Shown here: piece after piece, positions 1 to 64,000 of the stretch | How the letters are laid out: each line of letters starts with the position of its first letter | How positions within the stretch are numbered: position 1 is the stretch's first letter | Source: Flavobacteriaceae bacterium UBA1903 | GTDB taxonomy: Bacteria > Bacteroidota > Bacteroidia > Flavobacteriales > Flavobacteriaceae | Assembly: GCA_002337605.1 (NCBI GenBank) | Contig: DDGL01000016.1 | Coordinates: 293,935 to 357,934 of the forward strand | Reading direction: 5' to 3' | DNA length: 64,000 nucleotides | The notes under the pieces: model-generated | What the model was told of the DNA's origin: nothing | Seen by the model: only the letters and a program-made list of their open reading frames with translations | Databases searched by the model: none | Position numbers and translations under genes: made by a program

Positions 1-1
1 A

Positions 2-205
2 CCAACTATCATAGAAGATAATCTTTTAAAGGCCCGGGTAACCAAAGGTGATCTTCGCTCAAAACTTAGGGAGGCAAATGTTCTCGATCTATCGCAAGTG
101 CGGGCTGTAGTTTTTGAAACCACGGGCGATGTCGTCGTATTGCACAGCAGTGATCAATCACAGAGTTTAGAACCTTGGTTATTAAAAGATGTCAAAAGAA
201 GCTAA
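2..205 (+). CDS. DUF421/YetF-family protein, C-terminal fragment (5' end outside window)
   Basis: Frame 2 translates to ...DLRSKLREANVLDLSQVRAVVFETTGDVVVL...KRS*, matching the YetF C-terminal pattern (LR..gv..l..V..avlEt.G.isv). Confidence 0.75.
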   Translation, partial: PTIIEDNLLKARVTKGDLRSKLREANVLDLSQVRAVVFETTGDVVVLHSSDQSQSLEPWLLKDVKRS

Positions 206-275
206 TGCATACTCTAAAGTTAGCATTGTTGAATTGCTGGCTACTGTGTTTGTGTAGGAAAAAGAAGATAGATCT

Positions 276-539
276 ATGGATACGACCAAAATAATAGGAA
301 TACTGGCAGGAGTTTTTACGACCGTTGCCGTTATTCCGCAGATTTACAAGGCGATCAAGACAAATAAAGTTGATGATATAAGCCCGGTATTTTTTAGCAT
401 TTTACTATTGGGTGTCGGACTCTGGACCGTCTATGGAATTTTAAAAACAGATTGGCCTATTATGGTGACGAATGGAATTTCGTTCATGTTGAATGCAACC
501 ATGTTGGGAATTTATATAACAAACAAGATAAAAAAATGA
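276..539 (+). CDS. SemiSWEET / PQ-loop sugar transporter
   Basis: 87 aa, three hydrophobic helices, 'IPQIYK' PQ motif, 'LWTVYG...WPIMVTN'. Confidence 0.85.
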   Translation: MDTTKIIGILAGVFTTVAVIPQIYKAIKTNKVDDISPVFFSILLLGVGLWTVYGILKTDWPIMVTNGISFMLNATMLGIYITNKIKK

Positions 540-1195
540 AAGCTATCGTTGAAAGTAAAGAAGATATTGAAGAATTAGTACGTGAATTTGTACTGGATGA
601 CCACCCCTGTGTCATGGCGCAGAGTGTCATTGCAGATGACAACGTAACCATTCAATCGTATGGTAGTATGGATAATTTTTGTCCAAATACCTTGATGAAA
701 GATTTAGAGATGTATGTAAATGACGTAGAGCAGGATTCTATGAAATTTCAGACTTTTATTGCTGTCTTTGACGATTCTCATTTTGAAACTGAAAAGGAAT
801 TTGAAAACTCACTTTGGAAACTACTATATACATTACACAGCATGGATACCCACGCTTGGGACGAGACAACAAATTCAGACCCTGCTTCACCAAAGTTTAG
901 TTATAGTTTGTTCGGCACCTCGTTCTATATCGTTGGGATGCATCCTAATTCTTCTCGCTGGGCAAGGTCATCTCCTTTTCCGATGATCGTGTTCAACTTA
1001 CATAGTCAGTTTGAACTGTTACGTAGCTCTGGACGGTATGGAAGGGTTCGTGATCTCATACGTAAAAGAGACAAGGCATATCAAGGCTCTGTTAATCCCA
1101 TGTTGGAAGATTTTGGTGAGAACAGCGAAGCCAGACAGTATAGCGGTAGAGCCGTAGAAGATGATTGGAAATGTCCCTATTTAACTAAAAAGTAA
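536..1195 (+). CDS. YqcI/YcgG family heme-dependent oxidase (GntA/DcsA/AglA-like guanidine N-hydroxylase family)
   Basis: 'HPCVMA', 'FSYSLFGTSFYIVGMHPNSSRWAR', 'FNLHSQF', 'EARQYSGR', 'WKCPY'; ATG at 536 overlaps upstream stop (ATGA), preferred over the 452 start. Confidence 0.8.
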   Translation: MKAIVESKEDIEELVREFVLDDHPCVMAQSVIADDNVTIQSYGSMDNFCPNTLMKDLEMYVNDVEQDSMKFQTFIAVFDDSHFETEKEFENSLWKLLYTLHSMDTHAWDETTNSDPASPKFSYSLFGTSFYIVGMHPNSSRWARSSPFPMIVFNLHSQFELLRSSGRYGRVRDLIRKRDKAYQGSVNPMLEDFGENSEARQYSGRAVEDDWKCPYLTKK

Positions 1196-1199
1196 TTTT

Positions 1200-1811
1200 A
1201 TGTATTGCCCGGAACATTATAGTAAACAGGATAAGAAATATCGGTACGATTTCCTTCAGCAATACCCCTTTGCTACCATGGTGCTTCAGGGTGAGTCAAT
1301 GCTGGCTACACATATTCCGGTACTTACCAAGGGCGGGCCAGAAGATTTCTATCTGTATTCCCATATCGCAAATAGCAATCCGCAGTATGCACACCTCGAG
1401 GACGGCACAGAAGCCCTATTTATTTTTCAGGGTCCGCATGCGTATATCTCGTCATCCTGGTATACCCATGAGGATATCAGTACATGGGATTATGCAGCGG
1501 TGCATATCAATGCAAAAATTTACAGACAGACCGCAGCCCAACTCGAAACATCATTACAGGAATTGGTTTATTTTTTTGAAAAGGATCAAGAGAAACCTAA
1601 CTATTATCACGACATACCACAGAAACTTATTCAAGAGCATTTTCCCAGAATTACCGGGTTTACCGCCAAGCCTACGAAAATACAGGCGATAGCCAAATAC
1701 CATCAAGATTTTGATGGTGAAAACGTAAAGAATATCTGCCGAAAGTTAAGTACAACTAACAACGCTATGGATGATCAAGTAGTAAAAAATATAAAAAAGG
1801 AACATGAATAA
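1200..1811 (+). CDS. paiB: PaiB family FMN/heme-binding split-barrel protein
   Basis: 'MYCP.HY', 'LATHIP', 'HIANSNPQ', 'GPHAYISSSWY', 'STWDYAAVH'. Confidence 0.8.
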   Translation: MYCPEHYSKQDKKYRYDFLQQYPFATMVLQGESMLATHIPVLTKGGPEDFYLYSHIANSNPQYAHLEDGTEALFIFQGPHAYISSSWYTHEDISTWDYAAVHINAKIYRQTAAQLETSLQELVYFFEKDQEKPNYYHDIPQKLIQEHFPRITGFTAKPTKIQAIAKYHQDFDGENVKNICRKLSTTNNAMDDQVVKNIKKEHE

Positions 1812-2388
1812 CGTAATTAAGCCACAAACAGGCACCGCATTTTATTTAACAAAAGGGCAAAAGTTAAAAATAATCGATGTCGAAGGACAACAGGTTAGTG
1901 ACATGGTTTTATTCAATGCAGAAGATACGAGAGAACGGATTTCTTCTGGCAAGACATTAGATTTTGAGGAATGCATACAGATAACTACCAATAATTTTTT
2001 GTGGAGTAACCGAAGCAACAAGTTGGCAGCGATAGAAGAAGATACCAACGGACGAAATGATTTTTTACTTGCGCCATGTTGTAAGCAAACCTTTGAAATT
2101 ATGTACGATCATAAAGGCTACCATCCAAGCTGTAAAGAAAATCTGGAAACGGCTCTAGCGCCTTTTGGTATTGAACCTGATGACATTCCTACTGCCTTTA
2201 ATGTGTTTATGAATGTTCAGTATGATAGCGACGGAAACCTGTCGGTTCTCCCACCCACTTCAAAAGCGGGGGATTACCTTATTATCCGGGCTGAAATGGA
2301 TCTTTTGGTAGGTCTTACAGCCTGCTCGGCAGAAGATAGCAACGGCGGCACCTTTAAGCCAATAGCCTATGAAATTATAAAAGTGTAA
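1804..2388 (+). CDS. DUF1989 / urea-carboxylase-associated (CgdAB-like) protein
   Basis: 'IIDVEGQQVSDM', 'NDFLLAPCC', 'HPSCKENL', 'AFNVFMNV', 'AEMDLLVGLTACS'. Confidence 0.85.
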   Translation: MNNVIKPQTGTAFYLTKGQKLKIIDVEGQQVSDMVLFNAEDTRERISSGKTLDFEECIQITTNNFLWSNRSNKLAAIEEDTNGRNDFLLAPCCKQTFEIMYDHKGYHPSCKENLETALAPFGIEPDDIPTAFNVFMNVQYDSDGNLSVLPPTSKAGDYLIIRAEMDLLVGLTACSAEDSNGGTFKPIAYEIIKV

Positions 2389-2394
2389 AAGAAT

Positions 2395-2967
2395 ATGGAA
2401 GCACTACATAGTTTTAAAGATTTCTTGAAGAAAAATAAGAAGGCATTCTACGGTGGGATAATCGCCACACTTTTTTTAGGGCTGGGTGTTTTTCTTTTGG
2501 GTAGTGTTTCGGGCTATGAGGCAAAAAAACTAATCACAAGTTCCCTTCCTGGACTCAACATGCTCTGTAATACTATTGTTTTAGCGTCTGCCACTATTTT
2601 GGCACTGTTACTCACCCTATTGGGAATAAGTACCGGAACAGAAAATAAATTAAAGAAAGCACATTACAAACAAGTGCTTAGTATTGCTACTTTTGATACC
2701 GTTTTGTTTGTGGGATCTTTGATCCTGTTTCAGCTATTCAATATTCCTATAACCGAAGCTGAAAATGTACCTACCACCTGGTTTGATGCAATTTATTGGG
2801 CCACATTGATATCATCTTCCATCCTTAGTGGGATGATGATCACTGTTATATTAATGCTCTATAAAACGGTGACGAACATTATTAATATTGTGGGGTTGGG
2901 GAAAGATCACTACTTAATTTCAGATGAGGAAATAGAGGAAGAAGAAAAAGAGTCAGGTACAGATTGA
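2395..2967 (+). CDS. Hypothetical integral membrane protein (about 4 TM)
   Basis: 190-aa ORF with four hydrophobic segments and an acidic tail. Confidence 0.6.
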   Translation: MEALHSFKDFLKKNKKAFYGGIIATLFLGLGVFLLGSVSGYEAKKLITSSLPGLNMLCNTIVLASATILALLLTLLGISTGTENKLKKAHYKQVLSIATFDTVLFVGSLILFQLFNIPITEAENVPTTWFDAIYWATLISSSILSGMMITVILMLYKTVTNIINIVGLGKDHYLISDEEIEEEEKESGTD

Positions 2968-2971
2968 TTTT

Positions 2972-3418
2972 TTACAACCACATTTTCAAAAAAGAATCGT
3001 AGAAACGTTCCATACCTATTGCTGCCATTCCAAAGATAATATGTGCCACGATAAGTTGAATATGGAACAAGCGGGTATGAGTTGGCGGATCGGTATTGGC
3101 AAGTTTGTAAAGTGCTTTCCACATCATAATTCCAATTCCTCCCAGCATACATCCAAAAATAATTCCCCATTGCACTGAGATTGAAACGTTCGTCACCGAA
3201 TACAATGCTATTAACATAATTAGGAATACTATTCCAGTGAGGTAGTGTACAAGCCAGCCCACCCAAGTTGGAAGCTCAACATTTAAAATCTTGCCTAATA
3301 GGTCGGCTAATAATTTGGGTTCCTTGAAATTTTCATTTAATAGGGTAGAGAATACATAACTAAACCCTGTCATGCAGGTGGTAGCAACAATCCAAGCAAG
3401 AAAGAGTGTAAAAAGCAT
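2972..3418 (-). CDS. Hypothetical integral membrane protein (about 4 TM)
   Basis: 148-aa hydrophobic ORF, 'GWLVHYLTGIVF', 'HIIFG'. Confidence 0.6.
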   Translation of the reverse strand: MLFTLFLAWIVATTCMTGFSYVFSTLLNENFKEPKLLADLLGKILNVELPTWVGWLVHYLTGIVFLIMLIALYSVTNVSISVQWGIIFGCMLGGIGIMMWKALYKLANTDPPTHTRLFHIQLIVAHIIFGMAAIGMERFYDSFLKMWL

Positions 3419-3601
3419 ACCTAACGTTACAATACTTTTTTGTGTTAGACTATCAATAAAACATAAAGATAATAAATAAAATTGGATACGATTTATAATA
3501 AAAACACACTAGTACAGTCAAAAAAGTCAGATCGGAAAGATGAGGCTTATATGAGTTAACTAACTGAATTTTAGTGCTGTCAATTATTTATAGTCTCTAA
3601 A

Positions 3602-3693
3602 CAACGGCTATGCAACGGCCCATTCACGGGCCGTTATTTAATTTCAACGGCGCCGTTGTCAATTTCCCAACGGGCCGTTTTTTGCTCCGTTGG
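3602..3693. repeat. Cluster of CAACGG/CCGTT direct and inverted repeats
   Basis: CAACGG at 3602, 3613, 3645, 3668; IR AACGGCCC-N6-GGGCCGTT (3614-3635); perfect palindrome CAACGGCGCCGTTG (3645-3658); AACGGGCCGTT (3669-3679). Confidence 0.85.
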
Positions 3694-3728
3694 ACTAGTG
3701 TGAATAAGATCAAAAACGTAGCGAAGCC

Positions 3729-3778
3729 TAACAAAGATTAACAAAGTCTTACAAAGAGTAACAAAGACTTACAGAGTC
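3729..3778 (+). repeat. Five tandem imperfect 10-bp repeats (T[AT]ACAAAGNN)
   Basis: TAACAAAGAT TAACAAAGTC TTACAAAGAG TAACAAAGAC TTACAGAGTC. Confidence 0.9.
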
Positions 3779-3829
3779 TAACACCCAAAGTTTAATTCTT
3801 GGCATATTGCAGACAATTCTACTGCACTA

Positions 3830-4006
3830 ATGAACGCCACTATTGTTTTTAGCATCGTACAGGCACTTCCCCAGGAAGAGCAACAGGCGTTGTTGAAAAT
3901 GATGAAGTCGGCCGTTGCACCTTCACGGTTGCAACCGCCACAAAAAGAAAAGTTGCTCACCCGGGCGGAGGCGGATGCTTTTATATTAAGGACGGTTTTT
4001 GGTTAA
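3830..4006 (+). CDS. Small hypothetical protein (58 aa), probably mobile-element associated
   Basis: Translated by hand: MNATIVFSIVQALPQEEQQALLKMMKSAVAPSRLQPPQKEKLLTRAEADAFILRTVFG*; GC-richer than flanks; a decayed second copy at 4810-4879 keeps codon-level similarity. Confidence 0.6.
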   Translation: MNATIVFSIVQALPQEEQQALLKMMKSAVAPSRLQPPQKEKLLTRAEADAFILRTVFG

Positions 4007-4164
4007 TTAATCTTCCTAATATCTTTAATCCATTTTCTTAATATGCTAAAAAAAGTATCTTTACCCATCATAAGACACGCTCGAAGTTGCAATTTTCTTG
4101 CTACTTCTAAATCTAATTTAGGTATTAGGCAATTGGCAAATATTTAATCTGAAACTTTATAATA

Positions 4165-4737
4165 ATGAAACGGAACTCTATCTTATTACTCTTGATTGTT
4201 GCAATTATTTTTAGTTGTAAAAACGATAGCACTAAAGAGAATGAATTGTTACAAAAAGAAAACGAACTCTTAAAAAAAGAAATAGAATTAGAGCGGAGAG
4301 AGAATTCAATGGATAAGAAAAAATCAAATAAATCAGAAATAGAATCTGAGGATATTAAATCAAAACCATCTAAACGAGATTTGTTATCATCTAATATATC
4401 AGAATTTAATATGCTTCACTCTAAAAGTGAAAATATAAAAGTTCAATACAATGGTGATTTTGTTATTGATATGGGGAGTGCTTCTTCTGGAAGGGTAGCT
4501 GGTAATCTAAAAAATTTGAATCTAAGTTTTGAACATCTACCTGAAAGACCAGGTTGTGCAGATGTTTGCCCAGAAATGATTGTGATTAAATTTGATTGTA
4601 AACTTAGAAAAAAATGTATTTCTGAACCTACGATGTCAGATTTTTATAGCGATTCTGGGACTATTTCAATTGCTAATATCTCTGTTGGCAAAAAGACCTT
4701 TGAACTACTAAATAGGATTAATAAAAATCTAAATTAA
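4165..4737 (+). CDS. Hypothetical lipoprotein
   Basis: Signal peptide with lipobox 'IIFSC', short coiled coil, Cys-rich C-terminal part. Confidence 0.7.
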   Translation: MKRNSILLLLIVAIIFSCKNDSTKENELLQKENELLKKEIELERRENSMDKKKSNKSEIESEDIKSKPSKRDLLSSNISEFNMLHSKSENIKVQYNGDFVIDMGSASSGRVAGNLKNLNLSFEHLPERPGCADVCPEMIVIKFDCKLRKKCISEPTMSDFYSDSGTISIANISVGKKTFELLNRINKNLN

Positions 4738-4809
4738 AATAATGCAACGAAAGATTTTTTCTCTTAGTTACCGATAATTAAATTTTAAAAGCAACCGTAA
4801 CCGTTACAT

Positions 4810-4879
4810 TTACAACCAAAAGAAAAATTACTAACCCGAGCCGAAAGCGGATGCGTTTATTTTTAGGATCGTTTTTTAA
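4810..4879 (+). pseudogene. Frameshifted duplicate of the 3' end of the 3830-4006 ORF
   Basis: Reads LQPKEKLLTRAE(+1 nt)ADAFIFRIVF* versus LQPPQKEKLLTRAEADAFILRTVFG*. Confidence 0.75.
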
Positions 4880-4916
4880 CTATTAAATTCAATTATTCAT
4901 ATAAGAATTTAAAATT

Positions 4917-5642
4917 CTAACGCTCTACGTCAATATTTAAAATGGGATATAACGAAGAAATTAATTTATCCTCTATGAAGAAACGATTGATGGCATTTTC
5001 TTTACCAGGATAAAGTAAAAAGGAAATTTCTACATTCTCTTTTATTAAAGCTAAGGCATCCCTATTAAAAAGACGTTCCAAACCGATTCGCAATTGACTT
5101 ACAGTGTTTGGTTTTTTACCAAAGCCATATCTGCATTTCGTTAGTCTATTTTTGTTCTTGCATTCTGGCCATAGATGGCTAAGATGGTCATCTGGTTTGT
5201 TCTTGCTCATACTATCTTTCCAAATTGTATTACTATATTGGTTATCATTTTCGGGGTCTATATTGTATCGAAGGTGACCGTCTATTCGTTTTTTAATATT
5301 AGTGCTTTTTCCAACATATAAACAGATATATTCGTCTTTACTAGCTTTGTCTATCCATTCCTTTGTAAAAATCACTTTTAAGAAATGATTTGCCTTCTCC
5401 GAATTGTCGTGTGGACCTTTTAAATAATATTCGGTATTAGGGTTTAACAAGTGTTTTCGAAGCAAGCCATTGTTGTCATTCCACCAAAAAGCATAAATTC
5501 CTTGTTGTTTTAAATCATTAATAATAGGGTTAAGAGAACCGTTATAAATTTTTTCAATTGCATATTTATTTTGATCTAATAAAAGGTCATATGCACCTTC
5601 AATATCACTTAAAGAGAACCTATTTTCAATTCTATCTTTCAT
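4917..5642 (-). CDS. GIY-YIG-like nuclease
   Basis: 'GIYAFW' ... 'LYVGKSTNIKKRI..H' ... 'FIEDKLI...YPILN': GIY/YVG, Arg, Glu and Asn motifs in order. Confidence 0.6.
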   Translation of the reverse strand: MKDRIENRFSLSDIEGAYDLLLDQNKYAIEKIYNGSLNPIINDLKQQGIYAFWWNDNNGLLRKHLLNPNTEYYLKGPHDNSEKANHFLKVIFTKEWIDKASKDEYICLYVGKSTNIKKRIDGHLRYNIDPENDNQYSNTIWKDSMSKNKPDDHLSHLWPECKNKNRLTKCRYGFGKKPNTVSQLRIGLERLFNRDALALIKENVEISFLLYPGKENAINRFFIEDKLISSLYPILNIDVER

Positions 5643-7596
5643 AGGTTGAGTTTAAGATTTCAATCGTTAAATCCTCGTGAGCTTTTAGGTTTTCATCGTT
5701 CCAATCGTCAGCCTGCTCCCACATTAATTCCATTTTTAAACTTTCTAGCTTGTCATCAGGTCTGTGATAGTTCGCTTTCTTTGCTTTTGGTAAGTCATTA
5801 CTGAAACGGGAGTTTTTTTGTTGGCTTATTAGACAAAGATTACCGAATCGATCTATATTATCAAAAGGTGGTTTATCTCCATTTCTAGGCTGTTGAGGAA
5901 AAAAATGTTCTACTGAACTTCTAAAGCCAAATTGAAAATTTTTAGCTTTTTCGATTGCAACAAGATTTTCGTAATTTTCTGTCTCTTGTGTGGTATAATA
6001 CCAAATTAAATAGTCTAGCCTATTAAATATAAAATTTTTGGTCTGTGTGCCTAGACTCCAAATATGATTGCTCACAGATTTATTTTTTGGTTTAGAATTA
6101 TTTTCAAAAATGATTTCTTCATAGTCTAAATCGCCGTCAACCGATTGATTTCGATCAAAGTAAAAAGCATCATTTAACAGTTCTAAATATGTTATAAACT
6201 TATCTGCTTCGATTACTCCATTTTCTGAATTATTGTACAGGTGGTATAAAGTAGCATTAAACCAATGTTTATAGATTCTTGTTGGAAATGATACATGGAA
6301 CATAGATTGCAACATAATGATACGATTATTATCAGTATTGTTTTCATCATCGCTTCCAGCTCGTTCAAATGTATCTTTAAAGTAATGTGATTTTCCTTTT
6401 TGGAACTGATGGATTTGCTTCCTTAATATCCATTTGGTGTCCTGTCCCAAATCTAAATTTCGAATAACATATTTATCAAATAGAAATTTCATTTTGAGCA
6501 GACTATAGCAGAAATCCTTAGCAAACTTGGACGGGTCGTTCTTATCAATATAAACGTGCTCAAATTGTTTAAGTAATTGCTTGTCGTCTAGGGCAATATC
6601 TTTGTTGTTTTCTTGAATTTTTAAAACATGAAGTAAGAAATTAGGGAAGTTAATTACAGCCGTTAGTTGTTCCTCGTCTTGCTTGCCTTCAGGCTCTTCA
6701 AGGTGGACTATTTCAGTTGAATCTAAAATTTGACTAAGACTGGGCTTAGTCGATCCATGTTTTTCTTCTGTTACCTCTTGAGTACTTAAAAATGCATCTA
6801 GCAATTCATCGTAATCTTTTGGTATTTCGTTTCCATCATCTCCAAAGATTTTCTTTCGGGTATTTTTACTATTATTTTCTGTGTTCCTTGTAAAGAACAA
6901 CTGTATGTAACGATTCATATCACTTGCAGCTTCCCATACAGTATTGAATAGTTCCCGATCCTCCGGGTATTCTTTTAGAAAGCTCATTAGGCGTGATTTG
7001 AGAACTTCGTGCTTTTCAAGTTGTTCACCACGCACATTCATAATCTCAAAATAATGGTTGAGATTCGTGTCTGGGGGAACGGCAACTTTTAGAAGAAGCG
7101 TTTTATTTAAAAGGTAGTCTGTAAATTCCTGAGCTGTAATATTAAACTCTTCTAAATAATGACTTAGATTATCTTTAATAATTTTATAGGCAGCTTTAAT
7201 AGCTGGTTCATTTACATCATCAAGTTTTTTATAATAGACTGCTTGTAATGCGCTAATTGAATTGGGTCTGGAATCAAATAATAGAGTGTTAAAATCAAAA
7301 TTTAAACTATAAGACGATTCTTTACTGTGAGAAAGGTAGGCTAGTATGATATATAGCGTGGTCAATCTTTGCTGTCCGTCTATTACTTCTTCTTTTCCTT
7401 GAACTCCCTTATTAATAACTAACGTGCCTAAATAGTAGTTGTCGTTTTGATTGGCTTTTACCTGACTGCATAAGTCAGATAATAGCTGGGACACTTCAGT
7501 AAGTGTCCACGCGAATTCCCGTTGATAAATAGGAATGCTGTAATTTGCAACCTTAAAAATATCAGAAATACTTAACAGTGGTGGATTTTTGGACAT
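5632..7596 (-). CDS. GmrSD-like type IV restriction endonuclease (DUF262 + DUF1524 HNH)
   Basis: 'IPIYQREFAW', 'IDGQQRLTT', 'FEIMNVRG.QL'; C-terminal 'SVEHFFPQ', 'FGNLCLISQQKNSRFSN'. Confidence 0.85.
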   Translation of the reverse strand: MSKNPPLLSISDIFKVANYSIPIYQREFAWTLTEVSQLLSDLCSQVKANQNDNYYLGTLVINKGVQGKEEVIDGQQRLTTLYIILAYLSHSKESSYSLNFDFNTLLFDSRPNSISALQAVYYKKLDDVNEPAIKAAYKIIKDNLSHYLEEFNITAQEFTDYLLNKTLLLKVAVPPDTNLNHYFEIMNVRGEQLEKHEVLKSRLMSFLKEYPEDRELFNTVWEAASDMNRYIQLFFTRNTENNSKNTRKKIFGDDGNEIPKDYDELLDAFLSTQEVTEEKHGSTKPSLSQILDSTEIVHLEEPEGKQDEEQLTAVINFPNFLLHVLKIQENNKDIALDDKQLLKQFEHVYIDKNDPSKFAKDFCYSLLKMKFLFDKYVIRNLDLGQDTKWILRKQIHQFQKGKSHYFKDTFERAGSDDENNTDNNRIIMLQSMFHVSFPTRIYKHWFNATLYHLYNNSENGVIEADKFITYLELLNDAFYFDRNQSVDGDLDYEEIIFENNSKPKNKSVSNHIWSLGTQTKNFIFNRLDYLIWYYTTQETENYENLVAIEKAKNFQFGFRSSVEHFFPQQPRNGDKPPFDNIDRFGNLCLISQQKNSRFSNDLPKAKKANYHRPDDKLESLKMELMWEQADDWNDENLKAHEDLTIEILNSTYER

Positions 7597-8951
7597 TAGG
7601 CTTTGATGAGTTGGTGTTGAGTAAATAATTTAGCTAACTCATTTGAATTACCTCCTATTTGTGTAACAGGCTTAAGTCTATAGATGAGTATTTGAGAGAT
7701 TGTTAAACTTTCCCGTATTAGGCGGATAAGACTATTTGGATGTCTCGCGTGATTGTCAACAGATTCCAATCTTACGGCTGTAAGTTTTATGCGAGGTCTG
7801 TAAGCCCAAAAGAAAATTAATGGAATCACTTTTTCCAGTTGCCTTTCACCAAACTTATCGATGTAATAGAGCAGGGTTACTTCAAAAAGATTGCGACAAT
7901 ATTTATCCCCAGTTCTGTATGATTTAGTGTAGGTGTTCAACTCATTAATAATTGCAAATGCTTTGGAATCAGGAGTATAAAAATCCTTATTTATATTAGT
8001 AAAATTTTTAATTGCTTCAACCATTTTTGATTTGTGCTTTACAAAATCAAAAAACCATTCACCGTTTACGGTAAATGCATCAAGCTGGTGTGGAAAGTGT
8101 TCTTGGCTATCGTTGAAATCATATAATATTTGCTGTTTTAAGCCTACGTATTTTGCATTTATAGCAATTGGCCGGGCATAAGGGTACAGTTGATTGTCTA
8201 AAAGATTCACACCCTTAAAAACCGTGATTTCATCTTTAGAAAAATAGGAAGCACTTTTACCTGTTGACCAATTCCTGATCTTGAAGAAATAATTGGCAAA
8301 TGCATCTTTAAGGAAATGAGGATCGGTATTATCCCAATGCTCAATCACTTTGATTTTTTCAGACTCCTTTAGGTGGCTCATCTCCCGAAGGTGAAACGCT
8401 TTGAGTAAATTATGAGGATATAATGCCTTACCTCTAGAGTTTTGGGAGTCAAAAAACTGAAAAGCTTCTCCCAAATCTGTTATGGTAACCTGAACAAATT
8501 GACATTTATTTAAAAAAAAATGTATCAAGTTCTCATCAAAATCAGTAATCCGCGATTGTATATGAGCGTAATTAGCTTTGAGGTTACCAATGCTAATAGC
8601 GTTATCAAATTTTAATTTGTCTAAACCTGGAGTTTCAAATTTTAAAAAAGGAGTTTCAAATTTTTTTCTTAAAGCTTTATATAAAAGTAATAAGGTTAAG
8701 TAACGTTGTTGACCGTCTACAATTTCTTCTTGATTTTCAGACTCTATATCTTTATAAATAATGATTGTACCTATGCGATAGGCTTTCTTTTCCTGAAAGG
8801 TTATGATGTCATCAATAAGATCGTTTACATTTTTAACCGTCCATTTATAAGGTCTTTGATAGTCTGCGATTTTAAAATTACACTGAAGTAATTTTTTGAT
8901 ATTGAAAATAGCAGCCGTAGGTTCTTGAAGGTTTTTATTTAACGTCTTCAA
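7596..8951 (-). CDS. DUF262 domain protein (GmrSD N-terminal-like, no HNH)
   Basis: 'IADYQRPYKW', 'VDGQQRYLT', 'FFDSQNSRGKAL...NLLKAFHL'. Confidence 0.8.
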   Translation of the reverse strand: MKTLNKNLQEPTAAIFNIKKLLQCNFKIADYQRPYKWTVKNVNDLIDDIITFQEKKAYRIGTIIIYKDIESENQEEIVDGQQRYLTLLLLYKALRKKFETPFLKFETPGLDKLKFDNAISIGNLKANYAHIQSRITDFDENLIHFFLNKCQFVQVTITDLGEAFQFFDSQNSRGKALYPHNLLKAFHLREMSHLKESEKIKVIEHWDNTDPHFLKDAFANYFFKIRNWSTGKSASYFSKDEITVFKGVNLLDNQLYPYARPIAINAKYVGLKQQILYDFNDSQEHFPHQLDAFTVNGEWFFDFVKHKSKMVEAIKNFTNINKDFYTPDSKAFAIINELNTYTKSYRTGDKYCRNLFEVTLLYYIDKFGERQLEKVIPLIFFWAYRPRIKLTAVRLESVDNHARHPNSLIRLIRESLTISQILIYRLKPVTQIGGNSNELAKLFTQHQLIKA

Positions 8952-11667
8952 ATTTTTTTCTGTTTAATGGTTTACAATCATTCTCAATAAAGGCATTCAT
9001 TAATTTTTTAATTTTTTCCAACTTTGATTTGTGGTCTTCACCTACTATAATATTTTCAATTTCTTTAGTCTTTAAATACTCATAATAGTTTTTGAAGCCG
9101 TTCTTTCTAAATTCTTGATAGATCTCTTTATTTGTTTTATCGACTTTTAGAGCATCCCAATCTGCTTTGTTGCAGAAAATCTGACAAAGGAAATCATTTG
9201 GTTTATACGTCTGGTGTTCTTTTGGGAATCCTTCTGGTTCCCCTTTAAAGTCTAGATATTCTCCCCATACAAAGTGAAGAAAATACTTTTGTAAGTGTGT
9301 TTTGAATAGTTCGTCAGCTTCAAACGCTAATATAATTTTATAGTCTTCTGCAATAAAATCAATTTGTAAGGTGTAGTAGCTAAAGTGAATATTATATCCT
9401 ACATTCTGTTTCAGGATGTGCTTGAACTTTTCTAATAATACATTTTTGGTGTTCGATAAATTAAAAGGAAAATTAGGGTAATCGATAGAATTTTTTTCTG
9501 TGTAGAGATCGTCTCTATCTTTTCTTGCACCGTTTATAACAACATCTGCTAAAAAGCGATCTATTGGACCTATACTCACATTAGAATTAATAAGAGCATC
9601 CTTTAAATCTGTATGAGTAAGATTCGGTGTTTTTGCGGAGATATTTTGAATGGTTTTTTCAATTTCCTTGAAATCGTTTACAAGAGAAATGAATTCAAAC
9701 TGATTTAATGCGGTTATAAATTTTGAAAAATCAGTTTTGTTGTCTATAGAATCAGAAATTTCAAACAAATATAACTTTAGCTCATTGAAAGCTTGTAATC
9801 TAACGTTTTGTGACAAACCCTTCATTCTATTTATCAAGTCTATAATGTTACCTGCGTTGAAAGATTCTTTAAATTTAGAGCGCGTATACGCGTCATTAGG
9901 AATTCCATTTCTCAAATAAAAATTAGTGTAATAAGATTTAGAAATAGTATACTGATTTGTTTCATAGAAAGCTTTACTTTTTTCACCGAACAAAATACAT
10001 AAGGAAGCATTGACTATTTCAATATCTTTTGAATCATAACTATTAACTTTCAGTGTATCGAAGAGTTTTTCTTTAGAGCTTTCAGTATAAATATAATGGC
10101 TACCATCATTCTCGTTCCAGCTATCAGTCATTTTTTGATTTACAACGTCATAGTCTTTGTTATCAATAATACTTGATATTTTTTCAAAAACTAAGTTGTG
10201 TAAATTTCTATAGCGAAAAGTTAGAAGTCTAAACAGTACATAATCGGGAAGATAAATATCATTCGTGTTGATTAAGGTTTTACTAAATTTAAATTCATTA
10301 AGAAATCTCTTTAAATCTCTGTAGGTTCTGATAAAATGCTTATAATCTAACTTTAAGTCACTACAAATAAATTGGTTTTCTTCATTATGTAAATTATCAA
10401 GACTAATGTCAGATATATCCAAAGTAGCTTGAAAAGATTTGCCCGCAAATAAGGAATTAAATACTAGAAATAATTTTTCATTTCTAATGCGTTCTACTTG
10501 TTGGTCTTCTTGATTTATACGATGTGGAAATGCTTTTTTAATACCATCCAAAAGTATTTCATTGATTTGACTCTCATCAAATGGTAGGAGATCAATTTCT
10601 ACTTGAAAAATTTTATTTATGTAGTTCTCCTTACTTTTTCCAAGTGTTTTTTCTAGGTAATTCCTGTCATAGCCAGCTAGAAATATTACATTGTCAAAAT
10701 CAGATAATGTTCTTATAATTTTATAAGTATCAAGAATTTCGTTGTCTTCAAGTCTATCCAAATCGTCAAGTATAATTATGATCTGCCGATCTATACGATG
10801 TATAGCTTCTTGAATCTTTTGATAGTACTCTTCAAGACTATGATCTTCTCTAAAGATATCTTTACCAGCTTGTATTAAATTGCTAATCTCTCCCGGACTT
10901 ACACTTAAAATAGCATCAGTATATTTTTCAATATTATCTTCAATTTCAGCAGAGTGAGGCTTGAGGTTTGTTGCGAATTCTTTGAAGAAATTATCAATGA
11001 TGGCTTTATCACCTTTATTTTTCCATATGTGAAACCAGAACATGATGGTTTCGGAATTTGTTTTTCTAAATTCTTGATCAAATCGATGTAAAAAGGTCGA
11101 TTTACCAAAACCCCATTCCGCATTAATCCCTATACTAAATGAGTTTTTTGGCTTGTAATCTGTAATGCTAGTAATCAATTTTTGTACAATTAATTCATTA
11201 TCAATTTCTCCATCTACAAATACAGCATCGTTGATAAAAAAGTCTTTTCTATTTGGATTTGTAATTGAGCTTCGTTCTTTAATGTTGCTCCAGTGAATAC
11301 AATGCAATAGAAAAAATAAAATAACAACATCAATGTATTTTATAAGCGTGGGCTCTGGAAGGTATATAACTCCGTTGTCAAAAAATCGAAAAATCAAATA
11401 ACTTGAGAATAGAGCAATTGCAAGGAAGTGCCCCTTTTTTGAAACTATATATTTTTTATCTATTAAAAAGAGGTAGCCACTTAATCCAATAATTATCAAT
11501 AAAATATAGCCTAGCTTAAACTCAGTTGATTCAAAATTGAAGAGTTTGCCTAAATCAATTAAAAGATTCTGTATGGTGCTTTTAAAAACAAATAAAATTG
11601 CAATAATTGATAGATACCGCACTACATACTTTCTGTTATTTTCTATCAAATCATTCAACATTTTCAA
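8935..11667 (-). CDS. KAP-family P-loop NTPase with N-terminal transmembrane helices
   Basis: About 4 N-terminal TM segments; Walker A 'AEWGFGKST'; Walker B 'IIILDDLDRL'; 'YINKIFQVEIDL'. Confidence 0.85.
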   Translation of the reverse strand: MKMLNDLIENNRKYVVRYLSIIAILFVFKSTIQNLLIDLGKLFNFESTEFKLGYILLIIIGLSGYLFLIDKKYIVSKKGHFLAIALFSSYLIFRFFDNGVIYLPEPTLIKYIDVVILFFLLHCIHWSNIKERSSITNPNRKDFFINDAVFVDGEIDNELIVQKLITSITDYKPKNSFSIGINAEWGFGKSTFLHRFDQEFRKTNSETIMFWFHIWKNKGDKAIIDNFFKEFATNLKPHSAEIEDNIEKYTDAILSVSPGEISNLIQAGKDIFREDHSLEEYYQKIQEAIHRIDRQIIIILDDLDRLEDNEILDTYKIIRTLSDFDNVIFLAGYDRNYLEKTLGKSKENYINKIFQVEIDLLPFDESQINEILLDGIKKAFPHRINQEDQQVERIRNEKLFLVFNSLFAGKSFQATLDISDISLDNLHNEENQFICSDLKLDYKHFIRTYRDLKRFLNEFKFSKTLINTNDIYLPDYVLFRLLTFRYRNLHNLVFEKISSIIDNKDYDVVNQKMTDSWNENDGSHYIYTESSKEKLFDTLKVNSYDSKDIEIVNASLCILFGEKSKAFYETNQYTISKSYYTNFYLRNGIPNDAYTRSKFKESFNAGNIIDLINRMKGLSQNVRLQAFNELKLYLFEISDSIDNKTDFSKFITALNQFEFISLVNDFKEIEKTIQNISAKTPNLTHTDLKDALINSNVSIGPIDRFLADVVINGARKDRDDLYTEKNSIDYPNFPFNLSNTKNVLLEKFKHILKQNVGYNIHFSYYTLQIDFIAEDYKIILAFEADELFKTHLQKYFLHFVWGEYLDFKGEPEGFPKEHQTYKPNDFLCQIFCNKADWDALKVDKTNKEIYQEFRKNGFKNYYEYLKTKEIENIIVGEDHKSKLEKIKKLMNAFIENDCKPLNRKKFEDVK

Positions 11668-11719
11668 ACTATAAAGAGATTATTAAATAATAGGCATTTT
11701 ATTTTCAAGATTCCCCTCG

Positions 11720-11766
11720 AAAACCTCCCAGGATCAACTCTAAATTAAGTGCTGACTAGGTTCTTG
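11720..11766 (-). repeat. Decayed copy C of the hsdS 3' end
   Basis: 36/47 identical (hand alignment) to 12921-12967; reads QEPSQHLI*S*SWEVF versus hsdS QEHSEQLMQSCLREVF. Confidence 0.75.
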
Positions 11767-11797
11767 TCTTGGTTATTTTAATTTATAAGATTATTTA

Positions 11798-12037
11798 TTA
11801 TGCAGGCAAAATAGTTAGTTTACTACCATTGACTGGGCTGATTTTTACATTTTTACTACTTAAACAATTTCTGACAGCTAAATCTAACTCATCTATATGT
11901 TCAAATCTATCTGATACTAACAAGAAACAAACAAGAAACTCATTTGGGCTATTCCTATTCATTAAGCTCAACCGAGTTTCTCTTGCCAAATAACAAGTCT
12001 CTAATTGGTCACGTATCTCGATTAATAGTTCCTCCAT
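11798..12037 (-). CDS. Small hypothetical protein (79 aa)
   Basis: ORF fills the space between two hsdS-tail repeats, same strand as neighbours, A-rich leader. Confidence 0.5.
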   Translation of the reverse strand: MEELLIEIRDQLETCYLARETRLSLMNRNSPNEFLVCFLLVSDRFEHIDELDLAVRNCLSSKNVKISPVNGSKLTILPA

Positions 12038-12054
12038 AATTGTATGCTTTAATT

Positions 12055-12102
12055 AAAAACCTCCCTCAAACAACGCTGCATTAACTGTGTACTATGTTCT
12101 TG
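12055..12102 (-). repeat. Decayed copy B of the hsdS 3' end
   Basis: 41/48 identical (hand alignment) to 12920-12967; reads QEHSTQLMQRCLREVFN*. Confidence 0.85.
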
Positions 12103-12104
12103 GT

Positions 12105-12893
12105 TTAGTTGTATTTAATACAGGATTTATAAAAGTTATTAATTTCATCTATATATTTATAATCTTGTAACTTAGAAATTATTTCTTCATAGAAAAGAGG
12201 TTTTATTACTGTTTTTTCAAGAACTGGATTAAATTTTGTTTGTAACCATTTTATTCTTTCTTCATAATCGACTTCATTTTTATATTGTTCAACCCTTTCT
12301 TTAACTCTATCAAAAATGTCTGTTTTATCTAAGAACTTTTTAAAATTCTTCTTCTTCTTATTGTATTGATCTTCGGGAACCACTAAATAAAAACCTATAG
12401 ATAAGTCATTTAATACTTCTAATTTATCTGCTTCGTCAATCGTCTTTGCTATGCAGGCAACGTACCTCGCTGCTTGATTATAAAATGTAGCATTACTAAC
12501 TTTTTTAGAAAATCCAGAATTAATTTTTGCCTCAAAAATATTTAACTTGTTCCCTTTAAAATGCAAAGAACCTTTGCTATTGACGTTTCCAATTTCAAAA
12601 TTTCCAATTACACCATCAGCGTGCGTATGAGTTTCAGCAAGTGGATCTCCTCTAAATCTTTGTAAGAATGGAGAGTACAGTAATCCTTCACTAAAAAATT
12701 TATCTTTTTCATTTACATATAGTGGATGCTCTTTTAAACCAAAATCTGTAATGGCATGAACTAACAATTTTAACAACCAACCTTCATTATAAAATTCTGT
12801 TGGATGTGTGTATGCTTTCCAATATTCAAAAAAATCAAATAATTTATTTAAGTCGTAGCTTTTATCATCTATTCGTTTTTCCTGTTCACTCAT
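12105..12893 (-). CDS. Putative PD-(D/E)XK nuclease
   Basis: 'NEGW' ... 'HADGVIG' ... 'IFEAKINS' ... 'NQAARY'; ATGA overlap with the hsdS stop. Confidence 0.55.
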   Translation of the reverse strand: MSEQEKRIDDKSYDLNKLFDFFEYWKAYTHPTEFYNEGWLLKLLVHAITDFGLKEHPLYVNEKDKFFSEGLLYSPFLQRFRGDPLAETHTHADGVIGNFEIGNVNSKGSLHFKGNKLNIFEAKINSGFSKKVSNATFYNQAARYVACIAKTIDEADKLEVLNDLSIGFYLVVPEDQYNKKKKNFKKFLDKTDIFDRVKERVEQYKNEVDYEERIKWLQTKFNPVLEKTVIKPLFYEEIISKLQDYKYIDEINNFYKSCIKYN

Positions 12894-14596
12894 ACCTCAA
12901 CAGTTTTATGTTCTCCCTCAAAAACCTCCCTTAAACAACTTTGCATTAACTGCTCACTGTGTTCTTGACTTTGCAGTACTTCTTGCTCTAAAGCATCACA
13001 TAAACCCATTAAAGCATTTACTTTTTGGACGATGGCTTTTTGTTCTTCTAATGGCGGCAACATAAACATTAGAGATTTTAATTTTATTATTGTTAGGGCA
13101 CTATATGCAGTACCTGATACTTTACCTAAAACTTCATCCATAAAAGTTGGACTTTTAATAAAAAGTTGAGTGTAAAAAGTATCTACATAATCACTTCTAT
13201 TTATTTGCGTAATATTTCCATCTTTATAATAAAACTCTCTATCATCTGCAACCCAAGTATTTCCAATACTACCAACGGATGTTATTAATAAATCCCCTTG
13301 TTTTGGTGCTCCAAATTTTTTCGATATTTCTAAATACTTTTGATTTGATATAAATAGTTTTGACTTTGCTTTATTACCTCTAGAAAAATCTCCAATTTCC
13401 TTTGACCTATAAAAAGGAACACCTTGTTTTACATAATCAGCTTCATAAATTCTTTTACTAGACCCAATTTGTGAGACGGTACCCAACCTACACCAGACCC
13501 AACTTTCAGGTAATTCATAAGGAATTTCATCTGTTGTAATTGGTGGAAATGGTTTTTCCTTTTTTATTTTTTTGTCTTTGATGAGTTGTGCTTTCTCTTT
13601 CTGGATGCGTTTTAATAAAATTGACGCATCTTCTATATTAGGATTATTTGCGCGCCAATCTGCTGTGAGTTTACCTTGAACGGCTAATTGTAAAATGGTT
13701 TCTCGTAACTTTTTAATGTTAGTTGTTTCATTAAAAAAGGTTTTAAAATGGTCTTGTAAAAAAGTCCATTCTTGTTTTGCATTATTGGTGGTGAGTTGGT
13801 TTAATGCTGAAGTAACAAAGTCTTCTTTTAAACTAATTCGCTCAACGGTTAATTGCTCTAATTGCTCAACTTCTTTGAATAAGGTTTCTACAACTTCTAC
13901 GATTGCTTTTTGTTCTTCTAGTGGTGGAATTGGCATGACAATTTTCTCAATATTGTCTTTACCTATATTCGGTTGTGCATTTTGATTTATCCGTTCTCTT
14001 ACCAAACCTTGAAATAGCTCAGACTCTAATATTACATTAAGAAAGTCAAGCGAAATTACTCTTTCATCAGCAAAGAAATTGCCAACACGGTAGTTTTGAA
14101 CTAATATACCATAGTCTTTGTCGACCCTAGTCACCTTGCCTAACGTTCCTCCTGTCAAGGCCATAAGAAGGTGGCCCTGAAAAATTAAATCATCCTGAAA
14201 TTCATCCTTTCTATTTGAATCAATATAGTTACACTTTGTGAAATCTAATGTTCCGTCAGATTTGCACTGACCAATTTTGATAACAGGAATACCCTCTTCA
14301 ACAAAATCATATTTTCTAAACTGGTGTCCATGTCTTAGTTCTGCTACATCAATAAATTTAGCCCATTCCCAAGTAGAATTTAGTTTAAATGGAATTTCAC
14401 TTTCTTGAACAATTTGCAATTCCTTTTTTGCCTTAATAGATTCTAAATTAATTGAAGCCTTATTAACATTTGGATTATTTGTTCGCCAGTCTCCTGTTAA
14501 CTTACCTTGCACTGCCAATTGCATGATTAAACCTTTTAATTCTTGGGCATTTGTAGGTCTAACCGTAAGTTCTTTAAAATGTTGTAGTAATTGCAT
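12890..14596 (-). CDS. hsdS: Type I R-M specificity subunit
   Basis: Two TRDs each followed by 'PPLEEQKAIV'; duplicated 'LAVQGKLT.DWR.NNP' conserved regions. Confidence 0.92.
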   Translation of the reverse strand: MQLLQHFKELTVRPTNAQELKGLIMQLAVQGKLTGDWRTNNPNVNKASINLESIKAKKELQIVQESEIPFKLNSTWEWAKFIDVAELRHGHQFRKYDFVEEGIPVIKIGQCKSDGTLDFTKCNYIDSNRKDEFQDDLIFQGHLLMALTGGTLGKVTRVDKDYGILVQNYRVGNFFADERVISLDFLNVILESELFQGLVRERINQNAQPNIGKDNIEKIVMPIPPLEEQKAIVEVVETLFKEVEQLEQLTVERISLKEDFVTSALNQLTTNNAKQEWTFLQDHFKTFFNETTNIKKLRETILQLAVQGKLTADWRANNPNIEDASILLKRIQKEKAQLIKDKKIKKEKPFPPITTDEIPYELPESWVWCRLGTVSQIGSSKRIYEADYVKQGVPFYRSKEIGDFSRGNKAKSKLFISNQKYLEISKKFGAPKQGDLLITSVGSIGNTWVADDREFYYKDGNITQINRSDYVDTFYTQLFIKSPTFMDEVLGKVSGTAYSALTIIKLKSLMFMLPPLEEQKAIVQKVNALMGLCDALEQEVLQSQEHSEQLMQSCLREVFEGEHKTVEV

Positions 14597-14605
14597 AGTT
14601 TGAGA

Positions 14606-14623
14606 TTCCTGCCTACGCAGGAA
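14606..14623. repeat. Short REP-like palindrome TTCCTGC-CTAC-GCAGGAA
   Basis: 7-bp perfect stem with 4-nt loop in the hsdM-hsdS gap. Confidence 0.6.
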
Positions 14624-14627
14624 ATTG

Positions 14628-16058
14628 TTATTTTAAAGCTTCAGTTAATACATTTATAATTTCGTCTTGTATGCTAGCAATTTTTTGTTCGGTAGTTCTA
14701 AACTTTTCTAACAACACTTCTGGACTTGCCAAAGTATCAATTTCTTGGTGTGGGTTTTTGATATCTAAATTATAACCTCGTTTTTTAATGTCTTCAATAG
14801 AGACTTTCCAAGCCTGTGTATTTTCTTCGCGATTATTCCACCACGCTTTTTCTACATCAAACTCTTTGATGTGTATCGGTTTTCCTTTGTTATAACTTTT
14901 TACACCATCGGGATATGGATGCTCATAATACCAAATTTCTTTGGTTGGTGTGCCTTTTTCAAAAAACAATAGATTGGTTTTAATACCTGTATAAGGATTA
15001 AAAACACCATTTGGTAAACGCACAATGGTATGCAGGTTGCAACGCTCTAATAGTTCCTGTTTTAAACGTGTTTTCATCCCTTCGCCAAACAAGGTTCCAT
15101 CTGGTAATACAATGGCGCAACGGCCGTTATTTTTAAGTAACTTAATAATCAAGGCTAGGAATAAATCGGCTGTTTCTTTGGTTCTAAATTTTTTAGGGAA
15201 GTTGGTTTCGGTTCCATCTTCTTCCACTCCTCCAAAAGGAGGATTGGTGACAATAATATCTAACTTATCTTTTACACCCCAATCTGCATAAGGCTTGCTT
15301 AATAAATTATCTCTACGTACTGCTGGTAAATCAAAACCGTGTAGCATTAAATTGGTGGTACACAGCAAATGAGGTAACGGTTTTTTCTCGATACCTCTAA
15401 TAGAATTTTGCAGTATATCTCGGTCTTTAGGAGTTTTTACTTGCTCACGTAGATGATCAATAGTACAGGTTAAAAAACCCCCTGTACCACAAGCCGGGTC
15501 GAGTATGCTTTCTCCTAACTGCGGATCAATCATATCTACCATAAACTGCGTCACCGCTCTGGGGGTGTAATATTCACCAGAAGAGCCAGCAGATTGCAGT
15601 TCTTTTAAAATGGTTTCATAAATATCATTGAATAAGTGACGCTCTGTGGTGCTATTAAAGTCAATCTCGTTAATCACATTGATGACCTGACGGAACAAGG
15701 TTCCGTTTTTCATATAGTTGTAGGTGTCATCAAACACCGAACGAATAATAGTAGCTTGTGGGCTTATGGAAATGTCTAAATCTTTAAGTGCAGGAAATAA
15801 TTCATTATCAATAAACTCCATTAAGGCATCTCCCGTTAACCCTTCATCGTCTGCTGCCCAGTTTTGCCATTTTAAATTCTCAGGGATTGGAGATTCGTAA
15901 TTGTCAATCGTTATTGCCCATTCTTCTTCTTTATCGGCAAAAATTTTCATAAAGAGCATCCACACCATTTGCGAAATGCGCTGTGCATCTCCATCTACTC
16001 CTGTATCCTTACGCATGATATCGCGTATGCCTTTTATGTTTGTTGTTATGTTACTCAT
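14628..16058 (-). CDS. hsdM: Type I R-M N6-adenine methyltransferase
   Basis: 'GEYYTPR', 'LDPACGTGGFL', 'NPPFGG'. Confidence 0.95.
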   Translation of the reverse strand: MSNITTNIKGIRDIMRKDTGVDGDAQRISQMVWMLFMKIFADKEEEWAITIDNYESPIPENLKWQNWAADDEGLTGDALMEFIDNELFPALKDLDISISPQATIIRSVFDDTYNYMKNGTLFRQVINVINEIDFNSTTERHLFNDIYETILKELQSAGSSGEYYTPRAVTQFMVDMIDPQLGESILDPACGTGGFLTCTIDHLREQVKTPKDRDILQNSIRGIEKKPLPHLLCTTNLMLHGFDLPAVRRDNLLSKPYADWGVKDKLDIIVTNPPFGGVEEDGTETNFPKKFRTKETADLFLALIIKLLKNNGRCAIVLPDGTLFGEGMKTRLKQELLERCNLHTIVRLPNGVFNPYTGIKTNLLFFEKGTPTKEIWYYEHPYPDGVKSYNKGKPIHIKEFDVEKAWWNNREENTQAWKVSIEDIKKRGYNLDIKNPHQEIDTLASPEVLLEKFRTTEQKIASIQDEIINVLTEALK

Positions 16059-16692
16059 TATTAATGATTTCTTCTATAGTTTTAAAATTTACTCTAGGTC
16101 TTGAAAGAATGTTGTTATTTGAATCTTCTCCGGCATAAAAAAATATGCTACATCTTGAATATGATGCTCTATCTGCATTTGAAAAAGAAGCTCTAATGGT
16201 ACTGCATAACCTACGGCGATTCTTATTAACTGCAACAAATATTGCATTTTCAAAATTTAATTGTTCAACATAATTCAAAAGTTTTATAATATCATAGATA
16301 TCTTTTGCAGAAGTATCGTCACCAGTTTTAACCTCAACAATAACCTTCTGAAAGTTATAACCTCTATCATCTTGATCCTTATGGAGTACTATATCAGGAC
16401 TAACTCTTAAATAAGCTCCTAATTTCTGTCTTACATCTGGGTCTTCGCAAGAGTAACCACAGTCTCTAAGGTTTAAATGTCTATCAACTTTACTAATTTC
16501 ACCATTTAGCTGCAGAAGGTTATATTTTACTTGGTTTTTAAGCATTATTAGACGAATCTGATGATATAATTCATATGCAAAGACACGCTCAATTTGCTGA
16601 AAATCATGAATAGATTGATATCTCCATTTAGCATACTTTGGCTCTACTTCTTTACAAGCTTTATATATATCATATCCGTAACTACTAAGCAC
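16051..16692 (-). CDS. Putative PD-(D/E)XK nuclease inserted between hsdR and hsdM
   Basis: 'ERVFAYELYHQ', 'NGEISK', 'PDIVLH', 'IVEVKT', 'DIIKL'; overlaps both neighbours by 8 nt. Confidence 0.65.
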   Translation of the reverse strand: MLSSYGYDIYKACKEVEPKYAKWRYQSIHDFQQIERVFAYELYHQIRLIMLKNQVKYNLLQLNGEISKVDRHLNLRDCGYSCEDPDVRQKLGAYLRVSPDIVLHKDQDDRGYNFQKVIVEVKTGDDTSAKDIYDIIKLLNYVEQLNFENAIFVAVNKNRRRLCSTIRASFSNADRASYSRCSIFFYAGEDSNNNILSRPRVNFKTIEEIINNE

Positions 16693-19054
16693 TGGTATTG
16701 TATATTTCGTTTTCTAATTCCTTAATAGCTAGTTCAAAATCCTTTTGTTTTCCAAAAGCTCTTACTAGTTCAACGGGAGACCCCATTTCGTTTAAAGGTT
16801 TTACTTTAAGAACAGAACCTTGCTCAATTGACACAATCCCTTCTTGTTCGTATTTGTCCAACAAGCTATTTAATACCTTTTGTGCTGTTTCATTGTATTT
16901 GCCAAAGTAGTTTCGTTTGCGCACATTGTTTGCACGTTCTTTTCTCGTTAGTGCTGGTTGGTCAAAAGCGATGTGGCATATTAAATCAAAGTCATCTAAA
17001 TCTAAGCCCACATCTTCGCGTAGGGCTTCGAGTAATACACCGTGATCTGCCAATTCTTTTATGAGTTCTTCTTTTTTTTCAGATTCACTCCATTTTTGGA
17101 TAAAATCATCAAGTGAGGTAAACTCCTTTTCTATATTTTTCTTTGAGTAATCTTTTAAGGATTCTGTAATCAATTTGCCATTCTTACCGTAGTATTGCAC
17201 ACGCTCATTTGCAATAGTTACTGGGATGTTATTTACATAAAACTTTTTTACTTCATCGGTTTCTGGATCTATAGTAATATTTGGCGGTGAATATGGAGGT
17301 GGATCATTGGGTTGAGGTTGTCCAACAATTCCGCTAGGTGGAACAGGATCTGGAGGAACGACAGGTTCACCTGGTCCTGGTTCGTATATTTGTACGGGAT
17401 CACCATCAAAATCGGGTCGTGCAAAAATATTGGTTGCCTTTCTAAAATCCATGATGGTGAAATATACTTTTCCTTCGGCTTCTCTAATGCGGGTTCCTCT
17501 ACCAATAATTTGCTTAAATTCTGTAACGGAGTTTATATTAGATTCCAAAACAATAAACTTTACCATTTTGGTATCAATTCCGGTAGTCAACATTTTTGAG
17601 GTCGTTGCTATAACAGGAAAGGGTTCTTCCACATCAGTAAAATTGTCAAGTTCTTGTTTTCCAACCTCGTCATCTCCTGTAATTTTTACGCAGTAATTCC
17701 AATGTTTGGCCACCAAGTCGGCATTCTCATTAATCAATGCCTGGCGCATTCTATTTGCATGATCGATATCGGTACAGAACACGATAGTTTTTGCAAAACG
17801 GTCAGTTGCTTTCAGGTATTCAGTTATTTTCTTTGCTACAACTTCTGTTCGTTCATCAATGGCTAATGTTCTATCGTAATCTTTTAAATTGTAAATACGA
17901 TCTTTTATTTCATTTCCATACTTATCAAGTAGACCAGAAGTTGGCCTCCATCCATCATCTACACTGGTAGTGATTCTTACCACCTTATAAGGTGCTAAAA
18001 ATCCGTCATCAATGCCTTGTTTTAAAGAATAGGTATAAACAGGCTCGCCATAATAATCCATATTGGAAACATCTTTTGTTTCCTTGGGAGTCGCCGTCAT
18101 ACCAATATGGGTTGCAGATGAAAAGTAGTCTAGTACTTCTCTCCATGCCGAAGCTTCTGAGGCACTTCCCCTATGACACTCATCAATAACTACTAAATCA
18201 AAAAAGTCTCTGCTAAATTCTTTGTAGGCATTTTTTTCTTCATCATTGCTGGTTAATCCTTGATATAAGGCAAAGTAAATTTGATAAGATTTATCAATTT
18301 TTCTATTTTTAATGATGTGCATAATATCATTTCCAAAAGGGGAAAAGTCTCCGTTTTTGGTTTGTGTCAATAATGCATTTCTATCTGCCAGGAATAAGAT
18401 GCGTTTTTTCACTCCGGTTTTCCACAATCTCCAAATTATATTAAAGGCGGTATAGGTTTTCCCAGTTCCTGTTGCCATTACCAACAGAATTCTGTTTTGC
18501 TCCTTTGCAATAGCCTCTAATGTTCTATTAACTGCATTCTGCTGGTAATATCTTGGATTCATTCCGCTATCGTCAACTAAGTATTCCTTCTCAACAATCT
18601 CTTTGGCTTTAGGGGCATCAAGATTCTTATATGCTAAGTATTTTATCCATAATGTATCAGGAGTAGGAAAATCATCTAATGAAATTTCTTGTTCAACCGC
18701 TCCGATTTTGTTTGTTTTGTCATGAAATACAAATGAATCTCCATTGGAAGTAAAAACAAAAGGTATTTGAAGAATTTCTGAGTATTCTAATGCTTGTTGC
18801 ATTCCAGAACCAACAGGTTTTTTATTATCCTTTGCTTCAATTATTGCAATTGGTAGATTTGGTTTGTAGTATAATATATAATCGGCTCTTTTACTTTTTC
18901 CTCGTGTATATAATTTACCTTGAACAATAATGCGTCCATCGGTAAAGGAGACTTCTTCACGTACTTGTTTTTTCATATGCCATCCAGCCTTTTCAATTGC
19001 TGGGTTTATGAATTTTGAGCAAATATCTCTTTCGCTTAGGTGTTTTTTGTTCAT
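16685..19054 (-). CDS. hsdR: Type I R-M restriction subunit (EcoEI/EcoAI-like)
   Basis: 'ADYIL...IEAK', 'MATGTGKT', 'DECHRG', 'MTATP', 'FKQIIGRGTR', EcoEI-type C-terminus; start taken at MNKKHLSERDI (19054). Confidence 0.95.
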   Translation of the reverse strand: MNKKHLSERDICSKFINPAIEKAGWHMKKQVREEVSFTDGRIIVQGKLYTRGKSKRADYILYYKPNLPIAIIEAKDNKKPVGSGMQQALEYSEILQIPFVFTSNGDSFVFHDKTNKIGAVEQEISLDDFPTPDTLWIKYLAYKNLDAPKAKEIVEKEYLVDDSGMNPRYYQQNAVNRTLEAIAKEQNRILLVMATGTGKTYTAFNIIWRLWKTGVKKRILFLADRNALLTQTKNGDFSPFGNDIMHIIKNRKIDKSYQIYFALYQGLTSNDEEKNAYKEFSRDFFDLVVIDECHRGSASEASAWREVLDYFSSATHIGMTATPKETKDVSNMDYYGEPVYTYSLKQGIDDGFLAPYKVVRITTSVDDGWRPTSGLLDKYGNEIKDRIYNLKDYDRTLAIDERTEVVAKKITEYLKATDRFAKTIVFCTDIDHANRMRQALINENADLVAKHWNYCVKITGDDEVGKQELDNFTDVEEPFPVIATTSKMLTTGIDTKMVKFIVLESNINSVTEFKQIIGRGTRIREAEGKVYFTIMDFRKATNIFARPDFDGDPVQIYEPGPGEPVVPPDPVPPSGIVGQPQPNDPPPYSPPNITIDPETDEVKKFYVNNIPVTIANERVQYYGKNGKLITESLKDYSKKNIEKEFTSLDDFIQKWSESEKKEELIKELADHGVLLEALREDVGLDLDDFDLICHIAFDQPALTRKERANNVRKRNYFGKYNETAQKVLNSLLDKYEQEGIVSIEQGSVLKVKPLNEMGSPVELVRAFGKQKDFELAIKELENEIYNTSA

Positions 19055-19188
19055 TTTGGTTAGTATGTTGCTCGGTAAATATAATAAATCACATAGATGA
19101 ATGCTTACGTATAAACCCTTAATTAGATGGATAACCATACATCCAATTTGCAGGTCGTTTAACTAATACATGTGGATGTTTCGATTAC

Positions 19189-21132
19189 TCAATTAATAAT
19201 TTCAATATCTTCTACAGTTTTCAAAAACAATATTAATCTATCTACATACGCTTCCATTTCTTCCTCCTCTTTAATAAAGCCCCAAGCATTTGTTATTTTC
19301 ACGTTCATAGTTACTGCTATTGTATTATGCTTATCGTTTGTGAGTTCATAGTTATTCAGATAATAACTCTCAGGAAGTTCTTTGGACAGTTGTTCCATTT
19401 TTAGCAGCATGGCTTCATAACGCTCTTTTGCTCTTATGTCCTTTGCTGCAGGCTCTTCTAAATTTCGATGAAAATCTGAATGCTTTGCTTTTATGTAATA
19501 CCAGCATTCATAGCGTGCTTGTAAACGATATTCTTTTGCGCCTGTGTGAATAGAAATGTCTAAACGATACTTATGCTTGCCTTTTTCAATTAAAAAAGTT
19601 AAATTGGATTTAACGGCCTTTTGTTCATAGAGAATCTTGATGTTTTTTGTTGCTGCTTGCTTGATTAACTTGTCTTTAATTCTACTTCTTAATCCTTTTA
19701 AAAAACCTGATTTATGAATCTCTTTTACTTTGGGTTCTTCGGTAACAGTGTCATAGCTAGTTACAGACGCTATTTGTATGGCATTTGTCATTACATCTTG
19801 TACCGAAACATCTTGTGATTCATCAGAAGAATTGGTGGCATTCTTTTCAATCCGTGTTTTTAGGGTATTAAAGAGCCTGGAAATTTGCATCGCCCGATTA
19901 CTCAAAAAGTTCTCGCGTTGACATAACTGATATAGTATTTGCTCCCATTCATCATCGAAGTACTCATTTTGCGAAAGTTTATCTTTTAAAGCAGGATCTA
20001 ATGGTTTAAGTTTAAACGTTTCGATAACTTCATTATTCCAAGCTGTAAAATCGGGGTAACGCTCTAAGACTCTAAAGATAAGTGGATATGCTATTTGAAT
20101 GCTAAATACTCCAATGTTTATAAGTTGTTCGAAGGCTGTTGGTTTGCTCTCAGACTCTACTGCAAGCATAATACTTCGCACCAAGGACAAACTATTTAAT
20201 AGGCGCTTAATTGCTCTTGGATTAGAACCTACCGTTAGATTGCTTATCTCTACAATCAAATCGGAAACATCTGCAGTTAACTCACCCTCATTAAAATATT
20301 GTAGTTGTTTTAGATTATCTATCACTAAATCATTTACACGATATTGACCAATTGGCATGGTGAAAGGCAACTGAATGATTTTTTCAAAAAACGAACGAAA
20401 TTCGCGTTCGTTGTCGGATGTTTTTTTACCAAATTTTGGTTCTAATCCCTTGACAACAATCTCGTAATCAATAGCTAGAATAAATATGCAGTTTTCTAGG
20501 TCAAATATATTTTTAAGTAATTCTAGTATCTGAACAGCTACAGGAGGGTTTATTCTATCCAAATCGTCTATAAAAAATAGAAAACCCTTTGCATTCTCCT
20601 TCTTCCCAATGCTCAGGTTTATTTGATTCTGTAGTTCGGTATGTAACTCGCGCAAAGACGATTGTTTTTCTGAGGTTTCAAAAAAAGCATCTGTTGCGTC
20701 ACCGGCTATTCCAGCTGTTGCTGCATTGACGCCAATCTTTGCCGCACTTCGTGCCGCTGTCTTAAAAAAACCAACTGCTTTTTTCTTTAGTGCCTCAAGA
20801 TTCTGGTTTTTATCTTTTTCTAAGACAGCAATTACAGAAGATATAATACCTTGAATAATATTAGTCATGGTAGTATATTCGTCTGTGAGCAACGAATATT
20901 CCCAAGTATTTATCCAAATACCATAAAAACCATCTTGGTCCTTACACAAATCGTGCTTTATTGCATTCATTAGTGAGGTTTTGCCGCTTCCCCATTCACC
21001 TTGAATAGCAATTGTAAGTGGTGTTTGTGCCGTATTTATAAACCCGGTGAGTCCATTTTTATAGGCATCTATACCCAGCTGGTCTTTGTCATGCGCTTTT
21101 TTAGGAATGTCAATTATACTAGATGTGCTCAT
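19189..21132 (-). CDS. KAP-family P-loop NTPase (soluble) with unknown C-terminal domain
   Basis: 'IAIQGEWGSGKTS', 'FFIDDLDR', 'FILAIDY', 'FFEKIIQLPF', 'NPRAIKRLLN'. Confidence 0.88.
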   Translation of the reverse strand: MSTSSIIDIPKKAHDKDQLGIDAYKNGLTGFINTAQTPLTIAIQGEWGSGKTSLMNAIKHDLCKDQDGFYGIWINTWEYSLLTDEYTTMTNIIQGIISSVIAVLEKDKNQNLEALKKKAVGFFKTAARSAAKIGVNAATAGIAGDATDAFFETSEKQSSLRELHTELQNQINLSIGKKENAKGFLFFIDDLDRINPPVAVQILELLKNIFDLENCIFILAIDYEIVVKGLEPKFGKKTSDNEREFRSFFEKIIQLPFTMPIGQYRVNDLVIDNLKQLQYFNEGELTADVSDLIVEISNLTVGSNPRAIKRLLNSLSLVRSIMLAVESESKPTAFEQLINIGVFSIQIAYPLIFRVLERYPDFTAWNNEVIETFKLKPLDPALKDKLSQNEYFDDEWEQILYQLCQRENFLSNRAMQISRLFNTLKTRIEKNATNSSDESQDVSVQDVMTNAIQIASVTSYDTVTEEPKVKEIHKSGFLKGLRSRIKDKLIKQAATKNIKILYEQKAVKSNLTFLIEKGKHKYRLDISIHTGAKEYRLQARYECWYYIKAKHSDFHRNLEEPAAKDIRAKERYEAMLLKMEQLSKELPESYYLNNYELTNDKHNTIAVTMNVKITNAWGFIKEEEEMEAYVDRLILFLKTVEDIEIIN

Positions 21133-21432
21133 TTATTTTGAATAATTTCTACTGATTCGCTTAAATTTTAAGTCATAGGTTTCTGCATAGTTACCTACTT
21201 GCACTGAAAACGTTTCGCCCGAAGCACCTAAAAATTGATCTATTTTTAAGTACTTACGTGATACTTTTTTTAAATCTTCGTTGAGCACCTCTAAATAGCT
21301 GCCATCTTGTACGACAACTATTTCGCTCGAATTACCTAAAAAGACGTCGTTGCAATAGGCCCGTTTAATTTTACGTCCATTTTTATCGTAAGTTTCTAAA
21401 TAATTCCCGTCAACTTTTACTCTTGAAATCAT
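21133..21432 (-). CDS. Small hypothetical protein with three internal beta-rich repeats
   Basis: DGNYLETYDKNGRKIKR / DGSYLEVLNEDLKKVSR / VGNYAETYDLKFKRISR; stop abuts the KAP start; start taken at 21432. Confidence 0.65.
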   Translation of the reverse strand: MISRVKVDGNYLETYDKNGRKIKRAYCNDVFLGNSSEIVVVQDGSYLEVLNEDLKKVSRKYLKIDQFLGASGETFSVQVGNYAETYDLKFKRISRNYSK

Positions 21433-21638
21433 ATTTTTTTGGTTTGCGGTATTGGTTAGCACTGTTATTAGTCATTATACGTAGGTGTTTTTTTATTTTT
21501 TAAGGATAAACAATAACAAATATTCAGGTTTGCATTTCCAGAAATTTAAAATTTGATGACTTTCCAAAAATGCCCAAATCATCTTGCCAGCAAAGAATAG
21601 GGCTATTTTTTATATACATTGTTGTCTCTCGTTTTTTC

Positions 21639-23552
21639 TCACACAGTTTTTAATATGTATTCAATTTCGTTTTCAAGATATGGAACATTCACTTTGTAAT
21701 AATTGTCGTTTTCGGGATACATTACAATTAAATACATATTACCTATCTCAAAATTATAGTTTTTTTCGAGTATGTATTTATATAAACTTTGTTGTAAACA
21801 ATATCGATTATAGCTTGTGTCATCAATATGACTTAAACCACCTACACCTTGTTGCCATTGATTTTGTTCGGTTGGTTGACCGTCAAAAGTATTGACAACC
21901 TTTTTGCTTCTTTTCCAATCATAAATATCGTGTTTTGTTCCGTTTGTAACAATCAAGTCAATCGTACCTGCTATATTCAAAGTGTCATCAAAAATTCGCC
22001 ATTCAGAACGATAAGGTTTTAAATCAATATGGTCATTTAAAAAATCTCTGAATTGGTCAAATTCTTCTGTTTCAATATAATCAATACCTAAATAATAATT
22101 TTCGATTTGTTCGTGAAGCAATGTTCCTTTGTCTCTTGCAATTTTACCTTTATCACCCCACATTTTGGCAACTTCAATTGCTGTCATTCCCAAGTCAGGT
22201 GCTTTTCGTGCAGACCAATATTCCATATCAAATTCAGGAAAAAATCTATTGATTATTGTACTTGCTGAAGGTGCTGGAACTCCATCAATAGTGTATATGT
22301 GTTTTTCTGAATAAAATTTTATTCTATTATCTCTTTTATGTTTGTTCAAATTGTTAAATCCAACGATTTTCCCATTGTCTTCCTTTCCAAAAGAAGTTGC
22401 AATTACATATTTTTCTTCTTCAATCTCTTGTTCATCAAATCCTCTCTTTAGTGTTTCCTTTTGTTCTTCAAGTATTTTAAATTCGTGGTTTAAGTACTTT
22501 TCTCTGTACTTTTCTTTTTCCCATTTTTGGGCTTGAACTATATCCCAAACTTTTTCTTTCCTTAATGGGGCAATACTTTTAAGCTCGTTGGATATTTCAA
22601 TTGAAGAATTTAATTTTGATAGTAAGTTAGCTATGAATTTGAGACACTCTTTTTCTTGAGTGTGAACTTGATATTCTGAAAATCTTATCACAATCCAACC
22701 TCTGTCTTTAAAATAGTTATCTCTATTAATGTCATCTCCTACACAATGGGTTGGTTGTCTTGTGATTCCAGCGTAAGGTTCGTCTATTTCTATATCAATT
22801 CTAATATTTTCTATGCCTTTACCCAGCATAGCGATATCTGGTTCAAAAGGTCTTGTTTCTTTTCCGGTATTCAATCTTGTATTTCCTGAAATTTGAAAAT
22901 TATCGGAAAAGAAGTGCTCAATTGCTTTTTGAAAAGATGCCTCCTTAAAACCTCGTCTTTTAGTTGAACCGAACCTGTGAGAACGTACAACGCATTTTTG
23001 ATTTGGTATTTTTAGGATTGGAAAATCAGTCTCACTTTCTGAAATTTTCAAAACGTAATTGACATACTTAATATCAGAAATTGGTTTTTTTACTTCTTTA
23101 ACAGAATTCGGAAGTGTTTCTTTTTTCTTCTGTTTTTCAGTTTGAGCTATTTTCGGTGGTTCTAATTTCTTTTCAGATTTGGACTGTATTTTTTTTTCGG
23201 ATTTAAAAACTGCAATAGGTTCGGAAACCGTAATAGTTTCTTCTTCCTTTTTGATAGACGTGTATTCAGAAGCTTTGGGTTTATGGTTTTTGTGATTGGT
23301 GAACTTACTCACGGAAGATTGTTGTTTTGCAACTGGCTCGGTAATTTCTTCAATCGGTTCTCGATAAAACAGCGAATTAATAATATAATCTAAAAGCAAA
23401 CCCAATAACCAACCCCAAAACGCTCCATTCAAAGCACCTATTAATACTAAAATCCATTTGTCCTCAAAATCCAATAGTGATAAATGGACTATAATTCCGA
23501 TTATTGCAAAAATCCACCAACTTGATTTTGCGATTTTTGATTTTTTATTCAT
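21639..23552 (-). CDS. Membrane-anchored protein with DUF559/Vsr-like and C-terminal PD-(D/E)XK nuclease domains
   Basis: Two N-terminal TMs, Lys/Glu-rich linker, 'FEPDIA..IDIEIDEPY..RDNYFKDRGWIVIRFSE', then 'GTLLHEQIE..SEWRI..AGTIDL..IYDWK..LQQSLY'. Confidence 0.7.
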   Translation of the reverse strand: MNKKSKIAKSSWWIFAIIGIIVHLSLLDFEDKWILVLIGALNGAFWGWLLGLLLDYIINSLFYREPIEEITEPVAKQQSSVSKFTNHKNHKPKASEYTSIKKEEETITVSEPIAVFKSEKKIQSKSEKKLEPPKIAQTEKQKKKETLPNSVKEVKKPISDIKYVNYVLKISESETDFPILKIPNQKCVVRSHRFGSTKRRGFKEASFQKAIEHFFSDNFQISGNTRLNTGKETRPFEPDIAMLGKGIENIRIDIEIDEPYAGITRQPTHCVGDDINRDNYFKDRGWIVIRFSEYQVHTQEKECLKFIANLLSKLNSSIEISNELKSIAPLRKEKVWDIVQAQKWEKEKYREKYLNHEFKILEEQKETLKRGFDEQEIEEEKYVIATSFGKEDNGKIVGFNNLNKHKRDNRIKFYSEKHIYTIDGVPAPSASTIINRFFPEFDMEYWSARKAPDLGMTAIEVAKMWGDKGKIARDKGTLLHEQIENYYLGIDYIETEEFDQFRDFLNDHIDLKPYRSEWRIFDDTLNIAGTIDLIVTNGTKHDIYDWKRSKKVVNTFDGQPTEQNQWQQGVGGLSHIDDTSYNRYCLQQSLYKYILEKNYNFEIGNMYLIVMYPENDNYYKVNVPYLENEIEYILKTV

Positions 23553-23840
23553 ATGCTCAATGGTTGGTTTAAATGAGAGATAATTTGCAAAAAATTACTT
23601 CTTATACTCTTTTCGGTCTTATTGTTCCAGATAAAAGCACTTATAGTATATTACTATTTTTGGGTAAAATATCCATTTCTGTAAATATACCCTTTTACTA
23701 CTCTTCCCAAAATACCTAGAAACACGTAATTTACATTTCTAGTAACCGCCACCGTTTAACCGTGAATTTAAGGAGGATTTATTGCTTTACAGTTTACTGT
23801 TTTCTAAAACCAAAAAAGCGTAGTATATTTACTACAAATT

Positions 23841-23876
23841 AATACGCTTTCGAATACGATTTGGAATACGTTTTTG
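23841..23876 (+). repeat. Three 12-bp-periodic AATACG repeats (candidate integrase arm-type sites)
   Basis: AATACGCTTTCG AATACGATTTGG AATACGTTTTTG at 23841, 23853, 23865. Confidence 0.7.
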
Positions 23877-23943
23877 AATTTTTAGCGAGACGCACCCTTC
23901 GGAAGCCCCTGTAAATAGGGGTTGACAGAAATTACGAGCTTAA

Positions 23944-23960
23944 CTCATAACCCGAAGGTC
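23944..23960 (+). other. tRNA-Met (CAT) 3' fragment, candidate att core
   Basis: CTCATAACCCGAAGGTC equals the anticodon loop, 3' anticodon stem and variable loop of initiator tRNA-Met, followed by degenerate CAGGTT; no 5' half, so not a tRNA gene. Confidence 0.65.
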
Positions 23961-24206
23961 TTCAGGTTGATTTGAGTCAACTTTATTGACAAGCTAACCA
24001 CCATTATTACTTCTATATCTTGCGCATCGCGGCGCATAGAATCTAACGTAGTTTCTGCCACAGGTCTTATTTAAATAAAAATAGATGTTTCTTTTTATGC
24101 TACGTACCAAATCTTACATAGTGTATAAGGCATTCTAGTTGTAGAATGACATATGTCATAACTTTGAAGTATACATTGTGCTATGTTTGTTCAATATGTA
24201 ACAAAC

Positions 24207-24935
24207 ATGCTGTCGCGCTACCTTCCCGTATTTATCATCCTATCGTTACTGGCAGAAATTTTTGGGACCGTGGGCGGATTCGGATCATCAGTATTTTTTG
24301 TCCCCGTAGCAAACTTCTTCCTAGACTTCCAATCGGTGTTAGGAATTACCGCACTCTACCACGTATCTAGCAACCTTACCAAAATTGCCTTTTTTCGAAA
24401 AGGATTGGACAAAGATGTGATATTGAAATTAGGTGTTCCAGCGGTGCTGTTCGTGATTATTGGCGGATTTATTAGTAAATATATCGACCCTACCACCCTA
24501 ACCTATGTATTGGGAATTTTCTTGGTAGGATTGAGTCTTGCTTTCCTAATCTTCAAAAAATTGGTAATAAAACCAACGACCAAAAATGCTGTGACGGGAG
24601 GAGTTTTATCTGGATTAAGTGCTGGAATTTTAGGAACTGGCGGTGCTATTCGTGGTATCACACTGGCAGCCTTTAAAATGAAAAAGGATAAGTTTATTGC
24701 AACATCTGCCGTAATTGATTTGGGAGTCGATTTTAGCCGAACCATCGTGTATTATTTCAATGGCTATATTAAAAGTGAACTACTATACCTTATTCCTATT
24801 CTCATAGTAGTGGGAATCTTGGGTACTTGGATTGGGAAATTAATTTTAAACAAAATGTCCCAAGAACAGTTTCGATACATTGTTCTATTCCTGATCTTGG
24901 GAATTGGGTTAGCCAGTATTATCAGTAATTTATGA
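24207..24935 (+). CDS. Sulfite exporter TauE/SafE family
   Basis: 'GTVGGFGSS', 'GILGTGGAIRG', about 8 TM; start taken at MLSRY. Confidence 0.85.
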   Translation: MLSRYLPVFIILSLLAEIFGTVGGFGSSVFFVPVANFFLDFQSVLGITALYHVSSNLTKIAFFRKGLDKDVILKLGVPAVLFVIIGGFISKYIDPTTLTYVLGIFLVGLSLAFLIFKKLVIKPTTKNAVTGGVLSGLSAGILGTGGAIRGITLAAFKMKKDKFIATSAVIDLGVDFSRTIVYYFNGYIKSELLYLIPILIVVGILGTWIGKLILNKMSQEQFRYIVLFLILGIGLASIISNL

Positions 24936-25685
24936 GGCTAAGAGCTTGGGAAGAAACTCCAATGCTTTGGGATCTCTGTTTTTAAAATAGTAGTACGCAT
25001 ATTTTTTAATCCATACCTCGTCCAAGAACTTAATAAACGCAGGTAGTAAGTGGTTTTTATATTGTTTTACCTGTATTTCTTTGCCATTGGGCAATCTGTG
25101 CGAATAGAGTTTGTAATCCTCTTTACTCTTCGGAAAATTCTTTTCCAGATAATTATCAAAATGAATTCCCACGCTTACCTCAGGGCGCATTTGTTTTCCT
25201 GTTAGGGCTTTGTTGGGGATATGATACCCTAAGCGTTCAAAACGACCATACAGGCGAATGAACAATTCAGTTAAAACCGAAAAATGCCCAGGTGCAATAC
25301 GGTCATAATTATCATTGAACCGAATAACAAAATTGGGAATCTCCAACCGTTTTGTTGTATAATATCCTCTCACGCGAATAAGTGGTAGCACTTGATCCGT
25401 AACCCATTTTCTGAATTTGATGGCGCCTTCCGTATCACTTCGAAAAATAAGTGCATAGAGTCCACTTTCTGAAATTAGATTTACATTTTGTGTTTTTCCA
25501 TCTCTGAAAATTTCCGAAGACAATCGCTCATTTTCATCCAAACTATCCAACACCTCGATAGGGTCTTTCAGTTGTAAAATACTGGTTATATCATCCGCAA
25601 CAAACCAAATCTGGTTGTCAATCTCTACCGACCTCAATTGCTGAAAATAATTGAGCGGTTTATTTTGTGTGGCTACTGTTTTCAT
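24930..25685 (-). CDS. Bro-N domain protein (phage antirepressor-like)
   Basis: 'WFVADDI', 'ISESGLYALIFRS....AIKFRKWVT..VLP.IR..GYY'. Confidence 0.85.
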   Translation of the reverse strand: MKTVATQNKPLNYFQQLRSVEIDNQIWFVADDITSILQLKDPIEVLDSLDENERLSSEIFRDGKTQNVNLISESGLYALIFRSDTEGAIKFRKWVTDQVLPLIRVRGYYTTKRLEIPNFVIRFNDNYDRIAPGHFSVLTELFIRLYGRFERLGYHIPNKALTGKQMRPEVSVGIHFDNYLEKNFPKSKEDYKLYSHRLPNGKEIQVKQYKNHLLPAFIKFLDEVWIKKYAYYYFKNRDPKALEFLPKLLAS

Positions 25686-25690
25686 AAATT

Positions 25691-25960
25691 TTAGGTGTTA
25701 ATTTTTCCTATGGCACAGCTTACATACGAAGCTGCTTTTTTGAGTACTGTGTTTTTATACCCTACTACGGGATAACCAATTTTTGAAAGTTTGGCACGAA
25801 CGTTCTCATATACATCTTCATCTTTATACGTAAGCGCTATAGAATTTTCATCGGTATGCACAGCAATGTTCTGCACACCATTAATGCCCAACAATGCATT
25901 GAGGATTGTGTTTTCACAACCTCCACATTTTAAATTCTGAATTCGAAATGTCTTTTTCAT
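25691..25960 (-). CDS. Heavy-metal-associated (HMA) domain protein
   Basis: 'NLKCGGCENTI' CxxC; C-terminal 'SYVSCAIGK'; start taken at MKKTF. Confidence 0.85.
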   Translation of the reverse strand: MKKTFRIQNLKCGGCENTILNALLGINGVQNIAVHTDENSIALTYKDEDVYENVRAKLSKIGYPVVGYKNTVLKKAASYVSCAIGKINT

Positions 25961-25977
25961 TAGAGTATTATTTACCA

Positions 25978-26020
25978 TAAATATACACTGATAGACTTGC
26001 AGCATCTATGATAAATATCA
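25978..26020 (-). promoter_or_regulatory. Crp/Fnr-type box + -7 element for the HMA gene
   Basis: TGATAAATATCA 26009-26020; TATATTTA starts 35 bp from the box start on the minus strand. Confidence 0.75.
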
Positions 26021-26031
26021 GTTTACTTAGC

Positions 26032-26074
26032 TGACTTATATCATTTTATCTTTAAAAATCGAAATCTATTTTTA
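26032..26074 (+). promoter_or_regulatory. Crp/Fnr-type box + -7 element for mlaEFD
   Basis: TGACTTATATCA 26032-26043; TATTTTTA at 26067 (+35). Confidence 0.75.
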
Positions 26075-26095
26075 CTTCTAAGAAAATGATGAATA

Positions 26096-26878
26096 TTGAA
26101 CAGCACCGACACGATAACAAGTAAAACCAAACGCTTTTTTGAAGAAATAGGCGATATGACATATTTCGCCATACGTTTCTTTAGAGAGGTTTTTACGGCT
26201 CCCTTTGAATGGAGGGAATTTGTTAGGCAATGTTACCAGATGGGCAATCGCTCCTTTTTGTTAGTGGGTGTTACTGGCTTTATTTTGGGATTGGTATTTA
26301 CCCTGCAATCCAGACCCACATTAATGGAGTTTGGAGCCGAATCGTGGATGCCCTCTATGGTAAGTATCTCCATCGTGCGTGAAATTGGCCCGGTAATTAT
26401 AGCCCTTATTTGTGCGGGACGCATAGGATCTGGAATTGGTGCCGAACTGGGCAGTATGAAAGTGACCGAGCAGATTGATGCGATGGAAGTGTCTGGAACC
26501 AATCCGTTTAAATATTTAGTGGTTACCCGAATTTTAGCCACTACGTTAATGCTCCCATTGCTCATCATAATGGGGGATGCCGTGGCACTTTTAGGTTCTG
26601 CCATTGTTGAGAATTTAAAAGGCGAAGTTTCATATCTGCTGTACTTTAACAAGGTCTTTGATGCCTTGCAGTTTAGCGATGTTATTCCTGCAACCATAAA
26701 GTCGTTTTTCTTTGGTTTTGCAATTGGTTTGGTAGGATGTTACAAGGGGTATCATTGCTCAAAAGGTACGGTTGGTGTTGGTGAAGCTTCAAATGCGGCT
26801 GTGGTCTATACCTCGATGCTACTCTTCGTTATTGACTTTATCGCCGTATTTCTAACCGATATTTTCTTTGAAATATGA
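26096..26878 (+). CDS. mlaE: MlaE-family ABC permease
   Basis: 'VREIGPVIIALICAGRIGSGIGAELGSMKVTEQIDAMEV'; TTG start. Confidence 0.92.
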   Translation: MNSTDTITSKTKRFFEEIGDMTYFAIRFFREVFTAPFEWREFVRQCYQMGNRSFLLVGVTGFILGLVFTLQSRPTLMEFGAESWMPSMVSISIVREIGPVIIALICAGRIGSGIGAELGSMKVTEQIDAMEVSGTNPFKYLVVTRILATTLMLPLLIIMGDAVALLGSAIVENLKGEVSYLLYFNKVFDALQFSDVIPATIKSFFFGFAIGLVGCYKGYHCSKGTVGVGEASNAAVVYTSMLLFVIDFIAVFLTDIFFEI

Positions 26879-26960
26879 AATGCACAATCACATACTTAAA
26901 ATCATTAAAAAATAATAAACAGGGCATTCCATCTTCCTATTTATCTAATAATATCTGCAG

Positions 26961-27698
26961 ATGAAAAAGCCCGTATTAGAAATAAAGGATTTACGCAAAA
27001 GTTTTGGCGACAACCACGTGTTACACGGTTTTAGCCTAAAGCTGTATAAAGGCGAGAATCTAGTGATTATGGGAAAGTCAGGTTCGGGGAAATCGGTAAT
27101 GATTAAATGTTTGGTGGGCTTGATGGCAGCCGATAGTGGCTCTATAAAAATTAAGGACTTTGATATCATTTCTCTGGGCAGAAAAGAACTGGATGTATTG
27201 CGAACTGAAATTGGTTTTCTCTTTCAGGGAAGTGCGCTGTATGATTCTATGACAGTTCGGGAAAATTTGGAGTTTCCCTTGCGCAGAAACAAAAACAAAA
27301 TTGATGGTTCGCAAACAACCGAAGCATTGGTACTCGAAGCCTTGGAAAATGTAGGTTTGGTACACGCCATAGATTTAATGCCAGCAGAGCTTTCTGGTGG
27401 GATGCAACGTCGTGTAGCATTGGCAAGAGCGCTGATATTGAAGCCAAAGATTATACTCTATGACGAACCCACCACAGGTCTTGACCCCATAACCTCGAAG
27501 GAAATTATTCAATTAATGCGCCGGATACAAGCCACATATAAAACATCATCACTTATCATTACTCACGATGTGGACTGCGCACGAGTGATTAGCAACCGAA
27601 TGATTTTATTGGTAGATGGAATAAACTATGCCGAAGGCACCTTTGAGGAACTTTCACAATCGCAAGACCCACAAGTAAAAGCCTTTTTTAAAACCTAA
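26961..27698 (+). CDS. mlaF: MlaF-family ABC ATPase
   Basis: 'GKSGSGKS', 'LSGGMQRRVALAR', 'LYDEPTTGLDP'. Confidence 0.9.
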   Translation: MKKPVLEIKDLRKSFGDNHVLHGFSLKLYKGENLVIMGKSGSGKSVMIKCLVGLMAADSGSIKIKDFDIISLGRKELDVLRTEIGFLFQGSALYDSMTVRENLEFPLRRNKNKIDGSQTTEALVLEALENVGLVHAIDLMPAELSGGMQRRVALARALILKPKIILYDEPTTGLDPITSKEIIQLMRRIQATYKTSSLIITHDVDCARVISNRMILLVDGINYAEGTFEELSQSQDPQVKAFFKT

Positions 27699-27703
27699 AG
27701 ATT

Positions 27704-28690
27704 ATGAAAAAATCAGCTTCCCATAAAACCCGAGTCGGATTGTTTGTTGTCGTTGGCACCCTATTGTTGGTGGCAGCACTCTATTTTATAGGTAATAGGC
27801 AACATATCTTTAGTAAGAATATGCAGGTGTATGCTGTTTTTCAGAATGTGAATGGCCTGCAATTAGGTAATAACGTTCGCTACTCTGGCATCAATGTAGG
27901 TACTGTTGGCAAAATTGAAATGGTCGATGAAGCCACCATAGTTGTGCAAATGATGGTGGAAGAAAAAACAGGCGCATTTATCAAGAGAGATGCGATAGCG
28001 ACCATTGGGTCAGATGGGTTGGTGGGAAGTATGGTGGTTAATATCCTTCCAGGGAAAGAAAATTTTTCCCAAATTAAATCTGGCGATACCATTCCTACCT
28101 ACAGCAAAATAGGTGCTGATGATATGCTATCAACCCTTAATGTAACTAACGAAAATGCGGCCTTGCTCACTTCAGACTTACTGAAAATTACTAATAAAAT
28201 CTTAGAAGGCGAAGGAGCCTTGGGAGCCCTTATCACAGATGCTACCTTAACTAAAGACATACGTGCCACCTTGACCAATCTAAAAAACACCACTAACGGC
28301 ACCAACCTATTAATTGCTTCCATAAATCGTAAGGTTTCAAAAATAGATATGGAAAATAGTGCGGCTGGAGTAGTGCTGAATGATACCCTTGTAGGCAATC
28401 AGATACAACGAATGGTATCTAATCTTGAAAAATCCAGTACTTCTATTTCGGAGACAACGAAGCAATTGGTAACTATTATTGCTGAGATTAATACGGCTGA
28501 AAGTACTTTCAATTACCTCACTAAGGATGAAACATTGCCAAAAACGATTGATTCCACAATGATAGAAATCAAAGAGGCTTCCCAAAAGTTGAATGAAAAT
28601 ATGGAAGCACTGAAACATAACTTTTTATTCAGAGGCTATTTTAGAAAACAAGAACGTGAAGCCAAGAAAAAAGATACATCTTCAAAATAA
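27704..28690 (+). CDS. mlaD: MlaD/MCE family protein
   Basis: 'NVNGLQLGNNVRYSGINVGTV', 'IGSDGLVG', helical C-terminus. Confidence 0.9.
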   Translation: MKKSASHKTRVGLFVVVGTLLLVAALYFIGNRQHIFSKNMQVYAVFQNVNGLQLGNNVRYSGINVGTVGKIEMVDEATIVVQMMVEEKTGAFIKRDAIATIGSDGLVGSMVVNILPGKENFSQIKSGDTIPTYSKIGADDMLSTLNVTNENAALLTSDLLKITNKILEGEGALGALITDATLTKDIRATLTNLKNTTNGTNLLIASINRKVSKIDMENSAAGVVLNDTLVGNQIQRMVSNLEKSSTSISETTKQLVTIIAEINTAESTFNYLTKDETLPKTIDSTMIEIKEASQKLNENMEALKHNFLFRGYFRKQEREAKKKDTSSK

Positions 28691-28695
28691 CAACA

Positions 28696-29193
28696 ATGAA
28701 CATAGAACACCTTGAAGAACGTGTGATAGATTATAAGACCTCTATCGAAACAGTGGTTTCCAAAAAGACTAAATGGAACAAATTTGCTAAGCCCTTGTTA
28801 TTAAAAACGCTGAAGGCTATTGCGACAAAATATCCCATTGGTTGGAAAGTACAGGAGCTCAATTGGATTCATAACAGCGAAGCCATTAATATTAGTTTTG
28901 AAGCCTTTCCGGAGGAATTAATGGATTGTACCAATAGAATTCCTGCATTTCAATTTATTCCTGGAGGAGCTTTGGTGTTCTCACAAACCTACAGTGGAGA
29001 TGTTTATATTTTTGTTCTATTTCCAGAAATTGACGGAATGTCTGTGGAAAATAATATGATAGAATTTGGAATGGTAAGCCCTTCAGAAATCACAGAAAAG
29101 GTAATTATTGAGAAAGTAGATGATTTTTTAAAGGAAATGATTCAATGGGAAGTGCCCAATAAGAAAACAAGAGTTGGCTATAGTTCCTCTTGA
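28696..29193 (+). CDS. Hypothetical protein
   Basis: 165-aa ORF in the mla operon. Confidence 0.6.
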   Translation: MNIEHLEERVIDYKTSIETVVSKKTKWNKFAKPLLLKTLKAIATKYPIGWKVQELNWIHNSEAINISFEAFPEELMDCTNRIPAFQFIPGGALVFSQTYSGDVYIFVLFPEIDGMSVENNMIEFGMVSPSEITEKVIIEKVDDFLKEMIQWEVPNKKTRVGYSSS

Positions 29194-29945
29194 ATTTGAA
29201 AGGTTGCAAGACTCTGTTTGGCCGCTTCGTAGCCTATTTCAAAGATGGCATCGATAGCCTTAAGGTTGAACATCCCATATTTTTCGAGCCTTTTAGGTGC
29301 AATCAACAGATCCACATCTTTAAATTTAGGGAGGCATTGACTGCCAAAACTTATATGATAGGCGCGATATGCAACTTGGTATGAATGTTTTAATTGGTGA
29401 GGGTAAACATCTTCTAAAGGATTTACGTAAACGCCCACGATTGTATCGCAAATATCTTTTAAAGGTTCTACGGGAAAGTTGTTTAACACGCCACCATCTA
29501 CATAGGGAGTTTCGTTAATGATAACGGGAGTAAATAATCCAGGAAAAGCTGCAGAAGCGAGGACAGGTTTAATAAGTTCACCTTCCGTAAAAATTGTTTC
29601 GCTTCCTTCTATAAGATTGGTGGCTGGTACATACAGTTTTCTTTTCAATACCTTGAAATCATCTTCTTTAAAGAGCGGGGAAAAATCTTGATAGAATTTT
29701 ATGGTATCGATAAAGCCTGGTTTGTTACGCGCATATCGCTTATAGTGGAAAATAGGTACTTTCTTGAAGAATGTCAAGATTGTTTCACAAGAATGCCCTG
29801 CTGCATACAACGCTCCTACAATGGCTCCTGCGCTTGTACCAGATAAATGGGTAATCTCAATTTGTTTTTCTTCAAGTGCTTTTAAAACGCCAATGTGCGC
29901 CACACCTCTGGCACCACCACCTGATAGAACCAATCCTGTTTTCAT
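29178..29945 (-). CDS. Patatin-like phospholipase
   Basis: 'GGGARG', 'GTSAG', 'DGG'. Confidence 0.92.
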   Translation of the reverse strand: MKTGLVLSGGGARGVAHIGVLKALEEKQIEITHLSGTSAGAIVGALYAAGHSCETILTFFKKVPIFHYKRYARNKPGFIDTIKFYQDFSPLFKEDDFKVLKRKLYVPATNLIEGSETIFTEGELIKPVLASAAFPGLFTPVIINETPYVDGGVLNNFPVEPLKDICDTIVGVYVNPLEDVYPHQLKHSYQVAYRAYHISFGSQCLPKFKDVDLLIAPKRLEKYGMFNLKAIDAIFEIGYEAAKQSLATFQIQEEL

Positions 29946-29954
29946 ATTTTGCTT

Positions 29955-30161
29955 CTATTTTTTCTTGAAACCGTCCAACAGAGCATTCAAGTCATTTACA
30001 TATTTTTCAAGCAATGCTTCTGTGTGATTTTGTTCTGTGTCTGAAATCAAAGTTATTGGGTCTTCATCCAATAATTTATAGACTTCAGGATAATCCGTTT
30101 GGATTTTTAGCAACGCATCAGTCACTTTCTTAATCGTTGTTGCTTGAATTTTAGTGTTCAT
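29955..30161 (-). CDS. Small hypothetical protein (68 aa)
   Basis: 'IQTDYPEVYKLLDEDP'; directly downstream of a box promoter. Confidence 0.6.
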   Translation of the reverse strand: MNTKIQATTIKKVTDALLKIQTDYPEVYKLLDEDPITLISDTEQNHTEALLEKYVNDLNALLDGFKKK

Positions 30162-30181
30162 TGAGATTTTATTGTTTCTGG

Positions 30182-30224
30182 TAAAAATAGATAAGCGAGC
30201 GCATACATAAGATGATATCTATCA
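30182..30224 (-). promoter_or_regulatory. Crp/Fnr-type box + -7 element for the small protein/patatin operon
   Basis: TGATATCTATCA 30213-30224; TATTTTTA at 35-bp offset on the minus strand. Confidence 0.75.
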
Positions 30225-30247
30225 GTCAAATAACATTTTTCTCTATA

Positions 30248-30290
30248 TGATAAATATCATAGGGTTCAGGAAATTTCATGAGTATTTTAG
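30248..30290 (+). promoter_or_regulatory. Crp/Fnr-type box + -7 element
   Basis: TGATAAATATCA 30248-30259; TATTTTAG at 30283 (+35). Confidence 0.75.
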
Positions 30291-30309
30291 CTGTTTAAAA
30301 TGCTAACAG

Positions 30310-30819
30310 ATGAGATCGAAATTTATAAGTAGGGTGCTCTTTGTTTTAGGTATTGTTTTGGTATTACTGGCATTTGGCTATTGGTACAAGCTGACCTACT
30401 CTATGGAAGTTGCCGAAAATAGTGGGATTAATAGCCCACAGCTTGCAACCAAAATTTTGATAGCAACACAAGGTAGTGACTTTAAGGATGCCATTGTTAC
30501 TAACCTTATCAATTTCTATAAGAAAGATTCTGTACATCTTAAGACGATAGATGTCACGCAATTACGACAAGTTAAACCCAACGAGTATAATGCAATTATC
30601 CTTTTGCATACCTGGGAGTATGGAAAGCCACCTCGAATTGTGAGTCAATTCATCAATGAAAATAGCGCATTAAAAAACAAAATGATTGTTTACGCTACAT
30701 CTGGCGCTGGGAATAATAAAATAGAAGGTATTGATGCAATGGCTGGCGAGTCAATACTTGAAAATGCCAGTGATGTTTCTGATGAGGTTATTGAGAAGAT
30801 TGAGAGCATACTAAAATAG
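30310..30819 (+). CDS. Membrane-anchored hypothetical protein, possible flavodoxin-like fold
   Basis: N-terminal TM; 'KILIATQGSDFK', 'IVYATSGAG'. Confidence 0.55.
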   Translation: MRSKFISRVLFVLGIVLVLLAFGYWYKLTYSMEVAENSGINSPQLATKILIATQGSDFKDAIVTNLINFYKKDSVHLKTIDVTQLRQVKPNEYNAIILLHTWEYGKPPRIVSQFINENSALKNKMIVYATSGAGNNKIEGIDAMAGESILENASDVSDEVIEKIESILK

Positions 30820-30879
30820 TGGCTTCGTTTTTTCAGAACGGAAAACCAGAGAATTCTTTAAGGTTACATTTTTAAAGAC

Positions 30880-30922
30880 TGATAAATATCATAGTATTCC
30901 TAATACCATCCTACTACTTTTG
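30880..30922 (+). promoter_or_regulatory. Crp/Fnr-type box + -7 element for hpf-USP
   Basis: TGATAAATATCA 30880-30891; perfect TAnnTTTG (TACTTTTG) at 30915 (+35). Confidence 0.85.
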
Positions 30923-30941
30923 AAATAATAAATGAAAAACT

Positions 30942-31253
30942 ATGACAATTAATATTCAATTTGTAAAGATGAAGACCAGCGAGAGCTTGGTTGCGTATGT
31001 GACCAAGAAACTTCAAAAATTAAATAAAAAATATAGCTGGGTTATTCGGGCAGATGTATTTTTCAAAATTGAAAATGATCCTACTGAAAAAGGACATATC
31101 TGTGAAATGGAACTCAGTTTACCCGGTCCTAAAATATTTGCTGTTTCTAATGAGAAAAATTATGAAATGGCCGTAAAGGAAACCATTAGCGACCTCGATA
31201 AGCAACTAAAAAAACGAAAAGCAAAATTCACGAAACAAAATATCTCATCATAA
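30942..31253 (+). CDS. hpf: Ribosome hibernation promoting factor (HPF/RaiA family)
   Basis: 'INIQFVKM..SESL..YV.KKL.KL', 'IFAVS...NYEMAV.ETI..L.KQL.KRK'. Confidence 0.85.
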   Translation: MTINIQFVKMKTSESLVAYVTKKLQKLNKKYSWVIRADVFFKIENDPTEKGHICEMELSLPGPKIFAVSNEKNYEMAVKETISDLDKQLKKRKAKFTKQNISS

Positions 31254-32087
31254 ATGAAAAAAATACTCATACCCGTAGACTTTTCAGAACACTCTGAATA
31301 TGCCCTTGAAGTAGGAGCAACATTAGCAAAAAAACACGATGCTACTTTAATTGTCCTTCATATGATGGGGCTTTCAGAAGCTGTATTGACCAAAAATGAA
31401 TCCCAAGAAATGTTTGAAGCCATTTATTATATGAAGTTGGCCGAAAAGCGCTTCAGTGATTTTTTGAATAAAGACTATCTTAAAGGGATTACCATAGAAA
31501 CCACCGTTCAAAATTATAAAGAGTTTCACGAAATAAACAGGGTCGCTGAAGATTTCGAAGCCGACTTGATTTTGATGGGCTCTCACGGCGCCAGCGGTCT
31601 CAAGGAAGTATTCGTTGGAAGCAATACCGAAAAGGTAGTGCGAACTTCAGACATTCCAGTGTTGGTAATTAAAAATCGTACCGAAGAATTTAAAATGCAA
31701 AAGGTAGTATTTGCCTGCGACTTTAATATGGATTTCACAGGGGCATTCAAAAAAGCCTGGGATTTTTTTGAGAAGATTGATGCAGAGTTTCAAGTGGTCT
31801 TTATTAATACTCCAGAGAAATTTTTGAGCAATCAAGAAATGCAGGAACGTGCTTTTAAATTTATGTTACATAGTGGCGTGGACAATACCGATGTGTATGA
31901 TAACACTGCATATTACTGCGACTATAGATTAGAACACGGTATTTTCAGTTTTAGTGACGAGGTGGATGCAGATATGGTGGTAATCCCAACCCACGGAAGA
32001 AGAGGGCTGGCCCATTTCTTTTCTGAAAATGTTGGCGAGGCTATCGTGAATCATAGTGAGTTGCCCATAATGACCTTTAAGGTCTAA
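31254..32087 (+). CDS. Universal stress protein (tandem USP)
   Basis: 'ILIPVDFS', 'MGSHGASG', 'GSNTEKVVR', 'PTHGRRG'. Confidence 0.92.
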   Translation: MKKILIPVDFSEHSEYALEVGATLAKKHDATLIVLHMMGLSEAVLTKNESQEMFEAIYYMKLAEKRFSDFLNKDYLKGITIETTVQNYKEFHEINRVAEDFEADLILMGSHGASGLKEVFVGSNTEKVVRTSDIPVLVIKNRTEEFKMQKVVFACDFNMDFTGAFKKAWDFFEKIDAEFQVVFINTPEKFLSNQEMQERAFKFMLHSGVDNTDVYDNTAYYCDYRLEHGIFSFSDEVDADMVVIPTHGRRGLAHFFSENVGEAIVNHSELPIMTFKV

Positions 32088-32107
32088 GGACGATGCATTA
32101 TGATTGA

Positions 32108-32136
32108 AAAGGGAATCCTGTAAAAGGATTCCCTTT
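32108..32136. terminator. Bidirectional intrinsic terminator
   Basis: AAAGGGAATCCT-GTAAA-AGGATTCCCTTT between convergent genes. Confidence 0.8.
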
Positions 32137-32142
32137 CTTTAC

Positions 32143-32598
32143 TTAAAACATACGCATCCTTCCGGTAATATCTTCAATACTGATGGTGAATACAATAGGG
32201 ATATCGTCCTTATAAATCTTGCTGGAAAACTGACTTATAAAGTCTAGGTCCAGTAGCTTTTTCCTTAGAATAAGGTCTTTTACACCCAATGAGAATTGAT
32301 GTAATAAGGCTTTAGCGGTGGAACCTTCCACTTCACTATAAGTGCCTTGAACCAAAACCGATTTCCAGTCATTGACCGAGTCAATATCGGTTACCGATAG
32401 TGATACTGCGTTATTTTTTCGCATTGCCTTAATCTTGTGTCCCATTGCCGAATAACCTATGATGTTATTTTTTTCTTCGTTGTAAAAATAAGTAATAGGT
32501 ACTACAAAAGACTTGCCTTGAAATAGATAGCCCAAACTCCCTATGTAGTTTGTACTAAGCAATAGGATTTTTTCTTTATCGTCTAAGGTCTTGATCAT
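32143..32598 (-). CDS. Pyridoxamine 5'-phosphate oxidase-like (split-barrel flavin-binding) protein
   Basis: 'IGSLGY', 'VVPITYFY', 'GHKIKAMRKN..VSL', 'WKSVLV.GTY.E'. Confidence 0.85.
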   Translation of the reverse strand: MIKTLDDKEKILLLSTNYIGSLGYLFQGKSFVVPITYFYNEEKNNIIGYSAMGHKIKAMRKNNAVSLSVTDIDSVNDWKSVLVQGTYSEVEGSTAKALLHQFSLGVKDLILRKKLLDLDFISQFSSKIYKDDIPIVFTISIEDITGRMRMF

Positions 32599-32621
32599 AA
32601 CACTGTGTATTAATTAATTAG

Positions 32622-32664
32622 TAAAGATAGGGTGTTTCACTTGCTAAAATAATGATATTAATCA
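32622..32664 (-). promoter_or_regulatory. Crp/Fnr-type box + -7 element
   Basis: TGATATTAATCA 32653-32664; TATCTTTA at 35-bp offset on the minus strand. Confidence 0.75.
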
Positions 32665-32679
32665 GTGCCTAATGAGAAC

Positions 32680-33381
32680 TTAATGCAAGGTGTTTAAGGC
32701 AATCTCAACCATTGTTGAAAAGCTGGTCTCACGTTCCTCTGCGGGAAGTGCCTCTTTTGTTACCAATGAATCTGAAACGGTCAATATGGCCAGTGATTGG
32801 ACATTGTATTTTGCTGCGATGGTATAGAGTCCAGCGGCTTCCATTTCGACACAAAGCACTCCAAACTCGGCCCACTGCTTATAGTTGTCAAAATCATCCT
32901 CATAAAATTCGTCACTTGACAATACATTGCCAGCTTTAATCAAGATGTTATGTTCTTTTGCATATAAGGCTGCTTTCATAAAAAGTTCAAAGTTTGCGGT
33001 AGGAGAATAATCGGCATTGATAAATCGAGAGTTATTAATACCAGAAGTAGAAGAAGCGGCCATTGCTATGACAATATCCCGTAGGTTAATATCTTGTTGG
33101 TATGAACCCGCACTTCCTACACGGATCAATTTCTTGACACCGTAATCATTAATAAGTTCGTGGCAATAAATGAGTGCTGAAGGAATTCCCATCCCTGTTC
33201 CTTGAACTGAAACGGCTTTGCCTTTATAGGTACCTGTATAACCCAACATTCCCCTAACATCATTATACAACTTTGGTTGGTCTAAGAATGTTTCTGCAAT
33301 CCATTTGGCACGCATAGGGTCGCCTGGTAGTAATACACTGTCTGCTATTTCGCCTTTTTTTGCTTCTATATGCGTGCTCAT
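32680..33381 (-). CDS. deoD: Purine-nucleoside phosphorylase
   Basis: 'LPGDPMRAKWIAE', 'GMGIPS', 'RVGSAG', 'VEMEAAGLY'. Confidence 0.95.
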   Translation of the reverse strand: MSTHIEAKKGEIADSVLLPGDPMRAKWIAETFLDQPKLYNDVRGMLGYTGTYKGKAVSVQGTGMGIPSALIYCHELINDYGVKKLIRVGSAGSYQQDINLRDIVIAMAASSTSGINNSRFINADYSPTANFELFMKAALYAKEHNILIKAGNVLSSDEFYEDDFDNYKQWAEFGVLCVEMEAAGLYTIAAKYNVQSLAILTVSDSLVTKEALPAEERETSFSTMVEIALNTLH

Positions 33382-34040
33382 TCTTCGTGATTTTTTGGGT
33401 CATACACTATTGCCACACCGTTGGATGTTCCTATTCTATTCGCTCCCGCGTTTATCATTTCAATGGCTTTTTCAGCAGTTTTAATACCTCCCGAGGCTTT
33501 TATCTGCAGTTGGTCGCCTAATTTTTTCTTTATGAAAATGATGTCTTTTACAGTAGCACCTCGCGTTCCAAATCCTGTTGAAGTCTTTACAAAATCTGCC
33601 CCAGCAAGTCGTATTAATTCACAAACCGATTTAATTTCAGCTTGGGTGAGATAGCAGGTTTCAATGATTGCTTTTAGCTTTCTGCGACCAATAGCTTTTT
33701 TAACGGCTCGTATTTCTTCACTCACAGACTTTGTAATTTCAGATTTTAAATACCCGAGATTTATGACCATGTCAATTTCGTCCGCTCCGTCATTGATTGC
33801 TTTACCGGCTTCTTCAATCTTTGAAATAGTAGAGGATGTACCTAAAGGAAAACCAACGGTAACAATAACTTTTGTAGGGTAGTTTTTTAACTCATTTGCA
33901 GCTAAATAGGCATAACAACTATTTACACATACACCATAAAAATCATATTTTTTTGCTTCATCGCATAAAGCAACAATATCATCAGTTGTTGCAGTAGCTT
34001 TAAGTAAGGTATGTTCTATGTAGGTTTGGAGGTTTGTCAT
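33378..34040 (-). CDS. deoC: Deoxyribose-phosphate aldolase
   Basis: 'HTLLK', 'VGFPLG', 'DEIDMV', 'DFVKTSTGF', 'IKASGGI'; start taken at MTNLQ. Confidence 0.95.
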   Translation of the reverse strand: MTNLQTYIEHTLLKATATTDDIVALCDEAKKYDFYGVCVNSCYAYLAANELKNYPTKVIVTVGFPLGTSSTISKIEEAGKAINDGADEIDMVINLGYLKSEITKSVSEEIRAVKKAIGRRKLKAIIETCYLTQAEIKSVCELIRLAGADFVKTSTGFGTRGATVKDIIFIKKKLGDQLQIKASGGIKTAEKAIEMINAGANRIGTSNGVAIVYDPKNHEE

Positions 34041-34041
34041 T

Positions 34042-34338
34042 TTACTTAGAAAGAATGGTTTTAATAAGGTCTTGTTTTTGCAAAACACCGCTCTGTCGCC
34101 ATACTTGTTTCCCGTTTTTGAAGAGTATCAAGGTAGGAACACCTCTCACTTGGTACTGGGTGGCTAAAGGTTGATTTTTATCCACATCTATTTTAACGAT
34201 TTTTACTGCATCACCCATTTCGGCTTTAATATCTTTTAGAATAGGAGCAATTGCTTTACAGGGGCCACACCATTCAGCAAAAAAATCTACCAAAACGGGT
34301 GTCTCAGAATTTATAATCGAATTAAAGTTACTTTTCAT
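34042..34338 (-). CDS. trxA: Thioredoxin
   Basis: 'WCGPC'. Confidence 0.95.
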
Positions 34339-34972
34339 TGGTATGTAAATGTTCTTTTAGTTTTTTAAATATTTTTCTTCTTGAAGCTCTTGAAGGTTGT
34401 TTCTTCAAAATATAGGATGAGAATGCATAGAATAACCATCCAAAAGCTACCAGAAACAGAATTCTTTGGTAAATACCTCGATATTCGGGATATTGAAACA
34501 TAAGTAATGGCAATACCATTGCGATTAAGAAGACCGCAAATGTTTGCCATTTGTGGTTTCTTTTTTCAACAATAAAGATAAGAGTGAAACAAAATAAACA
34601 AAAGGCAAAACCGGTTAGCATAGAAAAAAGGGAATGCAATGCATCATTTGTATAATTGAAGATATAGGTATGTGCATCGAGGCCTGCAAGCTGATAAACT
34701 CCAGTAAAGAAAAGGCTTATACTGAAAAAGTAAAGTGCTGCCAATTGTTTCCAATATGGTCGTAACTGCTGAGTTCCCAAAAGCACAACAGCAAAACTCA
34801 ATAGTATGATGGTCAAATTAGCAAACCAGTTCCCAGGTGTTTTCTGCGCCCCAAGCTCACTAATGGTATTCTCTGTTATTGCGTACCCTTCAAAAAAAAA
34901 TAAAGGAAGTACAAACATAGTTGCCATTAACAAAGCATAGGCAAAAAGATAGATTTTAGCATATAGTCTCAT
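34328..34972 (-). CDS. DUF998-like membrane protein
   Basis: 'ISELGA', 'LHSLFS', 'GIYQRI', multiple TMs. Confidence 0.65.
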
Positions 34973-34973
34973 T

Positions 34974-35876
34974 TTATAACAATAATGGATTTAGCTTATA
35001 TTTTCGCAATACGGGCAGCAGTCTTTCCAAAGGAATCTCTACAGAGAACGTCCCAGTATAGGATGGACAAATAACACAATCGTCAAAATAGTATTCTACT
35101 TTATAATCATCTACCACAAAGTTATCCTTGTATTCGAAAAAGTCATCAAAGGTTATTTCCCAGCAATCGTAATAAATATCGCCAGAATTTATTTGTTCGC
35201 GTAAGACTTCGTTCAATATTTGTGTCATTTTTTCTTCCGTACCTTCATTAAAAAAATCTTCGTAATTCATGAAAACAGAACGCTCTAAATCAAAATTGAG
35301 ACAATCAAAAGAATACGTGGGGTGCAAGGTGCCAGAGTAATAATTTTCTTTATAGAAGAGCACACTTATTAAGTTTTCATTTAAGTTGTAAATTTTATAG
35401 TCTACCAGTCGCTTTTCCTTGAATCTATTAATGCGTAACGTATCACAAATCATTTCTTTATCTTCCAGGATGCTTGCTTCCACACCAGCAATATCCATAT
35501 AAGTTTCTTCCAGATATTCATTAAAATTTTGGTGCGATTCCTTTAATGCCGTATTTAAATATGGATAGTTAAAATCGATTAAATACAGATCCTCATCGCA
35601 TTTGAAAGTTTTCTGGATAACAAGTTCTTGCAACAGTTTAGCATCATCTTCTTTATCTATAAGTGACTGCCGCTTAATGACAACCTGTTTTGTTTTATTG
35701 ATTTCAATGTCAGTCGCTTGAGGTATAGAATCAAAAGGCAAAATATCTTCAAAATTTTCAGTCTGTTGTATGGTTTCTGCATCATCTTGGTCTGTATTTA
35801 CCTGCTTTGGATCTTCTTTGCAAGACAGAAGTAGAAATGAGACAACTAATAGTATAATTTGTGTTCTTTTTTTCAT
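34974..35876 (-). CDS. Hypothetical lipoprotein, possible DUF3298/RsiV-like domain
   Basis: Lipobox 'LLSC'; 'ISVLF...YYSGTLHP....LNFDL'. Confidence 0.55.
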   Translation of the reverse strand: MKKRTQIILLVVSFLLLSCKEDPKQVNTDQDDAETIQQTENFEDILPFDSIPQATDIEINKTKQVVIKRQSLIDKEDDAKLLQELVIQKTFKCDEDLYLIDFNYPYLNTALKESHQNFNEYLEETYMDIAGVEASILEDKEMICDTLRINRFKEKRLVDYKIYNLNENLISVLFYKENYYSGTLHPTYSFDCLNFDLERSVFMNYEDFFNEGTEEKMTQILNEVLREQINSGDIYYDCWEITFDDFFEYKDNFVVDDYKVEYYFDDCVICPSYTGTFSVEIPLERLLPVLRKYKLNPLLL

Positions 35877-35880
35877 GGTA

Positions 35881-36291
35881 TTATTCTTTAAATAAAAGTT
35901 CTAATCTAGTAAGCATTATTAATTCACTTTTATTACTGCCCCTAAAGGCATTTGCGATTTTTCGAGCTGTACGTATAATGAGCTCTTTTCTATTTCCGTA
36001 GAAACTATTTTTTTTGTCATTATAATAATCCTCAAAATCATTGTAGCAGTCCTGAGCATCCATTTGCTCATAATCAAACCACTCAAACACAATAGCCATC
36101 TGGTATGCGGCATCGGTACCAAATCTATCTTCGTAGTCATCCATACTTTTCCATTCGTCTTCCACCATTTTAGCCAATGCATCGTATTCTGACTTCCGTA
36201 CCACTCTGTCTGAGGCTGCCACAGCGTAAAAGAGTTCACCAATTTTTTGATAGAACAGTAACTCAGGTTTGCTTACTTTTTCCATTTTCAA
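35881..36291 (-). CDS. Hypothetical protein, TerB-like
   Basis: 'LFYAVAASDRVVRKSE', 'IANAFRG.NKSE'. Confidence 0.5.
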   Translation of the reverse strand: MKMEKVSKPELLFYQKIGELFYAVAASDRVVRKSEYDALAKMVEDEWKSMDDYEDRFGTDAAYQMAIVFEWFDYEQMDAQDCYNDFEDYYNDKKNSFYGNRKELIIRTARKIANAFRGSNKSELIMLTRLELLFKE

Positions 36292-36304
36292 TCATTTTAT
36301 GAGG

Positions 36305-36380
36305 TAAAACTACAGTTGCAATTTTGCACGTGCTATGATATTTATCAGTTAAAACTGTTATTATAAATTCGGTATTTTTA
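36305..36380. promoter_or_regulatory. Crp/Fnr-type box between divergent operons
   Basis: TGATATTTATCA 36336-36347; TAGTTTTA at 35-bp offset (minus); TATTTTTA at 36373 (+37) toward the kinase. Confidence 0.7.
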
Positions 36381-36384
36381 CAGT

Positions 36385-37902
36385 ATGGAAGTTTTTAAAA
36401 AAGGGAGCAATGTATTTAGGATTCTTTCGGAAGCTGTTTCTGAAGGAATCATATTTGTAAATCATCAACAAATTATAGTAGCCACAAACAAGGCTGCAAA
36501 TATGCTGTTTGGATATGCCGAAGAAGAACTTATAGGACAACATCTGGACATTTTAATTCCTGAAAAATACCACAGCGACCATCATAAGCACGTGAAGGGT
36601 TTTATGAAGGGTAGTGACAAAAGGCAAATGGGACACGGCCGAGATTTATATGGAAAGAGAAAAGATGGTTCTCAATTTCCAGTAGAAGTAGGACTCAACC
36701 CTTTTACTATTTACGAGAATGATTATGTGATGGCACTGGTCATAGATATATCTGTTAGGAAAAAGGCAGAGCAAGAGCTAAAGCATTGGGCAGAAATTTT
36801 TAATGAATCGCTCAACGAAATTTTTATTTTTGATGCAGCTTCACTAAAATTTCTGGATGTAAACAGAGGGGCACAAAGAAATATTGGGTTCTCACTGGAC
36901 GAATTGAGGGGGTTAACACCGGTAGATATAAAACCTGATTTTGATGAAGTAACTTTCCACAATACAATTGAACCTTTACTTAATGGGGAAAAAGAAAAGT
37001 TGAAATTTAATACTACCCATCAACGTAAAGATGGAAGCACTTATCCTGTAGAGGTGCATTTACAGAAAACTGTGAGAGACAATAAAGACACATTGGTAGC
37101 CATAATATTGGATATTACCGAGCGTGTCGAATACACAGATAAGCTGGAGAAAGAAGTTGTAGAACGCACACGACAGTTGCAAGATGCCCTTGCTAAAGAA
37201 AAAGAACTGGGCGAACTGAAAACTAAATTCCTATCGCTGGTTTCCCACGAATTTAAAACACCTTTGAGTGGAATTTTGACTTCTGCCACCTTAGCTGGAA
37301 AATATACAAAGACAGACCAACAGGAAAAGCGGGACAAGCATCTTAAAACTATTACCAGTAAAGTAAAATATCTCAATAATATTATCAATGATTTTCTTTC
37401 TATTGAACGGCTGGAAAGTGGAAATGTAAACTACAAATTTTCCACTTTCCCCTTGAGTAAAGTGGTAAACGAAGTTATTTATGATGCCAATATGTTACTT
37501 AAAGAAGGACAATCCATAGCGTATCCTGAGGGCATAGATAATATTGTAGTAGATTTTGATGAAAAAATATTAGAGCTGGTCTTGACCAACTTAATTAATA
37601 ACGCAATAAAATATTCTTCAGAGCACACCACGATAAAGATAGTTGCCGAGATTATTGATGATAAACTAAAAGTTATGATTTCTGATGAAGGAATTGGAAT
37701 TCCTAAAGAAGAACAAAAATATATTTTTAACCGATACTTTAGGGCAGAAAACGCCCTTTTGGACCAAGGAACAGGAATTGGACTTAACATAGTAAAGACC
37801 CACTTGGAGAAGTTAGGAGGCACTATTACCTTTAGAAGTATTGAAAATGAGGGATCCACCTTTGCCATTACCGTCCCATTAAATATCGAAAATAAATTAT
37901 GA
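36385..37902 (+). CDS. Cytoplasmic two-PAS sensor histidine kinase (FixL-like first PAS)
   Basis: PAS1 'LFGY..EELIGQ..ILIP.KY..DHHKH....RQMGHGRDLYGKRKDGSQFPVE'; H-box 'SHEFKTPL'; N/G boxes; no TM. Confidence 0.88.
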   Translation: MEVFKKGSNVFRILSEAVSEGIIFVNHQQIIVATNKAANMLFGYAEEELIGQHLDILIPEKYHSDHHKHVKGFMKGSDKRQMGHGRDLYGKRKDGSQFPVEVGLNPFTIYENDYVMALVIDISVRKKAEQELKHWAEIFNESLNEIFIFDAASLKFLDVNRGAQRNIGFSLDELRGLTPVDIKPDFDEVTFHNTIEPLLNGEKEKLKFNTTHQRKDGSTYPVEVHLQKTVRDNKDTLVAIILDITERVEYTDKLEKEVVERTRQLQDALAKEKELGELKTKFLSLVSHEFKTPLSGILTSATLAGKYTKTDQQEKRDKHLKTITSKVKYLNNIINDFLSIERLESGNVNYKFSTFPLSKVVNEVIYDANMLLKEGQSIAYPEGIDNIVVDFDEKILELVLTNLINNAIKYSSEHTTIKIVAEIIDDKLKVMISDEGIGIPKEEQKYIFNRYFRAENALLDQGTGIGLNIVKTHLEKLGGTITFRSIENEGSTFAITVPLNIENKL

Positions 37903-38945
37903 GAACCATCCTATTAATAGAAGACGATACCGCCTTACGTGAGAATACTGCAGAACTTTTAGAACTTGCCGATTATGATGTGTTAACTGCTCCAAATGGT
38001 AGGATTGGCATTGATATGGCCAAAGATAATATCCCGAACATCATTGTGTGCGATATTATGATGCCAGAAATAGATGGTTATGGAGTTTTGGAAGCCTTGT
38101 CTATAGACGAGAAGACTACACATATACCTTTTATCTTCTTATCTGCTAAGACGGAACACAAAGAGATACGAAAGGGGATGGATCTTGGGGCCGATGATTA
38201 CCTTACGAAACCTTTTGAAGAAGAAGAGCTGATGAGTGCCATTGAAAGTAGATTAGCTAAAGCAGAAATTTTAGCAAAATCAATACCTCCGGTTTCTAAA
38301 ACAAAAGAGGATGAAGGTGGACTCAGAGACTTAAATGAACTCAAAAACTTCTTTGATGACAATGGTGTAGTTTCAACTTATACACCTGGCGAAAAAATTT
38401 ATGATGAATGGTCACACTCAAATACGGTGTATCTTATTTTAAAAGGAACTGTAAAATGTTTTAAGCTGGATGATGGAAAAGAACTCATTACCGCACTTTA
38501 CAAAGCAGATGATTTTTTAGGATTTACCTCTTTTGAAAAAAGCATGTTACATCAAGAATCTGCTGTAGCTATAGACAATGTAGAATTGGCTGGAATTTCT
38601 AAAAATGAATTAAAAGAAATTCTAACTAAGAATAAAGAAGTTTCTCTTGCCTTAGTAAATGTTTTGAGCGATACTGTTTCTGAGATTAAAGAACAGCTTT
38701 TACAAATGGCGTACAGCTCGGTACGTAAAAAAACGGCCCAAACTATTTTACAATTTTCACAAATCCTCAATAAAAAACCAGACGAGGCCATTAAGATTTC
38801 ACGAGCAGATCTGGCAAGTGTTGCGGGAATAGCCACAGAAAGTTTGATACGTACCTTATCTGAATTCAAAAAGAAAAATCTCATTGAGATAGAAGGGCGC
38901 AATATTACGATCCGAAACTTGGAAGCGCTGGAGATGATGGTGTAA
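37899..38945 (+). CDS. Response regulator: REC + cNMP-binding-like + Crp-type HTH
   Basis: 'LIEDD', 'CDIMMP', 'LSAK', 'TKPF'; C-terminal 'ISRADLASVAGIATESLIRTLSEFK'. Confidence 0.9.
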   Translation: MRTILLIEDDTALRENTAELLELADYDVLTAPNGRIGIDMAKDNIPNIIVCDIMMPEIDGYGVLEALSIDEKTTHIPFIFLSAKTEHKEIRKGMDLGADDYLTKPFEEEELMSAIESRLAKAEILAKSIPPVSKTKEDEGGLRDLNELKNFFDDNGVVSTYTPGEKIYDEWSHSNTVYLILKGTVKCFKLDDGKELITALYKADDFLGFTSFEKSMLHQESAVAIDNVELAGISKNELKEILTKNKEVSLALVNVLSDTVSEIKEQLLQMAYSSVRKKTAQTILQFSQILNKKPDEAIKISRADLASVAGIATESLIRTLSEFKKKNLIEIEGRNITIRNLEALEMMV

Positions 38946-38959
38946 TTATTTTCAAATAC

Positions 38960-39002
38960 TGACAATTGTCATTCTTTACTGGATAGCTCCCCAATACATT
39001 TG
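38960..39002 (+). promoter_or_regulatory. Crp/Fnr-type box + -7 element for USP
   Basis: Perfect palindrome TGACAATTGTCA 38960-38971; TACATTTG at 38995 (+35). Confidence 0.85.
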
Positions 39003-39019
39003 TGCTATAAGTAACAGTA

Positions 39020-39856
39020 ATGCAACATATTTTAATTCCTACAGATTATTCCCTAAACGCTTGGAATGCTCTCGAGTATGCGTTTCAGTTTTTTAGTAAA
39101 CAACGGGTAACATTTCATTTAATTCACGTTGAGACTTCCCACGCTATACTCCAAGATGAAAATCTACATACATCGGGCTTCCTTTCCTTGAATGAAATAG
39201 ATAGCGAATTGCAAGATGAAATGGCTACGTTGCTGGAGCAAGCAAGTAGTAAAAAAGGGAGCAAAAATCATAGAATTGTCGCTTCTGTGGTTAAAGGGCG
39301 CTTTATCGAGCGCATCCGTGAATATGTAATAACCAATACCATAGATTTAATAATAATGGGCACCAAGGGAGCTTCTGGTATAAAAGAAATGACCGTAGGA
39401 AGTAGCGCAGGAGCAGTTATTACCAAGGTTAAATGTCCAGTTTTGGTCATTCCGGAAGAAGCTACTTATACGCCTCCAATAAATATTGGGTTCCCTACAG
39501 ATTTTAACATTCCCTACACCAATAAGGTGCTACGTATTTTGCTAAGTATGGCAAAAACCCATAAATCAATGGTCAAAGCGCTTAGGGTTGCACAAAATCA
39601 ACAACCCTTAAACGCTTTTCAAAATACCAATAGGGTGTATTTAAAGGATCAACTTGCTGAAATAGATCATAGCTTTCACGTAGTAGAAGATACTAATCTG
39701 GAAGATGCACTACAGTCTTTTATTAGTTCTTTCAAAATCGATATGGTGGTAATGATAGCAAAAAGCCTCAATCTTTTCCAACGTATTTTATTTAATCCCC
39801 GTGTCAAAAAGATAAGCTATCACACCCGGATACCTTTCTTAGTTTTACACGAATAA
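39020..39856 (+). CDS. Universal stress protein
   Basis: 'ILIPTDYS', 'IMGTKGASG'. Confidence 0.9.
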   Translation: MQHILIPTDYSLNAWNALEYAFQFFSKQRVTFHLIHVETSHAILQDENLHTSGFLSLNEIDSELQDEMATLLEQASSKKGSKNHRIVASVVKGRFIERIREYVITNTIDLIIMGTKGASGIKEMTVGSSAGAVITKVKCPVLVIPEEATYTPPINIGFPTDFNIPYTNKVLRILLSMAKTHKSMVKALRVAQNQQPLNAFQNTNRVYLKDQLAEIDHSFHVVEDTNLEDALQSFISSFKIDMVVMIAKSLNLFQRILFNPRVKKISYHTRIPFLVLHE

Positions 39857-39900
39857 CTCCCAACAATTTATTGAATAATTGATATGATTGGCTATACGGC

Positions 39901-39943
39901 TGATAAATATCATTTTATAAGGGTGTTTCTCATAGTAGATTTG
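39901..39943 (+). promoter_or_regulatory. Crp/Fnr-type box + -7 element for the USP trio
   Basis: TGATAAATATCA 39901-39912; TAGATTTG at 39936 (+35). Confidence 0.85.
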
Positions 39944-39965
39944 GCATAGAAACAAAGCCAATCTT

Positions 39966-40811
39966 ATGAGAACCATCATCATTCCTACCGATTTTTCTGA
40001 AACAGCCGAAAATGCCATCCGCTATGCGGTGGAGCTTTTTAAGTATGAAAAGAGTGAGTTCATTATAATGAATGCATTTGCAGATGAGGTTTATAAAAAT
40101 ACGGTTGAAATGGATCGTGATTTTTTTGAAGAGTACAAACAGAAGAGTGAGGAAGCTACCGAAAGAGCATTGCAAAAAGTGATTGCCAAAATATTGGAAA
40201 TCTCGCCAAATCCAAAACATACCTATTACTACGAAGCGAGTTTTGGCAGCTTGGTAGATGAGGTTAACGATTTGGCGAACAAGCACAACGCAGATATTAT
40301 TGTAATGGGTACCCAAGGAAAATCCAATAAGGACGATGTTACTTTTGGTAGCCAGACACTTCAGGTAATTAAATATGTTAGTTGTCCGGTTTTAGCGGTT
40401 CCTGTTGGTTTTCACGGGTATCCCCCAGAAAATATACTATTCCCTACAGATTATATGCTTCCATTCAAGCAAAGGGAGCTAAAGCTTATCAATACTATGG
40501 CAAAACGATTTGTAACGATGGTTCATTTTCTTCATATATCCAATGCAAAGGAGCTAACACACAGGCAAAATGACAACAAAGTATTTGCTTCCTGCTGTTT
40601 CGACGATGTTAAGACTTCTTACATAAAAGCACCTGGCGAAGACATTACAGCTGTCGTAAACAAGACTTTGAAAGAAACCGCTATAGATATGCTTGTTATG
40701 GTAAACCATAGGCATTCTTATTTGGAGAACATTCTGTATCGCTCCACCATCGAAAAAATAGGTTTGGAAATAGAAATACCTTTTTTGGTCCTTCAAAATC
40801 TACCACGATGA
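39966..40811 (+). CDS. Universal stress protein
   Basis: 'IIIPTDFS', 'VMGTQG', 'FGSQT'. Confidence 0.9.
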   Translation: MRTIIIPTDFSETAENAIRYAVELFKYEKSEFIIMNAFADEVYKNTVEMDRDFFEEYKQKSEEATERALQKVIAKILEISPNPKHTYYYEASFGSLVDEVNDLANKHNADIIVMGTQGKSNKDDVTFGSQTLQVIKYVSCPVLAVPVGFHGYPPENILFPTDYMLPFKQRELKLINTMAKRFVTMVHFLHISNAKELTHRQNDNKVFASCCFDDVKTSYIKAPGEDITAVVNKTLKETAIDMLVMVNHRHSYLENILYRSTIEKIGLEIEIPFLVLQNLPR

Positions 40812-40840
40812 CCAAACGCATAACTTAAAATTTGACCACT

Positions 40841-41689
40841 ATGAAACGAATATTATTACCCACAGATTTTTCAGAAAATGCATACAACGCTATAGCGTAT
40901 GCGCTTCAGTTATATAAAAATGAAATTTGCGAATTCTATTTGCTACATACCTATACCCCAGCCTTTGTAAGTGCAGGTAGTATGATAGATAGCTATTCTG
41001 CATTAACGCTTCAAAAAGTGGCCCAAGAGAATGCCGAGAATAGATTAAATGCTCTGAAAGAAAAACTCGATGATAATTTCAAGAACTCCAAGCACAACTT
41101 TACAACCGTAGCGAGCTTTAATATGCTCATTTCTGAAATGAAGCGAATAACCGAAGAAAATGCTATTGACCTTCTGATAATGGGTACGCAAGGTGCTACT
41201 GGTGCCAAAGAGATATTTCTTGGCACGCATACAATGTATGCCATTAAAAATATGAAAATACCTGTGTTGGCAGTTCCAGCTAATTTTAGTTACGAAGAAC
41301 CTAAAGAAATACTTTTTCCTACAGATTTTAAAGTGCAGAAAGATAATCGTTATCTGGATTTAATTAAAGAAATATGCGAAACACACATATCAAGATTACA
41401 TATTCTTAACGCCTATTACGGTACTCCGCTAAGTGACGAACAAAAAGGAACGAAGGAGTTTTTGGACATTTTTTTTGGCGCAAATGCACATCTATTTCAT
41501 ATTGCTGAAGGAACCGACGTGTTGGGAGCAGTTGAGAAATTTCAGATAAAGAATAAAATCAATTTTATGGTTATGGTTCATAATAAACATAGCTTTTTAG
41601 AGAATATCCTTTTTAAGCCAGTGATCAATCAAGTTGTGTACCATACCAACGTTCCATTTTTGGTAATCCCTTCCATAGAAAGGCAATAA
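40841..41689 (+). CDS. Universal stress protein
   Basis: 'ILLPTDFS', 'IMGTQGATG'; start taken at the ATG of MKRILL. Confidence 0.9.
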   Translation: MKRILLPTDFSENAYNAIAYALQLYKNEICEFYLLHTYTPAFVSAGSMIDSYSALTLQKVAQENAENRLNALKEKLDDNFKNSKHNFTTVASFNMLISEMKRITEENAIDLLIMGTQGATGAKEIFLGTHTMYAIKNMKIPVLAVPANFSYEEPKEILFPTDFKVQKDNRYLDLIKEICETHISRLHILNAYYGTPLSDEQKGTKEFLDIFFGANAHLFHIAEGTDVLGAVEKFQIKNKINFMVMVHNKHSFLENILFKPVINQVVYHTNVPFLVIPSIERQ

Positions 41690-41700
41690 AATCAAACAAA

Positions 41701-42549
41701 ATGAAGACAATACTTGTACCCACAGATTTTTCTAAAAATGCATATTGTGCATTGCACTATGCAACACAACTCTTTTCAAATGAAACGTGTAAATTTATTA
41801 TTCTACACTCTTTTGAAAATCAAGTCAGTAATCTTACCAGCAGGGTTGATATTGGTAAAACAGAAGCCGTTGTTGATGAACTTTATAACACCTATGAAAA
41901 CAAATGTGATGCAGTGATGCACACCATCGTAAGGGATAATCCAAACGATGAACATACGTATAAAACCATTGCAACTTCAATAAGTTTAGCCAGAGCCATC
42001 AATAGATTGGTGGTCAAGGAAAATGTAAACTTCGTGGTAATGGGCAGCAAGGGGGCTACGGGAGCCGCGTCGGTTTTTATGGGTAGCAACACCCTACGGA
42101 TGATTAAAAAAATTAAAAATGCACCCTTATTAATTGTCCCTCAGAAATTAGATTTCACGCCCATAAAAAAGATAGTATTTACTACCGGATTTAAGCGAGC
42201 CTATACCGCTGAAGAGTTACAACCTTTAATAACTATTGGAGAAGGTCAGAATGCAATTGTAAAAGTTGCGTATATTCACGAAAAGGAAAAAATGACAGAA
42301 AGTCAACGGGAGCACCTACACCAACTATTTGATATACTAAACCCCTTGAAACCAGAATTACATTGGTTACACGAAACTACAGATAAGTATGATGCTGTAA
42401 CTTCATACATCAATAAAGAAAATGTAGAGATGCTGGCAATGGTCTATTACAAGCATAACTTTTTTGTCTCTCTTTTTCGTGAGGCTGTGGTAAAAAATAT
42501 AGCCGAACATAGCGCAGTACCATTTTTGATTCTTCCATCCAAGAGCTGA
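41701..42549 (+). CDS. Universal stress protein
   Basis: 'ILVPTDFS', 'VMGSKGATG', 'MGSNT'. Confidence 0.9.
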   Translation: MKTILVPTDFSKNAYCALHYATQLFSNETCKFIILHSFENQVSNLTSRVDIGKTEAVVDELYNTYENKCDAVMHTIVRDNPNDEHTYKTIATSISLARAINRLVVKENVNFVVMGSKGATGAASVFMGSNTLRMIKKIKNAPLLIVPQKLDFTPIKKIVFTTGFKRAYTAEELQPLITIGEGQNAIVKVAYIHEKEKMTESQREHLHQLFDILNPLKPELHWLHETTDKYDAVTSYINKENVEMLAMVYYKHNFFVSLFREAVVKNIAEHSAVPFLILPSKS

Positions 42550-42589
42550 TATATATCATAGTTGTTGCCATCGTACCGTGTTATTTTTA
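42547..42589 (+). promoter_or_regulatory. Crp/Fnr-type box + -7 element for USP/ATP-cone/MBL operon
   Basis: Perfect palindrome TGATATATATCA 42547-42558 (overlaps the upstream TGA stop); TATTTTTA at 42582 (+35). Confidence 0.8.
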
Positions 42590-42615
42590 GCCTATAAACT
42601 CTAAAAATCACTACG

Positions 42616-43467
42616 ATGAAAAAGAAGATATTATTACCCACAGATTTCTCGAAGAATGCTTGGAATGCACTTCGTTATGCAAGTGAGTTGTACAAAAACG
42701 AAGAAGTAGATTTTTATCTACTCAATGCGTTTACGACAAACAATTTCGCTCTGGACAATATGATGGTGCCAGAACCTGGCGAGCAATGGTATGAGCAAGC
42801 AAAAACACGCTCAGAAACTTCAATCAAAAAATTGCTGAAGGATATTGAAGCACTGGAAGTTCCGTCAAACCATACCTACTTTACAAAGTCTGTCTTCAAT
42901 ACACCTCTCGAAGCGGTAAAGGCTTTTGTAGAAGACAAAGACATTGATATCGTCATTGCATCTACCAAGGGAGAAACAGATGATGTAGATACCATAATGG
43001 GAAGCAACAGTATCGATTTTATGGAAAAAGTGCGTAACTGCCCTGTATTTATGATTCCTGCAAATGTTTCTTTTAAAGAGCCCAATGAAATTGTATTTCC
43101 TACAAGTTTCAAGACACACTATAAGCGTAGAGAACTGAACTATTTACGTGAAATCGCTAAAATTACTAATGCACCCATTAGGATTTTACACGTTTCGAAA
43201 GAAGATAAACTTTCTGATGAACAGAAAGAGAAAAGGGCATTACTCGAAGAGTGTTTTGAGGGATTGAAATATACCTTTCATACACTTGAAAATACCAGTG
43301 TGCAAACAGGACTTAATGTATTTGTGCAAAGCCGTAATAGTGAAATGATTGCCTTTGTAAATAAAAAGCACAACTTTTTCGGCTCTGTTTTTTCAAGGCC
43401 AATGGTTAAGGATTTAGGGTTTAACGCCAAGGTGCCGGTATTAGCATTGCACGATCTACGTAATTGA
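42616..43467 (+). CDS. Universal stress protein
   Basis: 'ILLPTDFS', 'STKGET', 'MGSNS'. Confidence 0.9.
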   Translation: MKKKILLPTDFSKNAWNALRYASELYKNEEVDFYLLNAFTTNNFALDNMMVPEPGEQWYEQAKTRSETSIKKLLKDIEALEVPSNHTYFTKSVFNTPLEAVKAFVEDKDIDIVIASTKGETDDVDTIMGSNSIDFMEKVRNCPVFMIPANVSFKEPNEIVFPTSFKTHYKRRELNYLREIAKITNAPIRILHVSKEDKLSDEQKEKRALLEECFEGLKYTFHTLENTSVQTGLNVFVQSRNSEMIAFVNKKHNFFGSVFSRPMVKDLGFNAKVPVLALHDLRN

Positions 43468-43470
43468 TTT

Positions 43471-44307
43471 ATGAAAAAGGAAAACTTTAAAATTATAAAG
43501 TCGTCTGGTGACAAAGTAGATTTCTCTATTTCAAAATTAAGAAACAGTCTATACCGAAGTGGAGCCGATGAAGCTACCGTTGACAATATCATCAACGTGG
43601 TTCGTGATGAATTGTACCAAGGTATTTCTACCAAGGAAATCTACAATAGGGCATTTGCGATGTTGAAAAAAAGCAAATCCATCTATGCTTCCAAGTACAA
43701 GTTGAAAAAGGCCATATACGAATTGGGCCCTACAGGATTTCCGTTTGAGAATTTCATAGGTGCGTTGTTGGAATATTCGGGATATCAAGTAGAAGTGGGT
43801 AAGATTATGCAGGGCAAATGCGTATCTCACGAAGTGGATGTTATAGCTTCAAAAAATGGACAGCATATTGTAGCCGAGTGTAAATTTCACAGTGAGAAAA
43901 CAACCACCTGTAATGTAAAAATTCCTCTGTATATCAATTCGCGATATCGAGATATTGTCGAGCAATATAAAAACACTTCCAAATGCCCTAACGAGGGCTG
44001 GGTAGTTACCAATACCCGTTTTACAGCAGATGCACTTACTTATGGAAAATGTGTAGGCCTTCATTTACTAAGTTGGGATTATCCCAAAGAAAATGGGCTA
44101 AAAGACCGTATTGATAGGTTGGGTTTATACCCAATCACAGTTTCAACGTTGCTGACAAACAGGGAAAAGCAATTTTTATTAAGTAGGGATATTGTTTTGT
44201 GCCGACAATTAGCAAATGACGTCTTTTATCTGGACCACTTGGGAATTTCTGAAAACCGAAAATCCAAGATTCTTTCTGAAATTTCAATGTTGTGTAACTT
44301 TAAGTAA
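43471..44307 (+). CDS. ATP-cone + Mrr-like restriction endonuclease domain protein
   Basis: N-terminal 'IIKSSGDKVDFSISKLRNSL' ATP-cone; 'FENFIGALL', 'HEVDVIA', 'VAECKFH', 'VVTNTRFT.DA'. Confidence 0.8.
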   Translation: MKKENFKIIKSSGDKVDFSISKLRNSLYRSGADEATVDNIINVVRDELYQGISTKEIYNRAFAMLKKSKSIYASKYKLKKAIYELGPTGFPFENFIGALLEYSGYQVEVGKIMQGKCVSHEVDVIASKNGQHIVAECKFHSEKTTTCNVKIPLYINSRYRDIVEQYKNTSKCPNEGWVVTNTRFTADALTYGKCVGLHLLSWDYPKENGLKDRIDRLGLYPITVSTLLTNREKQFLLSRDIVLCRQLANDVFYLDHLGISENRKSKILSEISMLCNFK

Positions 44308-44308
44308 A

Positions 44309-45679
44309 ATGAATACATTAAAAATTCATTTTTTAGGTGCTTCAGGAACTGTGACAGGATCCAAATTTTTATTGGAAACACCCGAACGGAATATCCTGAT
44401 TGATTGTGGAATGTTTCAGGGGCTAAAAGAGCTTCGCGAACAAAACTGGAAGGAATTGCCCTTTGACGTTTCAAGGATAGATACCGTTTTGTTAACCCAC
44501 GGCCACTTAGATCATACAGGCTATTTGCCCAGATTGGTCAAACAAGGATTTACGGGTAAAATCTTTGGTACTGCACCTACATTGGAAATCACTAAAATCA
44601 TATTACTGGACAGCGCAAAAATAAACGAAGAAGATGCAGAACGTGCTAATGAGGAAAGTTACTCTAAACACCAACCGGCATTACCTTTTTATACGGTGGA
44701 AGATGCAGAACGCACCATCAAAATGTTTGTACCAGCAGAAAAAGATGCTTGGCATTCGTTTTCGGAAAATTGCAGATATCGATTTAAGTATAATGGTCAT
44801 ATCATTGGTGCTACTTTTATTGAATTAGAATTGTACGGAAAAACGTTTGTTTTTTCTGGCGATGTTGGTCGAAAGGAAGACCTTTTATTGTTCCCTCCAG
44901 AGAAACCCCAAGGGGCAGATTATCTCTTCTTAGAAAGTACCTACGGCGGAAAATTACATCCAGCCGAAGGTGTTTCCGACAAATTGATTGCACTCATCAA
45001 CAAAACGGTACACAATCGTGGAACATTGATTATCCCTTCTTTTGCCGTAGAACGCTTACAAACCTTGATGTTCTTACTTTGGGAATTATATAATGAAAGA
45101 CGTATTCCAAATATTCCCATCTTTATAGATAGTCCAATGGGAAACAACGTTCTGGGTGTTTTTGAACGTTTTGCAAGTTGGCATAAAATCCCGCAAGCAG
45201 AATTCAGCGCAATGAAACACCGTATGAATAGTATTAAATCCTATAAGGAAACCTGGGAAACCATAGACGACCCACGACCAAAAATAGTGATTGCTGGTAG
45301 TGGTATGGTCACAGGAGGTCGTGTGCTAACCTATATGAAACAATTAATTGATGAGCCAACTACCACCATTTTAATGGTAGGCTATCAAGCTGAAGGCACC
45401 CGTGGGAGACAATTATTGGAGGGTGCACACGAATTAAGATTCTTCGGAAAGTATTATCCAGTAAAAGCTACTGTTGAGCACATTGAAAGTCTTTCTGCAC
45501 ACGCAGACCAAAACGGGATATTAGATTGGTTGAGCGAAATTAAAAACGTTCCCGAAAACACCTTTTTAATTCACGGCGAGCTCACTGCTTTGGATGCGCT
45601 TCGAGTGAAGATCCAGGATGTGTATGGTTGGAGGGTCACCCTCCCAAAGTTGTATAGTACAGTAGAAGTTTCGATTTAA
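44309..45679 (+). CDS. MBL-fold beta-CASP ribonuclease-like protein
   Basis: 'LTHGHLDHTG', 'FSGDVGR', 'ESTYG', 'SAHAD'; start taken at MNTLK. Confidence 0.88.
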   Translation: MNTLKIHFLGASGTVTGSKFLLETPERNILIDCGMFQGLKELREQNWKELPFDVSRIDTVLLTHGHLDHTGYLPRLVKQGFTGKIFGTAPTLEITKIILLDSAKINEEDAERANEESYSKHQPALPFYTVEDAERTIKMFVPAEKDAWHSFSENCRYRFKYNGHIIGATFIELELYGKTFVFSGDVGRKEDLLLFPPEKPQGADYLFLESTYGGKLHPAEGVSDKLIALINKTVHNRGTLIIPSFAVERLQTLMFLLWELYNERRIPNIPIFIDSPMGNNVLGVFERFASWHKIPQAEFSAMKHRMNSIKSYKETWETIDDPRPKIVIAGSGMVTGGRVLTYMKQLIDEPTTTILMVGYQAEGTRGRQLLEGAHELRFFGKYYPVKATVEHIESLSAHADQNGILDWLSEIKNVPENTFLIHGELTALDALRVKIQDVYGWRVTLPKLYSTVEVSI

Positions 45680-45699
45680 AATTTTCTTCTGTTTTCTCC

Positions 45700-46060
45700 G
45701 TACCGCCATTTTGGTTTGTACTTTTTTTGACCAACCCAAATTTTTTAATAGCGTGTACTTTTATGTGTTCGACTACCCCTTCGGCAGCATCTGTCACAAA
45801 AAACAGTTTCATATCTTCTGGACTTATGCTTTCATTTTCGGCCATCAGCCTGATATGTTCACATAATTCCTTATGATATTCAGAATCAAAAATAACAACC
45901 GGAAAATTTTATATTGTTTTGGTTTGTATCAAGGTAATCGCTTCAAAAGTCCATCCAAAGTACCCATACCACCGGGTGTTACTACAAAAGCGTACGAATA
46001 CTTTATCAATAAAAATTTCCGCACAAAAAAACAGGGAATATTCCATTTTTAATCACGGTA
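45700..46060 (-). pseudogene. LOG-family (TIGR00730-like) C-terminal remnant
   Basis: FFVRKFLLIKYSYAFVVTPGGMGTLDG / frameshift / FEAITLIQTKTI*NFPVVIFDSEYH...; no N-terminal half; ends approximate. Confidence 0.75.
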
Positions 46061-46063
46061 ACA

Positions 46064-46522
46064 TTACGATTCCACAACTATTTCGGTTTCCAACGTTACT
46101 TTAGATTTTATAGAATTAGAAATTAAACAAGCCACTTCAGATTTCTGAACGATGCGTTTGGCTCGGTCAATATCCTTTTCGTTTTTAATGGTAACGGTGG
46201 GTTTCAGGATGATTTTGGTCATTAAAAACTTTCCGTTTTCTTTCTCCAATATTCCTTCCGATTTGCAACCGAAGCTTGAAAACTCCAATTTTGAGTTTTC
46301 GGCAATGGCCAAAAAAGTGGTCATAAGGCAACTAACTACTGAGGCGGTGAACAAATGTTCTGGCGACCATATATGGGGCATTCCCTTCGGGAACTCTGGT
46401 GGGGTTGCAACCTCTATACAATTGGAAGTTGTATTGTCTCCTTGTATTAATTCTGGTGAGCACAATAAACCCTTGCGTTCATTGCTCCACTTTATATCAA
46501 CGTTAAATTGATGTTTTTCCAT
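46064..46522 (-). CDS. OsmC family protein
   Basis: 'PPEFPKG', 'WSPEHLF..SVVSCLMTTF', 'CLISNS'. Confidence 0.88.
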   Translation of the reverse strand: MEKHQFNVDIKWSNERKGLLCSPELIQGDNTTSNCIEVATPPEFPKGMPHIWSPEHLFTASVVSCLMTTFLAIAENSKLEFSSFGCKSEGILEKENGKFLMTKIILKPTVTIKNEKDIDRAKRIVQKSEVACLISNSIKSKVTLETEIVVES

Positions 46523-46547
46523 TGCTTCGTTTTTAGGATTAGCTATT

Positions 46548-46621
46548 CAAAATTAGCTCGTTAGTTATTCTTAGTAAATGACATATATCATTTTTCACTG
46601 GCATTTTTCAAACTATTTTAG
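46548..46621. promoter_or_regulatory. Single Crp/Fnr-type box serving two divergent promoters
   Basis: TGACATATATCA 46579-46590; TAATTTTG at 35-bp offset (minus) and TATTTTAG at 46614 (+35). Confidence 0.8.
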
Positions 46622-46636
46622 AATTTCTAAAAACCG

Positions 46637-47050
46637 ATGCTTATGGAAACCCAATCACCAGTAAAACTCATCGCAAACTTAGAGAGACCGATTTGGTTTT
46701 CGGTGATCCGTTTTATGGAGCAGGACATCACTTTTATAAAACAACTGCTTACCGCACCCATTTACAAACAGAACGTACCCAATGTATTTGAGCGTCTTAC
46801 CAAATACCTCACCCAAACTGATGAGCTAGGGAAAAAGGTATCAACGTTCATAAAAGAGGTGGCGGTTTTTAAAAAAAGCCTGGAAAATTATCCTGAAGAG
46901 GGCAACCCTTCCATAGATGAGTATTACTATGGGAGACACAAACATTTTAAGGATGAATATATAAAATTAGATGGAGAATTTTTGCAATTGAAATCTAAAA
47001 TCTTTTGCTATATAAGTACTACGCTTTTATCACCAACCTCCAAAAATTAA
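46637..47050 (+). CDS. Hypothetical helical protein
   Basis: 'WFSVIRFMEQDITFIKQLL', shares pattern with 48055 and 48506 ORFs. Confidence 0.6.
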   Translation: MLMETQSPVKLIANLERPIWFSVIRFMEQDITFIKQLLTAPIYKQNVPNVFERLTKYLTQTDELGKKVSTFIKEVAVFKKSLENYPEEGNPSIDEYYYGRHKHFKDEYIKLDGEFLQLKSKIFCYISTTLLSPTSKN

Positions 47051-47054
47051 TACT

Positions 47055-47444
47055 TTGGAAACTGAAACCACGTATCGAGATATGCACATAAAAGCATTGC
47101 AATGGAAGGTGACATTGCAGCAAGCTGAGGAACTACTTTATGGCATTGAGAAAAAACTGCATACAATAAATTCACGTCCTGGAATAACCAATGTAGATGT
47201 TACAATGGAGCGGTTGTCGAAAAGCGCAAAGAAAAAATCAGAAGAAATAAACCGTATAAAACAAAGCATATCTTACTTTGAGAACAGGCTTTCGCTAATG
47301 AATGAATGTGATACTTCACAATGCGATACAGCATTTTTTGAAGAAGCTGAAGCAATATCCCTGCAAGTAAAGATAGTAAACAAAAATGTAAATGTGCTTA
47401 GTTCTAAAATTGATATTATAAAAGAATCTAAAATATTAGACTAA
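47055..47444 (+). CDS. Hypothetical helical protein
   Basis: TTG start, 129 aa, 'C..SQCD' motif. Confidence 0.5.
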   Translation: METETTYRDMHIKALQWKVTLQQAEELLYGIEKKLHTINSRPGITNVDVTMERLSKSAKKKSEEINRIKQSISYFENRLSLMNECDTSQCDTAFFEEAEAISLQVKIVNKNVNVLSSKIDIIKESKILD

Positions 47445-47455
47445 TGAAGTAAAAC

Positions 47456-47498
47456 TGATAATTATCATTTCCAGCACATTGACACTGAGGTATTTTTA
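47456..47498 (+). promoter_or_regulatory. Crp/Fnr-type box + -7 element for hsp20
   Basis: Perfect palindrome TGATAATTATCA 47456-47467; TATTTTTA at 47491 (+35). Confidence 0.8.
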
Positions 47499-47538
47499 CA
47501 GTATAAAACAAATAGTAACCCTATAAAAATTCAGTATT

Positions 47539-47985
47539 ATGTCTTTAGTAAAATTCAACAGAAGAAGAGTTCCCTGGATAAACGACGGGATAGCAAATTG
47601 GTTTGATACCGACGGTTTTTTTTCAGATGAGTTTTTCGCAAGAAAAGCCAACTTGCCTGCAATGAACATCAAGGAAAACCCAGAAAATTTTGAAGTTGAA
47701 CTTGCGGTACCAGGTTTCTCAAAGAAGGATATTGAGGTGTCCTTAGAGAATGATATACTGCACGTATGTGCAGAAAATCGCAAAGAAGAAGTAGAAGAAA
47801 ATCAAGAGGGCTATACGCGAAAGGAATTTAGTTACAACTCGTTCGACCGTAAACTTCAAATTCCTACGTCGGTAAATCAGGAGAAAGAAGTAAAAGCTAC
47901 CTACAAAAACGGGGTGCTAAAACTGGAGCTTGCTAAAAGCGAAGCTGCCGTGGAGCCGCCTAAAAAAATGATTGAGATAGCTTAA
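47539..47985 (+). CDS. Hsp20/alpha-crystallin small heat-shock protein
   Basis: 'LPAMNIKE', 'LAVPGFSKKDI', 'SFDRKLQIP', 'ATYKNGVL'. Confidence 0.92.
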   Translation: MSLVKFNRRRVPWINDGIANWFDTDGFFSDEFFARKANLPAMNIKENPENFEVELAVPGFSKKDIEVSLENDILHVCAENRKEEVEENQEGYTRKEFSYNSFDRKLQIPTSVNQEKEVKATYKNGVLKLELAKSEAAVEPPKKMIEIA

Positions 47986-48000
47986 ACCTCTTAATTGAAG

Positions 48001-48042
48001 AGGCAGAAAGCTGGCAGTGAGGTGCTGTTCTCTGCCTTTTTT
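48001..48042 (+). terminator. Probable intrinsic terminator after hsp20
   Basis: AGGCAGA...TCTGCCT stem followed by a T tract. Confidence 0.55.
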
Positions 48043-48054
48043 AAAAGTCCTTTT

Positions 48055-48492
48055 ATGAATACCACAACTCATTTTAAATATATAGAATGGCGCAATACGA
48101 AAGGATTGCACGAAGATTCAATAAATGCCATTTCCGATCTTATGTTTCTAAAAGACGAGTTACATTTTCTAAAAGATCTGGTAGCAGAACACACACTGGA
48201 ACTCATGTATGGAAAGTCTCACGAAGAAGCTGTTAAGATAGGTATAGCTCTTCACACCCTTGATGACAGATTGAAGAATTTATTAAAAGACCTTGTGGTA
48301 CACTCGAACAATTTGAAGGTGTTAACAGATGATATTGATGTTCCCAACGAATTGCAAGACTACAAGAATGTACACTACAAATTAATGGTAGAGGCGATGG
48401 ATTTTCATACAGACCTAAAGAAAACCAAGCGAATCATTTTTGAGATGATGGCGGATATAATGAAAAAGAGCAAGCAAAAGAAACTGTCCTAA
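48055..48492 (+). CDS. Hypothetical four-helix-bundle-like protein
   Basis: 'LMFLKDELHFLKDL', 'HSNNL', 'HYKL'; start taken at MNTTT. Confidence 0.65.
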   Translation: MNTTTHFKYIEWRNTKGLHEDSINAISDLMFLKDELHFLKDLVAEHTLELMYGKSHEEAVKIGIALHTLDDRLKNLLKDLVVHSNNLKVLTDDIDVPNELQDYKNVHYKLMVEAMDFHTDLKKTKRIIFEMMADIMKKSKQKKLS

Positions 48493-48505
48493 CTTTTATC
48501 TAAAA

Positions 48506-48943
48506 ATGAAAAATATAACCTACAAAATAGTACAATGGAGTACACCAGAAGAATTGTATAGCGAATGTCTGGAATGGGCATCGCAATTAAAATTCATTAA
48601 AGACGAACAGCGCTTTCTGGACAATCTCATTAAAGAATACACGGTATCTCTAATTTCAGAAGATGCCTACAATGATTCTTTAAAACTGGTAGGGGAATTG
48701 AATACTGAAGAAAAGGAACTGTCTAAGTTATTTAAAAGAGTAAAAGATCATACTAACAGTATTGAGGTTTTGCTTGACGCTACAGCGGACGAACGCAAAG
48801 GAGCTGCATATAGAGAGATACATTACTATTTGAAAGTTGATGTATTTACGTATGCCAAAAAGTATCGCGAAACTAAAACGGCACTGTTCAAAAAAATCAA
48901 GAAGTTAATGAAAAATGAAAAACGTTGTCATTTACTGAAATAA
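48506..48943 (+). CDS. Hypothetical four-helix-bundle-like protein (paralog of 48055)
   Basis: 'WASQLKFIKDEQRFLDNL', 'HTNSI', 'HYYL'. Confidence 0.65.
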   Translation: MKNITYKIVQWSTPEELYSECLEWASQLKFIKDEQRFLDNLIKEYTVSLISEDAYNDSLKLVGELNTEEKELSKLFKRVKDHTNSIEVLLDATADERKGAAYREIHYYLKVDVFTYAKKYRETKTALFKKIKKLMKNEKRCHLLK

Positions 48944-48962
48944 TCTTTTAAAACGTAGTATT

Positions 48963-49601
48963 ATGAACAAAATCATTATGTATGTAAGTATCGCACTATC
49001 CCTATTTTTACTTTATAGTTGTGGATCCACAAAATTGGTACAACAATATAAAAACCCAGACACCGTAAACTTTGAAGCCAACAAAGTATTGGTAGTCGGT
49101 ATTTCTGCCGACAAAGAATTACGACGTACTTACGAAAAAAATATGATAGATGAACTTGATAAAAAAGGCGTAATCGCTGTAAAAAGCATCGACTTTTTTG
49201 AAACTTCATTTACAGACAATAAAAAGTCCGTCGTGCAACTTGATAATATCGAACAACGATTATTGGAAGCAGGATTTGATGCTATACTTTTTACAAAGAT
49301 TACAGGACGCGAAAGCAGAGTGACGATGGTAGATGCATACCGAAATTTTGCAAAAAGATATCAATCTTATGAAGATTACTTCTATGGAAATGTAAACATA
49401 TATTACAGAGAGCAACAAGAACGTTATCAAGTCTATACTACTGAAACGTCATTGTATTGTATATGTCCAGGGAAGGAGAGAGAACTATTATGGCGTGGTG
49501 AGATTGAAGTTGTTGATGCAGAGAAAGTGAATCGTAATATTAGCTCTTATATCAAGATTCTTTTTGATACACTTAATGAAAACAAACTTCTATTACTATA
49601 G
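48963..49601 (+). CDS. Hypothetical lipoprotein
   Basis: Lipobox 'LYSC'; alpha/beta domain. Confidence 0.65.
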   Translation: MNKIIMYVSIALSLFLLYSCGSTKLVQQYKNPDTVNFEANKVLVVGISADKELRRTYEKNMIDELDKKGVIAVKSIDFFETSFTDNKKSVVQLDNIEQRLLEAGFDAILFTKITGRESRVTMVDAYRNFAKRYQSYEDYFYGNVNIYYREQQERYQVYTTETSLYCICPGKERELLWRGEIEVVDAEKVNRNISSYIKILFDTLNENKLLLL

Positions 49602-49606
49602 TCAAG

Positions 49607-50596
49607 ATGAAAGTACTTATCTATAGTGCCAAACCTTTTGAGGAGCCTTTGCTTAAGACTGCAAATAACCGAGTTCACGACCTTTATTTTACGGAAGAAC
49701 GACTTACTTCAGAAAATGCGATGCTGGCATTAAATTATGATGCTATTTCTATTTTTTCGGCAGATGATGCCTCAGATATCGTTCTTGAAAAGCTACACGA
49801 TTTTGGGGTTAAGTTTATTACACTTCGTTCCGCAGGTCACGATAACATCAATTTAAAAACAGCCCGCACACTTGGGCTTAAAGTGGCCAATACACCAGAG
49901 TACTCTCCAAATGCCATTGCTGAACACGCTATAGCATTACTTCTCGCCTACAACAGAAAGTTAATTAAGGCGCAAAGCCAAACGTTACGTAACAACTTTC
50001 TTTTAGATAACTTGATTGGTTTTGATGTAAACAAAAAAACTGTCGGTGTAATGGGCACTGGGAAAATAGGAAGTGTACTGGTTAAGATCTTACACGGATT
50101 TGGATGTAAAATTGTAGCCAACGATACCAGTAGCGATGAGCAACTCATAAGAGATTATGAAGTAGCGTATATTTCTAAAGATGCAATTGCGGTAGAAGCT
50201 GAGATCATTTTTATTTGTTTACCCCTTACTCAAAACACACACCATTTATTTGATGCGGAATACATTAGCAAGTTAAAGAAAAAACCAATTATTGTAAATG
50301 TAGCGCGTGGTGCCATTGTAGAGACTGAAGAAATTTTAGAAGCGCTCAATAGTGATATTATTAGTGGGTATGCGACTGACGTATATGAGCTTGAGCACGG
50401 TATTTTTTTCTATAATCGATCTAACGATGCTCCAAAAGATGCAATTTTGCACCAACTACTTTGTCATCCCAAAACAGTAGTAACACCGCATCAAGCCTTC
50501 GCTACAAATGAGGCACTGCAGAATATTGCTTCAGCAACCATTGATAATTTAAATGCCTGGGATAATGGAAAACATTCGATTAATGAGCTTTCGTAG
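49607..50596 (+). CDS. ldhA: D-isomer 2-hydroxyacid dehydrogenase (D-lactate dehydrogenase-like)
   Basis: 'LRSAGHDNI', 'YSPNAIAEH', 'GTGKIG', 'NVARG', 'DVYE.E', 'TPHQAF'. Confidence 0.85.
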   Translation: MKVLIYSAKPFEEPLLKTANNRVHDLYFTEERLTSENAMLALNYDAISIFSADDASDIVLEKLHDFGVKFITLRSAGHDNINLKTARTLGLKVANTPEYSPNAIAEHAIALLLAYNRKLIKAQSQTLRNNFLLDNLIGFDVNKKTVGVMGTGKIGSVLVKILHGFGCKIVANDTSSDEQLIRDYEVAYISKDAIAVEAEIIFICLPLTQNTHHLFDAEYISKLKKKPIIVNVARGAIVETEEILEALNSDIISGYATDVYELEHGIFFYNRSNDAPKDAILHQLLCHPKTVVTPHQAFATNEALQNIASATIDNLNAWDNGKHSINELS

Positions 50597-50598
50597 CT

Positions 50599-51432
50599 CT
50601 ATTGATGTAAAAACAATAAAGGAATTAAGGTCCTATAGACAAGTGTTGAGGTGTTTGAGCCAAAGAGCAATCTTTCTAAAAAAGTTTCTTTTTCAATAAA
50701 AGCCGCGTGAATATCCACCTTTAATAGCTGTGTGGCAGTATTCACCGCAATAAGTCCAGGAATAGTGTTTAGACAGAAGTAGGTATATGGATGTTCTGGA
50801 AATAGTTTTTGTAGACATTTATTATCTTCTTTTCGGGACATAATAATTGCATCATCATCAAGTTCAAGCACGTTTAATTCGCATTGGTGCATAGTCAGCA
50901 TTTCTTTAAATGCTTTAATGCCTTGAAAGGAAAAATCTTCACAGCGCTGGGTAGAAAACAAAGCACTTTTAATTCCAGCATATTTGTAATGATCGGGTAT
51001 TGTTAATGTGGGACAATCGATGTTCCTAAGTACCTGTAAAGTGTTACTGCCAAATAAGTGTTCTTTTGCGCCCGTTGCTCCGTTAGACCCCATAATAATG
51101 AGGTCGATAGAATGAAATTGAACAGCTTGGTTCACAGCTGAAATAAAATCATCATAATCAAAAAGGCCATTAAATGTATAAACCTGCGATTTGTATTTCT
51201 TGCTCAATTTTTTAACTAATTGATTAATAAGTTTTTTATTGTCGTTTGCAATACTATCATAAATAGTATCAGTCTTAGAACCAGCAACAAGATCGTCACT
51301 TATATATTCTGAAATTTTCTGCACATTGAGAATATAGAAGTTGCACTCCCAATTTTCAAAAAATCGCATTGCATAGTCAATGGCGTTCATTGAGTTTTCC
51401 GAAAAGTCTGTAGGTAGAAGGATGTTTTTCAT
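50599..51432 (-). CDS. Universal stress protein
   Basis: 'ILLPTDFS', 'IMGSNGATG', 'FGSNT'. Confidence 0.9.
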   Translation of the reverse strand: MKNILLPTDFSENSMNAIDYAMRFFENWECNFYILNVQKISEYISDDLVAGSKTDTIYDSIANDNKKLINQLVKKLSKKYKSQVYTFNGLFDYDDFISAVNQAVQFHSIDLIIMGSNGATGAKEHLFGSNTLQVLRNIDCPTLTIPDHYKYAGIKSALFSTQRCEDFSFQGIKAFKEMLTMHQCELNVLELDDDAIIMSRKEDNKCLQKLFPEHPYTYFCLNTIPGLIAVNTATQLLKVDIHAAFIEKETFLERLLFGSNTSTLVYRTLIPLLFLHQ

Positions 51433-51451
51433 CAGTTTGACATTTATATGA

Positions 51452-51494
51452 CGAATGTAAATTCAATAGGGAAGAAAAAGAATGAGATATATCA
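51452..51494 (-). promoter_or_regulatory. Imperfect Crp/Fnr-type box + -7-like element
   Basis: TGAGATATATCA 51483-51494; TACATTCG at 35-bp offset on the minus strand. Confidence 0.6.
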
Positions 51495-51596
51495 GTTTAA
51501 ATAATTTACAGAATAAAATTTCTATGAAACAATTAATATGAAGATAAACTCATTTTACCAAATGTTAAGATTTATAGTATTAATAGAATATATTTT

Positions 51597-52829
51597 CTAG
51601 TCATTGATTTTCTTAATCTTAAAGGTTTTGATTTTTGAGTTTTGTTTCAGTAATAAACCTATTGCTAATACCAAAATTGCACTGGCGCAAATAAGTGTTA
51701 GGTAATAACTGTCAAATATCGCTTTATCTAGCCATATGGCACTGCCCTTGTAAAAAATGAGAGTTTCCGTTACTATATAACCTATAAGAAAGAGAAAGTA
51801 CACAGTGAAACTGGTGCGTATTAATCTGAAATAATCAAAAAAGAGAAATAGACTCATACTTATAACACCCAAAAAAGTTAGGTGTAAATAACCAATGGTA
51901 AATTCTATAATTGAAAAAGCCAGATTTGCAAAATAAGGTATTGAGGTAATCAATTGAAGAATAATTTTTAAGCCTAAAATAACCAAAACGGTCTTGCCGA
52001 TTAGAACCTGAAGATTACTAAAATTACCTTTCAACAAGATTTTATTTTTGGAAAACCATCTTAATAAAAAAAGAAAAGCAAAAAGCTGAAGAACCACACC
52101 TAAGCCATTCAATAAATACAAAACCTTTATTTGGACTGCCCAAAATATAGATAGGAAGAATGTGAAGACCACCCCAAAATTTACAGAGTAGAAAAGGTAG
52201 TTGTTTTGGTTTCTTGAAAGGTGAATACCTTTTTTTTCGAGTATTGCAATCAATATGCCCAGTAGGGCAACCAACATCCAGCCGTTATACTGGAAATGTA
52301 GATAGAAATAAATCGAAATTTTATACCAAACTGAAGCTTTACCCAAAGTGGCCATAACAATCCCTAAAGCCCAAGGGCCCAGAGTTGAAATTACATTATA
52401 AAACAGGGCTATTCGTATATACTTATACCAATTGCTGTGCTTCAGGTTTTTAGGTGTATTTCTTATAAAAAACCAAGCGTACCAATAGGATGCAAATAAG
52501 AACAAGGTCGAAAATGTGATTGAAAGAAATGAGTAGCCCTGAAAGGGAAAGGTGCACAACATTCCAACCAGTGTTATTTGTATAAACACATAAATTTGTC
52601 GGTATCGATTACTGTTCTTTTTTTCGTCTGATAAAAGTTTGTAGAATAATGTTATGAGTGCCAGATACACCCAGCCCAACAAAGCAATGTGGGAATGTCC
52701 GTGAACTATATGTCTATAATCCACGCCTATATCAAGAATATGCAGCGGCCTTAAAAAAAGACCCAATACAGCAGCTATTAAAAAATAACCCAATGCGAAT
52801 CGGCTATGTAGTTTTAGATCTATCAACAA
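51597..52829 (-). CDS. Polytopic membrane protein with conserved-looking His motifs (putative heme-binding)
   Basis: About 11-12 TM; 'HGHSHIALLGW', 'YLHFQYNGW', 'YLHLTFLG'; TTG start. Confidence 0.55.
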   Translation of the reverse strand: MLIDLKLHSRFALGYFLIAAVLGLFLRPLHILDIGVDYRHIVHGHSHIALLGWVYLALITLFYKLLSDEKKNSNRYRQIYVFIQITLVGMLCTFPFQGYSFLSITFSTLFLFASYWYAWFFIRNTPKNLKHSNWYKYIRIALFYNVISTLGPWALGIVMATLGKASVWYKISIYFYLHFQYNGWMLVALLGILIAILEKKGIHLSRNQNNYLFYSVNFGVVFTFFLSIFWAVQIKVLYLLNGLGVVLQLFAFLFLLRWFSKNKILLKGNFSNLQVLIGKTVLVILGLKIILQLITSIPYFANLAFSIIEFTIGYLHLTFLGVISMSLFLFFDYFRLIRTSFTVYFLFLIGYIVTETLIFYKGSAIWLDKAIFDSYYLTLICASAILVLAIGLLLKQNSKIKTFKIKKIND

Positions 52830-52856
52830 ATAAATGAAATTGTCTGTTCCAAAAAA

Positions 52857-53639
52857 CTAAAAATCTTTTTTTCTGCTTTTTCTGTAAATATTGAGTAAAG
52901 GCAAAGCAACCCATAGCGCAAGTGCCGAAAGTGCCATTAAAAAGCCAAGTCCTGTACCAAAGAATTTCTGAAAAACAGCACCAGTATAGCCCAGCAAAGC
53001 AGAGATGTCCAGTTTTAAGAGTATCAAAATACGCGACAAGTCTATTGGGTTGAAAAGTGTAGCACCTATTGAAAAGGTGTCTAACGGGTATTCTTCTAAT
53101 AGGATTAGCGACATTAAAAACAATCCGTCATAAATAACAGCCATAAACAACCACAGCAATATCGCATAGCTAAACCCTTTGATTTTATTCTCGTTGTAAA
53201 GCGCAATATTGAAAGCCAAGCCTGTAAAAATGAGCGTTAAAAAAGTTCCTGTGACCAACAACAATACAAAATCCCAAATTGCACTGGATTGAAAAAGACC
53301 ATATAGTATAAAGGGCAATCCCAAACCAATCAACAAACTCAACGATAACGATATAGCGACACCAAGATATTGGCCTAAGAAAATCGAAGCGCGCTTTACG
53401 GGTTGGGCAAGTAACAATTCTGTAAATTCTTTTGAGTCGTAATAGTACATTACCCCAAAAATAGTCCCGATGAGTGGTACCAGGATAATGATGACATTCA
53501 TCAATGTAATAACAGCTTTTGAAAGGTCATTATTTAAGAAAAGCAATACGAATCCCAGTGCTAAATAAAAGAACAGGTACACATAACTCCAGCGGCTACG
53601 TATTAAATCGAAAAAGCTATATTTTAAAATTTTAAACAT
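52857..53639 (-). CDS. nosY: NosY-type ABC permease
   Basis: Multi-TM, 'ELLLAQPVKR', 'NPIDLSRI'; in nos cluster. Confidence 0.85.
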   Translation of the reverse strand: MFKILKYSFFDLIRSRWSYVYLFFYLALGFVLLFLNNDLSKAVITLMNVIIILVPLIGTIFGVMYYYDSKEFTELLLAQPVKRASIFLGQYLGVAISLSLSLLIGLGLPFILYGLFQSSAIWDFVLLLVTGTFLTLIFTGLAFNIALYNENKIKGFSYAILLWLFMAVIYDGLFLMSLILLEEYPLDTFSIGATLFNPIDLSRILILLKLDISALLGYTGAVFQKFFGTGLGFLMALSALALWVALPLLNIYRKSRKKDF

Positions 53640-54339
53640 TTTGTTCGGTTAAAAGGTTGGCTATGGCACGTTCAAAATTTGGTTCGTTGGTTTGGGTCAA
53701 AAGGGTTTTTATATCGCCTTTAAAGTACACCTTGCCTTCCAAAAGAAATACAATCTGGTCTGCCATTTCTTCTACAAAGCTCATTATGTGAGAAGTGATT
53801 AAAATGGTTTTCCCTTTTGCTTTTTCCTGAAGAATTAAATTTTTGAGGTGTAACAATGCAATGGGGTCAAGTCCTGTAGTGGGCTCATCGAGTATAATTA
53901 ACGGACTGTCAAACATTAAAGTAAGTACCAGATTTACTTTCTGTTTTGTACCACCAGATAGGTTGCTCAGTTTTTTATTGAGAAATGGGCTTAACTTAAA
54001 GAGCTCGATAAGTTGCTTGTCTTCACCATGCAGATTCCGAAGGTCTTTAATCATTTTTACAAGTTCCTGTACTGTAAGATTAGAAGGGAAATTGGCTATT
54101 TGCGGCAGGTAATCTATCTCGTTTCTGTAATTCCATTTGTTTTTTATAGAATTACCATTGAGCGAAATTGTACCACTATCGGGAATTACCATCCCTAAAA
54201 TAGATTTTATAAGAGTGGTTTTACCCGATCCATTGGGGCCAAGAATTGCAAAAATACCCTTTTCTGAAATAGATAGGTCAATGCCTTCAAGCACTTTATT
54301 CTTGCCAAAACTTTTGTATAGATTTTCTATGTGTATCAT
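53632..54339 (-). CDS. nosF: NosF-type ABC ATPase
   Basis: 'GPNGSGKTT', 'LSGGTKQK', 'LDEPTTGLDP'. Confidence 0.85.
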   Translation of the reverse strand: MIHIENLYKSFGKNKVLEGIDLSISEKGIFAILGPNGSGKTTLIKSILGMVIPDSGTISLNGNSIKNKWNYRNEIDYLPQIANFPSNLTVQELVKMIKDLRNLHGEDKQLIELFKLSPFLNKKLSNLSGGTKQKVNLVLTLMFDSPLIILDEPTTGLDPIALLHLKNLILQEKAKGKTILITSHIMSFVEEMADQIVFLLEGKVYFKGDIKTLLTQTNEPNFERAIANLLTEQNV

Positions 54340-55622
54340 TTAATTTTTTTCATTTTTGGACGCTCATCCACTAAATTATCTGGTGTGAATACTGGGGAAA
54401 CTTTTTCTGAAAAGTCTATAATATCAATAAATAGGCTACGCATTAAAATAATGGTTTCCGGCGTCCTGTTTACGATATATGAAAATAGTTTCACCGGACG
54501 GTAGGGTATATCGCCTATGCCGTCCCTGTCTAAATCGTAGCCTGTGTAACTACTCCAATAATTGTTTGCAAATACGTTATCGTTAATACGGCTGTTGTAA
54601 GATATATCGAATGAGTTATACAGAAAATTGTTGTACTCAAACACATTGGTATAGCACGCGCCCAAAACTTTAATGGCATAACCATTTCTTATAAAATTAT
54701 TTTTGTGGTACGTTATTCGGTTAGAGCCTTCAATGTTAATGCCTACTGTATTTTCTTCAAACGTATTTCCGCTTATTTCGGCATCGTTAATTTCTTTCAG
54801 TAAAAGGCCAAAAGCGGCTGTTCCCCAATTTTTATGAAAAGTGTTGTTCAACATTTTTATTCGTTTTGAAAACATTACCGCTACACCTGCACCGTTGTTT
54901 TCAAAAGTGTTATTGGTGTACACATCATCGTTTGAAAACATAAAGTGAAGCCCATACCTCAGGTTTTCTGTGCTTATGTTATTATCGATGGTTATGTTAT
55001 CTGAAAATTCCAAATAAATACCATCCCTCGTTTTTTGAACAATATTTCGGCCCACAATTACATTTTTGCAATACCAAAGCTGTATGCCGTTGCCCGAATT
55101 GTATTCGTCCTGTGCATCACCAATAATCTTATTGTGATATACTTTTCCGTTGTTTGATTTTTCTAAATAGATACCGAAAAACAATTTTTCCAATACCACA
55201 TTCTGAATCAAGAATTTTTCGCTCTTTACCACACGAATGGCTGCGTGGTCGCTGGTGTAGCTTGTGCCTACGTTAATAATGAACAATCCATCTATTGTTA
55301 CATTGTCTGAAGTAATACGAATGATTTCCCCTTGGTCCTCTCCATCGATAACTGGGAAGTTTTCTCCTTTTATGGTCAAGGGTTTATCGACAACAATATT
55401 AAACTCTTTGTAAGTTCCTTTTTTTATAAAAATCGTATCCTCTGCCTCGGCTACGGCAATCGCTTTCTTGAGTGACGCTATGTCGCAGGTGTTGCATACG
55501 GTTATCGTTTTTGCCCAGCCAGTTGTAATACTGAAACAAGCAATTAAAAAAACGATTTTGTATAGAAAAATAATTCTCAAGGCTGTACCTATTTGTTTAA
55601 ATATGACTTCAATTCTTTCCAA
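54336..55622 (-). CDS. nosD: Nitrous oxide reductase maturation protein
   Basis: Beta-helix repeats, 'GNGIQLWY', 'RYGLHFMFS', 'NYWSSY.GYDL..DG.GD.PY'; true start may be slightly downstream. Confidence 0.92.
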   Translation of the reverse strand: MERIEVIFKQIGTALRIIFLYKIVFLIACFSITTGWAKTITVCNTCDIASLKKAIAVAEAEDTIFIKKGTYKEFNIVVDKPLTIKGENFPVIDGEDQGEIIRITSDNVTIDGLFIINVGTSYTSDHAAIRVVKSEKFLIQNVVLEKLFFGIYLEKSNNGKVYHNKIIGDAQDEYNSGNGIQLWYCKNVIVGRNIVQKTRDGIYLEFSDNITIDNNISTENLRYGLHFMFSNDDVYTNNTFENNGAGVAVMFSKRIKMLNNTFHKNWGTAAFGLLLKEINDAEISGNTFEENTVGINIEGSNRITYHKNNFIRNGYAIKVLGACYTNVFEYNNFLYNSFDISYNSRINDNVFANNYWSSYTGYDLDRDGIGDIPYRPVKLFSYIVNRTPETIILMRSLFIDIIDFSEKVSPVFTPDNLVDERPKMKKIK

Positions 55623-56029
55623 TTATAAAGGTTACCGCCTAAATCTGATTGAATTTTCTCGGCAGTACTCTTTTCTTTAAAAGCGGTTAGGCTTGCACCC
55701 ATAGGGCTTGGTAATTCTTTAGATATTAAATAGGTAGCTTCTGAAGAAGGGATGAGTTCTGTTGGGCTTTCATAGTAATTTGTATAGTAAACCCCTGTGT
55801 CTGAATTTGGCGTATCTTGTGCGTAATTTAGCATACATTCGGTAGCATCAAATTTATATATCTTCCCTTTTTCGGTTACAAATTCTGAACCGTGAATTTT
55901 ATCTACAATAGTCATTTTACAAAAATGGCAACCATCGTTTCCGTAATCTATAGTTTGTGGTCCCGTATTACAAGAAACTGTAAATACTGCTAATAGTGTT
56001 AAAAGTGACATTTTTATACTGTTTTTCAT
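55589..56029 (-). CDS. nosL: NosL copper chaperone lipoprotein
   Basis: Lipobox 'TVSC'; 'CHFCKMTI', 'FDATECM', 'SPMG'. Confidence 0.88.
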   Translation of the reverse strand: MKNSIKMSLLTLLAVFTVSCNTGPQTIDYGNDGCHFCKMTIVDKIHGSEFVTEKGKIYKFDATECMLNYAQDTPNSDTGVYYTNYYESPTELIPSSEATYLISKELPSPMGASLTAFKEKSTAEKIQSDLGGNLYNWKELKSYLNK

Positions 56030-56640
56030 ATAGCATTTTTTTTAGAGCGCTTTCCTACGAAAAAAGCAACAAGCGTTAAAAGCATTCCCAATCCCATTAA
56101 ATAACCGCCCAATCTTGGATACGAATAGGCATCGAAATTCAATAACTTTTTATGTCCCAAAAGTGGTGGTTTGTAGCTCATAGGCGTGCCATCCGGATTT
56201 TGAAGTTTCATAATGGCATTAGGGTCTAAGTTGGTACCGTAATCTACCATCCAAGCGTTAAAGTCGTACATACCCAATATGCCCAAGATGGTCATCACCA
56301 AAAACCAACCTAAGAACCAGCGATGGTCTACTTTTTTGAAAAACGCTAAAAGCCCAATAACAATGCCTAGTGCTGCCATACTGCCTATCACAATCGGGAA
56401 AACACTAAACTCCCACATATCACTAGGTTTTGGCAAGGTTTTCATACCGATATAGTGGTTTAACCCATCAATGTTCTGGATGTCAAATTCACTTTGTCCT
56501 TTTATGCCGTTTATGTATATGTTCATTCCCAAAGGTTCAGGGTATTGTGGTGCGCCCAGTTGTATATTCCATAATGGATATATGAAGAGTCCCAACAACA
56601 ACAGTGAGCCTATAATCATTAGTATACTTGCCTTTTTCAT
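56026..56640 (-). CDS. nosB: NosB-like membrane protein of clade II nos clusters
   Basis: 'PLWNIQLGAPQYPEPLGM', 'IDGLNHYIGMK', four TMs, directly after nosZ. Confidence 0.65.
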   Translation of the reverse strand: MKKASILMIIGSLLLLGLFIYPLWNIQLGAPQYPEPLGMNIYINGIKGQSEFDIQNIDGLNHYIGMKTLPKPSDMWEFSVFPIVIGSMAALGIVIGLLAFFKKVDHRWFLGWFLVMTILGILGMYDFNAWMVDYGTNLDPNAIMKLQNPDGTPMSYKPPLLGHKKLLNFDAYSYPRLGGYLMGLGMLLTLVAFFVGKRSKKNAI

Positions 56641-56692
56641 TTTAGCTGTTTTTATGGTGTAGTGCTTATGGGAAAGCGTTTTGATTTAAATA

Positions 56693-56720
56693 GCAGGCAG
56701 TAGATCGCCATACTGCCTGC
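56693..56720 (-). terminator. Stem-loop after nosZ (terminator or mRNA stabiliser)
   Basis: GCAGGCAGTA-N8-TACTGCCTGC. Confidence 0.7.
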
Positions 56721-56737
56721 ATAAAAACCAACCAATA

Positions 56738-58699
56738 TTAGTCTCCAAGAGACCAACTCAATTCTATGTTAGAATTTGCGGGTGAAACCCTAACATATCC
56801 CTGCATTTCTTGGTGCAATGCAGAGCAGAAATCTGTACAATAAAATGGCCAAACACCTACTTGCTTTGGCTCCCAAACCGATGTTTTGGTCTGCCCTGGC
56901 ATAACTAATAATTCTGAAGTGTTTTGTCCAATCATTGCAAAACCGTGCGGAACATCAAAATCCTGTTCGTGATTTGTGATGTGGAAATACACTTTGTCTC
57001 CCACTTTAATACCTTCTATATTATCGGGTGTAAAGTGACTACGTATGGTGGACATATAGATATGCACTTCGTTACCATCACGTGTTACTTTTGCCTCACC
57101 AGGGTTATTTATAGCATACGGGTGTTTGTTTTCGTCCAGTCTATAGATCTTTTTAGCCTTTGGTGCCAGTAATTCTGCTGGACAACCTGCTGCGTAGTGC
57201 GGTTCACCGTGCGTTGGGAAATCATAGATTAGTTCCATTTTTTCACCAGAGATATCGTAAATCTGTGCTGAATGTTCCATTTCTGGTCCTACAGGTAAAT
57301 ATCTGTCCTTGGTGATTTTATTTAAGGCAACTGCATACCCACCAAATGGTTTTCTGGAATTTCCGCCAGGAATCATTATATGACCTACAGAATAATAGGT
57401 AGGCTTTCTATCAACTACTTCCCAAGATCCCAATTTCCATTTTACTACTTCAGAAGAGATAAAGAAAGTAGTATAAGCATTTCCTTTGCCATCAAACTCT
57501 GTATGTAATGGGCCTAATCCACCACTTTTTACGGTTCCTGCCAATACGTCTTCAAACTTAAGGATTGGGATTCCGTATGCTTCACCATCAAATTTTTTGC
57601 CTTCAATAGCAGCGATCATATTATCGAAAGAGTGTACCGTAAGGTCTGCAGACAGTTTACCATTACCAATAATGTATTCTCCAGATGGATCTACATCACA
57701 ACCGTGTGGTGATTTTGGTGTAGGCAGAAAATATACTGCTCCTGGCACCTTTAATGGGTCAACCGTAAGCACTTCTTTTTTCATTGTGGTTGTTGCCATA
57801 TGCGTACTTTCATCATACACGTTATGGGCATAATTTGCAGGTACTTTAGTACCACCTCCATTGTTTACGTACTCTTCAATCTTTTTCCAGTTTACCGCTG
57901 CGATGAAATCCTTATCGTTTTGTGATGCATTCACTTCTTGAAGAGTATGGGCCTCTTCTGTATTATACGTAGTAAAGAAGAACCAACCGTGCGATTTTCC
58001 ACGCCCTGGGTGTGAAAGGTCGTAATTAAAGCCAGGCATCAAAAGCTGGAATTTAATATCCATATGGCCGTGCTCTGGATCTACACTTATAAACGATAGT
58101 GATCCTTTAAAGTTTTCTTTATAATCACTTATGGCCATATCACGTTGTGGAATAGGTACGGAAAAACGTGTCCCTGCCACTACATACTCTGTATTTTCTG
58201 TAATGAACGACGAACTGTGATTACCAGCACTATTAGGTACTTCTATGATTTCTTCTGTTTCAAAAGTACTTAGACTAATTCTCGCAATTCTTGGGGTGTT
58301 GTTCCCGTTTATAAAAATCCATCTTCCATCTAATTCTCCGTTGGTTTGAGAAATATCTGGGTGGTGAGAATCGTCCCAAGGCACAAATCCGTGCGATGTG
58401 TTGAGCATTGGTTTTGTTTCTTCAGAATAGCCGTACCCAGAAGTTGGGAATTGTGAGAAAACAGGTATTTCTTTGAACATTCTACCAGATGGTAAGCCGT
58501 ACACCGTTAGGTTACCACTATATCCACCAGACATAAATGCGTAATAATCGTCCTGTTCGCCAGGTGCAACATACATTTTCTCTGCTGCACTAGCGTTTAA
58601 TGCTCCATTAGAAGAATTTTGACCATTGTTGTTGCCGCAACTCGTGAGAAGCGCAAATGCTGCAATAATCGATAGTATATGAATTTTATATTTTTTCAT
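56738..58699 (-). CDS. nosZ: Sec-dependent (clade II) nitrous oxide reductase
   Basis: Lipoprotein-type signal 'LLTSC', no RR motif; CuZ His motifs (DSHH, NH, SPHG, GPLH, EPH); CuA 'CTDFCSALHQEM'. Confidence 0.96.
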   Translation of the reverse strand: MKKYKIHILSIIAAFALLTSCGNNNGQNSSNGALNASAAEKMYVAPGEQDDYYAFMSGGYSGNLTVYGLPSGRMFKEIPVFSQFPTSGYGYSEETKPMLNTSHGFVPWDDSHHPDISQTNGELDGRWIFINGNNTPRIARISLSTFETEEIIEVPNSAGNHSSSFITENTEYVVAGTRFSVPIPQRDMAISDYKENFKGSLSFISVDPEHGHMDIKFQLLMPGFNYDLSHPGRGKSHGWFFFTTYNTEEAHTLQEVNASQNDKDFIAAVNWKKIEEYVNNGGGTKVPANYAHNVYDESTHMATTTMKKEVLTVDPLKVPGAVYFLPTPKSPHGCDVDPSGEYIIGNGKLSADLTVHSFDNMIAAIEGKKFDGEAYGIPILKFEDVLAGTVKSGGLGPLHTEFDGKGNAYTTFFISSEVVKWKLGSWEVVDRKPTYYSVGHIMIPGGNSRKPFGGYAVALNKITKDRYLPVGPEMEHSAQIYDISGEKMELIYDFPTHGEPHYAAGCPAELLAPKAKKIYRLDENKHPYAINNPGEAKVTRDGNEVHIYMSTIRSHFTPDNIEGIKVGDKVYFHITNHEQDFDVPHGFAMIGQNTSELLVMPGQTKTSVWEPKQVGVWPFYCTDFCSALHQEMQGYVRVSPANSNIELSWSLGD

Positions 58700-58730
58700 C
58701 TGTTCTATATTTAAGGTTACTTGTTTTTTA

Positions 58731-59309
58731 TTAATTGGCTGTTGGTAAAATCACTTTGTCTACTACGTGCACGATACCATTTCCAGCTTTAACTGTGGCT
58801 ATGATTTTGGCACCACCTACGTACACATCGTCGCCTTTTACCTCCACGGTTGTGTTAGTATCATCTGCTTGACCCAATTTTTTGAAATTTTTCAAAAAAT
58901 CCTTGTCATAGTTTCCAGCAGTTACATGGTGCTTTAGGATAGTAGCCAGTTTTTGCTTATTCTCTGGTTTCAGAAGGTCTTCAACCGTGCCAGCCGGCAA
59001 TGCTTCAAAGGCTTCGTTAGTAGGTGCAAACACCATAAGCGGTCCTGCATTGACCAACGCATTTTCAAGGTCTGCGGCTTGAACGGCAGCCACAAGTGTG
59101 GTGTGGTCTGGTGAGTTCATTGCTATTTGTAGTACGTTGGGTTTTGATACATCTCCTCCGATAAATGCTTGTCCTTGCTCTTTTGAAGAAGTGGTTGATG
59201 TAGCTTCAGTATTTGAAACATTGGTATCACTTGTTTCGTCCTTACAACTATATAGTGTAAGGGTAAGAGCAAACAATCCTATTAAAAATTTTAAATTGCT
59301 TGGTTTCAT
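58731..59309 (-). CDS. Fasciclin (FAS1) domain lipoprotein
   Basis: Lipobox 'LYSC'; 'VFAPTNEAF', 'NGIVHVVDKVILP'. Confidence 0.88.
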   Translation of the reverse strand: MKPSNLKFLIGLFALTLTLYSCKDETSDTNVSNTEATSTTSSKEQGQAFIGGDVSKPNVLQIAMNSPDHTTLVAAVQAADLENALVNAGPLMVFAPTNEAFEALPAGTVEDLLKPENKQKLATILKHHVTAGNYDKDFLKNFKKLGQADDTNTTVEVKGDDVYVGGAKIIATVKAGNGIVHVVDKVILPTAN

Positions 59310-59316
59310 AATTTAT

Positions 59317-59826
59317 TTATTTTAAGGTTCTGAAATATTCTAAGATATCACGAGCTTGCTCTTTGGTCATATTTTGGTTTGCCATAGCAGCACCGTTAAA
59401 TTCAACTAAAAGGTCTTTTGCACATCTATCTTCAGCAACCATTAATTGTGGATCCAAAATCATATTCATAATCCATTCTGGGCTTCTTCTTTTCATAATG
59501 CCAGAAGGTGAAGGGCCAATAAAACGCTTTCCTATTTTATGGCAAGCTGTACAATTGGTTTTAAATATAGCTGCACCTCTTTCTACCATTGCATTGTCGA
59601 TAGTGGTAGGTAACTCTAGGTTTTTAATTTCCCCCACACCCTTGTTGTCCAAAGTAATTCTCTTGGAAGCTGGTACTTCATCAGATGTTGGTTCCTCAAC
59701 TTTAATAGATTTCACTTCAGGCTTTTGCCCTATTTGGATTCTTTCTTCTTTTTTTTCTTCTTTCCCTCCACAGCTTATGAGGATACCAACTGTGAAAAGG
59801 AATGCGAATTTGCCTATTGTTCTCAT
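59317..59826 (-). CDS. Monoheme cytochrome c lipoprotein
   Basis: Lipobox 'LISC'; 'CTACH'; distal Met 'AAMANQ'. Confidence 0.88.
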   Translation of the reverse strand: MRTIGKFAFLFTVGILISCGGKEEKKEERIQIGQKPEVKSIKVEEPTSDEVPASKRITLDNKGVGEIKNLELPTTIDNAMVERGAAIFKTNCTACHKIGKRFIGPSPSGIMKRRSPEWIMNMILDPQLMVAEDRCAKDLLVEFNGAAMANQNMTKEQARDILEYFRTLK

Positions 59827-59901
59827 TTTTTTGGGTTTAATTGTTTAAATCAGTTGACATTATTTTTAGTAATGGCCAGAAGGTCTTTCCTTTTGACACT
59901 A

Positions 59902-59976
59902 CAAATTTAGATGAGATACTAAGGGTAAAAGATGACTTTTGTCATATTTCGGACAATTTTATCTTTTTTATATTTG
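59902..59976. promoter_or_regulatory. Single Crp/Fnr-type box serving the nos operon and the rrf2 operon
   Basis: TGACTTTTGTCA 59933-59944; TAAATTTG at 35-bp offset (minus), TATATTTG at 59969 (+36). Confidence 0.85.
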
Positions 59977-59994
59977 CAGTATAAAATTTGATGT

Positions 59995-60429
59995 ATGTTT
60001 TCAAAAGCCTGTGAATATGGTATCCGTTCTTTGATCTTTATTGCAATGAAATCGAACGAGGGTAAACGGGTCAATATTTCAGCTATTTCAAAACAGATAG
60101 ATGGACCAGAAGCCTTTACCGCAAAAGTGTTGCAACAACTTGTAAAAGGCGGTGTGATCAAATCAATAAAAGGACCTCATGGTGGTTTTGAAATTACATC
60201 AGAAAGTATAGAGGCGACTACACTTGCAGATATAGTAGCGATTATCGATGGACCTAAAATTTATAGCGGCTGTGGGTTGGGGCTCAACGACTGTAACGAA
60301 GAAAAACCCTGTCCATTACATTTTCAATTTGCAGAAGTAAGAAACGGACTTAAAACAATGTTGGAAAATACGACGCTCCAAACCCTAGCTTTTGACCTAG
60401 AAGCCGGGACATCATTCTTAAAGCATTAA
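59995..60429 (+). CDS. Rrf2 family transcriptional regulator
   Basis: 'YGIRSL', 'KVLQQL...GVIKSIKGPHGGF', three Cys 'CGLGLNDC....PCPLH'. Confidence 0.9.
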   Translation: MFSKACEYGIRSLIFIAMKSNEGKRVNISAISKQIDGPEAFTAKVLQQLVKGGVIKSIKGPHGGFEITSESIEATTLADIVAIIDGPKIYSGCGLGLNDCNEEKPCPLHFQFAEVRNGLKTMLENTTLQTLAFDLEAGTSFLKH

Positions 60430-60456
60430 AAATTTAAATTCAATAAATAAAATAAT

Positions 60457-61203
60457 ATGGAAGCACTTAAAAAGAAAGAGATAGGGCGATTTGTAGCCGA
60501 AGATTTTAGAACAGCCGCAGTATTTTCTGAATACGGAATCGATTTTTGCTGTCGTGGCAACAGACCTCTGGACGAAGTTTGTGAGAAAAATAATATTGTC
60601 TTGGAAGATATTCTTGAAAAACTGGAAATCTCGTCCACACAAGTACAGCATAATGTGCAGGCTTTTAATACGTGGCCACTGGACTTACTGGTAACCTATA
60701 TTGAAAAGACCCATCATAAATATGTAGAAAGCAAGATACCAGTACTATCACAATTTTTAACCAAACTTTGCAAGGTTCACGGCGAACGCCATCCAGAGCT
60801 TATTGAAATTAACCGCTTATTTGAAGCCGTTGCGGGCGAGTTGGCACAGCATATGAAAAAAGAAGAATTGGTGCTTTTTCCACGTATTAAAAAGATGGTT
60901 GAAAGTATTGACGAAAATATACCTCTGGAACCAGCTCATTTTGGCACCGTGCAAAATCCCATTTCTATGATGGAACACGAGCACGACAATGCGGGGCAGA
61001 TCTTTAGAGATATTTCAAAACTTAGTGATGGATACACGCCACCAGAAGACGCTTGTAACACCTACAAAGTTACATTTTCTATGCTTGATGAGTTTGAAAA
61101 AGACCTTCATCTACATATTCACCTTGAAAACAATATTTTGTTTCCAAAAGCATTAAAAATGGAACAAAAGCTGATGTCAAGTAATCAAAGTTGTGCCCTC
61201 TAA
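60457..61203 (+). CDS. ric: Iron-sulfur cluster repair di-iron protein (Ric/YtfE/ScdA)
   Basis: 'GIDFCCRG', 'HHKY', 'HMKKEE..LFP', 'MEHEHD', 'HIHLENNILFP'. Confidence 0.93.
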   Translation: MEALKKKEIGRFVAEDFRTAAVFSEYGIDFCCRGNRPLDEVCEKNNIVLEDILEKLEISSTQVQHNVQAFNTWPLDLLVTYIEKTHHKYVESKIPVLSQFLTKLCKVHGERHPELIEINRLFEAVAGELAQHMKKEELVLFPRIKKMVESIDENIPLEPAHFGTVQNPISMMEHEHDNAGQIFRDISKLSDGYTPPEDACNTYKVTFSMLDEFEKDLHLHIHLENNILFPKALKMEQKLMSSNQSCAL

Positions 61204-61238
61204 GAGGTTTAAGACTTCATACATATTCTATAAAGCAG

Positions 61239-61625
61239 ATGGTAAAAACGATTGAAAACAGGGAAGATATTTCATTTCTGGTGCATAGTTTTTATGCGAA
61301 GGTGCGGAAGGATTCCCTTTTGGGTCCAATTTTTAACAGCCATATACCTGAAGAAAAATGGCCTGAACACCTTGAAAAGTTAACCGATTTTTGGGAAACC
61401 AATCTTTTTGGTATTGCAAAATTTAAGGGAAGTCCTACTCAAAAACACGTGAATGTGGACCGTAACCTAAACCATACCGTAGGCCAAAACCATTTTGGGC
61501 AATGGCTCAATTTGTGGTTTGAGACAATAGATATTCTTTTTGAAGGTCAACTGGCACAAAATGCGAAAGAAGCTGCCAGAAGAATGGCACACGGGCAGTT
61601 TATGGCTATCTGGAACCATCGATAA
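61239..61625 (+). CDS. Group III truncated hemoglobin
   Basis: 'LVHSFYAKVR.D.LLGPIF', 'HLEKLTDFW', 'KH', 'HFGQWL.LW'; start taken at MVKTI. Confidence 0.88.
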   Translation: MVKTIENREDISFLVHSFYAKVRKDSLLGPIFNSHIPEEKWPEHLEKLTDFWETNLFGIAKFKGSPTQKHVNVDRNLNHTVGQNHFGQWLNLWFETIDILFEGQLAQNAKEAARRMAHGQFMAIWNHR

Positions 61626-61664
61626 TACATTTAAAATAATTTATACTTTACGATGAACCTAGAA

Positions 61665-61697
61665 AAAGCCCTTTTGAGAATTACTCAAAAGGGCTTT
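61665..61697. terminator. Bidirectional intrinsic terminator
   Basis: AAAGCCCTTTTGAG-AATTA-CTCAAAAGGGCTTT. Confidence 0.85.
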
Positions 61698-61734
61698 GTT
61701 TATAGAACAGAGCTCTAAATACTAAAAATTAAAA

Positions 61735-61986
61735 TCAAATTAATTCTGTTTCTGAATCATTGATTTCATTATTTTTAACAGGAAATCCTTTAATGGGGTG
61801 TCCTATTTCAGCAAGACTCATTTCGAGCGATATCAAAGCATTGTGCGAAATGCAGTCCAAAATCAAATAGCCATTAGAGATATCTAACTGAGTGTTGGAT
61901 ATTCCTTCTATGCTCGCCGCTTTCTTCACTACGGTATCGGCACAATCTTTACACTTCAAAATATGTGATTTAAATTCAACTTTCAC
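61735..61986 (-). CDS. HMA-like domain protein
   Basis: 'LKCKDCADTV' CxxC; GTG start. Confidence 0.7.
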   Translation of the reverse strand: MKVEFKSHILKCKDCADTVVKKAASIEGISNTQLDISNGYLILDCISHNALISLEMSLAEIGHPIKGFPVKNNEINDSETELI

Positions 61987-62004
61987 AACCTTTAATCTTT
62001 AAGA

Positions 62005-62047
62005 CAAAATTAGAAGGTTTTTATCCTATGGATTATGACAAAAGTCA
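62005..62047 (-). promoter_or_regulatory. Crp/Fnr-type box + -7 element
   Basis: TGACAAAAGTCA 62036-62047; TAATTTTG at 35-bp offset on the minus strand. Confidence 0.85.
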
Positions 62048-62128
62048 GTTAGGTCTTTTTTTGATATGGCGTTTGCACAACCCTCGCATTTTAAACTTCA
62101 TCAAACGAATGTTGTGTTCATAGCAGGC

Positions 62129-62584
62129 TTAAAATTTTCTTATTCTTCCAGTTATCTCATCCATACTAATGGAAAATACAATTGGTATTTCGTCATTCTC
62201 TATTTTACTTGAGAATTCACTTAAAAAATTTAAATCCCTTAGTTCCTTACGTATAATTAATTCTTTTACCCCTAAAGAGAATTGATGAAGTAAGGCTTTT
62301 GCTGTACTTCCCGAGCTTTCCTCATACGTGCCTTTAATAAGGACTGATTTCCACTCATTAACAGATTCAATATCTGTGACAGAAAGAGAAACCGAATGGT
62401 TTTTACGCATAGCATTAATCTTGTGCCCGATAGCTGAATAACAGATGATTTTCTTCTGCTCTGCATTATAGAAATACGTAATTGGTACTACAATAGGTGT
62501 GTTTTGATGAATATATCCCAATGAACCAATGTAATTATTACTAAGTAGTAGCAAATTTTCGGTTTTGTCTAATCTCTTTGTCAT
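62129..62584 (-). CDS. Pyridoxamine 5'-phosphate oxidase-like protein (paralog of 32143-32598)
   Basis: Same length and motifs, shared 'GSTAKALLHQFSLGVK'. Confidence 0.85.
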   Translation of the reverse strand: MTKRLDKTENLLLLSNNYIGSLGYIHQNTPIVVPITYFYNAEQKKIICYSAIGHKINAMRKNHSVSLSVTDIESVNEWKSVLIKGTYEESSGSTAKALLHQFSLGVKELIIRKELRDLNFLSEFSSKIENDEIPIVFSISMDEITGRIRKF

Positions 62585-62605
62585 ATCATTGAATTTAATT
62601 CAACA

Positions 62606-62648
62606 TAAAATTAAACCGGCTGCCTTGAAAATTTTATGACTTATGTCA
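62606..62648 (-). promoter_or_regulatory. Crp/Fnr-type box + -7 element
   Basis: TGACTTATGTCA 62637-62648; TAATTTTA at 35-bp offset on the minus strand. Confidence 0.8.
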
Positions 62649-62737
62649 GCAAATCGATATTTCCTATTAAGAAGTATCGTGATTTAATAAATGGATGTCT
62701 TTTCAGAATCTCGTGATAGCATCAAAATAATTTAGAC

Positions 62738-62780
62738 TGACTTAAATCATCTTTTTTATGCAACAGGTCTCATAATTTTG
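62738..62780 (+). promoter_or_regulatory. Crp/Fnr-type box + -7 element
   Basis: TGACTTAAATCA 62738-62749; TAATTTTG at 62773 (+35). Confidence 0.85.
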
Positions 62781-62804
62781 TAACAACATTTAAAACCAGA
62801 TACT

Positions 62805-63638
62805 ATGAAAACCATTTTAATTCCTATAGATTTTAGCAGCACCAGTAGTAAGGCTTTAGAAATAGGTGCTACGATAGCAAAACGTATTTCTGCCAAGATT
62901 GTGCTTACACATATGGCGGGAATAGAAAAAGGTGTTTTAACAAGGACGACTAACTTTGAGGAAACATTATACCATACCAAGCTTGCAGAAAAACAGTATA
63001 GTGAGTTATTGAAGCAACCTTTTTTAGAAGGCATACTTGTAGAACCTGTTCTACAAAAAACATTGAATTTTTCAAGTATCAATAATTTTGCAAAGGATAT
63101 AGATGCATCGCTTATTGTGATGGGGTCTCACGGCAGTAGTGGCTTAAATGAAATTTTTAAAGGAAGTAATGCAGAAAAGGTGGTGCGAAGTTCAGAAATT
63201 CCTTTGCTCGTAGTAAAAGAAAATGAACTTGCTTTTGCGCCCGAAAGATTAATTTTTGCAAGCAATTTTGACGAAGAAGCCTGTGACGCCTATTCTAAAA
63301 TCGTCGAGATAGCTGAATTATTATCTGTTCAAATAGAATTACTATACGTTAACTTACCTGGAAAAGAGTTTATTAGCACCATAGAAATGGACGAAAAACT
63401 ACTGCGTTTTTTCAACAAAGTAAATCATCCAGACCCGGTAAATGCTATTAAAACAGTAAATCGGGTTGCAGATTACAGCGTAGAGGAAGGTGTTTTCAAT
63501 TTTGCATCATTATCAGGTGCAGATATCATCGCCATTCCCACACACGGTCGTATGGGACTGTCCCATTTATTGAATGGTAGTATAGGTGAAGACATTGCAA
63601 ACCACTCAACACTTCCGGTTCTTACGGTAAAGATTTAA
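62805..63638 (+). CDS. Universal stress protein (paralog of 31254-32087)
   Basis: 'ILIPIDFS', 'MGSHGSSG', 'GSNAEKVVR', 'PTHGRMG'. Confidence 0.92.
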   Translation: MKTILIPIDFSSTSSKALEIGATIAKRISAKIVLTHMAGIEKGVLTRTTNFEETLYHTKLAEKQYSELLKQPFLEGILVEPVLQKTLNFSSINNFAKDIDASLIVMGSHGSSGLNEIFKGSNAEKVVRSSEIPLLVVKENELAFAPERLIFASNFDEEACDAYSKIVEIAELLSVQIELLYVNLPGKEFISTIEMDEKLLRFFNKVNHPDPVNAIKTVNRVADYSVEEGVFNFASLSGADIIAIPTHGRMGLSHLLNGSIGEDIANHSTLPVLTVKI

Positions 63639-63641
63639 AAA

Positions 63642-64000
63642 ATGATAGATCATAACCCTTTGCAGGAATTTCATAAGCTGTTCTGCAAAGCCAATGACCA
63701 TAGCAACGGTTCCGAAGTAAATGCAATGCTTCTTACCACAATAGGACAAGATGGTTTTCCCCATTCTCGGACGGTATTACTTAAGAAATACGATTGGGAT
63801 GGGTTAACATTATTCACAAATTACGACAGTAAAAAAGGACGTGACATTGCTTATAATAATCGAGTTCATTTGTTGTTTCAATGGCAGCATAATTCAACTG
63901 AAATCCATATCGAAGGACTCGCAGAGAAATTACCAGAAGCTATTTCGCAGAATTATTTTAGTGTACGTCCAAGAGAAAGTAAATTAGGTGCCTACGCCTC
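63642..64000 (+). CDS. pdxH: Pyridoxamine 5'-phosphate oxidase, 5' part (runs off window)
   Basis: Translated by hand: 'NAMLLTTI...GFPHSRTVLLK', 'FTNYDSKKG', 'YFSVRPRESKLGA'. Confidence 0.85.
   Translation, partial: MIDHNPLQEFHKLFCKANDHSNGSEVNAMLLTTIGQDGFPHSRTVLLKKYDWDGLTLFTNYDSKKGRDIAYNNRVHLLFQWQHNSTEIHIEGLAEKLPEAISQNYFSVRPRESKLGAYA

Follow-up and report, generated by a model that had tools for sequence, protein, structure and literature searches.

To our knowledge, every characterized member of the YqcI/YcgG family hydroxylates a guanidine nitrogen, and the six characterized enzymes known to us, from a family of more than 4,000 members, all belong to antibiotic or toxin pathways. In D-cycloserine biosynthesis, the YqcI-family enzyme DcsA is partnered by DcsB, which converts N-hydroxyarginine to hydroxyurea and ornithine. 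PaiB, long misnamed a regulator, is a haem protein. The PaiB-family proteins characterized so far all bind haem and act on or bind N-hydroxylamines, with an active site in NohD and LnzB comprising an axial histidine, a Thr/Lys dyad and a propionate-binding asparagine (PMC12576811, PMC12603108). Piperazate synthases need an alanine at the position termed AS2 for N–N ring closure, and the valine found there in NohD blocks closure (PMC12576811). The DUF1989 domain occurs in two described enzymes: TMAO demethylase, in which the N-oxide oxygen is bound by zinc at a 3Cys:Zn site (PMC13619132), and CgdAB (UAAP1/UAAP2), a carboxyguanidine deiminase built as a heteromer of two paralogous subunits, whose genes lie beside that of a urea/guanidine carboxylase and often behind a guanidine riboswitch. 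Both activities break a C–N/N–C unit beside an oxygen-bearing nitrogen or carbon substituent.

Members of these three families stand together near the start of the window analysed here, a 64,000-nucleotide stretch of the genome of the marine Flavobacteriaceae bacterium UBA1903 (Table 1). The genes for SemiSWEET, YqcI/YcgG, PaiB, DUF1989 and TM190 are arranged head to tail on one strand, as given by their open reading frame coordinates. The SemiSWEET stop codon falls within the ATGA of the YqcI start (a 4-nt overlap), YqcI and PaiB are 4 bp apart, PaiB and DUF1989 overlap by 8 nt, and 6 bp separate DUF1989 from TM190. The initial annotation had described three tightly coupled genes downstream of a SemiSWEET gene, and its coordinates, gap and overlap are all correct; it had omitted TM190 and the 3′ end of the YetF/DUF421 gene. 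As dozens of Flavobacteriaceae genomes share this gene order, with protein identities of 45–95%, the arrangement is not due to chance. The family assignments that had been made from the letters also hold, as all three enzymes exceed the curated cut-offs (27 bits for PF08892, 22.4 for PF04299 and 27 for PF09347; 80 for the SemiSWEET model NF037968) and keep the expected cofactor residues.

Table 1 Features of the YqcI–PaiB–DUF1989 locus (coordinates in the window).
Feature	Position	Strand	Profile match
YetF/DUF421 membrane-protein gene, 3′ end	2–205	+	PF04239, 38.5 bits
SemiSWEET (PQ-loop) transporter, 87 aa	276–539	+	NF037968, 88.2 bits; PF03083
YqcI/YcgG-family thiolate-haem N-oxygenase (predicted), 219 aa	536–1195	+	PF08892, 199.7 bits
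PaiB-family (PF04299/FMN_bind_2) haem protein (predicted), 203 aa	1200–1811	+	PF04299, 135.9 bits
DUF1989 zinc enzyme (predicted), 194 aa	1804–2388	+	PF09347, 187.9 bits
TM190, 190-aa four-helix membrane protein without family, last gene of unit	2395–2967	+	No Pfam/NCBIfam match
DUF2938-like membrane protein, convergent	2972–3418	−	PF11158, 21.2 bits (under cut-off of 31.4)

The YqcI protein belongs to the same Pfam family as AglA, GntA, ChmN, DcsA, AmbT and Mhr24, and its AlphaFold model (pLDDT of 82.6) is predicted to adopt the unique 'sandwich' fold of AglA, the five AglA entries being the only significant matches in the PDB (TM-scores of 0.79–0.82) despite a sequence identity of just 21–22%. 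In AglA, the haem is ligated by Cys44 and its propionates are anchored by R166, K196 and R200 (PMC12866846); Cys44, R166 and R200 have as aligned counterparts Cys25, R144 and R176 of YqcI. Located in an HPC motif, Cys25 is the predicted haem ligand, equivalent to the thiolate of the [HF]PC motif in AglA and ChmN (Cys47 in the latter), and is invariant in 77–80 homologues and in 19 fusion proteins; Arg144 and Arg176, the predicted propionate anchors, are likewise invariant in the 77–80 homologues, as are N154, H156 and F159 of the motif FNLHxQFE. F159 is the counterpart of AglA F182, the residue that holds the side chain of arginine in a clamp, whereas His156 takes the place of the gating Arg179, and AglA K196 corresponds to D173, a position that is not conserved. 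Unlike the characterized members, this YqcI lies outside natural-product clusters, and pairing or fusion with DUF1989 has been reported for none of them. A literature search on B. subtilis ycgG/ycgI found nothing but E. coli name collisions.

The DUF1989 protein aligns with a DUF1989 structure (PDB 3ORU, 84 bits) and with the core of TMAO demethylase (PDB 9Q59), with which it is predicted to share the 3Cys:Zn site. Its C92, C110 and C174, the predicted zinc ligands, align with C285, C301 and C365 of the demethylase and are invariant in 71 homologues and 19 fusion proteins, as are D33, H107 and D178. D33 aligns with D220 of TMAO demethylase, but the substrate-binding D367 is replaced by Ala176 and the 194-residue protein is devoid of the THF-binding GCV_T C-terminal domain, so that we rejected assignment as a TMAO demethylase. 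Owing to this difference in the active site, the cleavage chemistry proposed below for DUF1989 is drawn by analogy only.

The conserved core of the locus is the YqcI–DUF1989 pair and not the YqcI–PaiB–DUF1989 trio. Among 61 relatives, YqcI and DUF1989 co-occur in the same 11 genomes and are adjacent in all of them (Fisher p = 2e-12). Of 80 flavobacterial loci, 74 have DUF1989 downstream of YqcI in the same orientation, and of 70 informative metagenome loci with GC contents of 36–75%, 68 have it within 1.6 kb. In about 30 natural fusion proteins, among them ones of 416–521 aa, a PF08892 domain precedes PF09347; of the 19 fusions examined, all retain Cys25, D33 and the three cysteines for zinc, and 18 retain R144. 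Downstream of one fusion gene, with one gene between, is a LysE exporter under a LysR regulator. As an isolated bicistronic pair, the two genes are also found in Mucilaginibacter, Ferruginibacter and a further Bacteroidota genome, where the contexts are unrelated. Christiangramia loci without DUF1989 have TM190 directly after YqcI. Of the trio that the initial annotation had treated as a unit, the YqcI–DUF1989 part is thus conserved and sometimes fused, but PaiB is found between the two in only about 40–47% of Flavobacteriaceae clusters and in 1 of the 70 metagenome loci. A literature search found no paper linking YqcI with DUF1989.

Inserted into this pair, PaiB is a lineage-specific but dedicated addition. 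The cluster PaiB forms a distinct clade with a bimodal identity distribution (at least 44% within the clade, at most 38% to a housekeeping paralogue), and YqcI is also present in 23 of the 24 genomes that carry it (Fisher p = 9e-23), PaiB following YqcI directly in 19 of 23 loci. Mapped on the YqcI+DUF1989 tree, the PaiB state requires 7 changes, compared with about 23 after shuffling of the labels. In the lineage of the window, PaiB was gained inside an otherwise PaiB-free clade, in the very slot it occupies elsewhere, and the closest PaiB-less relative (G008) has a 46-bp spacer with no recognizable PaiB remnant. A survey of co-location thus gives a mixed answer to the question of whether PaiB is only sporadically present: it is facultative, occurring in about half of the Flavobacteriaceae clusters, but its distribution is not random.

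The PaiB active site is predicted to resemble that of NohD. H55 (the axial ligand), T95 and K166 align with H57, T98 and K167 of NohD, and N60 with the propionate-binding N77 of LnzB; H55, I93, T95 and K166 do not vary among 32 clade members, so the haem-ligand residues whose loss would have spoken against the initial proposal are present. At AS2 is Ile93, where NohD has Val96 and PipS has Ala105, and the closest solved relatives are Geobacillus PaiB (PDB 2OL5/9VYC, 81 bits) and then NohD (67 bits, at low identity), ahead of the piperazate synthases (43–51 bits). With isoleucine at a position that must be alanine, and with PaiB and NohD rather than KtzT or PipS as closest solved relatives, the N–N bond formation suggested at first for this protein is unlikely. 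We also rejected piperazate synthase as an assignment, given Ile93 at AS2, and neither a flavin ornithine N5-hydroxylase nor an NRPS context was found in the window or in related loci. The arrangement does recall KtzI/KtzT, PipS, LnzB and NohD, in which an N-hydroxylase gene lies beside a PaiB-family haem enzyme with conserved axial histidine, Thr/Lys dyad and asparagine; the hydroxylase of KtzI/KtzT, PipS and LnzB, however, is a flavin ornithine N5-hydroxylase, and here it would be the haem protein YqcI.

PaiB could instead be a co-regulated haem protein (a haem buffer, an electron carrier for YqcI or a stress protein) that shares the promoter, with only YqcI and DUF1989 cooperating. In keeping with this, PaiB was not seen with the YqcI–DUF1989 pair outside flavobacteria-like DNA, including all six non-flavobacterial contexts examined; some genomes have it 4 kb away, beside YetF and TM190; and the housekeeping paralogue is present in 29 of the 61 relatives whether or not they have YqcI. 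YqcI, moreover, requires an electron donor, and neither a ferredoxin nor a reductase for a haem oxygenase is encoded in the operon. PaiB is dispensable in about half of the clusters. In 8 loci a LigD gene separates PaiB from DUF1989, which indicates that membership of the operon partly reflects co-regulation and not a strict pathway. We nevertheless consider a bystander role for PaiB unlikely, on account of the near exclusivity of its clade to YqcI genomes, its acquisition anew in exactly the same slot, the apparently complete catalytic set for N-hydroxylamine chemistry and the activities or ligands of the characterized family members.

The reading we favour, with a probability of roughly one-half, is that YqcI N-hydroxylates a guanidino-type nitrogen, DUF1989 cleaves the product with the help of zinc and PaiB disposes of an N-hydroxylated intermediate. 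As the thiolate-haem, O2-dependent N-oxygenase, YqcI would produce an N-hydroxylated intermediate and pass it to DUF1989, whose 3-Cys zinc site may bind the N–O oxygen or a neighbouring heteroatom and whose reaction would cleave or deiminate the activated C–N unit. PaiB, with its NohD-like site, would most probably dehydrate or otherwise dispose of the N-hydroxylamine made by the pair, releasing ammonia and forming no N–N bond. SemiSWEET and TM190 plausibly transport the substrate or product. We infer the order of reactions, the DUF1989 and PaiB chemistry, the transport roles and the guanidino (arginine-like) substrate; the substrate could be other than a guanidine. The initial annotation had proposed that a guanidino compound is hydroxylated and then coupled, cleaved or deiminated; of these outcomes, cleavage or deimination is the most economical reading, and coupling has become unlikely. 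The scheme parallels DcsA/DcsB, where a metal hydrolase acts on the N-hydroxyguanidine made by a YqcI-family N-hydroxylase, but it has a DUF1989 zinc protein, and not an arginase-fold one, as its second enzyme, and downstream biosynthetic genes are lacking.

In Flavobacteriaceae the enzyme genes sit in an accessory neighbourhood linked to general stress and not in a natural-product cluster, with KatE catalase, DUF892, DUF2383, Ku/LigD, photolyase and SDR genes around them. YetF/DUF421, whose full gene spans positions 9598–10140 of locus L095, probably opens the transcription unit, and adjoins the cluster as a recurrent upstream neighbour in 51 of the 80 flavobacterial loci. SemiSWEET, with its single PQ-loop/MtN3 repeat, is the gene immediately before YqcI in 28 of 80 loci; it is not an obligatory partner, as one genome (G002) has SemiSWEET–TM190 without the enzyme genes. 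TM190 occurs in 21 of 80 loci and has a 78%-identical paralogue elsewhere in the genome, and the DUF2938-like gene is a recurrent neighbour (19 of 80 loci). Counting against the favoured reading, the operon has neither a guanidine riboswitch nor a gene for a transporter specific to arginine or guanidine, and, as noted, no ferredoxin or reductase gene.

As for regulation, membership of an FNR-type low-oxygen/dormancy regulon was considered and rejected, TGAT-N4-ATCA boxes occurring at chance level in a 13.5-kb region and being absent from the YetF promoter region. A scan for sigma-70 promoters and terminators, which does not cover Bacteroidota promoters, gave nothing over shuffled background. 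In 25 related loci a bipartite motif, TGTTAATCTT-N19/20-CTTCTTAAAC, is confined to the region preceding YqcI; as the window's genome has no convincing copy, it is uninformative on the regulation of this operon.

The same neighbourhood bears on a biosynthetic alternative, in which the product would be a small diffusible N–O or N–N compound (hydroxyurea, hydroxylamine, an HNO/NO donor or a hydrazine-type compound) serving as a stress signal, protectant or antimicrobial, with SemiSWEET (LysE elsewhere) exporting it and PaiB shaping its final form. The general-stress neighbours are in line with this, as is the coupling of transporter genes to the enzymes, SemiSWEET overlapping YqcI and LysE lying near the fusion gene. 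Formation of hydroxyurea by DcsA/DcsB offers a precedent. ChmN, in another pathway, provides the N-oxygenated arginine that undergoes N-nitrosation (bioRxiv 10.1101/2024.01.24.577118), a further precedent. Against biosynthesis, the locus has no ligase, NRPS, methyltransferase or self-resistance genes, and the absence of adjacent tailoring or toxin genes recorded in the initial annotation was borne out and extends to NRPS genes. Many genomes have just the two genes of the pair, without companions; at AS2, PaiB carries an isoleucine of the dehydratase type (Ile93) in place of the alanine that N–N closure demands (PMC12576811); and SemiSWEETs are uniporters, mostly importers of neutral solutes. 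We regard such a product as rather doubtful.

Returning to hydroxylation followed by cleavage, we put forward tentatively, as an improbable proposal, that the three enzymes constitute an O2-dependent route by which an arginine-type guanidine is taken apart via N-hydroxylated intermediates. In one such route, YqcI would convert arginine to N-delta-hydroxyarginine, from which DUF1989 would yield N5-hydroxyornithine and a urea-type fragment, and PaiB would turn N5-hydroxyornithine into glutamate semialdehyde and ammonia. In a variant of this proposal, the pair would free hydroxylamine, or a species of the HNO/NO type, as an NOS-independent stress signal, which PaiB would detoxify.

Extremely improbable is the reading at the level of annotation, that YqcI is GntA of guanitoxin biosynthesis and/or DUF1989 the carboxyguanidine deiminase subunit of the guanidine carboxylase pathway: YqcI does score 273.6 bits against the GntA equivalog NF041366 (cut-off of 145), hundreds of these proteins are named GntA by NCBI, and DUF1989 matches UAAP2 and UAAP1 at E = 1e-32 and 3e-28, but no other gnt-type gene occurs among the neighbours (SemiSWEET, PaiB, DUF1989 and membrane proteins; likewise in 80 + 80 related loci), YqcI is widely distributed among non-toxic bacteria of soil and sea, in the company of DUF1989, the UAAP matches (112.7 and 98.6 bits) fall far short of the required 284.7 and 205.95, the DUF1989 gene is the only one in the genome where CgdAB needs two paralogues, no carboxylase or allophanate hydrolase gene is adjacent to the operon, and positions 1–6000 of the window gave no Rfam match to a guanidine or other riboswitch even at E ≤ 1. 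We rejected both assignments; the DUF1989 protein, a single 194-residue subunit, has in common with CgdAB the DUF1989 domain and the three zinc cysteines, but is unlike it in overall composition.

YqcI–DUF1989 is a widespread, previously unstudied two-enzyme module, and the comparative data show it to be of ancient standing, shared by very diverse bacteria and in some cases fused. By joining YqcI, PaiB and DUF1989 in one translationally coupled unit, the operon gives a testable natural context, in which the questions of what PaiB, NohD and stand-alone DUF1989 proteins are for reduce to a single in vitro experiment on three small, soluble proteins. If arginine is dismantled along the proposed route, this would be the first physiological function for the PaiB/NohD family and for the stand-alone DUF1989 family. 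If N-hydroxylation followed by cleavage is true, the module would represent a new, ATP-independent bacterial way of opening the very stable guanidinium group, and the naming of these genes en masse as guanitoxin biosynthesis genes would be put right.

The YqcI-family thiolate-haem oxygenase, a member of the guanidine N-hydroxylase family, and the zinc enzyme of the DUF1989 family are functionally inseparable. A survey of 60 relatives plus the genome of the window placed full-length YqcI and members of this DUF1989 clade in an identical set of 11 genomes, always next to each other (p = 2e-12), and 74 of the 80 named Flavobacteriales loci have DUF1989 downstream in the same orientation. YqcI was found in 49/401 genomes and 36/302 genera of an even sample of the family and is therefore a patchy, accessory trait; in a sample of the phylum, any PF08892 gene was present in 7/401 genomes, all Flavobacteriales. 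The bicistronic pair, often overlapping, was also reached from a Chryseobacterium-type homologue in three further Bacteroidota genomes, two of them Mucilaginibacter and Ferruginibacter, in unrelated surroundings. Decay relics were observed in a congener, as a 49-aa YqcI stub behind SemiSWEET (L013 in G007), and in another genus, as YqcI broken into two ORFs (L010/L014 in G014).

Searching with the window YqcI and DUF1989 proteins joined end to end retrieved about 30 natural fusion proteins of 390–560 aa, in which PF08892 precedes PF09347; the myxobacterium Nannocystis encodes one of them. The fusion genes translate as called, their linkers range from almost none to ~50 residues, and the thiolate Cys, D33 and the three zinc cysteines are kept in 19 of the 19 fusions examined, with R144 in 18/19. 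When the YqcI halves of the fusions served as queries against metagenomes, 80 loci with GC contents of 0.36–0.75 were recovered, of which 70 had sufficient flanking DNA. Within these 70, DUF1989 is immediately downstream of YqcI in 51, at most ~1.6 kb away on the same strand in a further 15, divergent within 0.3 kb in 2 and missing in 2. No additional recurrent gene family surrounds the pair in this metagenome set. On metagenome contig L136 (350–4522), a LysR regulator, a YqcI–DUF1989 fusion, a protein of 338 aa that weakly matches sulfotransferases and a LysE-type exporter stand in a row, a hint that the substrate or product may resemble a basic amino acid.

Inserted between the two genes in the window is PaiB, within a single co-directional gene run that lies in the first 3,500 nt and extends from the 3′ end of YetF through TM190, a membrane protein. 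SemiSWEET and YqcI share a 4-nt ATGA overlap, YqcI and PaiB are separated by 4 bp, PaiB and DUF1989 overlap by 8 nt, and 6 bp separate DUF1989 from TM190, so the initial annotation had described its genes exactly; its family assignments also hold, with PF08892, PF04299, PF09347 and NF037968 all above curated cut-offs.

Genes at the left end of the window (L095 is the locus that includes DNA left of the window start)
Feature	Position	Strand	Remark
YetF/DUF421, 3′ end only	2–205	+	full gene, L095 9598–10140
SemiSWEET	276–539	+	NF037968, 88.2 bits
YqcI/YcgG	536–1195	+	PF08892, 199.7 bits
PaiB	1200–1811	+	PF04299, 135.9 bits
DUF1989	1804–2388	+	PF09347, 187.9 bits
TM190	2395–2967	+	190-aa membrane protein without family
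DUF2938-like membrane gene	2972–3418	−	convergent, after TM190

YetF is probably the first gene of the transcription unit; the 232-bp region upstream of it contains, at L095 9391–9410, a directly repeated tandem motif (CTTTGAAATC/CCTTGAAATC). No Rfam element was detected at the operon, even at E ≤ 1. At L095 5924–7355, ~3.9–2.6 kb left of the window start, is a complete tRNA-Met with a tyrosine integrase directly after it, and at 23944–23960 of the window is a 17-bp copy of the anticodon-loop to variable-loop stretch of this tRNA (CTCATAACCCGAAGGTC). The resulting ~28-kb bracket encloses the operon, but the operon's GC content of 0.38–0.40 equals the genome mean (0.386), and in relatives these genes have neither an integrase nor a tRNA closer than 6 kb. 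The AT-rich defence island begins only at ~3600, past the operon.

Cys25 of YqcI, in an HPC motif, is invariant across 77–80 homologues and is the counterpart of the thiolate ligands Cys44 of AglA (PMC12866846) and Cys47 of ChmN (bioRxiv 10.1101/2024.01.24.577118). R144 and R176 align with R166 and R200 of AglA, which anchor the haem propionates (PMC12866846), F159 aligns with AglA F182, and N154 with Q177. The AlphaFold model of YqcI (pLDDT 82.6, pTM 0.83) matched only the five AglA entries in a PDB structure search, over the full length and with TM-scores of 0.79–0.82, the next match having E = 0.6. The NCBI pipeline gives YqcI proteins of flavobacteria, Chitinophaga-type bacteria and myxobacteria (P0007, P0009, P0016 and others) by the hundred the name 'guanitoxin biosynthesis heme-dependent pre-guanitoxin N-hydroxylase GntA', which rests on equivalog model NF041366 (273.6 bits for the window YqcI; cut-off 145). 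No other gnt genes lie near these GntA-named genes; the model is too broad, and GntA identity for the window protein was rejected on context.

DUF1989 is a single-copy gene in the window's genome. In an alignment, its C92, C110 and C174 match the 3Cys:Zn site of TMAO demethylase, whose zinc contacts the N-oxide oxygen of the substrate (PMC13619132). Across 71 homologues these cysteines do not vary, and neither do D33, H107 and D178. Its scores against the UAAP1 and UAAP2 (CgdAB) models stay far under their cut-offs, and a CgdAB reading was rejected on context and scores.

The third protein, PaiB, is a NohD-like haem enzyme and a clade-specific partner of the pair. Its nearest solved structures are Geobacillus PaiB (2OL5/9VYC, 81 bits) and then NohD (67 bits), an N-hydroxylamine dehydratase (PMC12576811); piperazate synthases score 43–51 bits. 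H55 aligns with the axial His, N60 with the propionate Asn and T95/K166 with the Thr/Lys dyad; H55 and both dyad residues do not vary among 32 members of the clade, and N60 is conserved in at least 85%. The active-site position AS2, which must be Ala for N–N ring closure, is Val96 in NohD and Val in most of PF04299 (PMC12576811), and is an invariant Ile93 in the window clade; Geobacillus PaiB binds haem and makes no piperazate (PMC12603108). That the module biosynthesises a small N–O or N–N effector seems to us unlikely.

The family has two classes of PaiB homologue: the first shows 44–62% identity to the window protein, and the second is a housekeeping paralogue with ≤38%, which the window's genome also carries on contig C14. 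The first class occurs in 24/401 genomes of the family sample, 23 of which also have YqcI (p = 9e-23), and thus in 23/49 YqcI-bearing genomes (47%). It lies directly after YqcI in 19/23 loci and beside YetF and/or TM190 in the other four; no such neighbours accompany the paralogue class. On a concatenated YqcI+DUF1989 tree of 69 loci, the PaiB state requires 7 changes, versus a mean of 23 with shuffled labels. Within a 15-row clade, the window and its 94%-identical relative alone carry PaiB, which therefore independently entered the same slot there; in the next relative (G008, 83% identity) the slot holds a 46-bp spacer. Gillisia limnaea retains an 86-aa PaiB relic in the canonical slot (L054 6524–6784) and a full PaiB 2 kb upstream. 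Outside flavobacteria-like DNA, the pair was never observed with PaiB, which is missing in 6/6 annotated contexts; among the metagenome loci it accompanies the pair in 1/70, itself of GC 0.40. PaiB is facultative yet dedicated to the cluster, and we doubt that it is merely a co-regulated haem protein.

In the likeliest scheme, the window YqcI would N-hydroxylate a guanidino-type nitrogen; all characterised YqcI members, to our knowledge, catalyse such a reaction, using NADPH, ferredoxin and ferredoxin reductase. CgdAB deiminates guanidine that has been activated by carboxylation; by analogy with it, and with the zinc of TMAO demethylase, DUF1989 zinc may bind the new N–O function, with the activated C–N unit being hydrolysed or rearranged. 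PaiB would then dispose of an N-hydroxylamine-type product, dehydrating it to an imine and releasing ammonia. One candidate chain would run from arginine to N-delta-hydroxyarginine, a reaction demonstrated for ChmN, then to N5-hydroxyornithine in the proposed DUF1989 step, and from this in vitro substrate of NohD to glutamate semialdehyde and ammonia. The whole chain fits known in vitro activities; we offer it as speculation that is quite improbable in full.

A literature search found no paper that connects YqcI to either DUF1989 or PaiB; although the individual enzyme families are known, the YqcI–DUF1989 module and its PaiB-bearing variant are undescribed.

A bipartite element, TGTTAATCTT-N19/20-CTTCTTAAAC, lies 86–144 nt upstream of YqcI in 25/80 flavobacterial loci (including L036, L050, L068–L070, L075, L079, L083, L086 and L090–L094) but has no copy in the window's genome. 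Under a stricter score cut-off, 19/21 matches in those loci fall upstream of YqcI, a placement suggesting that this clade has a dedicated regulator, with the element as its probable operator.

SemiSWEET is directly upstream of YqcI in 28/80 loci and is not obligatory; in congener G002 (C3:308552–309488) it is followed directly by TM190, the enzyme genes being absent between them. Contig C10 of the window's genome carries a second SemiSWEET (28383–28616, 46% identity) and a second TM190 (72499–73041, 78%). About ten loci (including L023, L026, L028, L038, L049, L051, L056, L060 and L084) have a co-directional four-gene glycosyltransferase block directly upstream of YqcI, in the order membrane GT2 (~487 aa), GT4, an unknown 351-aa protein and a GT2-like protein. 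In eight loci (L059, L070, L074, L078, L085, L090, L091 and L094), a same-strand LigD gene with prim-pol and ligase domains separates PaiB from DUF1989, and Ku and LigD are also found beside the cluster in several further loci. Neighbours of the Flavobacteriaceae cluster comprise YetF, SDR, KatE-type large catalase, DUF892, DUF2383, Ku, LigD, photolyases, MgtC, TspO, TerC, HI0933 flavoprotein and AraC regulators, genes that are typical of general-stress or stationary-phase sets.

Follow-up and report, generated by a model that had tools for sequence, protein, structure and literature searches.

[quoted passage not shown] Coordinates are positions in the window, by which we mean the whole 64,000-nt stretch of DNA that was analysed.

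A type I R-M locus with dead hsdS ends

The locus encodes complete hsdR, hsdM, and hsdS (Pfam, PADLOC), and all of its genes are on the minus strand: hsdR, a 213-aa gene, hsdM, hsdS, cargo1 (262 aa), a 79-aa gene, and the KAP operon, in this order. The stop codon of hsdS overlaps the start codon of cargo1 (ATGA).

16685..19138, minus strand: hsdR, type I restriction subunit, 817 aa (Pfam ResIII, EcoEI_R_C, and HSDR_N; PADLOC REase_I, E=0)
16051..16692, minus strand: 213-aa gene in the slot between hsdR and hsdM, overlapping both (weak PD-Lambda-3_A match)
14628..16058, minus strand: hsdM, 476 aa (Pfam N6_Mtase and HsdM_N; PADLOC MTase_I, 8.8e-220)
12890..14596, minus strand: live hsdS, 568 aa, two target-recognition domains (Pfam Methylase_S twice; PADLOC Specificity_I, 2.3e-106)
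12915..13060, minus strand: conserved C-terminal region of hsdS, from which all hsdS stubs derive (about -170 to -25 relative to the stop)
12105..12893, minus strand: cargo1, 262 aa, no known family (open reading frame; no Pfam, NCBIfam, or PADLOC match)
12049..12113, minus strand: stub B, a dead hsdS 3' end that ends in QLMQRCLREVFN and a stop codon (85.4% identity to the live tail over 48 nt, 41/48)
11798..12037, minus strand: 79-aa gene, no known family (open reading frame list)
11703..11780, minus strand: stub C, an older dead hsdS 3' end with stops (containing REVFEGNLEN), before the KAP operon (77% over 57 nt)
4917..11667, minus strand: distal unit, the KAP operon (Pfam and PADLOC matches)
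8935-11667, minus strand: membrane KAP NTPase of the distal unit
7596-8951, minus strand: DUF262/DUF7834 gene of the distal unit
5632-7596, minus strand: GmrSD gene of the distal unit
4917-5642, minus strand: GIY-YIG gene of the distal unit

PADLOC matches were obtained for KAP/PifA-like, GmrSD, and DUF262, and none for cargo1 or the 79-aa gene. The genes from hsdR to the KAP operon may be co-transcribed with the R-M operon. A promoter/terminator scan of the minus strand from hsdR to 8077 found no terminator-like site, which backs co-transcription only weakly because Bacteroidota promoters lie outside the coverage of the scan; its promoter counts were at the level of shuffled sequence.

The tail of the live hsdS (12920-12967, copy A) recurs downstream in two further direct copies (copies B and C, i.e., stubs B and C), and a repeat search found these three to be the largest direct-repeat family in 8-20 kb. 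In BLAST searches with the hsdS tail as query and the DNA downstream of it as target, stub B scored 56 bits and stub C 46 bits. The 118 controls, which used the reverse strand or the upstream sequence at 59 loci, all scored lower, with a maximum of 32.8 bits. A search of the whole genome with the tail returned only the tail itself and copy B. The stubs in the window correspond to the last 48-80 nt of hsdS only, have no target-recognition domain, and contain stop codons and no start codon. They also match tails of other loci, stub B that of L087 (90% over 61 nt) and stub C that of L004 (75% over 79 nt).

An earlier note on this DNA had reported the tail three times in direct orientation, the 41/48 identity of copy B, the stop codons in copy C, and a single gene between each pair of copies with the KAP operon following copy C, all of which we confirmed. 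It had placed the start of copy B 2 bp past the cargo1 stop codon; the repeat is real, but its similarity extends about 12 nt further 5', into the end of cargo1. The cargo1 stop codon and the next base lie within hsdS-derived sequence (CTAAAC versus CAAAGC in hsdS), and in the junction alignment the last two codons of cargo1 (TAC AAC) are a microhomology in common with hsdS. The reported increase of decay with distance from hsdS holds in the window, but not in L005, a locus with three stubs.

Cargo1 is possibly a PD-(D/E)xK-type nuclease, as D93...E121-A-K123 is invariant across 25 homologues. Its AlphaFold model (pLDDT 90.5) had no significant match in the PDB (best E at least 0.077), and the weak, nonsignificant top matches at that level include R.BspD6I, McrC, and BstEII. 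Repeats as a general property of cargo1 homologues were considered and rejected: repeat flanks exceed the 99th control percentile at 4 of 76 cargo1-homologue loci, two of which are hsdS stubs, and the repeats at the other two (L040 and L071) do not correspond to the 3' end of any clear upstream gene. A type I gene occurs within the locus at only 10 of 80 cargo1 loci, which ties the repeats to the hsdS locus rather than to cargo1.

Stubs and junctions in related loci

The C-terminal region of hsdS has 75-93% DNA identity across the family, as sampled by 17 genome loci and by the closer of the metagenome loci. The genes trailing hsdS and those in the hsdR-hsdM slot differ in nearly every one of the 17 genome loci, and relatives carry other genes or none in the slot. 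No real hsdR 3' stubs were found in this slot, where the piece of the hsdR end retained before hsdM is no longer than about 13 nt.

Four further loci from Flavobacteriaceae, all with this type I R-M family, each contain one to three stubs, and the intervening genes differ. Two unrelated hsdS families have one stub each (G007, 49 nt, 88%; G196, 79 nt, 90%), and in two unrelated families stubs flank a gene for a cargo1-type protein. The window also has a stub of a gene other than hsdS:

3940..4000, plus strand: 3' end of a 58-aa island backbone ORF (3830-4006) that is homologous to an ORF of the G007 island; source of the stub
4815..4876, plus strand: frameshifted stub of the last ~22 codons of the 58-aa ORF, behind an inserted lipoprotein gene at 4165-4737 (local alignment)

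The local alignment of this stub scores 57; the highest control score among 400 random windows was 28. The architecture is not bound to one sequence, occurring with three hsdS families and the 58-aa ORF, which we count in favour of displaced alleles.

Most stubs begin 0-40 nt past the stop codon of the preceding gene (up to about 100 nt in L090), and their 5' limits lie at -45, about -90, about -103, and -142 to -167. All joints fall within the last ~170 nt of the 1.7-kb hsdS except in L092, where the stub lies behind a DDE transposase (IS) and about 320 nt are hsdS-like. The stub in L086 equals the L005b stub minus 74 nt, a deletion, and the stub in L090 follows Fic and an HsdR with 68% identity to the G007 type and just 25% to the window type.

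The array is polarised and directly oriented, its joints are tight against the preceding stop codon, and three independent stubs begin near -90, all of which would fit an integron-like system, with the hsdS tail acting as an att site for some recombinase that inserts cassettes next to hsdS. This proposal of the earlier note is nevertheless extremely improbable. The stub limits vary and include the 74-nt deletion variant, the same architecture accompanies three unrelated tail sequences and a non-hsdS gene, and stubs also follow an R-M system of another family (L090) and an IS transposase (L092). Stub B differs from the live tail at its 3' end and is therefore not a duplicated target. None of the three tail copies has a hairpin or attC-like fold on either strand (DNA-fold z-scores of -0.38 to +1.49 versus shuffled sequences). 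No integron integrase was detected, the best whole-genome match to TIGR02249 scoring 105.9 bits versus a cut-off of 265 and none being near the locus, and no recombinase gene lies within 4.9-23.5 kb, in or beside the array; the only one nearby is the island integrase beside tRNA-Met. The earlier note itself held that random junction positions, or copies derived from whole tandem hsdS duplications, would speak against its proposal, and this is largely what we found: the limits vary from -45 to -167, and the copies probably derive from whole former hsdS genes, as the stubs with the genes behind them correspond to intact junctions elsewhere.

Three cases of such correspondence were found. Stub B and the 79-aa gene are colinear with L129 in stop codon, 12-nt spacer, and ATG; there, the sole homologue of the 79-aa gene (38% identity) lies directly behind a complete hsdS that ends in GVFN and the stop codon. 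Ahead of family F10, the stubs of L090 and L091 correspond to the point in L084 where an intact hsdS meets F10, and the L086 stub ahead of F8 corresponds likewise to an hsdS-to-F8 junction in L088. Judged by these alignments, stub B is the relic of an hsdS allele that was once directly followed by the 79-aa gene, and the stepwise, polarised addition behind hsdS at its conserved tail, as proposed in the earlier note, agrees with these junctions and with the like arrangement of related loci. For stub C, an intact hsdS-KAP junction was looked for as its origin and not found; in L108, a weak KAP homologue lies 600 nt behind hsdS, and L006 has a KAP homologue in the same distal place as the window.

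Local copying of the genome's own hsdS tail at each insertion, by slippage or as a long target-site duplication, would likewise leave direct-repeat copies around single genes, and in G007 both tail copies run through the stop codon to +3, as such copying could produce. We give it almost no credence. The end of stub B (REVFN and the stop codon) and the spacer behind it fit the junction of another allele and not the live hsdS, which ends in REVFEGEHKTVEV and a stop codon. Stubs are also no nearer to the tail of their own genome than to other tails, and the stub behind cargo1 is older than the split of the five loci in which it is found.

In four of these five loci (the window, L004, L005, and L006), the cargo1-stub joint is identical, and in L007, where cargo1 has a C-terminal extension, it aligns at the same place. 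The genes after this stub differ in all five (79, 218, 204, 195, and 323 aa), as do the genes before cargo1. The junction alignments show that one cargo-stub joint is common to several genera.

That one joint has a different partner downstream in each of the five loci, and different ones upstream, would also be expected if cargo and stub formed a mobile unit that moves between type I loci. The stubs would then be working, portable homology arms, and RecA-type recombination between stub and resident hsdS tail, by double crossover or through an excised circle, would take the place of the recombinase in the model of the earlier note. At 48-170 nt, the stubs have sufficient length for homologous recombination at low frequency, which supports such movement, and the 3' part of stub B belongs to the junction of another allele, as a crossover within the stub would yield. 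We consider such mobile units unlikely, as they leave the first origin of each cargo-stub joint unexplained, and some stubs (L090 and L092) have no homologous hsdS upstream of them. Further points against them are the neutral evolution of the stubs and their rarity. The feature is uncommon: stubs were found at 1 of 41 unselected hsdS genes and at no more than 1 of 44 metagenome loci (self-tail test), and many cargo genes lie behind hsdS without a stub (e.g., 7 kb in L004). Apparent stubs in the metagenome loci L152, L167-169, L171, and L176 proved to be long split or multiple hsdS genes, a different phenomenon.

Identity between stubs is 55-75%, versus 70-79% at third codon positions of cargo1, and this comparison shows the stubs evolving neutrally, no slower than synonymous sites. 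Gene conversion and selection as processes that keep the stubs similar to the live tail were both rejected by comparing stub and tail divergence. Stubs often retain the original stop/start overlap with the next gene, and L005 and L086 have a common 27-nt leader that creates an ORF in which MKIEIGINK is fused to the HsdS C-terminal helix. Both would fit selection for stubs, either as the start context or promoter of the next gene or as a mini-protein of this helix. We regard this as improbable, given the stops and absent start in the window stubs, the neutral level of divergence, and the loss of the conserved GGGAGG core through indels in L004 and L005; the relics appear to be without function.

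Probable displacement of hsdS alleles in a tRNA-Met island

The locus sits on a ~28-kb defence island at tRNA-Met, which comprises the tRNA gene, an adjacent tyrosine integrase, and a far-end direct repeat of the 3' part of the tRNA:

C12:289923-289996, 4 kb left of the window: tRNA-Met (aragorn and BLAST on the genome)
C12:290809-291306, about 3 kb left of the window: tyrosine integrase (PF00589 match)
23944..23960, plus strand: attR-like, exact 17-nt copy of tRNA-Met at the right end of the island (aragorn and BLAST)

A 28-nt arm repeat accompanies the 17-nt tRNA match (window 23852-23960).

The three copies are one live and two dead hsdS 3' ends, and under displacement each stub with its trailing gene would be the remainder of an earlier hsdS-plus-trailing-gene pair. 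Islands of this kind swap type I R-M modules with related islands; an incoming R-M block would bring its own trailing gene, and its right-hand joint would fall in the terminal ~50-170 nt of the hsdS already in place. With this joint inside the conserved C-terminal region, the resident trailing genes would be kept and moved one place outward, and two rounds would give hsdS, cargo1, stub B, the 79-aa gene, stub C, and the KAP operon. General recombination would provide the joints, making a dedicated recombinase unnecessary. The crossover on the left side, or one in an existing stub, would be homologous, via conserved hsd sequence, and a new cargo-stub joint would first arise by an illegitimate, microhomology-type event. 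Afterwards, stubs decay at the neutral rate and shorten by deletion, and young ones could still serve as homology for later swaps.

The comparisons across loci support a polarised, stepwise stacking of gene units just behind hsdS, with the conserved hsdS tail as the usual place of the joints. The kind of recombination at each joint and the order of events are what we infer. No recent event was seen among the relatives, the closest of which are already about 15-25% diverged, so that no before-and-after pair exists, and at this age of the joint sequences homologous and illegitimate joints are indistinguishable.

The joints are tidier than random illegitimate recombination predicts, which counts against displaced alleles as the source, as do the absence of a recent event and the failure to find an hsdS-KAP junction for stub C. 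This orderliness could come from deletional trimming together with selection against stubs that carry a target-recognition domain. It is very improbable that the hsdS C-terminal region is an actively targeted, homing-like, polarised capture site for defence genes, at which a nuclease of the array (e.g., the putative cargo1-type nuclease) or a trans-acting factor would make breaks and repair from related islands would copy genes in.

Meaning and comparison with known systems

Defence genes are known to gather at type I R-M loci, and embedding in these loci is used to predict new systems; to our knowledge, how the genes reach these loci has not been described. Dead hsdS ends are a simple sequence footprint of this accretion, with new units beside the live hsdS and older ones pushed outward, and ordinary recombination between related mobile islands would suffice to leave it. 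The footprint can order acquisitions in time and mark unit boundaries within one array, and it nominates cargo1 and the 79-aa gene as independent defence candidates. Because the effect is uncommon and the relics are apparently functionless, its value lies in understanding island evolution and not in a new molecular machine.

In homology-facilitated illegitimate recombination, genes are added beside an anchor via one homologous crossover and one microhomology joint, and in the minimal mobile elements of naturally transformable bacteria, genes are swapped between conserved flanks; these processes were shown experimentally in Acinetobacter, Streptococcus, and Neisseria. The hsdS locus is alike in that foreign genes lie beside a conserved anchor gene, and we know of no such additions or swaps described for hsdS, Flavobacteriia, or multi-stub arrays. 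Tandem tRNA islands each leave a copy of the tRNA 3' end, made by the integrase at a fixed core site. There, too, successive acquisitions are set apart by repeats of the 3' end of a conserved gene, but the limits of the hsdS stubs vary and no integrase is associated with them.

Integron cassettes (attI x attC, IntI) similarly form a polarised array with the newest unit beside a fixed site and are driven by an upstream operon or promoter, whereas the stub array has no IntI, folded attC, or fixed cassette boundary, and its repeats come from a protein-coding gene. Phase-variable multi-hsdS shufflons also have extra partial hsdS copies near a type I operon, and some distant loci in our survey are of this kind, including inverted hsdS pairs. 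Shufflon copies carry target-recognition domains, are often inverted, are accompanied by a recombinase, and switch specificity; in contrast, the window stubs have no target-recognition domain and separate unrelated genes.

Defence genes embedded in type I R-M loci ("guilt by embedding") resemble our case in the variable defence-type genes behind hsdS and between hsd genes. One study called the hsdS-hsdR slot "a potential recombination hotspot" (PMC12255303), and a preprint, the text of which contains neither "recombination" nor "hsdS", used gene embedding to predict new defence systems (10.1101/2024.01.29.577857). Both give no mechanism or footprint, whereas the dead hsdS ends record the order and manner of acquisition; a literature search found no description of hsdS stubs between trailing genes. 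The PeSLs of T4-type phages are short repeats between non-essential genes in hyperplastic regions and, as the stubs may have been, are recombination points, which in these phages allow the gain, loss, and swapping of single genes (PMC2839356, PMC4122927). PeSLs are conserved, functional promoter-terminator cassettes that give detectable mini-circles, whereas the stubs are decaying relics of coding sequence.

Copies of the hsdS tail in the window

The largest direct-repeat family between 8 and 20 kb consists of three copies of the hsdS 3' end, namely the live tail (copy A, 12920-12967) and two short dead ends downstream, referred to here as stubs (stub B, ~12049-12113; stub C, ~11703-11780). 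When the tail was compared with its own downstream DNA, copy B was identical at 41 of 48 positions (56 bits) and copy C matched at 77% over 57 nt (46 bits), against a best of 32.8 bits in 118 control comparisons. The three direct copies described in the earlier note are real, and no further tail matches were found elsewhere in the 3.4-Mb genome. The identity given for copy B also held, but not its limit, as the similarity actually reaches ~12 nt further 5'. The cargo1 stop codon is located in hsdS-derived sequence, and the last two cargo1 codons (TACAAC) are microhomology with hsdS. The whole locus is on the minus strand, in the following order.

Genes of the locus (window coordinates, strand)
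16685-19138, minus: hsdR
16051-16692, minus: 213-aa embedded gene, between hsdR and hsdM
14628-16058, minus: hsdM
12890-14596, minus: hsdS
12105-12893, minus: cargo1, 262-aa gene
11798-12037, minus: 79-aa gene
4917-11667, minus: four-gene KAP operon (KAP NTPase, DUF262/DUF7834, GmrSD, GIY-YIG)

Because the genes overlap or are closely spaced, and no terminator-like sites were found on the minus strand down to 8077, co-transcription of the trailing genes with the R-M operon is plausible. The part of the island upstream of hsdR (19189-23552) encodes a second KAP NTPase, this one soluble (647 aa) and with a 109-aa repeat protein before it, together with a membrane protein of 637 aa that carries nuclease-like domains.

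A tRNA-Met gene 4 kb and a tyrosine integrase ~3 kb left of the window (genome C12:289923-291306), and a 17-nt exact, attR-like tRNA-Met copy with a 28-nt arm repeat at 23852-23960, place the whole defence cluster on a ~28-kb tRNA-Met island. The corresponding locus of G007, a genome of the same genus, contains a backbone ORF homologous to that of the island as well as an integrase.

Cargo1 is a member of an unnamed protein family in which a D...E-A-K motif is invariant. The AlphaFold model of cargo1 is confident (pLDDT 90.5) but has no significant PDB neighbour; the weak top matches are restriction-type nucleases, and cargo1 may be a nuclease. A distant homologue (L040, 6751-8699) is divergent from an adjoining DNA methyltransferase with an SPPY motif, a neighbourhood suggesting that the family includes type II restriction endonucleases.

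Recurrence of stubs and variable gene content

Four close flavobacterial loci with the window's hsdRMS family also have dead hsdS ends behind hsdS: one in Lutibacter sp. (L004), three in Lacinutrix (L005), two in L. agarilyticus (L006), and one in Bizionia (L007). They are the exception among 80 genome-derived cargo1 loci, few of which are near type I genes. In G007, a cargo1 homologue (33% identical) lies behind an hsdS of a different family, and after the homologue comes a 49-nt copy, at 88%, of the tail of that hsdS. A tail search found the window's hsdS family in 13 of 401 genomes of the bacterial family, the window's own included, and short stubs occur in four of the 12 others (G134, G140, G412, and G083). 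An unselected survey of 41 hsdS genes of many hsdS families in the same order added one case, G196, with a 79-nt stub (90%) downstream of a 302-aa gene and with two DUF262 genes and hsdR following the stub. Among metagenome loci with a related hsdM, a self-tail test gave a stub in at most 1 of 44. The feature is thus real and of independent origin in at least three hsdS families, yet uncommon. More distant hsdM-family relatives (L152, L167-L169, L171, and L176) have an additional 0.3-1.8 kb of hsdS-like sequence after their first hsdS ORF, more than 1.3 kb in four of them; these were rejected as short stubs, being a distinct phenomenon of split or multiple hsdS genes.

Some stubs have no homologous hsdS upstream. 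In L090, a Fic gene and an HsdR stand ahead of a stub and a gene of family F10; this HsdR is 68% identical to the G007 type vs 25% to the window's, and an R-M system of another family has taken the place of the original one. In L092, a DDE transposase precedes the stub. The window itself has a non-hsdS example: at 4815-4876, behind an inserted lipoprotein gene (4165-4737), there is a frameshifted repeat of the final ~22 codons of a 58-aa island backbone ORF (3830-4006), with a score of 57 vs at most 28 in controls. The architecture is thus confined neither to hsdS nor to one sequence.

The genes behind hsdS and between hsdR and hsdM differ in nearly all of 17 genome loci of the window's R-M family. 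The hsdR-hsdM slot (window 16051-16692; L006, L007, L084, L088, L089, L093, L095, and L096) holds a different gene nearly everywhere, or none, and measures 0 to 2.1 kb among the window and related loci. No hsdR stubs were found in this slot in related loci, with at most ~13 nt of the hsdR end kept before hsdM. At the far end of the variable region, a 279-aa DUF4357/RAMA protein (family F4) recurs (L005 13192-14031, L084, L087, L091, and L095), which may be a conserved right-hand flank for swapping the whole trailing block.

Origin and decay of stubs

Colinearity between a stub with its following gene and the intact hsdS-gene junction of another locus was found in three cases. Stub B (...REVFN and stop, with the 79-aa gene starting at an ATG after a 12-nt spacer) matches metagenome locus L129, in which the only homologue found for the 79-aa gene comes immediately after a complete hsdS ending ...GVFN and stop. 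Likewise, the L090 and L091 stubs before F10 match the hsdS-to-F10 junction of L084, and the L086 stub before a gene of family F8 matches the hsdS-to-F8 junction of L088. By this colinearity, a stub is what is left of a whole hsdS that formerly stood immediately before the gene now behind the stub. The live hsdS/cargo1 overlap GAGGTATGAGTGAACA... (giving MSEQEK) of the window and L007 is also present in the F10 genes of L090 and L091, and thus hsd-derived sequence extends a few codons into whichever gene follows.

The window, L004, L005, and L006 share an identical cargo1-to-stub joint, and in L007 the joint aligns at that position; each of the five loci carries a different gene behind this stub, and the content between hsdS and cargo1 differs as well. 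The joint is old, and the 3' side of its stub was exchanged later, most simply through crossovers with other hsdS tails within the stub. Other joints are independent, and stub starts, in nt counted back from the hsdS stop codon, vary by locus: ~-45 (G007), ~-90 (the cargo1 stub, stub C, and L086), ~-103 (L005c and L006a), and -142 to -167 (L005b, L090, L091, and L092). Removing 74 nt from the L005b stub gives the L086 stub, and one 27-nt leader precedes both; hence stubs become shorter through deletion. This leader, ATGAAAATTGAGATTGGTATAAATAAA, puts MKIEIGINK in frame with the HsdS C-terminal helix, and the resulting small ORFs (82 aa at L005 9348-9596, 37 aa at L086 112-225) could be mini-proteins mimicking the HsdS coiled coil, or chance ORFs.

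Stub-to-stub identity (55-75%) is not higher than that of cargo1 third codon positions (70-79%), and stubs are no nearer to the live tail of their own genome than to foreign ones. By these two comparisons there is no sign of selection or gene conversion acting on the stubs, which are neutral relics.

All joints are in the conserved hsdS region with the exception of L092, the IS case, in which ~320 nt of hsdS-like sequence is left. Most fall 0-40 nt past the stop codon of the gene before them, with up to ~100 nt in L090, and three are near -90, a placement tidier than random illegitimate joints would give. Stubs retaining a target-recognition domain might form an active half-HsdS; selection against such stubs and deletional trimming are candidate reasons for the tidiness, and an active targeting mechanism has a small probability. 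All events found are old.

Proposed exchange of R-M blocks between islands

The best-supported explanation is that related mobile islands swap R-M blocks along with their trailing genes by general recombination. An R-M block and its trailing genes would move from one island to another, the right-hand joint landing within the final ~170 nt, which are conserved, of the resident hsdS; the genes trailing this hsdS would be kept, now behind a stub, and repeated rounds would build a polarised array. From the earlier proposal of integron-like, one-by-one cargo addition, we retain the idea that units are added stepwise beside hsdS, with its conserved tail as the site. General recombination takes the place of the integron-like machinery: the genome lacks IntI in an integron integrase search, the hsdS tail has no attC-like fold, stub boundaries are not fixed (starts from ~-45 to -167), and the array contains no recombinase gene.

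No account of hsdS stubs separating trailing genes came up in our literature search. Type I loci have been described as embedding sites for genes (10.1101/2024.01.29.577857) and their hsdS-hsdR slot as a 'potential recombination hotspot' (PMC12255303). The closest described analogue of the hsdS stub arrays is the PeSL-mediated modular shuffling of T4-type phages (PMC2839356).

What the first reader, a model, noticed from the sequence alone, without database searches (positions are those of the whole stretch)
25978..62780. A 17-site regulon readable from sequence: TGAY-N4-RTCA boxes at a fixed 35-bp offset from the Bacteroidota -7 element
Seen: 17 palindromic boxes (26009, 26032, 30213, 30248, 30880, 32653, 36336, 38960, 39901, 42547, 46579, 47456, 51483, 59933, 62036, 62637, 62738), all intergenic or at a stop codon. 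Each has a TAnnTTT[GA]-like element starting exactly 35 bp from the box start, oriented toward a downstream gene; two extra divergent promoters are at 36 and 37 bp. I noticed none in the first 25 kb. Established: TAnnTTTG is the Bacteroidota primary-sigma -7 element, and FNR/FixK/DNR bind TTGAT-N4-ATCAA centred near -41.5 (class II activation). Inference: one activator drives about 37 kb of genes (8 USPs, HPF, Hsp20, OsmC, flavin-binding proteins, LdhA, Mla, nos, Ric, globin). The content parallels the mycobacterial DosR dormancy regulon but is wired with a Crp/Fnr-type site. I know of no characterisation of it in Flavobacteriaceae.
Basis: partly seen in the sequence, partly recalled or inferred. 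Interest (0 to 1): 0.9.

Follow-up and report, generated by a model that had tools for sequence, protein, structure and literature searches.

The report
Flavobacterial low-oxygen regulon, FNR-type boxes
A marine flavobacterium carries a 62-kb block of stress, dormancy-like, N2O-reductase and high-affinity-oxidase genes whose 21 promoters all hold the same 12-base box exactly where FNR/CRP-type activators sit. The box is most likely read by an undescribed oxygen-sensor-driven regulator (a two-component receiver fused to a CRP/FNR body) and by a classical FNR-like paralogue.

Summary
TGAY-N4-RTCA occurs 24 times in the window against 4.25 expected. Only 31 exact copies in the 3.4-Mb genome are intergenic, and 21 of those lie in one 62-kb stretch (window 24147 to about 86243, so it runs past the window end). 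All 21 have a TAnnTTT[G/A] element exactly 35 bp from the box start (binomial about 1e-33). Genome-wide there are 19 box/-7 pairs at offset 35 and 0-3 at every other offset. With the published position of the flavobacterial -7 element (-12 to -5), the box centre falls at -41.5, the class II activator position.

The island encodes a FixL-like haem-PAS kinase and a REC + Crp/Fnr hybrid response regulator. A classical FNR-like gene lies 1.5 kb beyond the window. Among 41 related genomes, all 10 with the hybrid have 7-36 such promoters, clustered round it. All 10 with neither regulator have 0-2.

Orthologous promoters keep box, spacing and -7 element while the spacers diverge. Box half-sites split in two: TGAT near the hybrid, TGAC near FNR/cco/nos. 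So "one activator" is probably two paralogues.

I found no published description. No expression data could be obtained.

The parts
24147..24189 (+). Box TGACATATGTCA (24147-24158) plus -7 element TATGTTTG (24182-24189); drives the TauE/SafE gene (24183/24207-24935).
   Evidence: orthologous site in G008, G014, G003
25978..26020 (-). Box 26009-26020 (TGATAAATATCA) plus -7 element at 25978-25985 on the minus strand; drives the HMA (heavy-metal-associated) gene 25691-~25969
   Evidence: ortholog with site in G014
26032..26074 (+). Box TGACTTATATCA plus -7 element TATTTTTA; drives mlaE-mlaF-mlaD and a 165-aa gene (26096-29193)
   Evidence: conserved in 5 of 6 compared regions
30182..30224 (-). Box 30213-30224 plus minus-strand -7 element; drives a 68-aa ORF and the patatin-like lipase gene (30161-29178)
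30248..30290 (+). Box TGATAAATATCA plus -7 element TATTTTAG; drives a 169-aa gene (30310-30819; weak flavodoxin-like hit)
   Evidence: ortholog with site in G008
30880..30922 (+). Box TGATAAATATCA plus -7 element TACTTTTG; drives HPF (30942-31253) and a tandem USP (31254-32087)
   Evidence: conserved in 5 of 6 regions with unrelated spacers
32622..32664 (-). Box 32653-32664 plus minus-strand -7 element; drives a Pyridox_ox_2 flavoprotein gene (32598-32143)
36305..36380 (.). Bidirectional box 36336-36347. On the minus side the -7 element is at the canonical 35 bp and drives a 6-gene operon (36291-32680: 136-aa unknown, DUF3298, DUF998, thioredoxin, DeoC-like, PNP). On the plus side the -7 element TATTTTTA is at 37 bp and lies 4 nt before the kinase ATG.
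   Evidence: the minus-side promoter is conserved in all 6 compared regions
36385..37902 (+). FixL-like sensor kinase: haem-type PAS, second PAS, HisKA, HATPase_c
   Evidence: PAS1 against FixL 1D06 E 1.2e-16; a His aligns with the FixL His that I take, from recall, to be the haem-binding one, and the downstream Arg is kept
37899..38945 (+). Hybrid response regulator: REC + cNMP-binding-like + Crp-type HTH (348 aa; recognition helix ATESLIRTL). Overlaps the kinase gene by 4 nt.
38960..39002 (+). Box TGACAATTGTCA plus -7 element TACATTTG; drives a USP gene (39020-39856)
   Evidence: conserved in all 6 regions
39901..39943 (+). Box TGATAAATATCA plus -7 element TAGATTTG; drives three tandem-USP genes (39966-42549)
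   Evidence: conserved in all 6 regions
42547..42589 (+). Box TGATATATATCA (overlaps the upstream stop codon) plus -7 element TATTTTTA; drives a USP, an ATP-cone/Mrr-like nuclease and a beta-CASP hydrolase (42616-45679)
   Evidence: conserved in all 6 regions
46548..46621 (.). Bidirectional box 46579-46590 with a -7 element at 35 bp on both sides. Minus side drives OsmC (46522-46064); plus side drives two small unknown genes (46637-47444).
   Evidence: highest PWM score, 22.9
47456..47498 (+). Box TGATAATTATCA plus -7 element TATTTTTA; drives Hsp20, three unknown genes and a D-2-hydroxyacid dehydrogenase (47539-50596)
51452..51494 (-). One-mismatch box TGAGATATATCA (51483-51494) plus minus-strand -7-like element TACATTCG; drives a USP gene (51432-50599)
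   Evidence: orthologous exact boxes in G001 and G014
59902..59976 (.). Bidirectional box 59933-59944 (TGACTTTTGTCA). Minus side, 35 bp: nos operon (cytochrome c, fasciclin, nosZ clade II, nosL, nosD, nosF, nosY; 59826-51597). Plus side, 36 bp: Rrf2 regulator, ScdA/Ric, group III truncated haemoglobin (59995-61625).
   Evidence: nos-side site conserved in G008, G001, G014, G015
62005..62047 (-). Box TGACAAAAGTCA (62036-62047) plus minus-strand -7 element TAATTTTG; drives an 83-aa ORF (61986-61735)
62606..62648 (-). Box TGACTTATGTCA (62637-62648) plus minus-strand -7 element; drives a Pyridox_ox_2 flavoprotein gene (62584-62129)
62738..62780 (+). Box TGACTTAAATCA plus -7 element TAATTTTG; drives a USP (62805-63638) and a PNPOx-like gene (63642 onward)
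   Evidence: conserved in G008 and in the FNR-only genome G005

Best explanation
What it is. The region is a clustered low-oxygen regulon. It has 21 sigma-A promoters in about 62 kb (18 of them inside the window), all built the same way. Each has a 12-bp palindrome (A/C)TGAY-AwwT-RTCA at -47 to -36 (centre -41.5), a near-invariant T at -35 followed by a weak T-rich -33 region, an uninformative spacer, and then TAnnTTT[G/A] at -12 to -5.

How it probably works (inferred). Dimers of Crp/Fnr-type activators bind the box and recruit RNA polymerase by class II contacts, because the -33 element is too weak to work alone.

Two paralogous activators are encoded on site.
(1) A hybrid response regulator (REC + cNMP-binding-like fold + Crp wHTH) is translationally coupled to a FixL-like haem-PAS histidine kinase. 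When O2 leaves the haem, the kinase phosphorylates the receiver. That releases or dimerises the Crp-like module, which binds mainly the TGAT-type boxes at 24-51 kb. These drive USPs, HPF, Hsp20, OsmC, Mla, flavoproteins, lactate-type dehydrogenase and its own divergent operon.
(2) A classical FNR-like protein lies about 1.5 kb past the window end. It keeps 3 of the 4 FNR cluster cysteines. It serves mainly the TGAC-type boxes at 59-86 kb: nos, Rrf2-Ric-trHb, one USP, ccoI, ccoS-ccoNOQP and hemN.

Status of each step. Shown: the sites, their spacing, their clustering, their conservation and their co-occurrence with the two regulators. Inferred: who binds which box, activation rather than repression, and the O2 signal.
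For: Sites and spacing.
- Box enrichment, with 18 of 31 genome-wide intergenic copies in the window and 3 more just beyond it.
- Fixed 35-bp offset: 21 of 21 sites, about 1e-33. Offset scan: 19 pairs at 35 against 0-3 at every other offset.
- A PWM separates 22 sites (scores 16-23) from everything else (15.5 or lower, all in coding sequence).
- The -7 element spans -12 to -5 in a mapped flavobacterial TSS atlas (PMC9723704), which puts the box centre at -41.5.
- In the oriented logo of 131 promoters the spacer carries no information, -35 is T in 96%, and the predicted +1 is A in 57%.

Regulators.
- Pfam finds REC + cNMP_binding + HTH_Crp_2 next to a PAS-PAS-HisKA-HATPase kinase.
- PAS1 matches FixL and DosP haem domains at E 1e-13 to 1e-16, with a conserved His at the FixL position.
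- Only two strong Crp-type HTH proteins exist in the genome, and both are in or next to the island.
- Their recognition helices are ATESLIRTL and ATELLIRTL, an E-x-x-x-R pattern like FNR's E209 and R213.

Phyletic pattern in 41 genomes.
- With the hybrid: 7-36 composite promoters in 10 of 10 genomes.
- With neither regulator: 0-2 in 10 of 10 genomes.
- Hybrid-only genomes G001, G003 and G007 have 17 of 17, 8 of 8 and 8 of 9 sites clustered round the hybrid gene.
- The FNR-only same-genus genome G005 has 2 sites, both beside FNR/cco.

Conservation. Orthologous promoters of USPs, HPF, mlaE and the 136-aa gene keep box, T and -7 element at the same spacing while the spacers diverge.

Partition between the two regulators.
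- Half-site counts: 21 T / 6 C on the hybrid side against 1 T / 13 C on the FNR side, p = 2.6e-5. The same split appears in G008, p = 1.3e-4.
- FNR-only genomes place sites at ccoI, ccoS, hemN, nos and one USP, which is the same set as the right-hand block here.
Against: - No experimental datum for this organism.
- The two recognition helices differ at a single position (Ser against Leu). Cross-binding is therefore likely and the T/C partition may be soft.
- In hybrid-only genomes the cco boxes are still fairly C-rich, and in FNR-only genomes half-sites are about 50:50.
- G008 is a close relative, so its split is not independent evidence.
- The hybrid's kinase-side promoter has a variable box-to-(-7) distance (37/36/36/36/26/24 bp), so autoregulation is uncertain.
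- The FNR-like protein lacks the equivalent of Cys29, so its Fe-S chemistry is unproven.
- My gene calls are crude (codon-usage-scored ORFs).
Confidence: 0.7

Rival explanations
1. One activator. The REC-Crp/Fnr hybrid alone drives all 21 promoters, including nos, cco and hemN. The neighbouring FNR-like protein is then redundant, acts only on its own few targets elsewhere, or merely modulates.
For: In genomes with the hybrid but no classical FNR (G001, G007, G014), ccoI, ccoS and nos promoters with the same box lie inside the hybrid's island, so the hybrid can evidently serve them. The recognition helices of the two proteins are almost identical.
Against: Half-site composition differs sharply between the two blocks in both genomes that have both regulators. 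The right-hand block equals the conserved regulon of FNR-only genomes, and FNR is always adjacent to cco. In G008 the two blocks sit on different contigs, each with its own regulator.
Confidence: 0.2
2. The classical FNR-like protein reads all boxes. The hybrid response regulator does something else, for example it competes for the same boxes as an anti-activator or repressor in air, or it controls only its own operon.
For: Many family members without the hybrid still have 7-20 composite promoters (G013, G015, G019, G020). So FNR alone can run such a regulon, including one USP.
Against: Five genomes have the hybrid and no FNR ortholog, yet carry 8-27 composite promoters clustered round the hybrid gene. 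Same-genus genomes without the hybrid have 0-2. USP, HPF, Hsp20 and Mla promoters with boxes travel with the hybrid, not with FNR.
Confidence: 0.05
3. The boxes are operators for repression (or roadblocks) rather than activator sites, or they are bound by an unrelated factor. The fixed spacing would then reflect occlusion of the -33 region.
For: The box abuts the -35/-33 region, so a bound dimer could in principle block sigma region 4. No expression data are available.
Against: The -33 region is weak (TwKT instead of TTTG, with G at -32 in only 5%), as expected for activator-dependent promoters. A centre at exactly -41.5 on one face of the helix in 21 of 21 sites is the hallmark of class II Crp/Fnr activation (established knowledge). 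Repressor operators tolerate variable positions. Sites co-occur with Crp/Fnr-type proteins.
Confidence: 0.04
4. Chance, or promoter duplication. The palindromes are AT-rich intergenic noise, or copies of one promoter spread together with paralogous USP genes.
For: The region is AT-rich (35.5% GC) and holds many paralogous USP genes.
Against: 0 of 100 shuffles reach the observed count. Offset 35 holds 19 pairs against 0-3 elsewhere. Spacers carry no information and differ between sites and between orthologs. The reversed-pattern control gives 0-2 per genome.
Confidence: 0.01

Closest known systems
FixL-FixJ-FixK cascade of rhizobia and Caulobacter (and the hFixL-FxkR-FixK variant)
   Same: A haem-PAS histidine kinase senses O2. 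The end of the pathway is a Crp/Fnr-type activator that binds a TGA-N6-TCA-type palindrome at about -41.5 in front of cbb3 oxidase (fixNOQP/cco), fixGHIS/ccoGHIS, hemN and nos genes. PAS1 here matches FixL haem domains at E about 1e-16.
   Different: There is no FixJ (REC-LuxR) or FxkR (REC-OmpR) intermediate and no separate fixK gene. Receiver and Crp/Fnr body are one polypeptide, so three steps become two proteins. The box is (A/C)TGAY-N4-RTCA-T, not TTGAT-N4-ATCAA. The promoters are Bacteroidota -33/-7 type. The regulon is dominated by USPs and stress proteins.
FNR / ANR / FnrL class II regulons of proteobacteria
   Same: Same family of DNA-binding fold and E-x-x-x-R recognition helix, a palindrome of the same geometry, and a centre at -41.5. 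The targets cco, hemN and nos are the same. The neighbouring 233-aa paralogue aligns with Aliivibrio fischeri FNR over its whole length and keeps the equivalents of Cys20, Cys23 and Cys122.
   Different: The equivalent of Cys29 is Asn, and Ser212 is Ile. The hybrid paralogue has no cysteine cluster at all and takes its signal through phosphorylation instead.
DosS/DosT-DosR dormancy regulon of Mycobacterium tuberculosis
   Same: A haem-based kinase and a response regulator switch on a compact set rich in universal stress proteins, an alpha-crystallin (Hsp20), a ribosome hibernation factor and flavin nitroreductase-like proteins under hypoxia or NO (established knowledge; content confirmed here).
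   Different: DosR has a NarL/LuxR-type output domain and a different DNA motif. DosS and DosT sense through GAF domains, not PAS. The two systems are unrelated in phylogeny. The parallel is one of gene content and logic, not of descent.
NssR (Campylobacter) and Dnr/NnrR: Crp/Fnr regulators of nitrosative-stress and denitrification genes
   Same: An FNR-like box at about -40 in front of a truncated haemoglobin (Ctb-type) and NO-detoxifying genes. Here the 59933 box faces Rrf2-Ric-trHb III.
   Different: No evidence here for NO sensing by either regulator. An Rrf2 (NsrR-like) protein is itself encoded in that operon.

Membership tests
Crp/Fnr-dependent class II promoters | Inverted repeat TGA-N6-TCA (two 5-bp half-sites, 12-14 bp overall) | tested here: met
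   21 sites with an exact or one-mismatch TGAYN4RTCA box. The PWM separates them cleanly from all other genome positions.
Crp/Fnr-dependent class II promoters | Site centred near -41.5 relative to the transcription start | tested here: inconclusive
   The distance to the -7 element is fixed at 35 bp. With the element at -12 to -5 as mapped in Flavobacterium psychrophilum (PMC9723704), the centre is -41.5.
Crp/Fnr-dependent class II promoters | A cognate Crp/Fnr-family protein with a wHTH recognition helix is present | tested here: met
   Two proteins exceed the HTH_Crp_2 cut-off, both in or next to the island. Sites are absent from the 10 related genomes that lack both.
Crp/Fnr-dependent class II promoters | Weak or absent -35-type element, so that the promoter depends on the activator | tested here: met
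   The -35 to -32 region reads T-w-K-T, with G at -32 in only 5% of 131 promoters, against the TTTG consensus (consensus from established knowledge).
FixL-FixJ-FixK cascade | Haem-binding PAS kinase with a proximal His | tested here: met
   PAS1 against FixL 1D06, 1DP6 and 2CMN gives E 1e-15 to 1e-16. In the alignment a query His (in ...SDHHKH...) lines up with the His of FixL's ...EHDGY... and ...RHDSY..., which I take from recall to be the haem-binding residue. The Arg of GIDR/GIGR is kept as GHGR. Haem binding itself was not tested.
FixL-FixJ-FixK cascade | FixJ-type response regulator (REC + LuxR/NarL HTH) that activates a separate fixK gene | tested here: not met
   The coupled regulator carries cNMP_binding + HTH_Crp_2 after the receiver. 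There is no separate fixK step. So it works like the cascade but is not a member.
FNR proper (O2 sensing by an N-terminal [4Fe-4S] cluster) | Four cluster cysteines (E. coli C20, C23, C29, C122) | tested here: not met
   In the classical paralogue, the equivalents of C20, C23 and C122 align and the C29 equivalent is Asn. The hybrid has a receiver domain in place of the Cys region.
DosR (DevR) dormancy regulon | NarL/LuxR-type response regulator with GAF-haem kinases | tested here: not met
   The output domain is Crp-type and the sensor is PAS-type. Only the gene content is parallel.
Two-component response regulators | Receiver with the acidic pocket, phospho-acceptor Asp, conserved Ser/Thr and Lys | tested here: met
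   Response_reg Pfam match at E 1.7e-26. The sequence shows E8-D9-D10, D52, S82 and K104 at the canonical places (read directly).

The most novel reading that the evidence does not exclude
The receiver-Crp/Fnr fusion protein, with its FixL-like haem kinase, is the so far unnamed master regulator of hypoxia adaptation across Bacteroidota. The full-length protein is present in 41 of 301 sampled genomes of the phylum. In this reading it collapses the FixL-FixJ-FixK cascade into two proteins. It activates a DosR-like dormancy island and, where no FNR is present, also clade II nosZ and the cbb3 oxidase. Where an FNR paralogue coexists, the two are insulated by a single half-site base (TGAT against TGAC) and a Ser/Leu difference in the recognition helix.
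Probability: 0.45. Interest if true: 0.8.

Novelty: new variant of a known kind. Interest (0 to 1): 0.7.

Why it matters
Oxygen regulation in Bacteroidota is largely uncharted. A transcriptome atlas of Flavobacterium psychrophilum reports strong induction of cbb3 oxidase and haem genes under O2 limitation without naming a regulator or motif (PMC9723704). Work on an N2O-respiring Cloacibacterium used to cut farmland N2O emissions shows hypoxia-triggered, bet-hedged NosZ expression, again with no regulator known (PMC11168931).

Here the whole circuit can be read from sequence: sensor, regulator, operator, promoter geometry and about 60 target genes. It is therefore directly testable by deletion, reporter and binding assays in a tractable flavobacterium.

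It would also add a new signal-input solution to the Crp/Fnr family (phosphorylation through a fused receiver). It would give a non-actinobacterial counterpart of the DosR dormancy programme, and a handle on clade II nosZ expression.

Tried and rejected
No reads could be laid, so there is no expression evidence.

2. Literature. Eight full-text searches found no description of this regulon or of REC-Crp/Fnr hybrids. PMC8510549 assigns the Crp/Fnr homologues of a Flavobacteriales MAG to MalR-like carbon sensing and does not treat this system.

3. One-mismatch boxes. They are not enriched at offset 35 (9 against a background of about 9). So the regulon consists almost entirely of exact boxes. A one-mismatch hit before parA (C16:307446) is probably chance.

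- 46637-47050 gave only a Protoglobin hit at E 0.2. It has 9 homologue clusters and no invariant His, so I reject it as a globin.
- The real globin is 61239-61625, a group III truncated haemoglobin. Pfam and NCBIfam missed it.

5. Autoregulation of the FNR-like gene. Only a one-mismatch box without a -7 element lies upstream (66653), so this is not supported.

6. Promoter duplication as the source of the repeats. Rejected, because the spacers carry no information.

7. Structure prediction of the hybrid. Not run, because it would not bear on the regulon claim.

Full report
**1. The observation**

The pattern TGAYNNNNRTCA occurs 24 times in the 64-kb window. Dinucleotide-preserving shuffles give 4.25 +/- 2.1, and none of 100 shuffles reaches 24.

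The one at 51483 reads TGAGATATATCA, which is one mismatch.

The window is C12:293935-357934 of a 3.42-Mb, 16-contig genome. I called genes with a simple codon-usage-scored ORF picker. On that basis the whole genome holds 137 exact boxes, of which only 31 are intergenic:
- 18 of the 31 lie in the window;
- 3 more lie just beyond its right end, at window-equivalent 74226, 76941 and 86243.

**2. The spacing claim holds exactly**

For each of 21 sites there is a TAnnTTT[G/A]-like element (at least 5 of 6 specified positions) starting 35 bp from the box start. The element is present in at least one orientation and points at an ORF start 50-85 bp from the box.

The offset histogram over both orientations has 22 hits at 35 and 0-3 at every other offset from 12 to 79.

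Such an element occurs at 1.4% of intergenic positions per strand. So 21 of 21 sites at exactly 35 gives a binomial tail of about 1e-33.

An independent genome-wide count did not start from the site list. It counted exact box plus strict TAnnTTT[GA] pairs on both strands. It found 19 pairs at offset 35 and 0-3 at each other offset from 25 to 45. One-mismatch boxes show no peak at 35.

A PWM trained on the sites gives them scores of 16-22.9. One further site, C14:906517, scores 19.0. Everything else scores 15.5 or lower and lies in coding sequence. That scan is circular for the training sites, but the exact-pattern counts are not.

- A true site at 24147 (upstream of TauE/SafE, conserved in relatives) was missed.
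- The regulon does not end at 62780.
- The longest-ORF starts of TauE (24183) and HMA (26005) overlap their own -7 elements, so the real starts are probably 8-12 codons further in. Orthologs are correspondingly shorter.

**3. Position relative to transcription**

The TSS atlas of Flavobacterium psychrophilum places the sigma-A consensus TAnnTTTG at -12 to -5 (PMC9723704). That puts the box at -47 to -36, with its centre at -41.5. This is the classical class II position for Crp/Fnr activators (established knowledge).

I built an oriented logo from 131 such promoters taken from eight regions in seven genomes. It shows features that were not selected for:
- A/C at -48;
- T at -35 in 96% of promoters;
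- a weak T-rich -33 region, with G at -32 in only 5% (the -33 consensus is TTTG);
- no information from -29 to -13;
- A in 57% at the predicted +1.

Start codons lie about 13-25 nt after the predicted +1, which fits the short leaders of this phylum. Weak -33 elements are what activator-dependent promoters should look like.

**4. Genes**

- eight tandem-USP genes (31254, 39020, 39966, 40832, 41701, 42616, 50599 and 62805);
- HPF, Hsp20 and OsmC;
- two Pyridox_ox_2 proteins;
- a D-2-hydroxyacid dehydrogenase;
- MlaEFD;
- a clade II-type nos cluster (cytochrome c, fasciclin, nosZ, nosL, nosD, nosF, nosY);
- Rrf2, ScdA/Ric and a group III truncated haemoglobin (2IG3, E 1.7e-16).

Beyond the window lie an FNR-like gene, one more USP, ccoI, ccoS-ccoNOQP, ccoG, a second truncated haemoglobin and hemN.

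**5. The regulators**

*The kinase.* ORF 36385-37902 is a PAS-PAS-HisKA-HATPase kinase. Its first PAS domain matches the haem PAS of FixL (1D06, E 1.2e-16) and of DosP. A His lines up with the FixL His that I take, from recall, to be the haem-binding residue, and the downstream Arg is retained.

*The hybrid regulator.* It overlaps the kinase gene by 4 nt and occupies 37899-38945. It encodes a 348-aa protein with Response_reg, cNMP_binding and HTH_Crp_2 domains and a canonical receiver active site. No PDB entry covers this architecture.

*The FNR-like paralogue.* Only one other protein in the genome exceeds the HTH_Crp_2 cut-off. It is a 233-aa protein at window-equivalent 65530-66231. It aligns with Aliivibrio fischeri FNR from residue 8 and keeps the equivalents of Cys20, Cys23 and Cys122, but not Cys29.

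*Recognition helices.* They read ATESLIRTL in the hybrid and ATELLIRTL in the FNR-like protein. Both keep the Glu and Arg of FNR's E209-x-x-S212-R213, with Ile in place of Ser212. From my own knowledge, Ser212 reads the first T of TTGAT, and that T is missing from these boxes, which start (A/C)TGA. This link is an inference.

**6. Comparative evidence**

I searched 41 related genomes for the hybrid, the FNR-like protein and the composite pattern box-N23-TANNTTTR. The reversed-pattern control gave 0-2 hits per genome.

| Regulators present | Genomes | Composite promoters |
|---|---|---|
| Full-length hybrid | 10 of 10 (G000, G001, G003, G004, G007, G008, G009, G014, G018, G023) | 7-36 |
| Neither regulator | 10 of 10 | 0-2 |
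| FNR only | 21 | 0-20 |

Within the genus the contrast is clean:
- G002 and G006 (neither regulator) have 0 sites.
- G005 (FNR only) has 2 sites, both flanking fnr/cco.
- G001, G003 and G007 (hybrid only) have 17, 8 and 9 sites. All but one lie within 20-72 kb of the hybrid gene.

*Conservation of individual promoters.* I blasted ORFs of the fetched islands against this island. Orthologous first genes keep a box at the same distance:
- the USPs after the regulator (39020, 39966, 42616) and the 136-aa gene divergent from the kinase: all six regions compared;
- HPF and mlaE: five of six;
- TauE: four;
- ccoI and ccoS: four;
- the nos cytochrome c: three.

Aligned by the box, these promoters share box, T and -7 element, while the 23-bp spacers are unrelated between genera. 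This is a phylogenetic footprint of a functional site with constrained geometry.

*Breadth of the hybrid.* The full-length protein occurs in 41 of 301 genomes sampled across the phylum, in 36 genera. More than 7,500 90%-identity clusters match at E below 1e-30. All carry generic names such as 'response regulator' or 'CRP-like cAMP-binding protein'.

**7. One activator or two?**

Box half-sites differ between the two ends of the island:

| Block | TGAT half-sites | TGAC half-sites |
|---|---|---|
| 24-51 kb (round the hybrid) | 21 | 6 |
| 59-86 kb (round fnr) | 1 | 13 |

Fisher's exact test gives p = 2.6e-5. In G008, where the two blocks are on different contigs, the split recurs (16/4 against 1/11, p = 1.3e-4). 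G008 is a close relative, so this is not independent.

In FNR-only genomes (G005, G015, G019, G020) fnr is always adjacent to cco. The boxes there sit before ccoI, ccoS, hemN, nos and a single USP. That is exactly the content of the right-hand block here.

In hybrid-only genomes the cco and nos promoters lie inside the hybrid's island, so the hybrid can serve them when FNR is absent.

I therefore favour two paralogous activators with overlapping specificity and a soft division of labour. I rate that division at about 0.55-0.65.

**8. Mechanism proposed**

Shown: site geometry, clustering, conservation, and co-occurrence with the regulators.

Inferred:
- Loss of O2 from the kinase haem leads to autophosphorylation and transfer to Asp52 of the hybrid.
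- The Crp-like body then dimerises or is released and binds at -41.5.
- It contacts RNA polymerase by class II contacts at promoters with a poor -33 element.
- The FNR-like protein acts likewise through an O2-labile cluster.

The kinase-side promoter is unusual. Its -7 element lies 4 nt before the ATG in six genomes, which suggests a leaderless mRNA. Its distance from the box varies (37, 36, 36, 36, 26 and 24 bp). So positive autoregulation is not secure.

**9. Comparison with known systems and novelty**

The system works like FixL-FixJ-FixK. It fails the membership test for FixJ and for a separate FixK, because receiver and Crp/Fnr body are fused.

It parallels the DosR regulon in content only.

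Eight literature searches and two papers read in part gave no description of the regulon or of the hybrid.

Earlier notes of this same scan on other genomes reach the same reading. They are not independent evidence. They do show that the system recurs.

What this window adds:
- the largest island so far (21 sites);
- the clean natural experiment within one genus;
- the T/C half-site partition between a hybrid block and an FNR block.

**10. Limits**

- Gene calls are crude.
- Relatives are anonymous handles.
- Binding, activation and the O2 signal are all inferred.

Noticed in passing
window 36373-36387, and orthologous loci in L013, L017, L023, L026, L030: The kinase gene's -7 element ends 4 nt before its ATG in six genomes, which suggests a leaderless kinase-regulator mRNA. 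On this side the box-to-(-7) distance varies (37, 36, 36, 36, 26 and 24 bp), unlike the strict 35 bp everywhere else.
   Followed up: partly
window 24183 and 26005: The longest-ORF start codons of the TauE/SafE and HMA genes overlap their own predicted -7 elements. The true starts are probably 8-12 codons downstream, and orthologs in G014 and G003 are correspondingly shorter.
   Followed up: partly
window 35881-36291 (minus strand): A 136-aa acidic protein with no Pfam or NCBIfam hit is the most conserved regulon member: it carries a box in all six compared regions. It heads a six-gene operon with DUF3298, DUF998, thioredoxin, a DeoC-like aldolase and a purine-nucleoside-phosphorylase-family gene.
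   Followed up: no
window 46637-47050: A 137-aa protein behind the best-scoring box has only 9 homologue clusters in 5.8 billion proteins, all marine flavobacterial. It has many invariant aromatic residues but no invariant His, so it is not a globin despite a faint Protoglobin hit.
   Followed up: partly
window 43471-45679: An ATP-cone/Mrr-like nuclease and a beta-CASP metallo-hydrolase are co-transcribed with a USP behind the 42547 box. The USP's promoter box is conserved in relatives.
   Followed up: no
G000 C14:906517-906559: This is the only high-scoring composite site outside the island (TGACAAATATCA, score 19.0, -7-like element at +35). It has no called gene within 750 bp downstream, so it may drive a small ORF or an sRNA.
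   Followed up: no
G000 C12:359464-360165 (window-equivalent 65530-66231): The classical FNR-like protein keeps the equivalents of FNR Cys20, Cys23 and Cys122, but has Asn at the Cys29 position. Cys58 might be the fourth ligand.
   Followed up: partly
G000 C12:365648-368062 (window-equivalent 71714-74128): A sigma-54-type response regulator (REC-AAA+-Fis) and a histidine kinase sit between fnr and ccoI, divergent from the ccoI box. This may be a further input to the respiratory block.
   Followed up: no
window 1-24000 against 24000-64000: The island abuts a defence-gene block (restriction-modification, KAP NTPase, GmrSD-like). The window is AT-richer than the genome (35.5% against 38.5% GC). 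Three of nine same-genus genomes lack the hybrid part, so the island is accessory and is gained or lost as a unit.
   Followed up: partly
all composite promoters: The base after the box on the promoter side is T in 96% of 131 promoters, while the mirror position on the far side is C (62%) or A (34%). This T at -35 probably belongs to the -33 element rather than to the activator site.
   Followed up: partly
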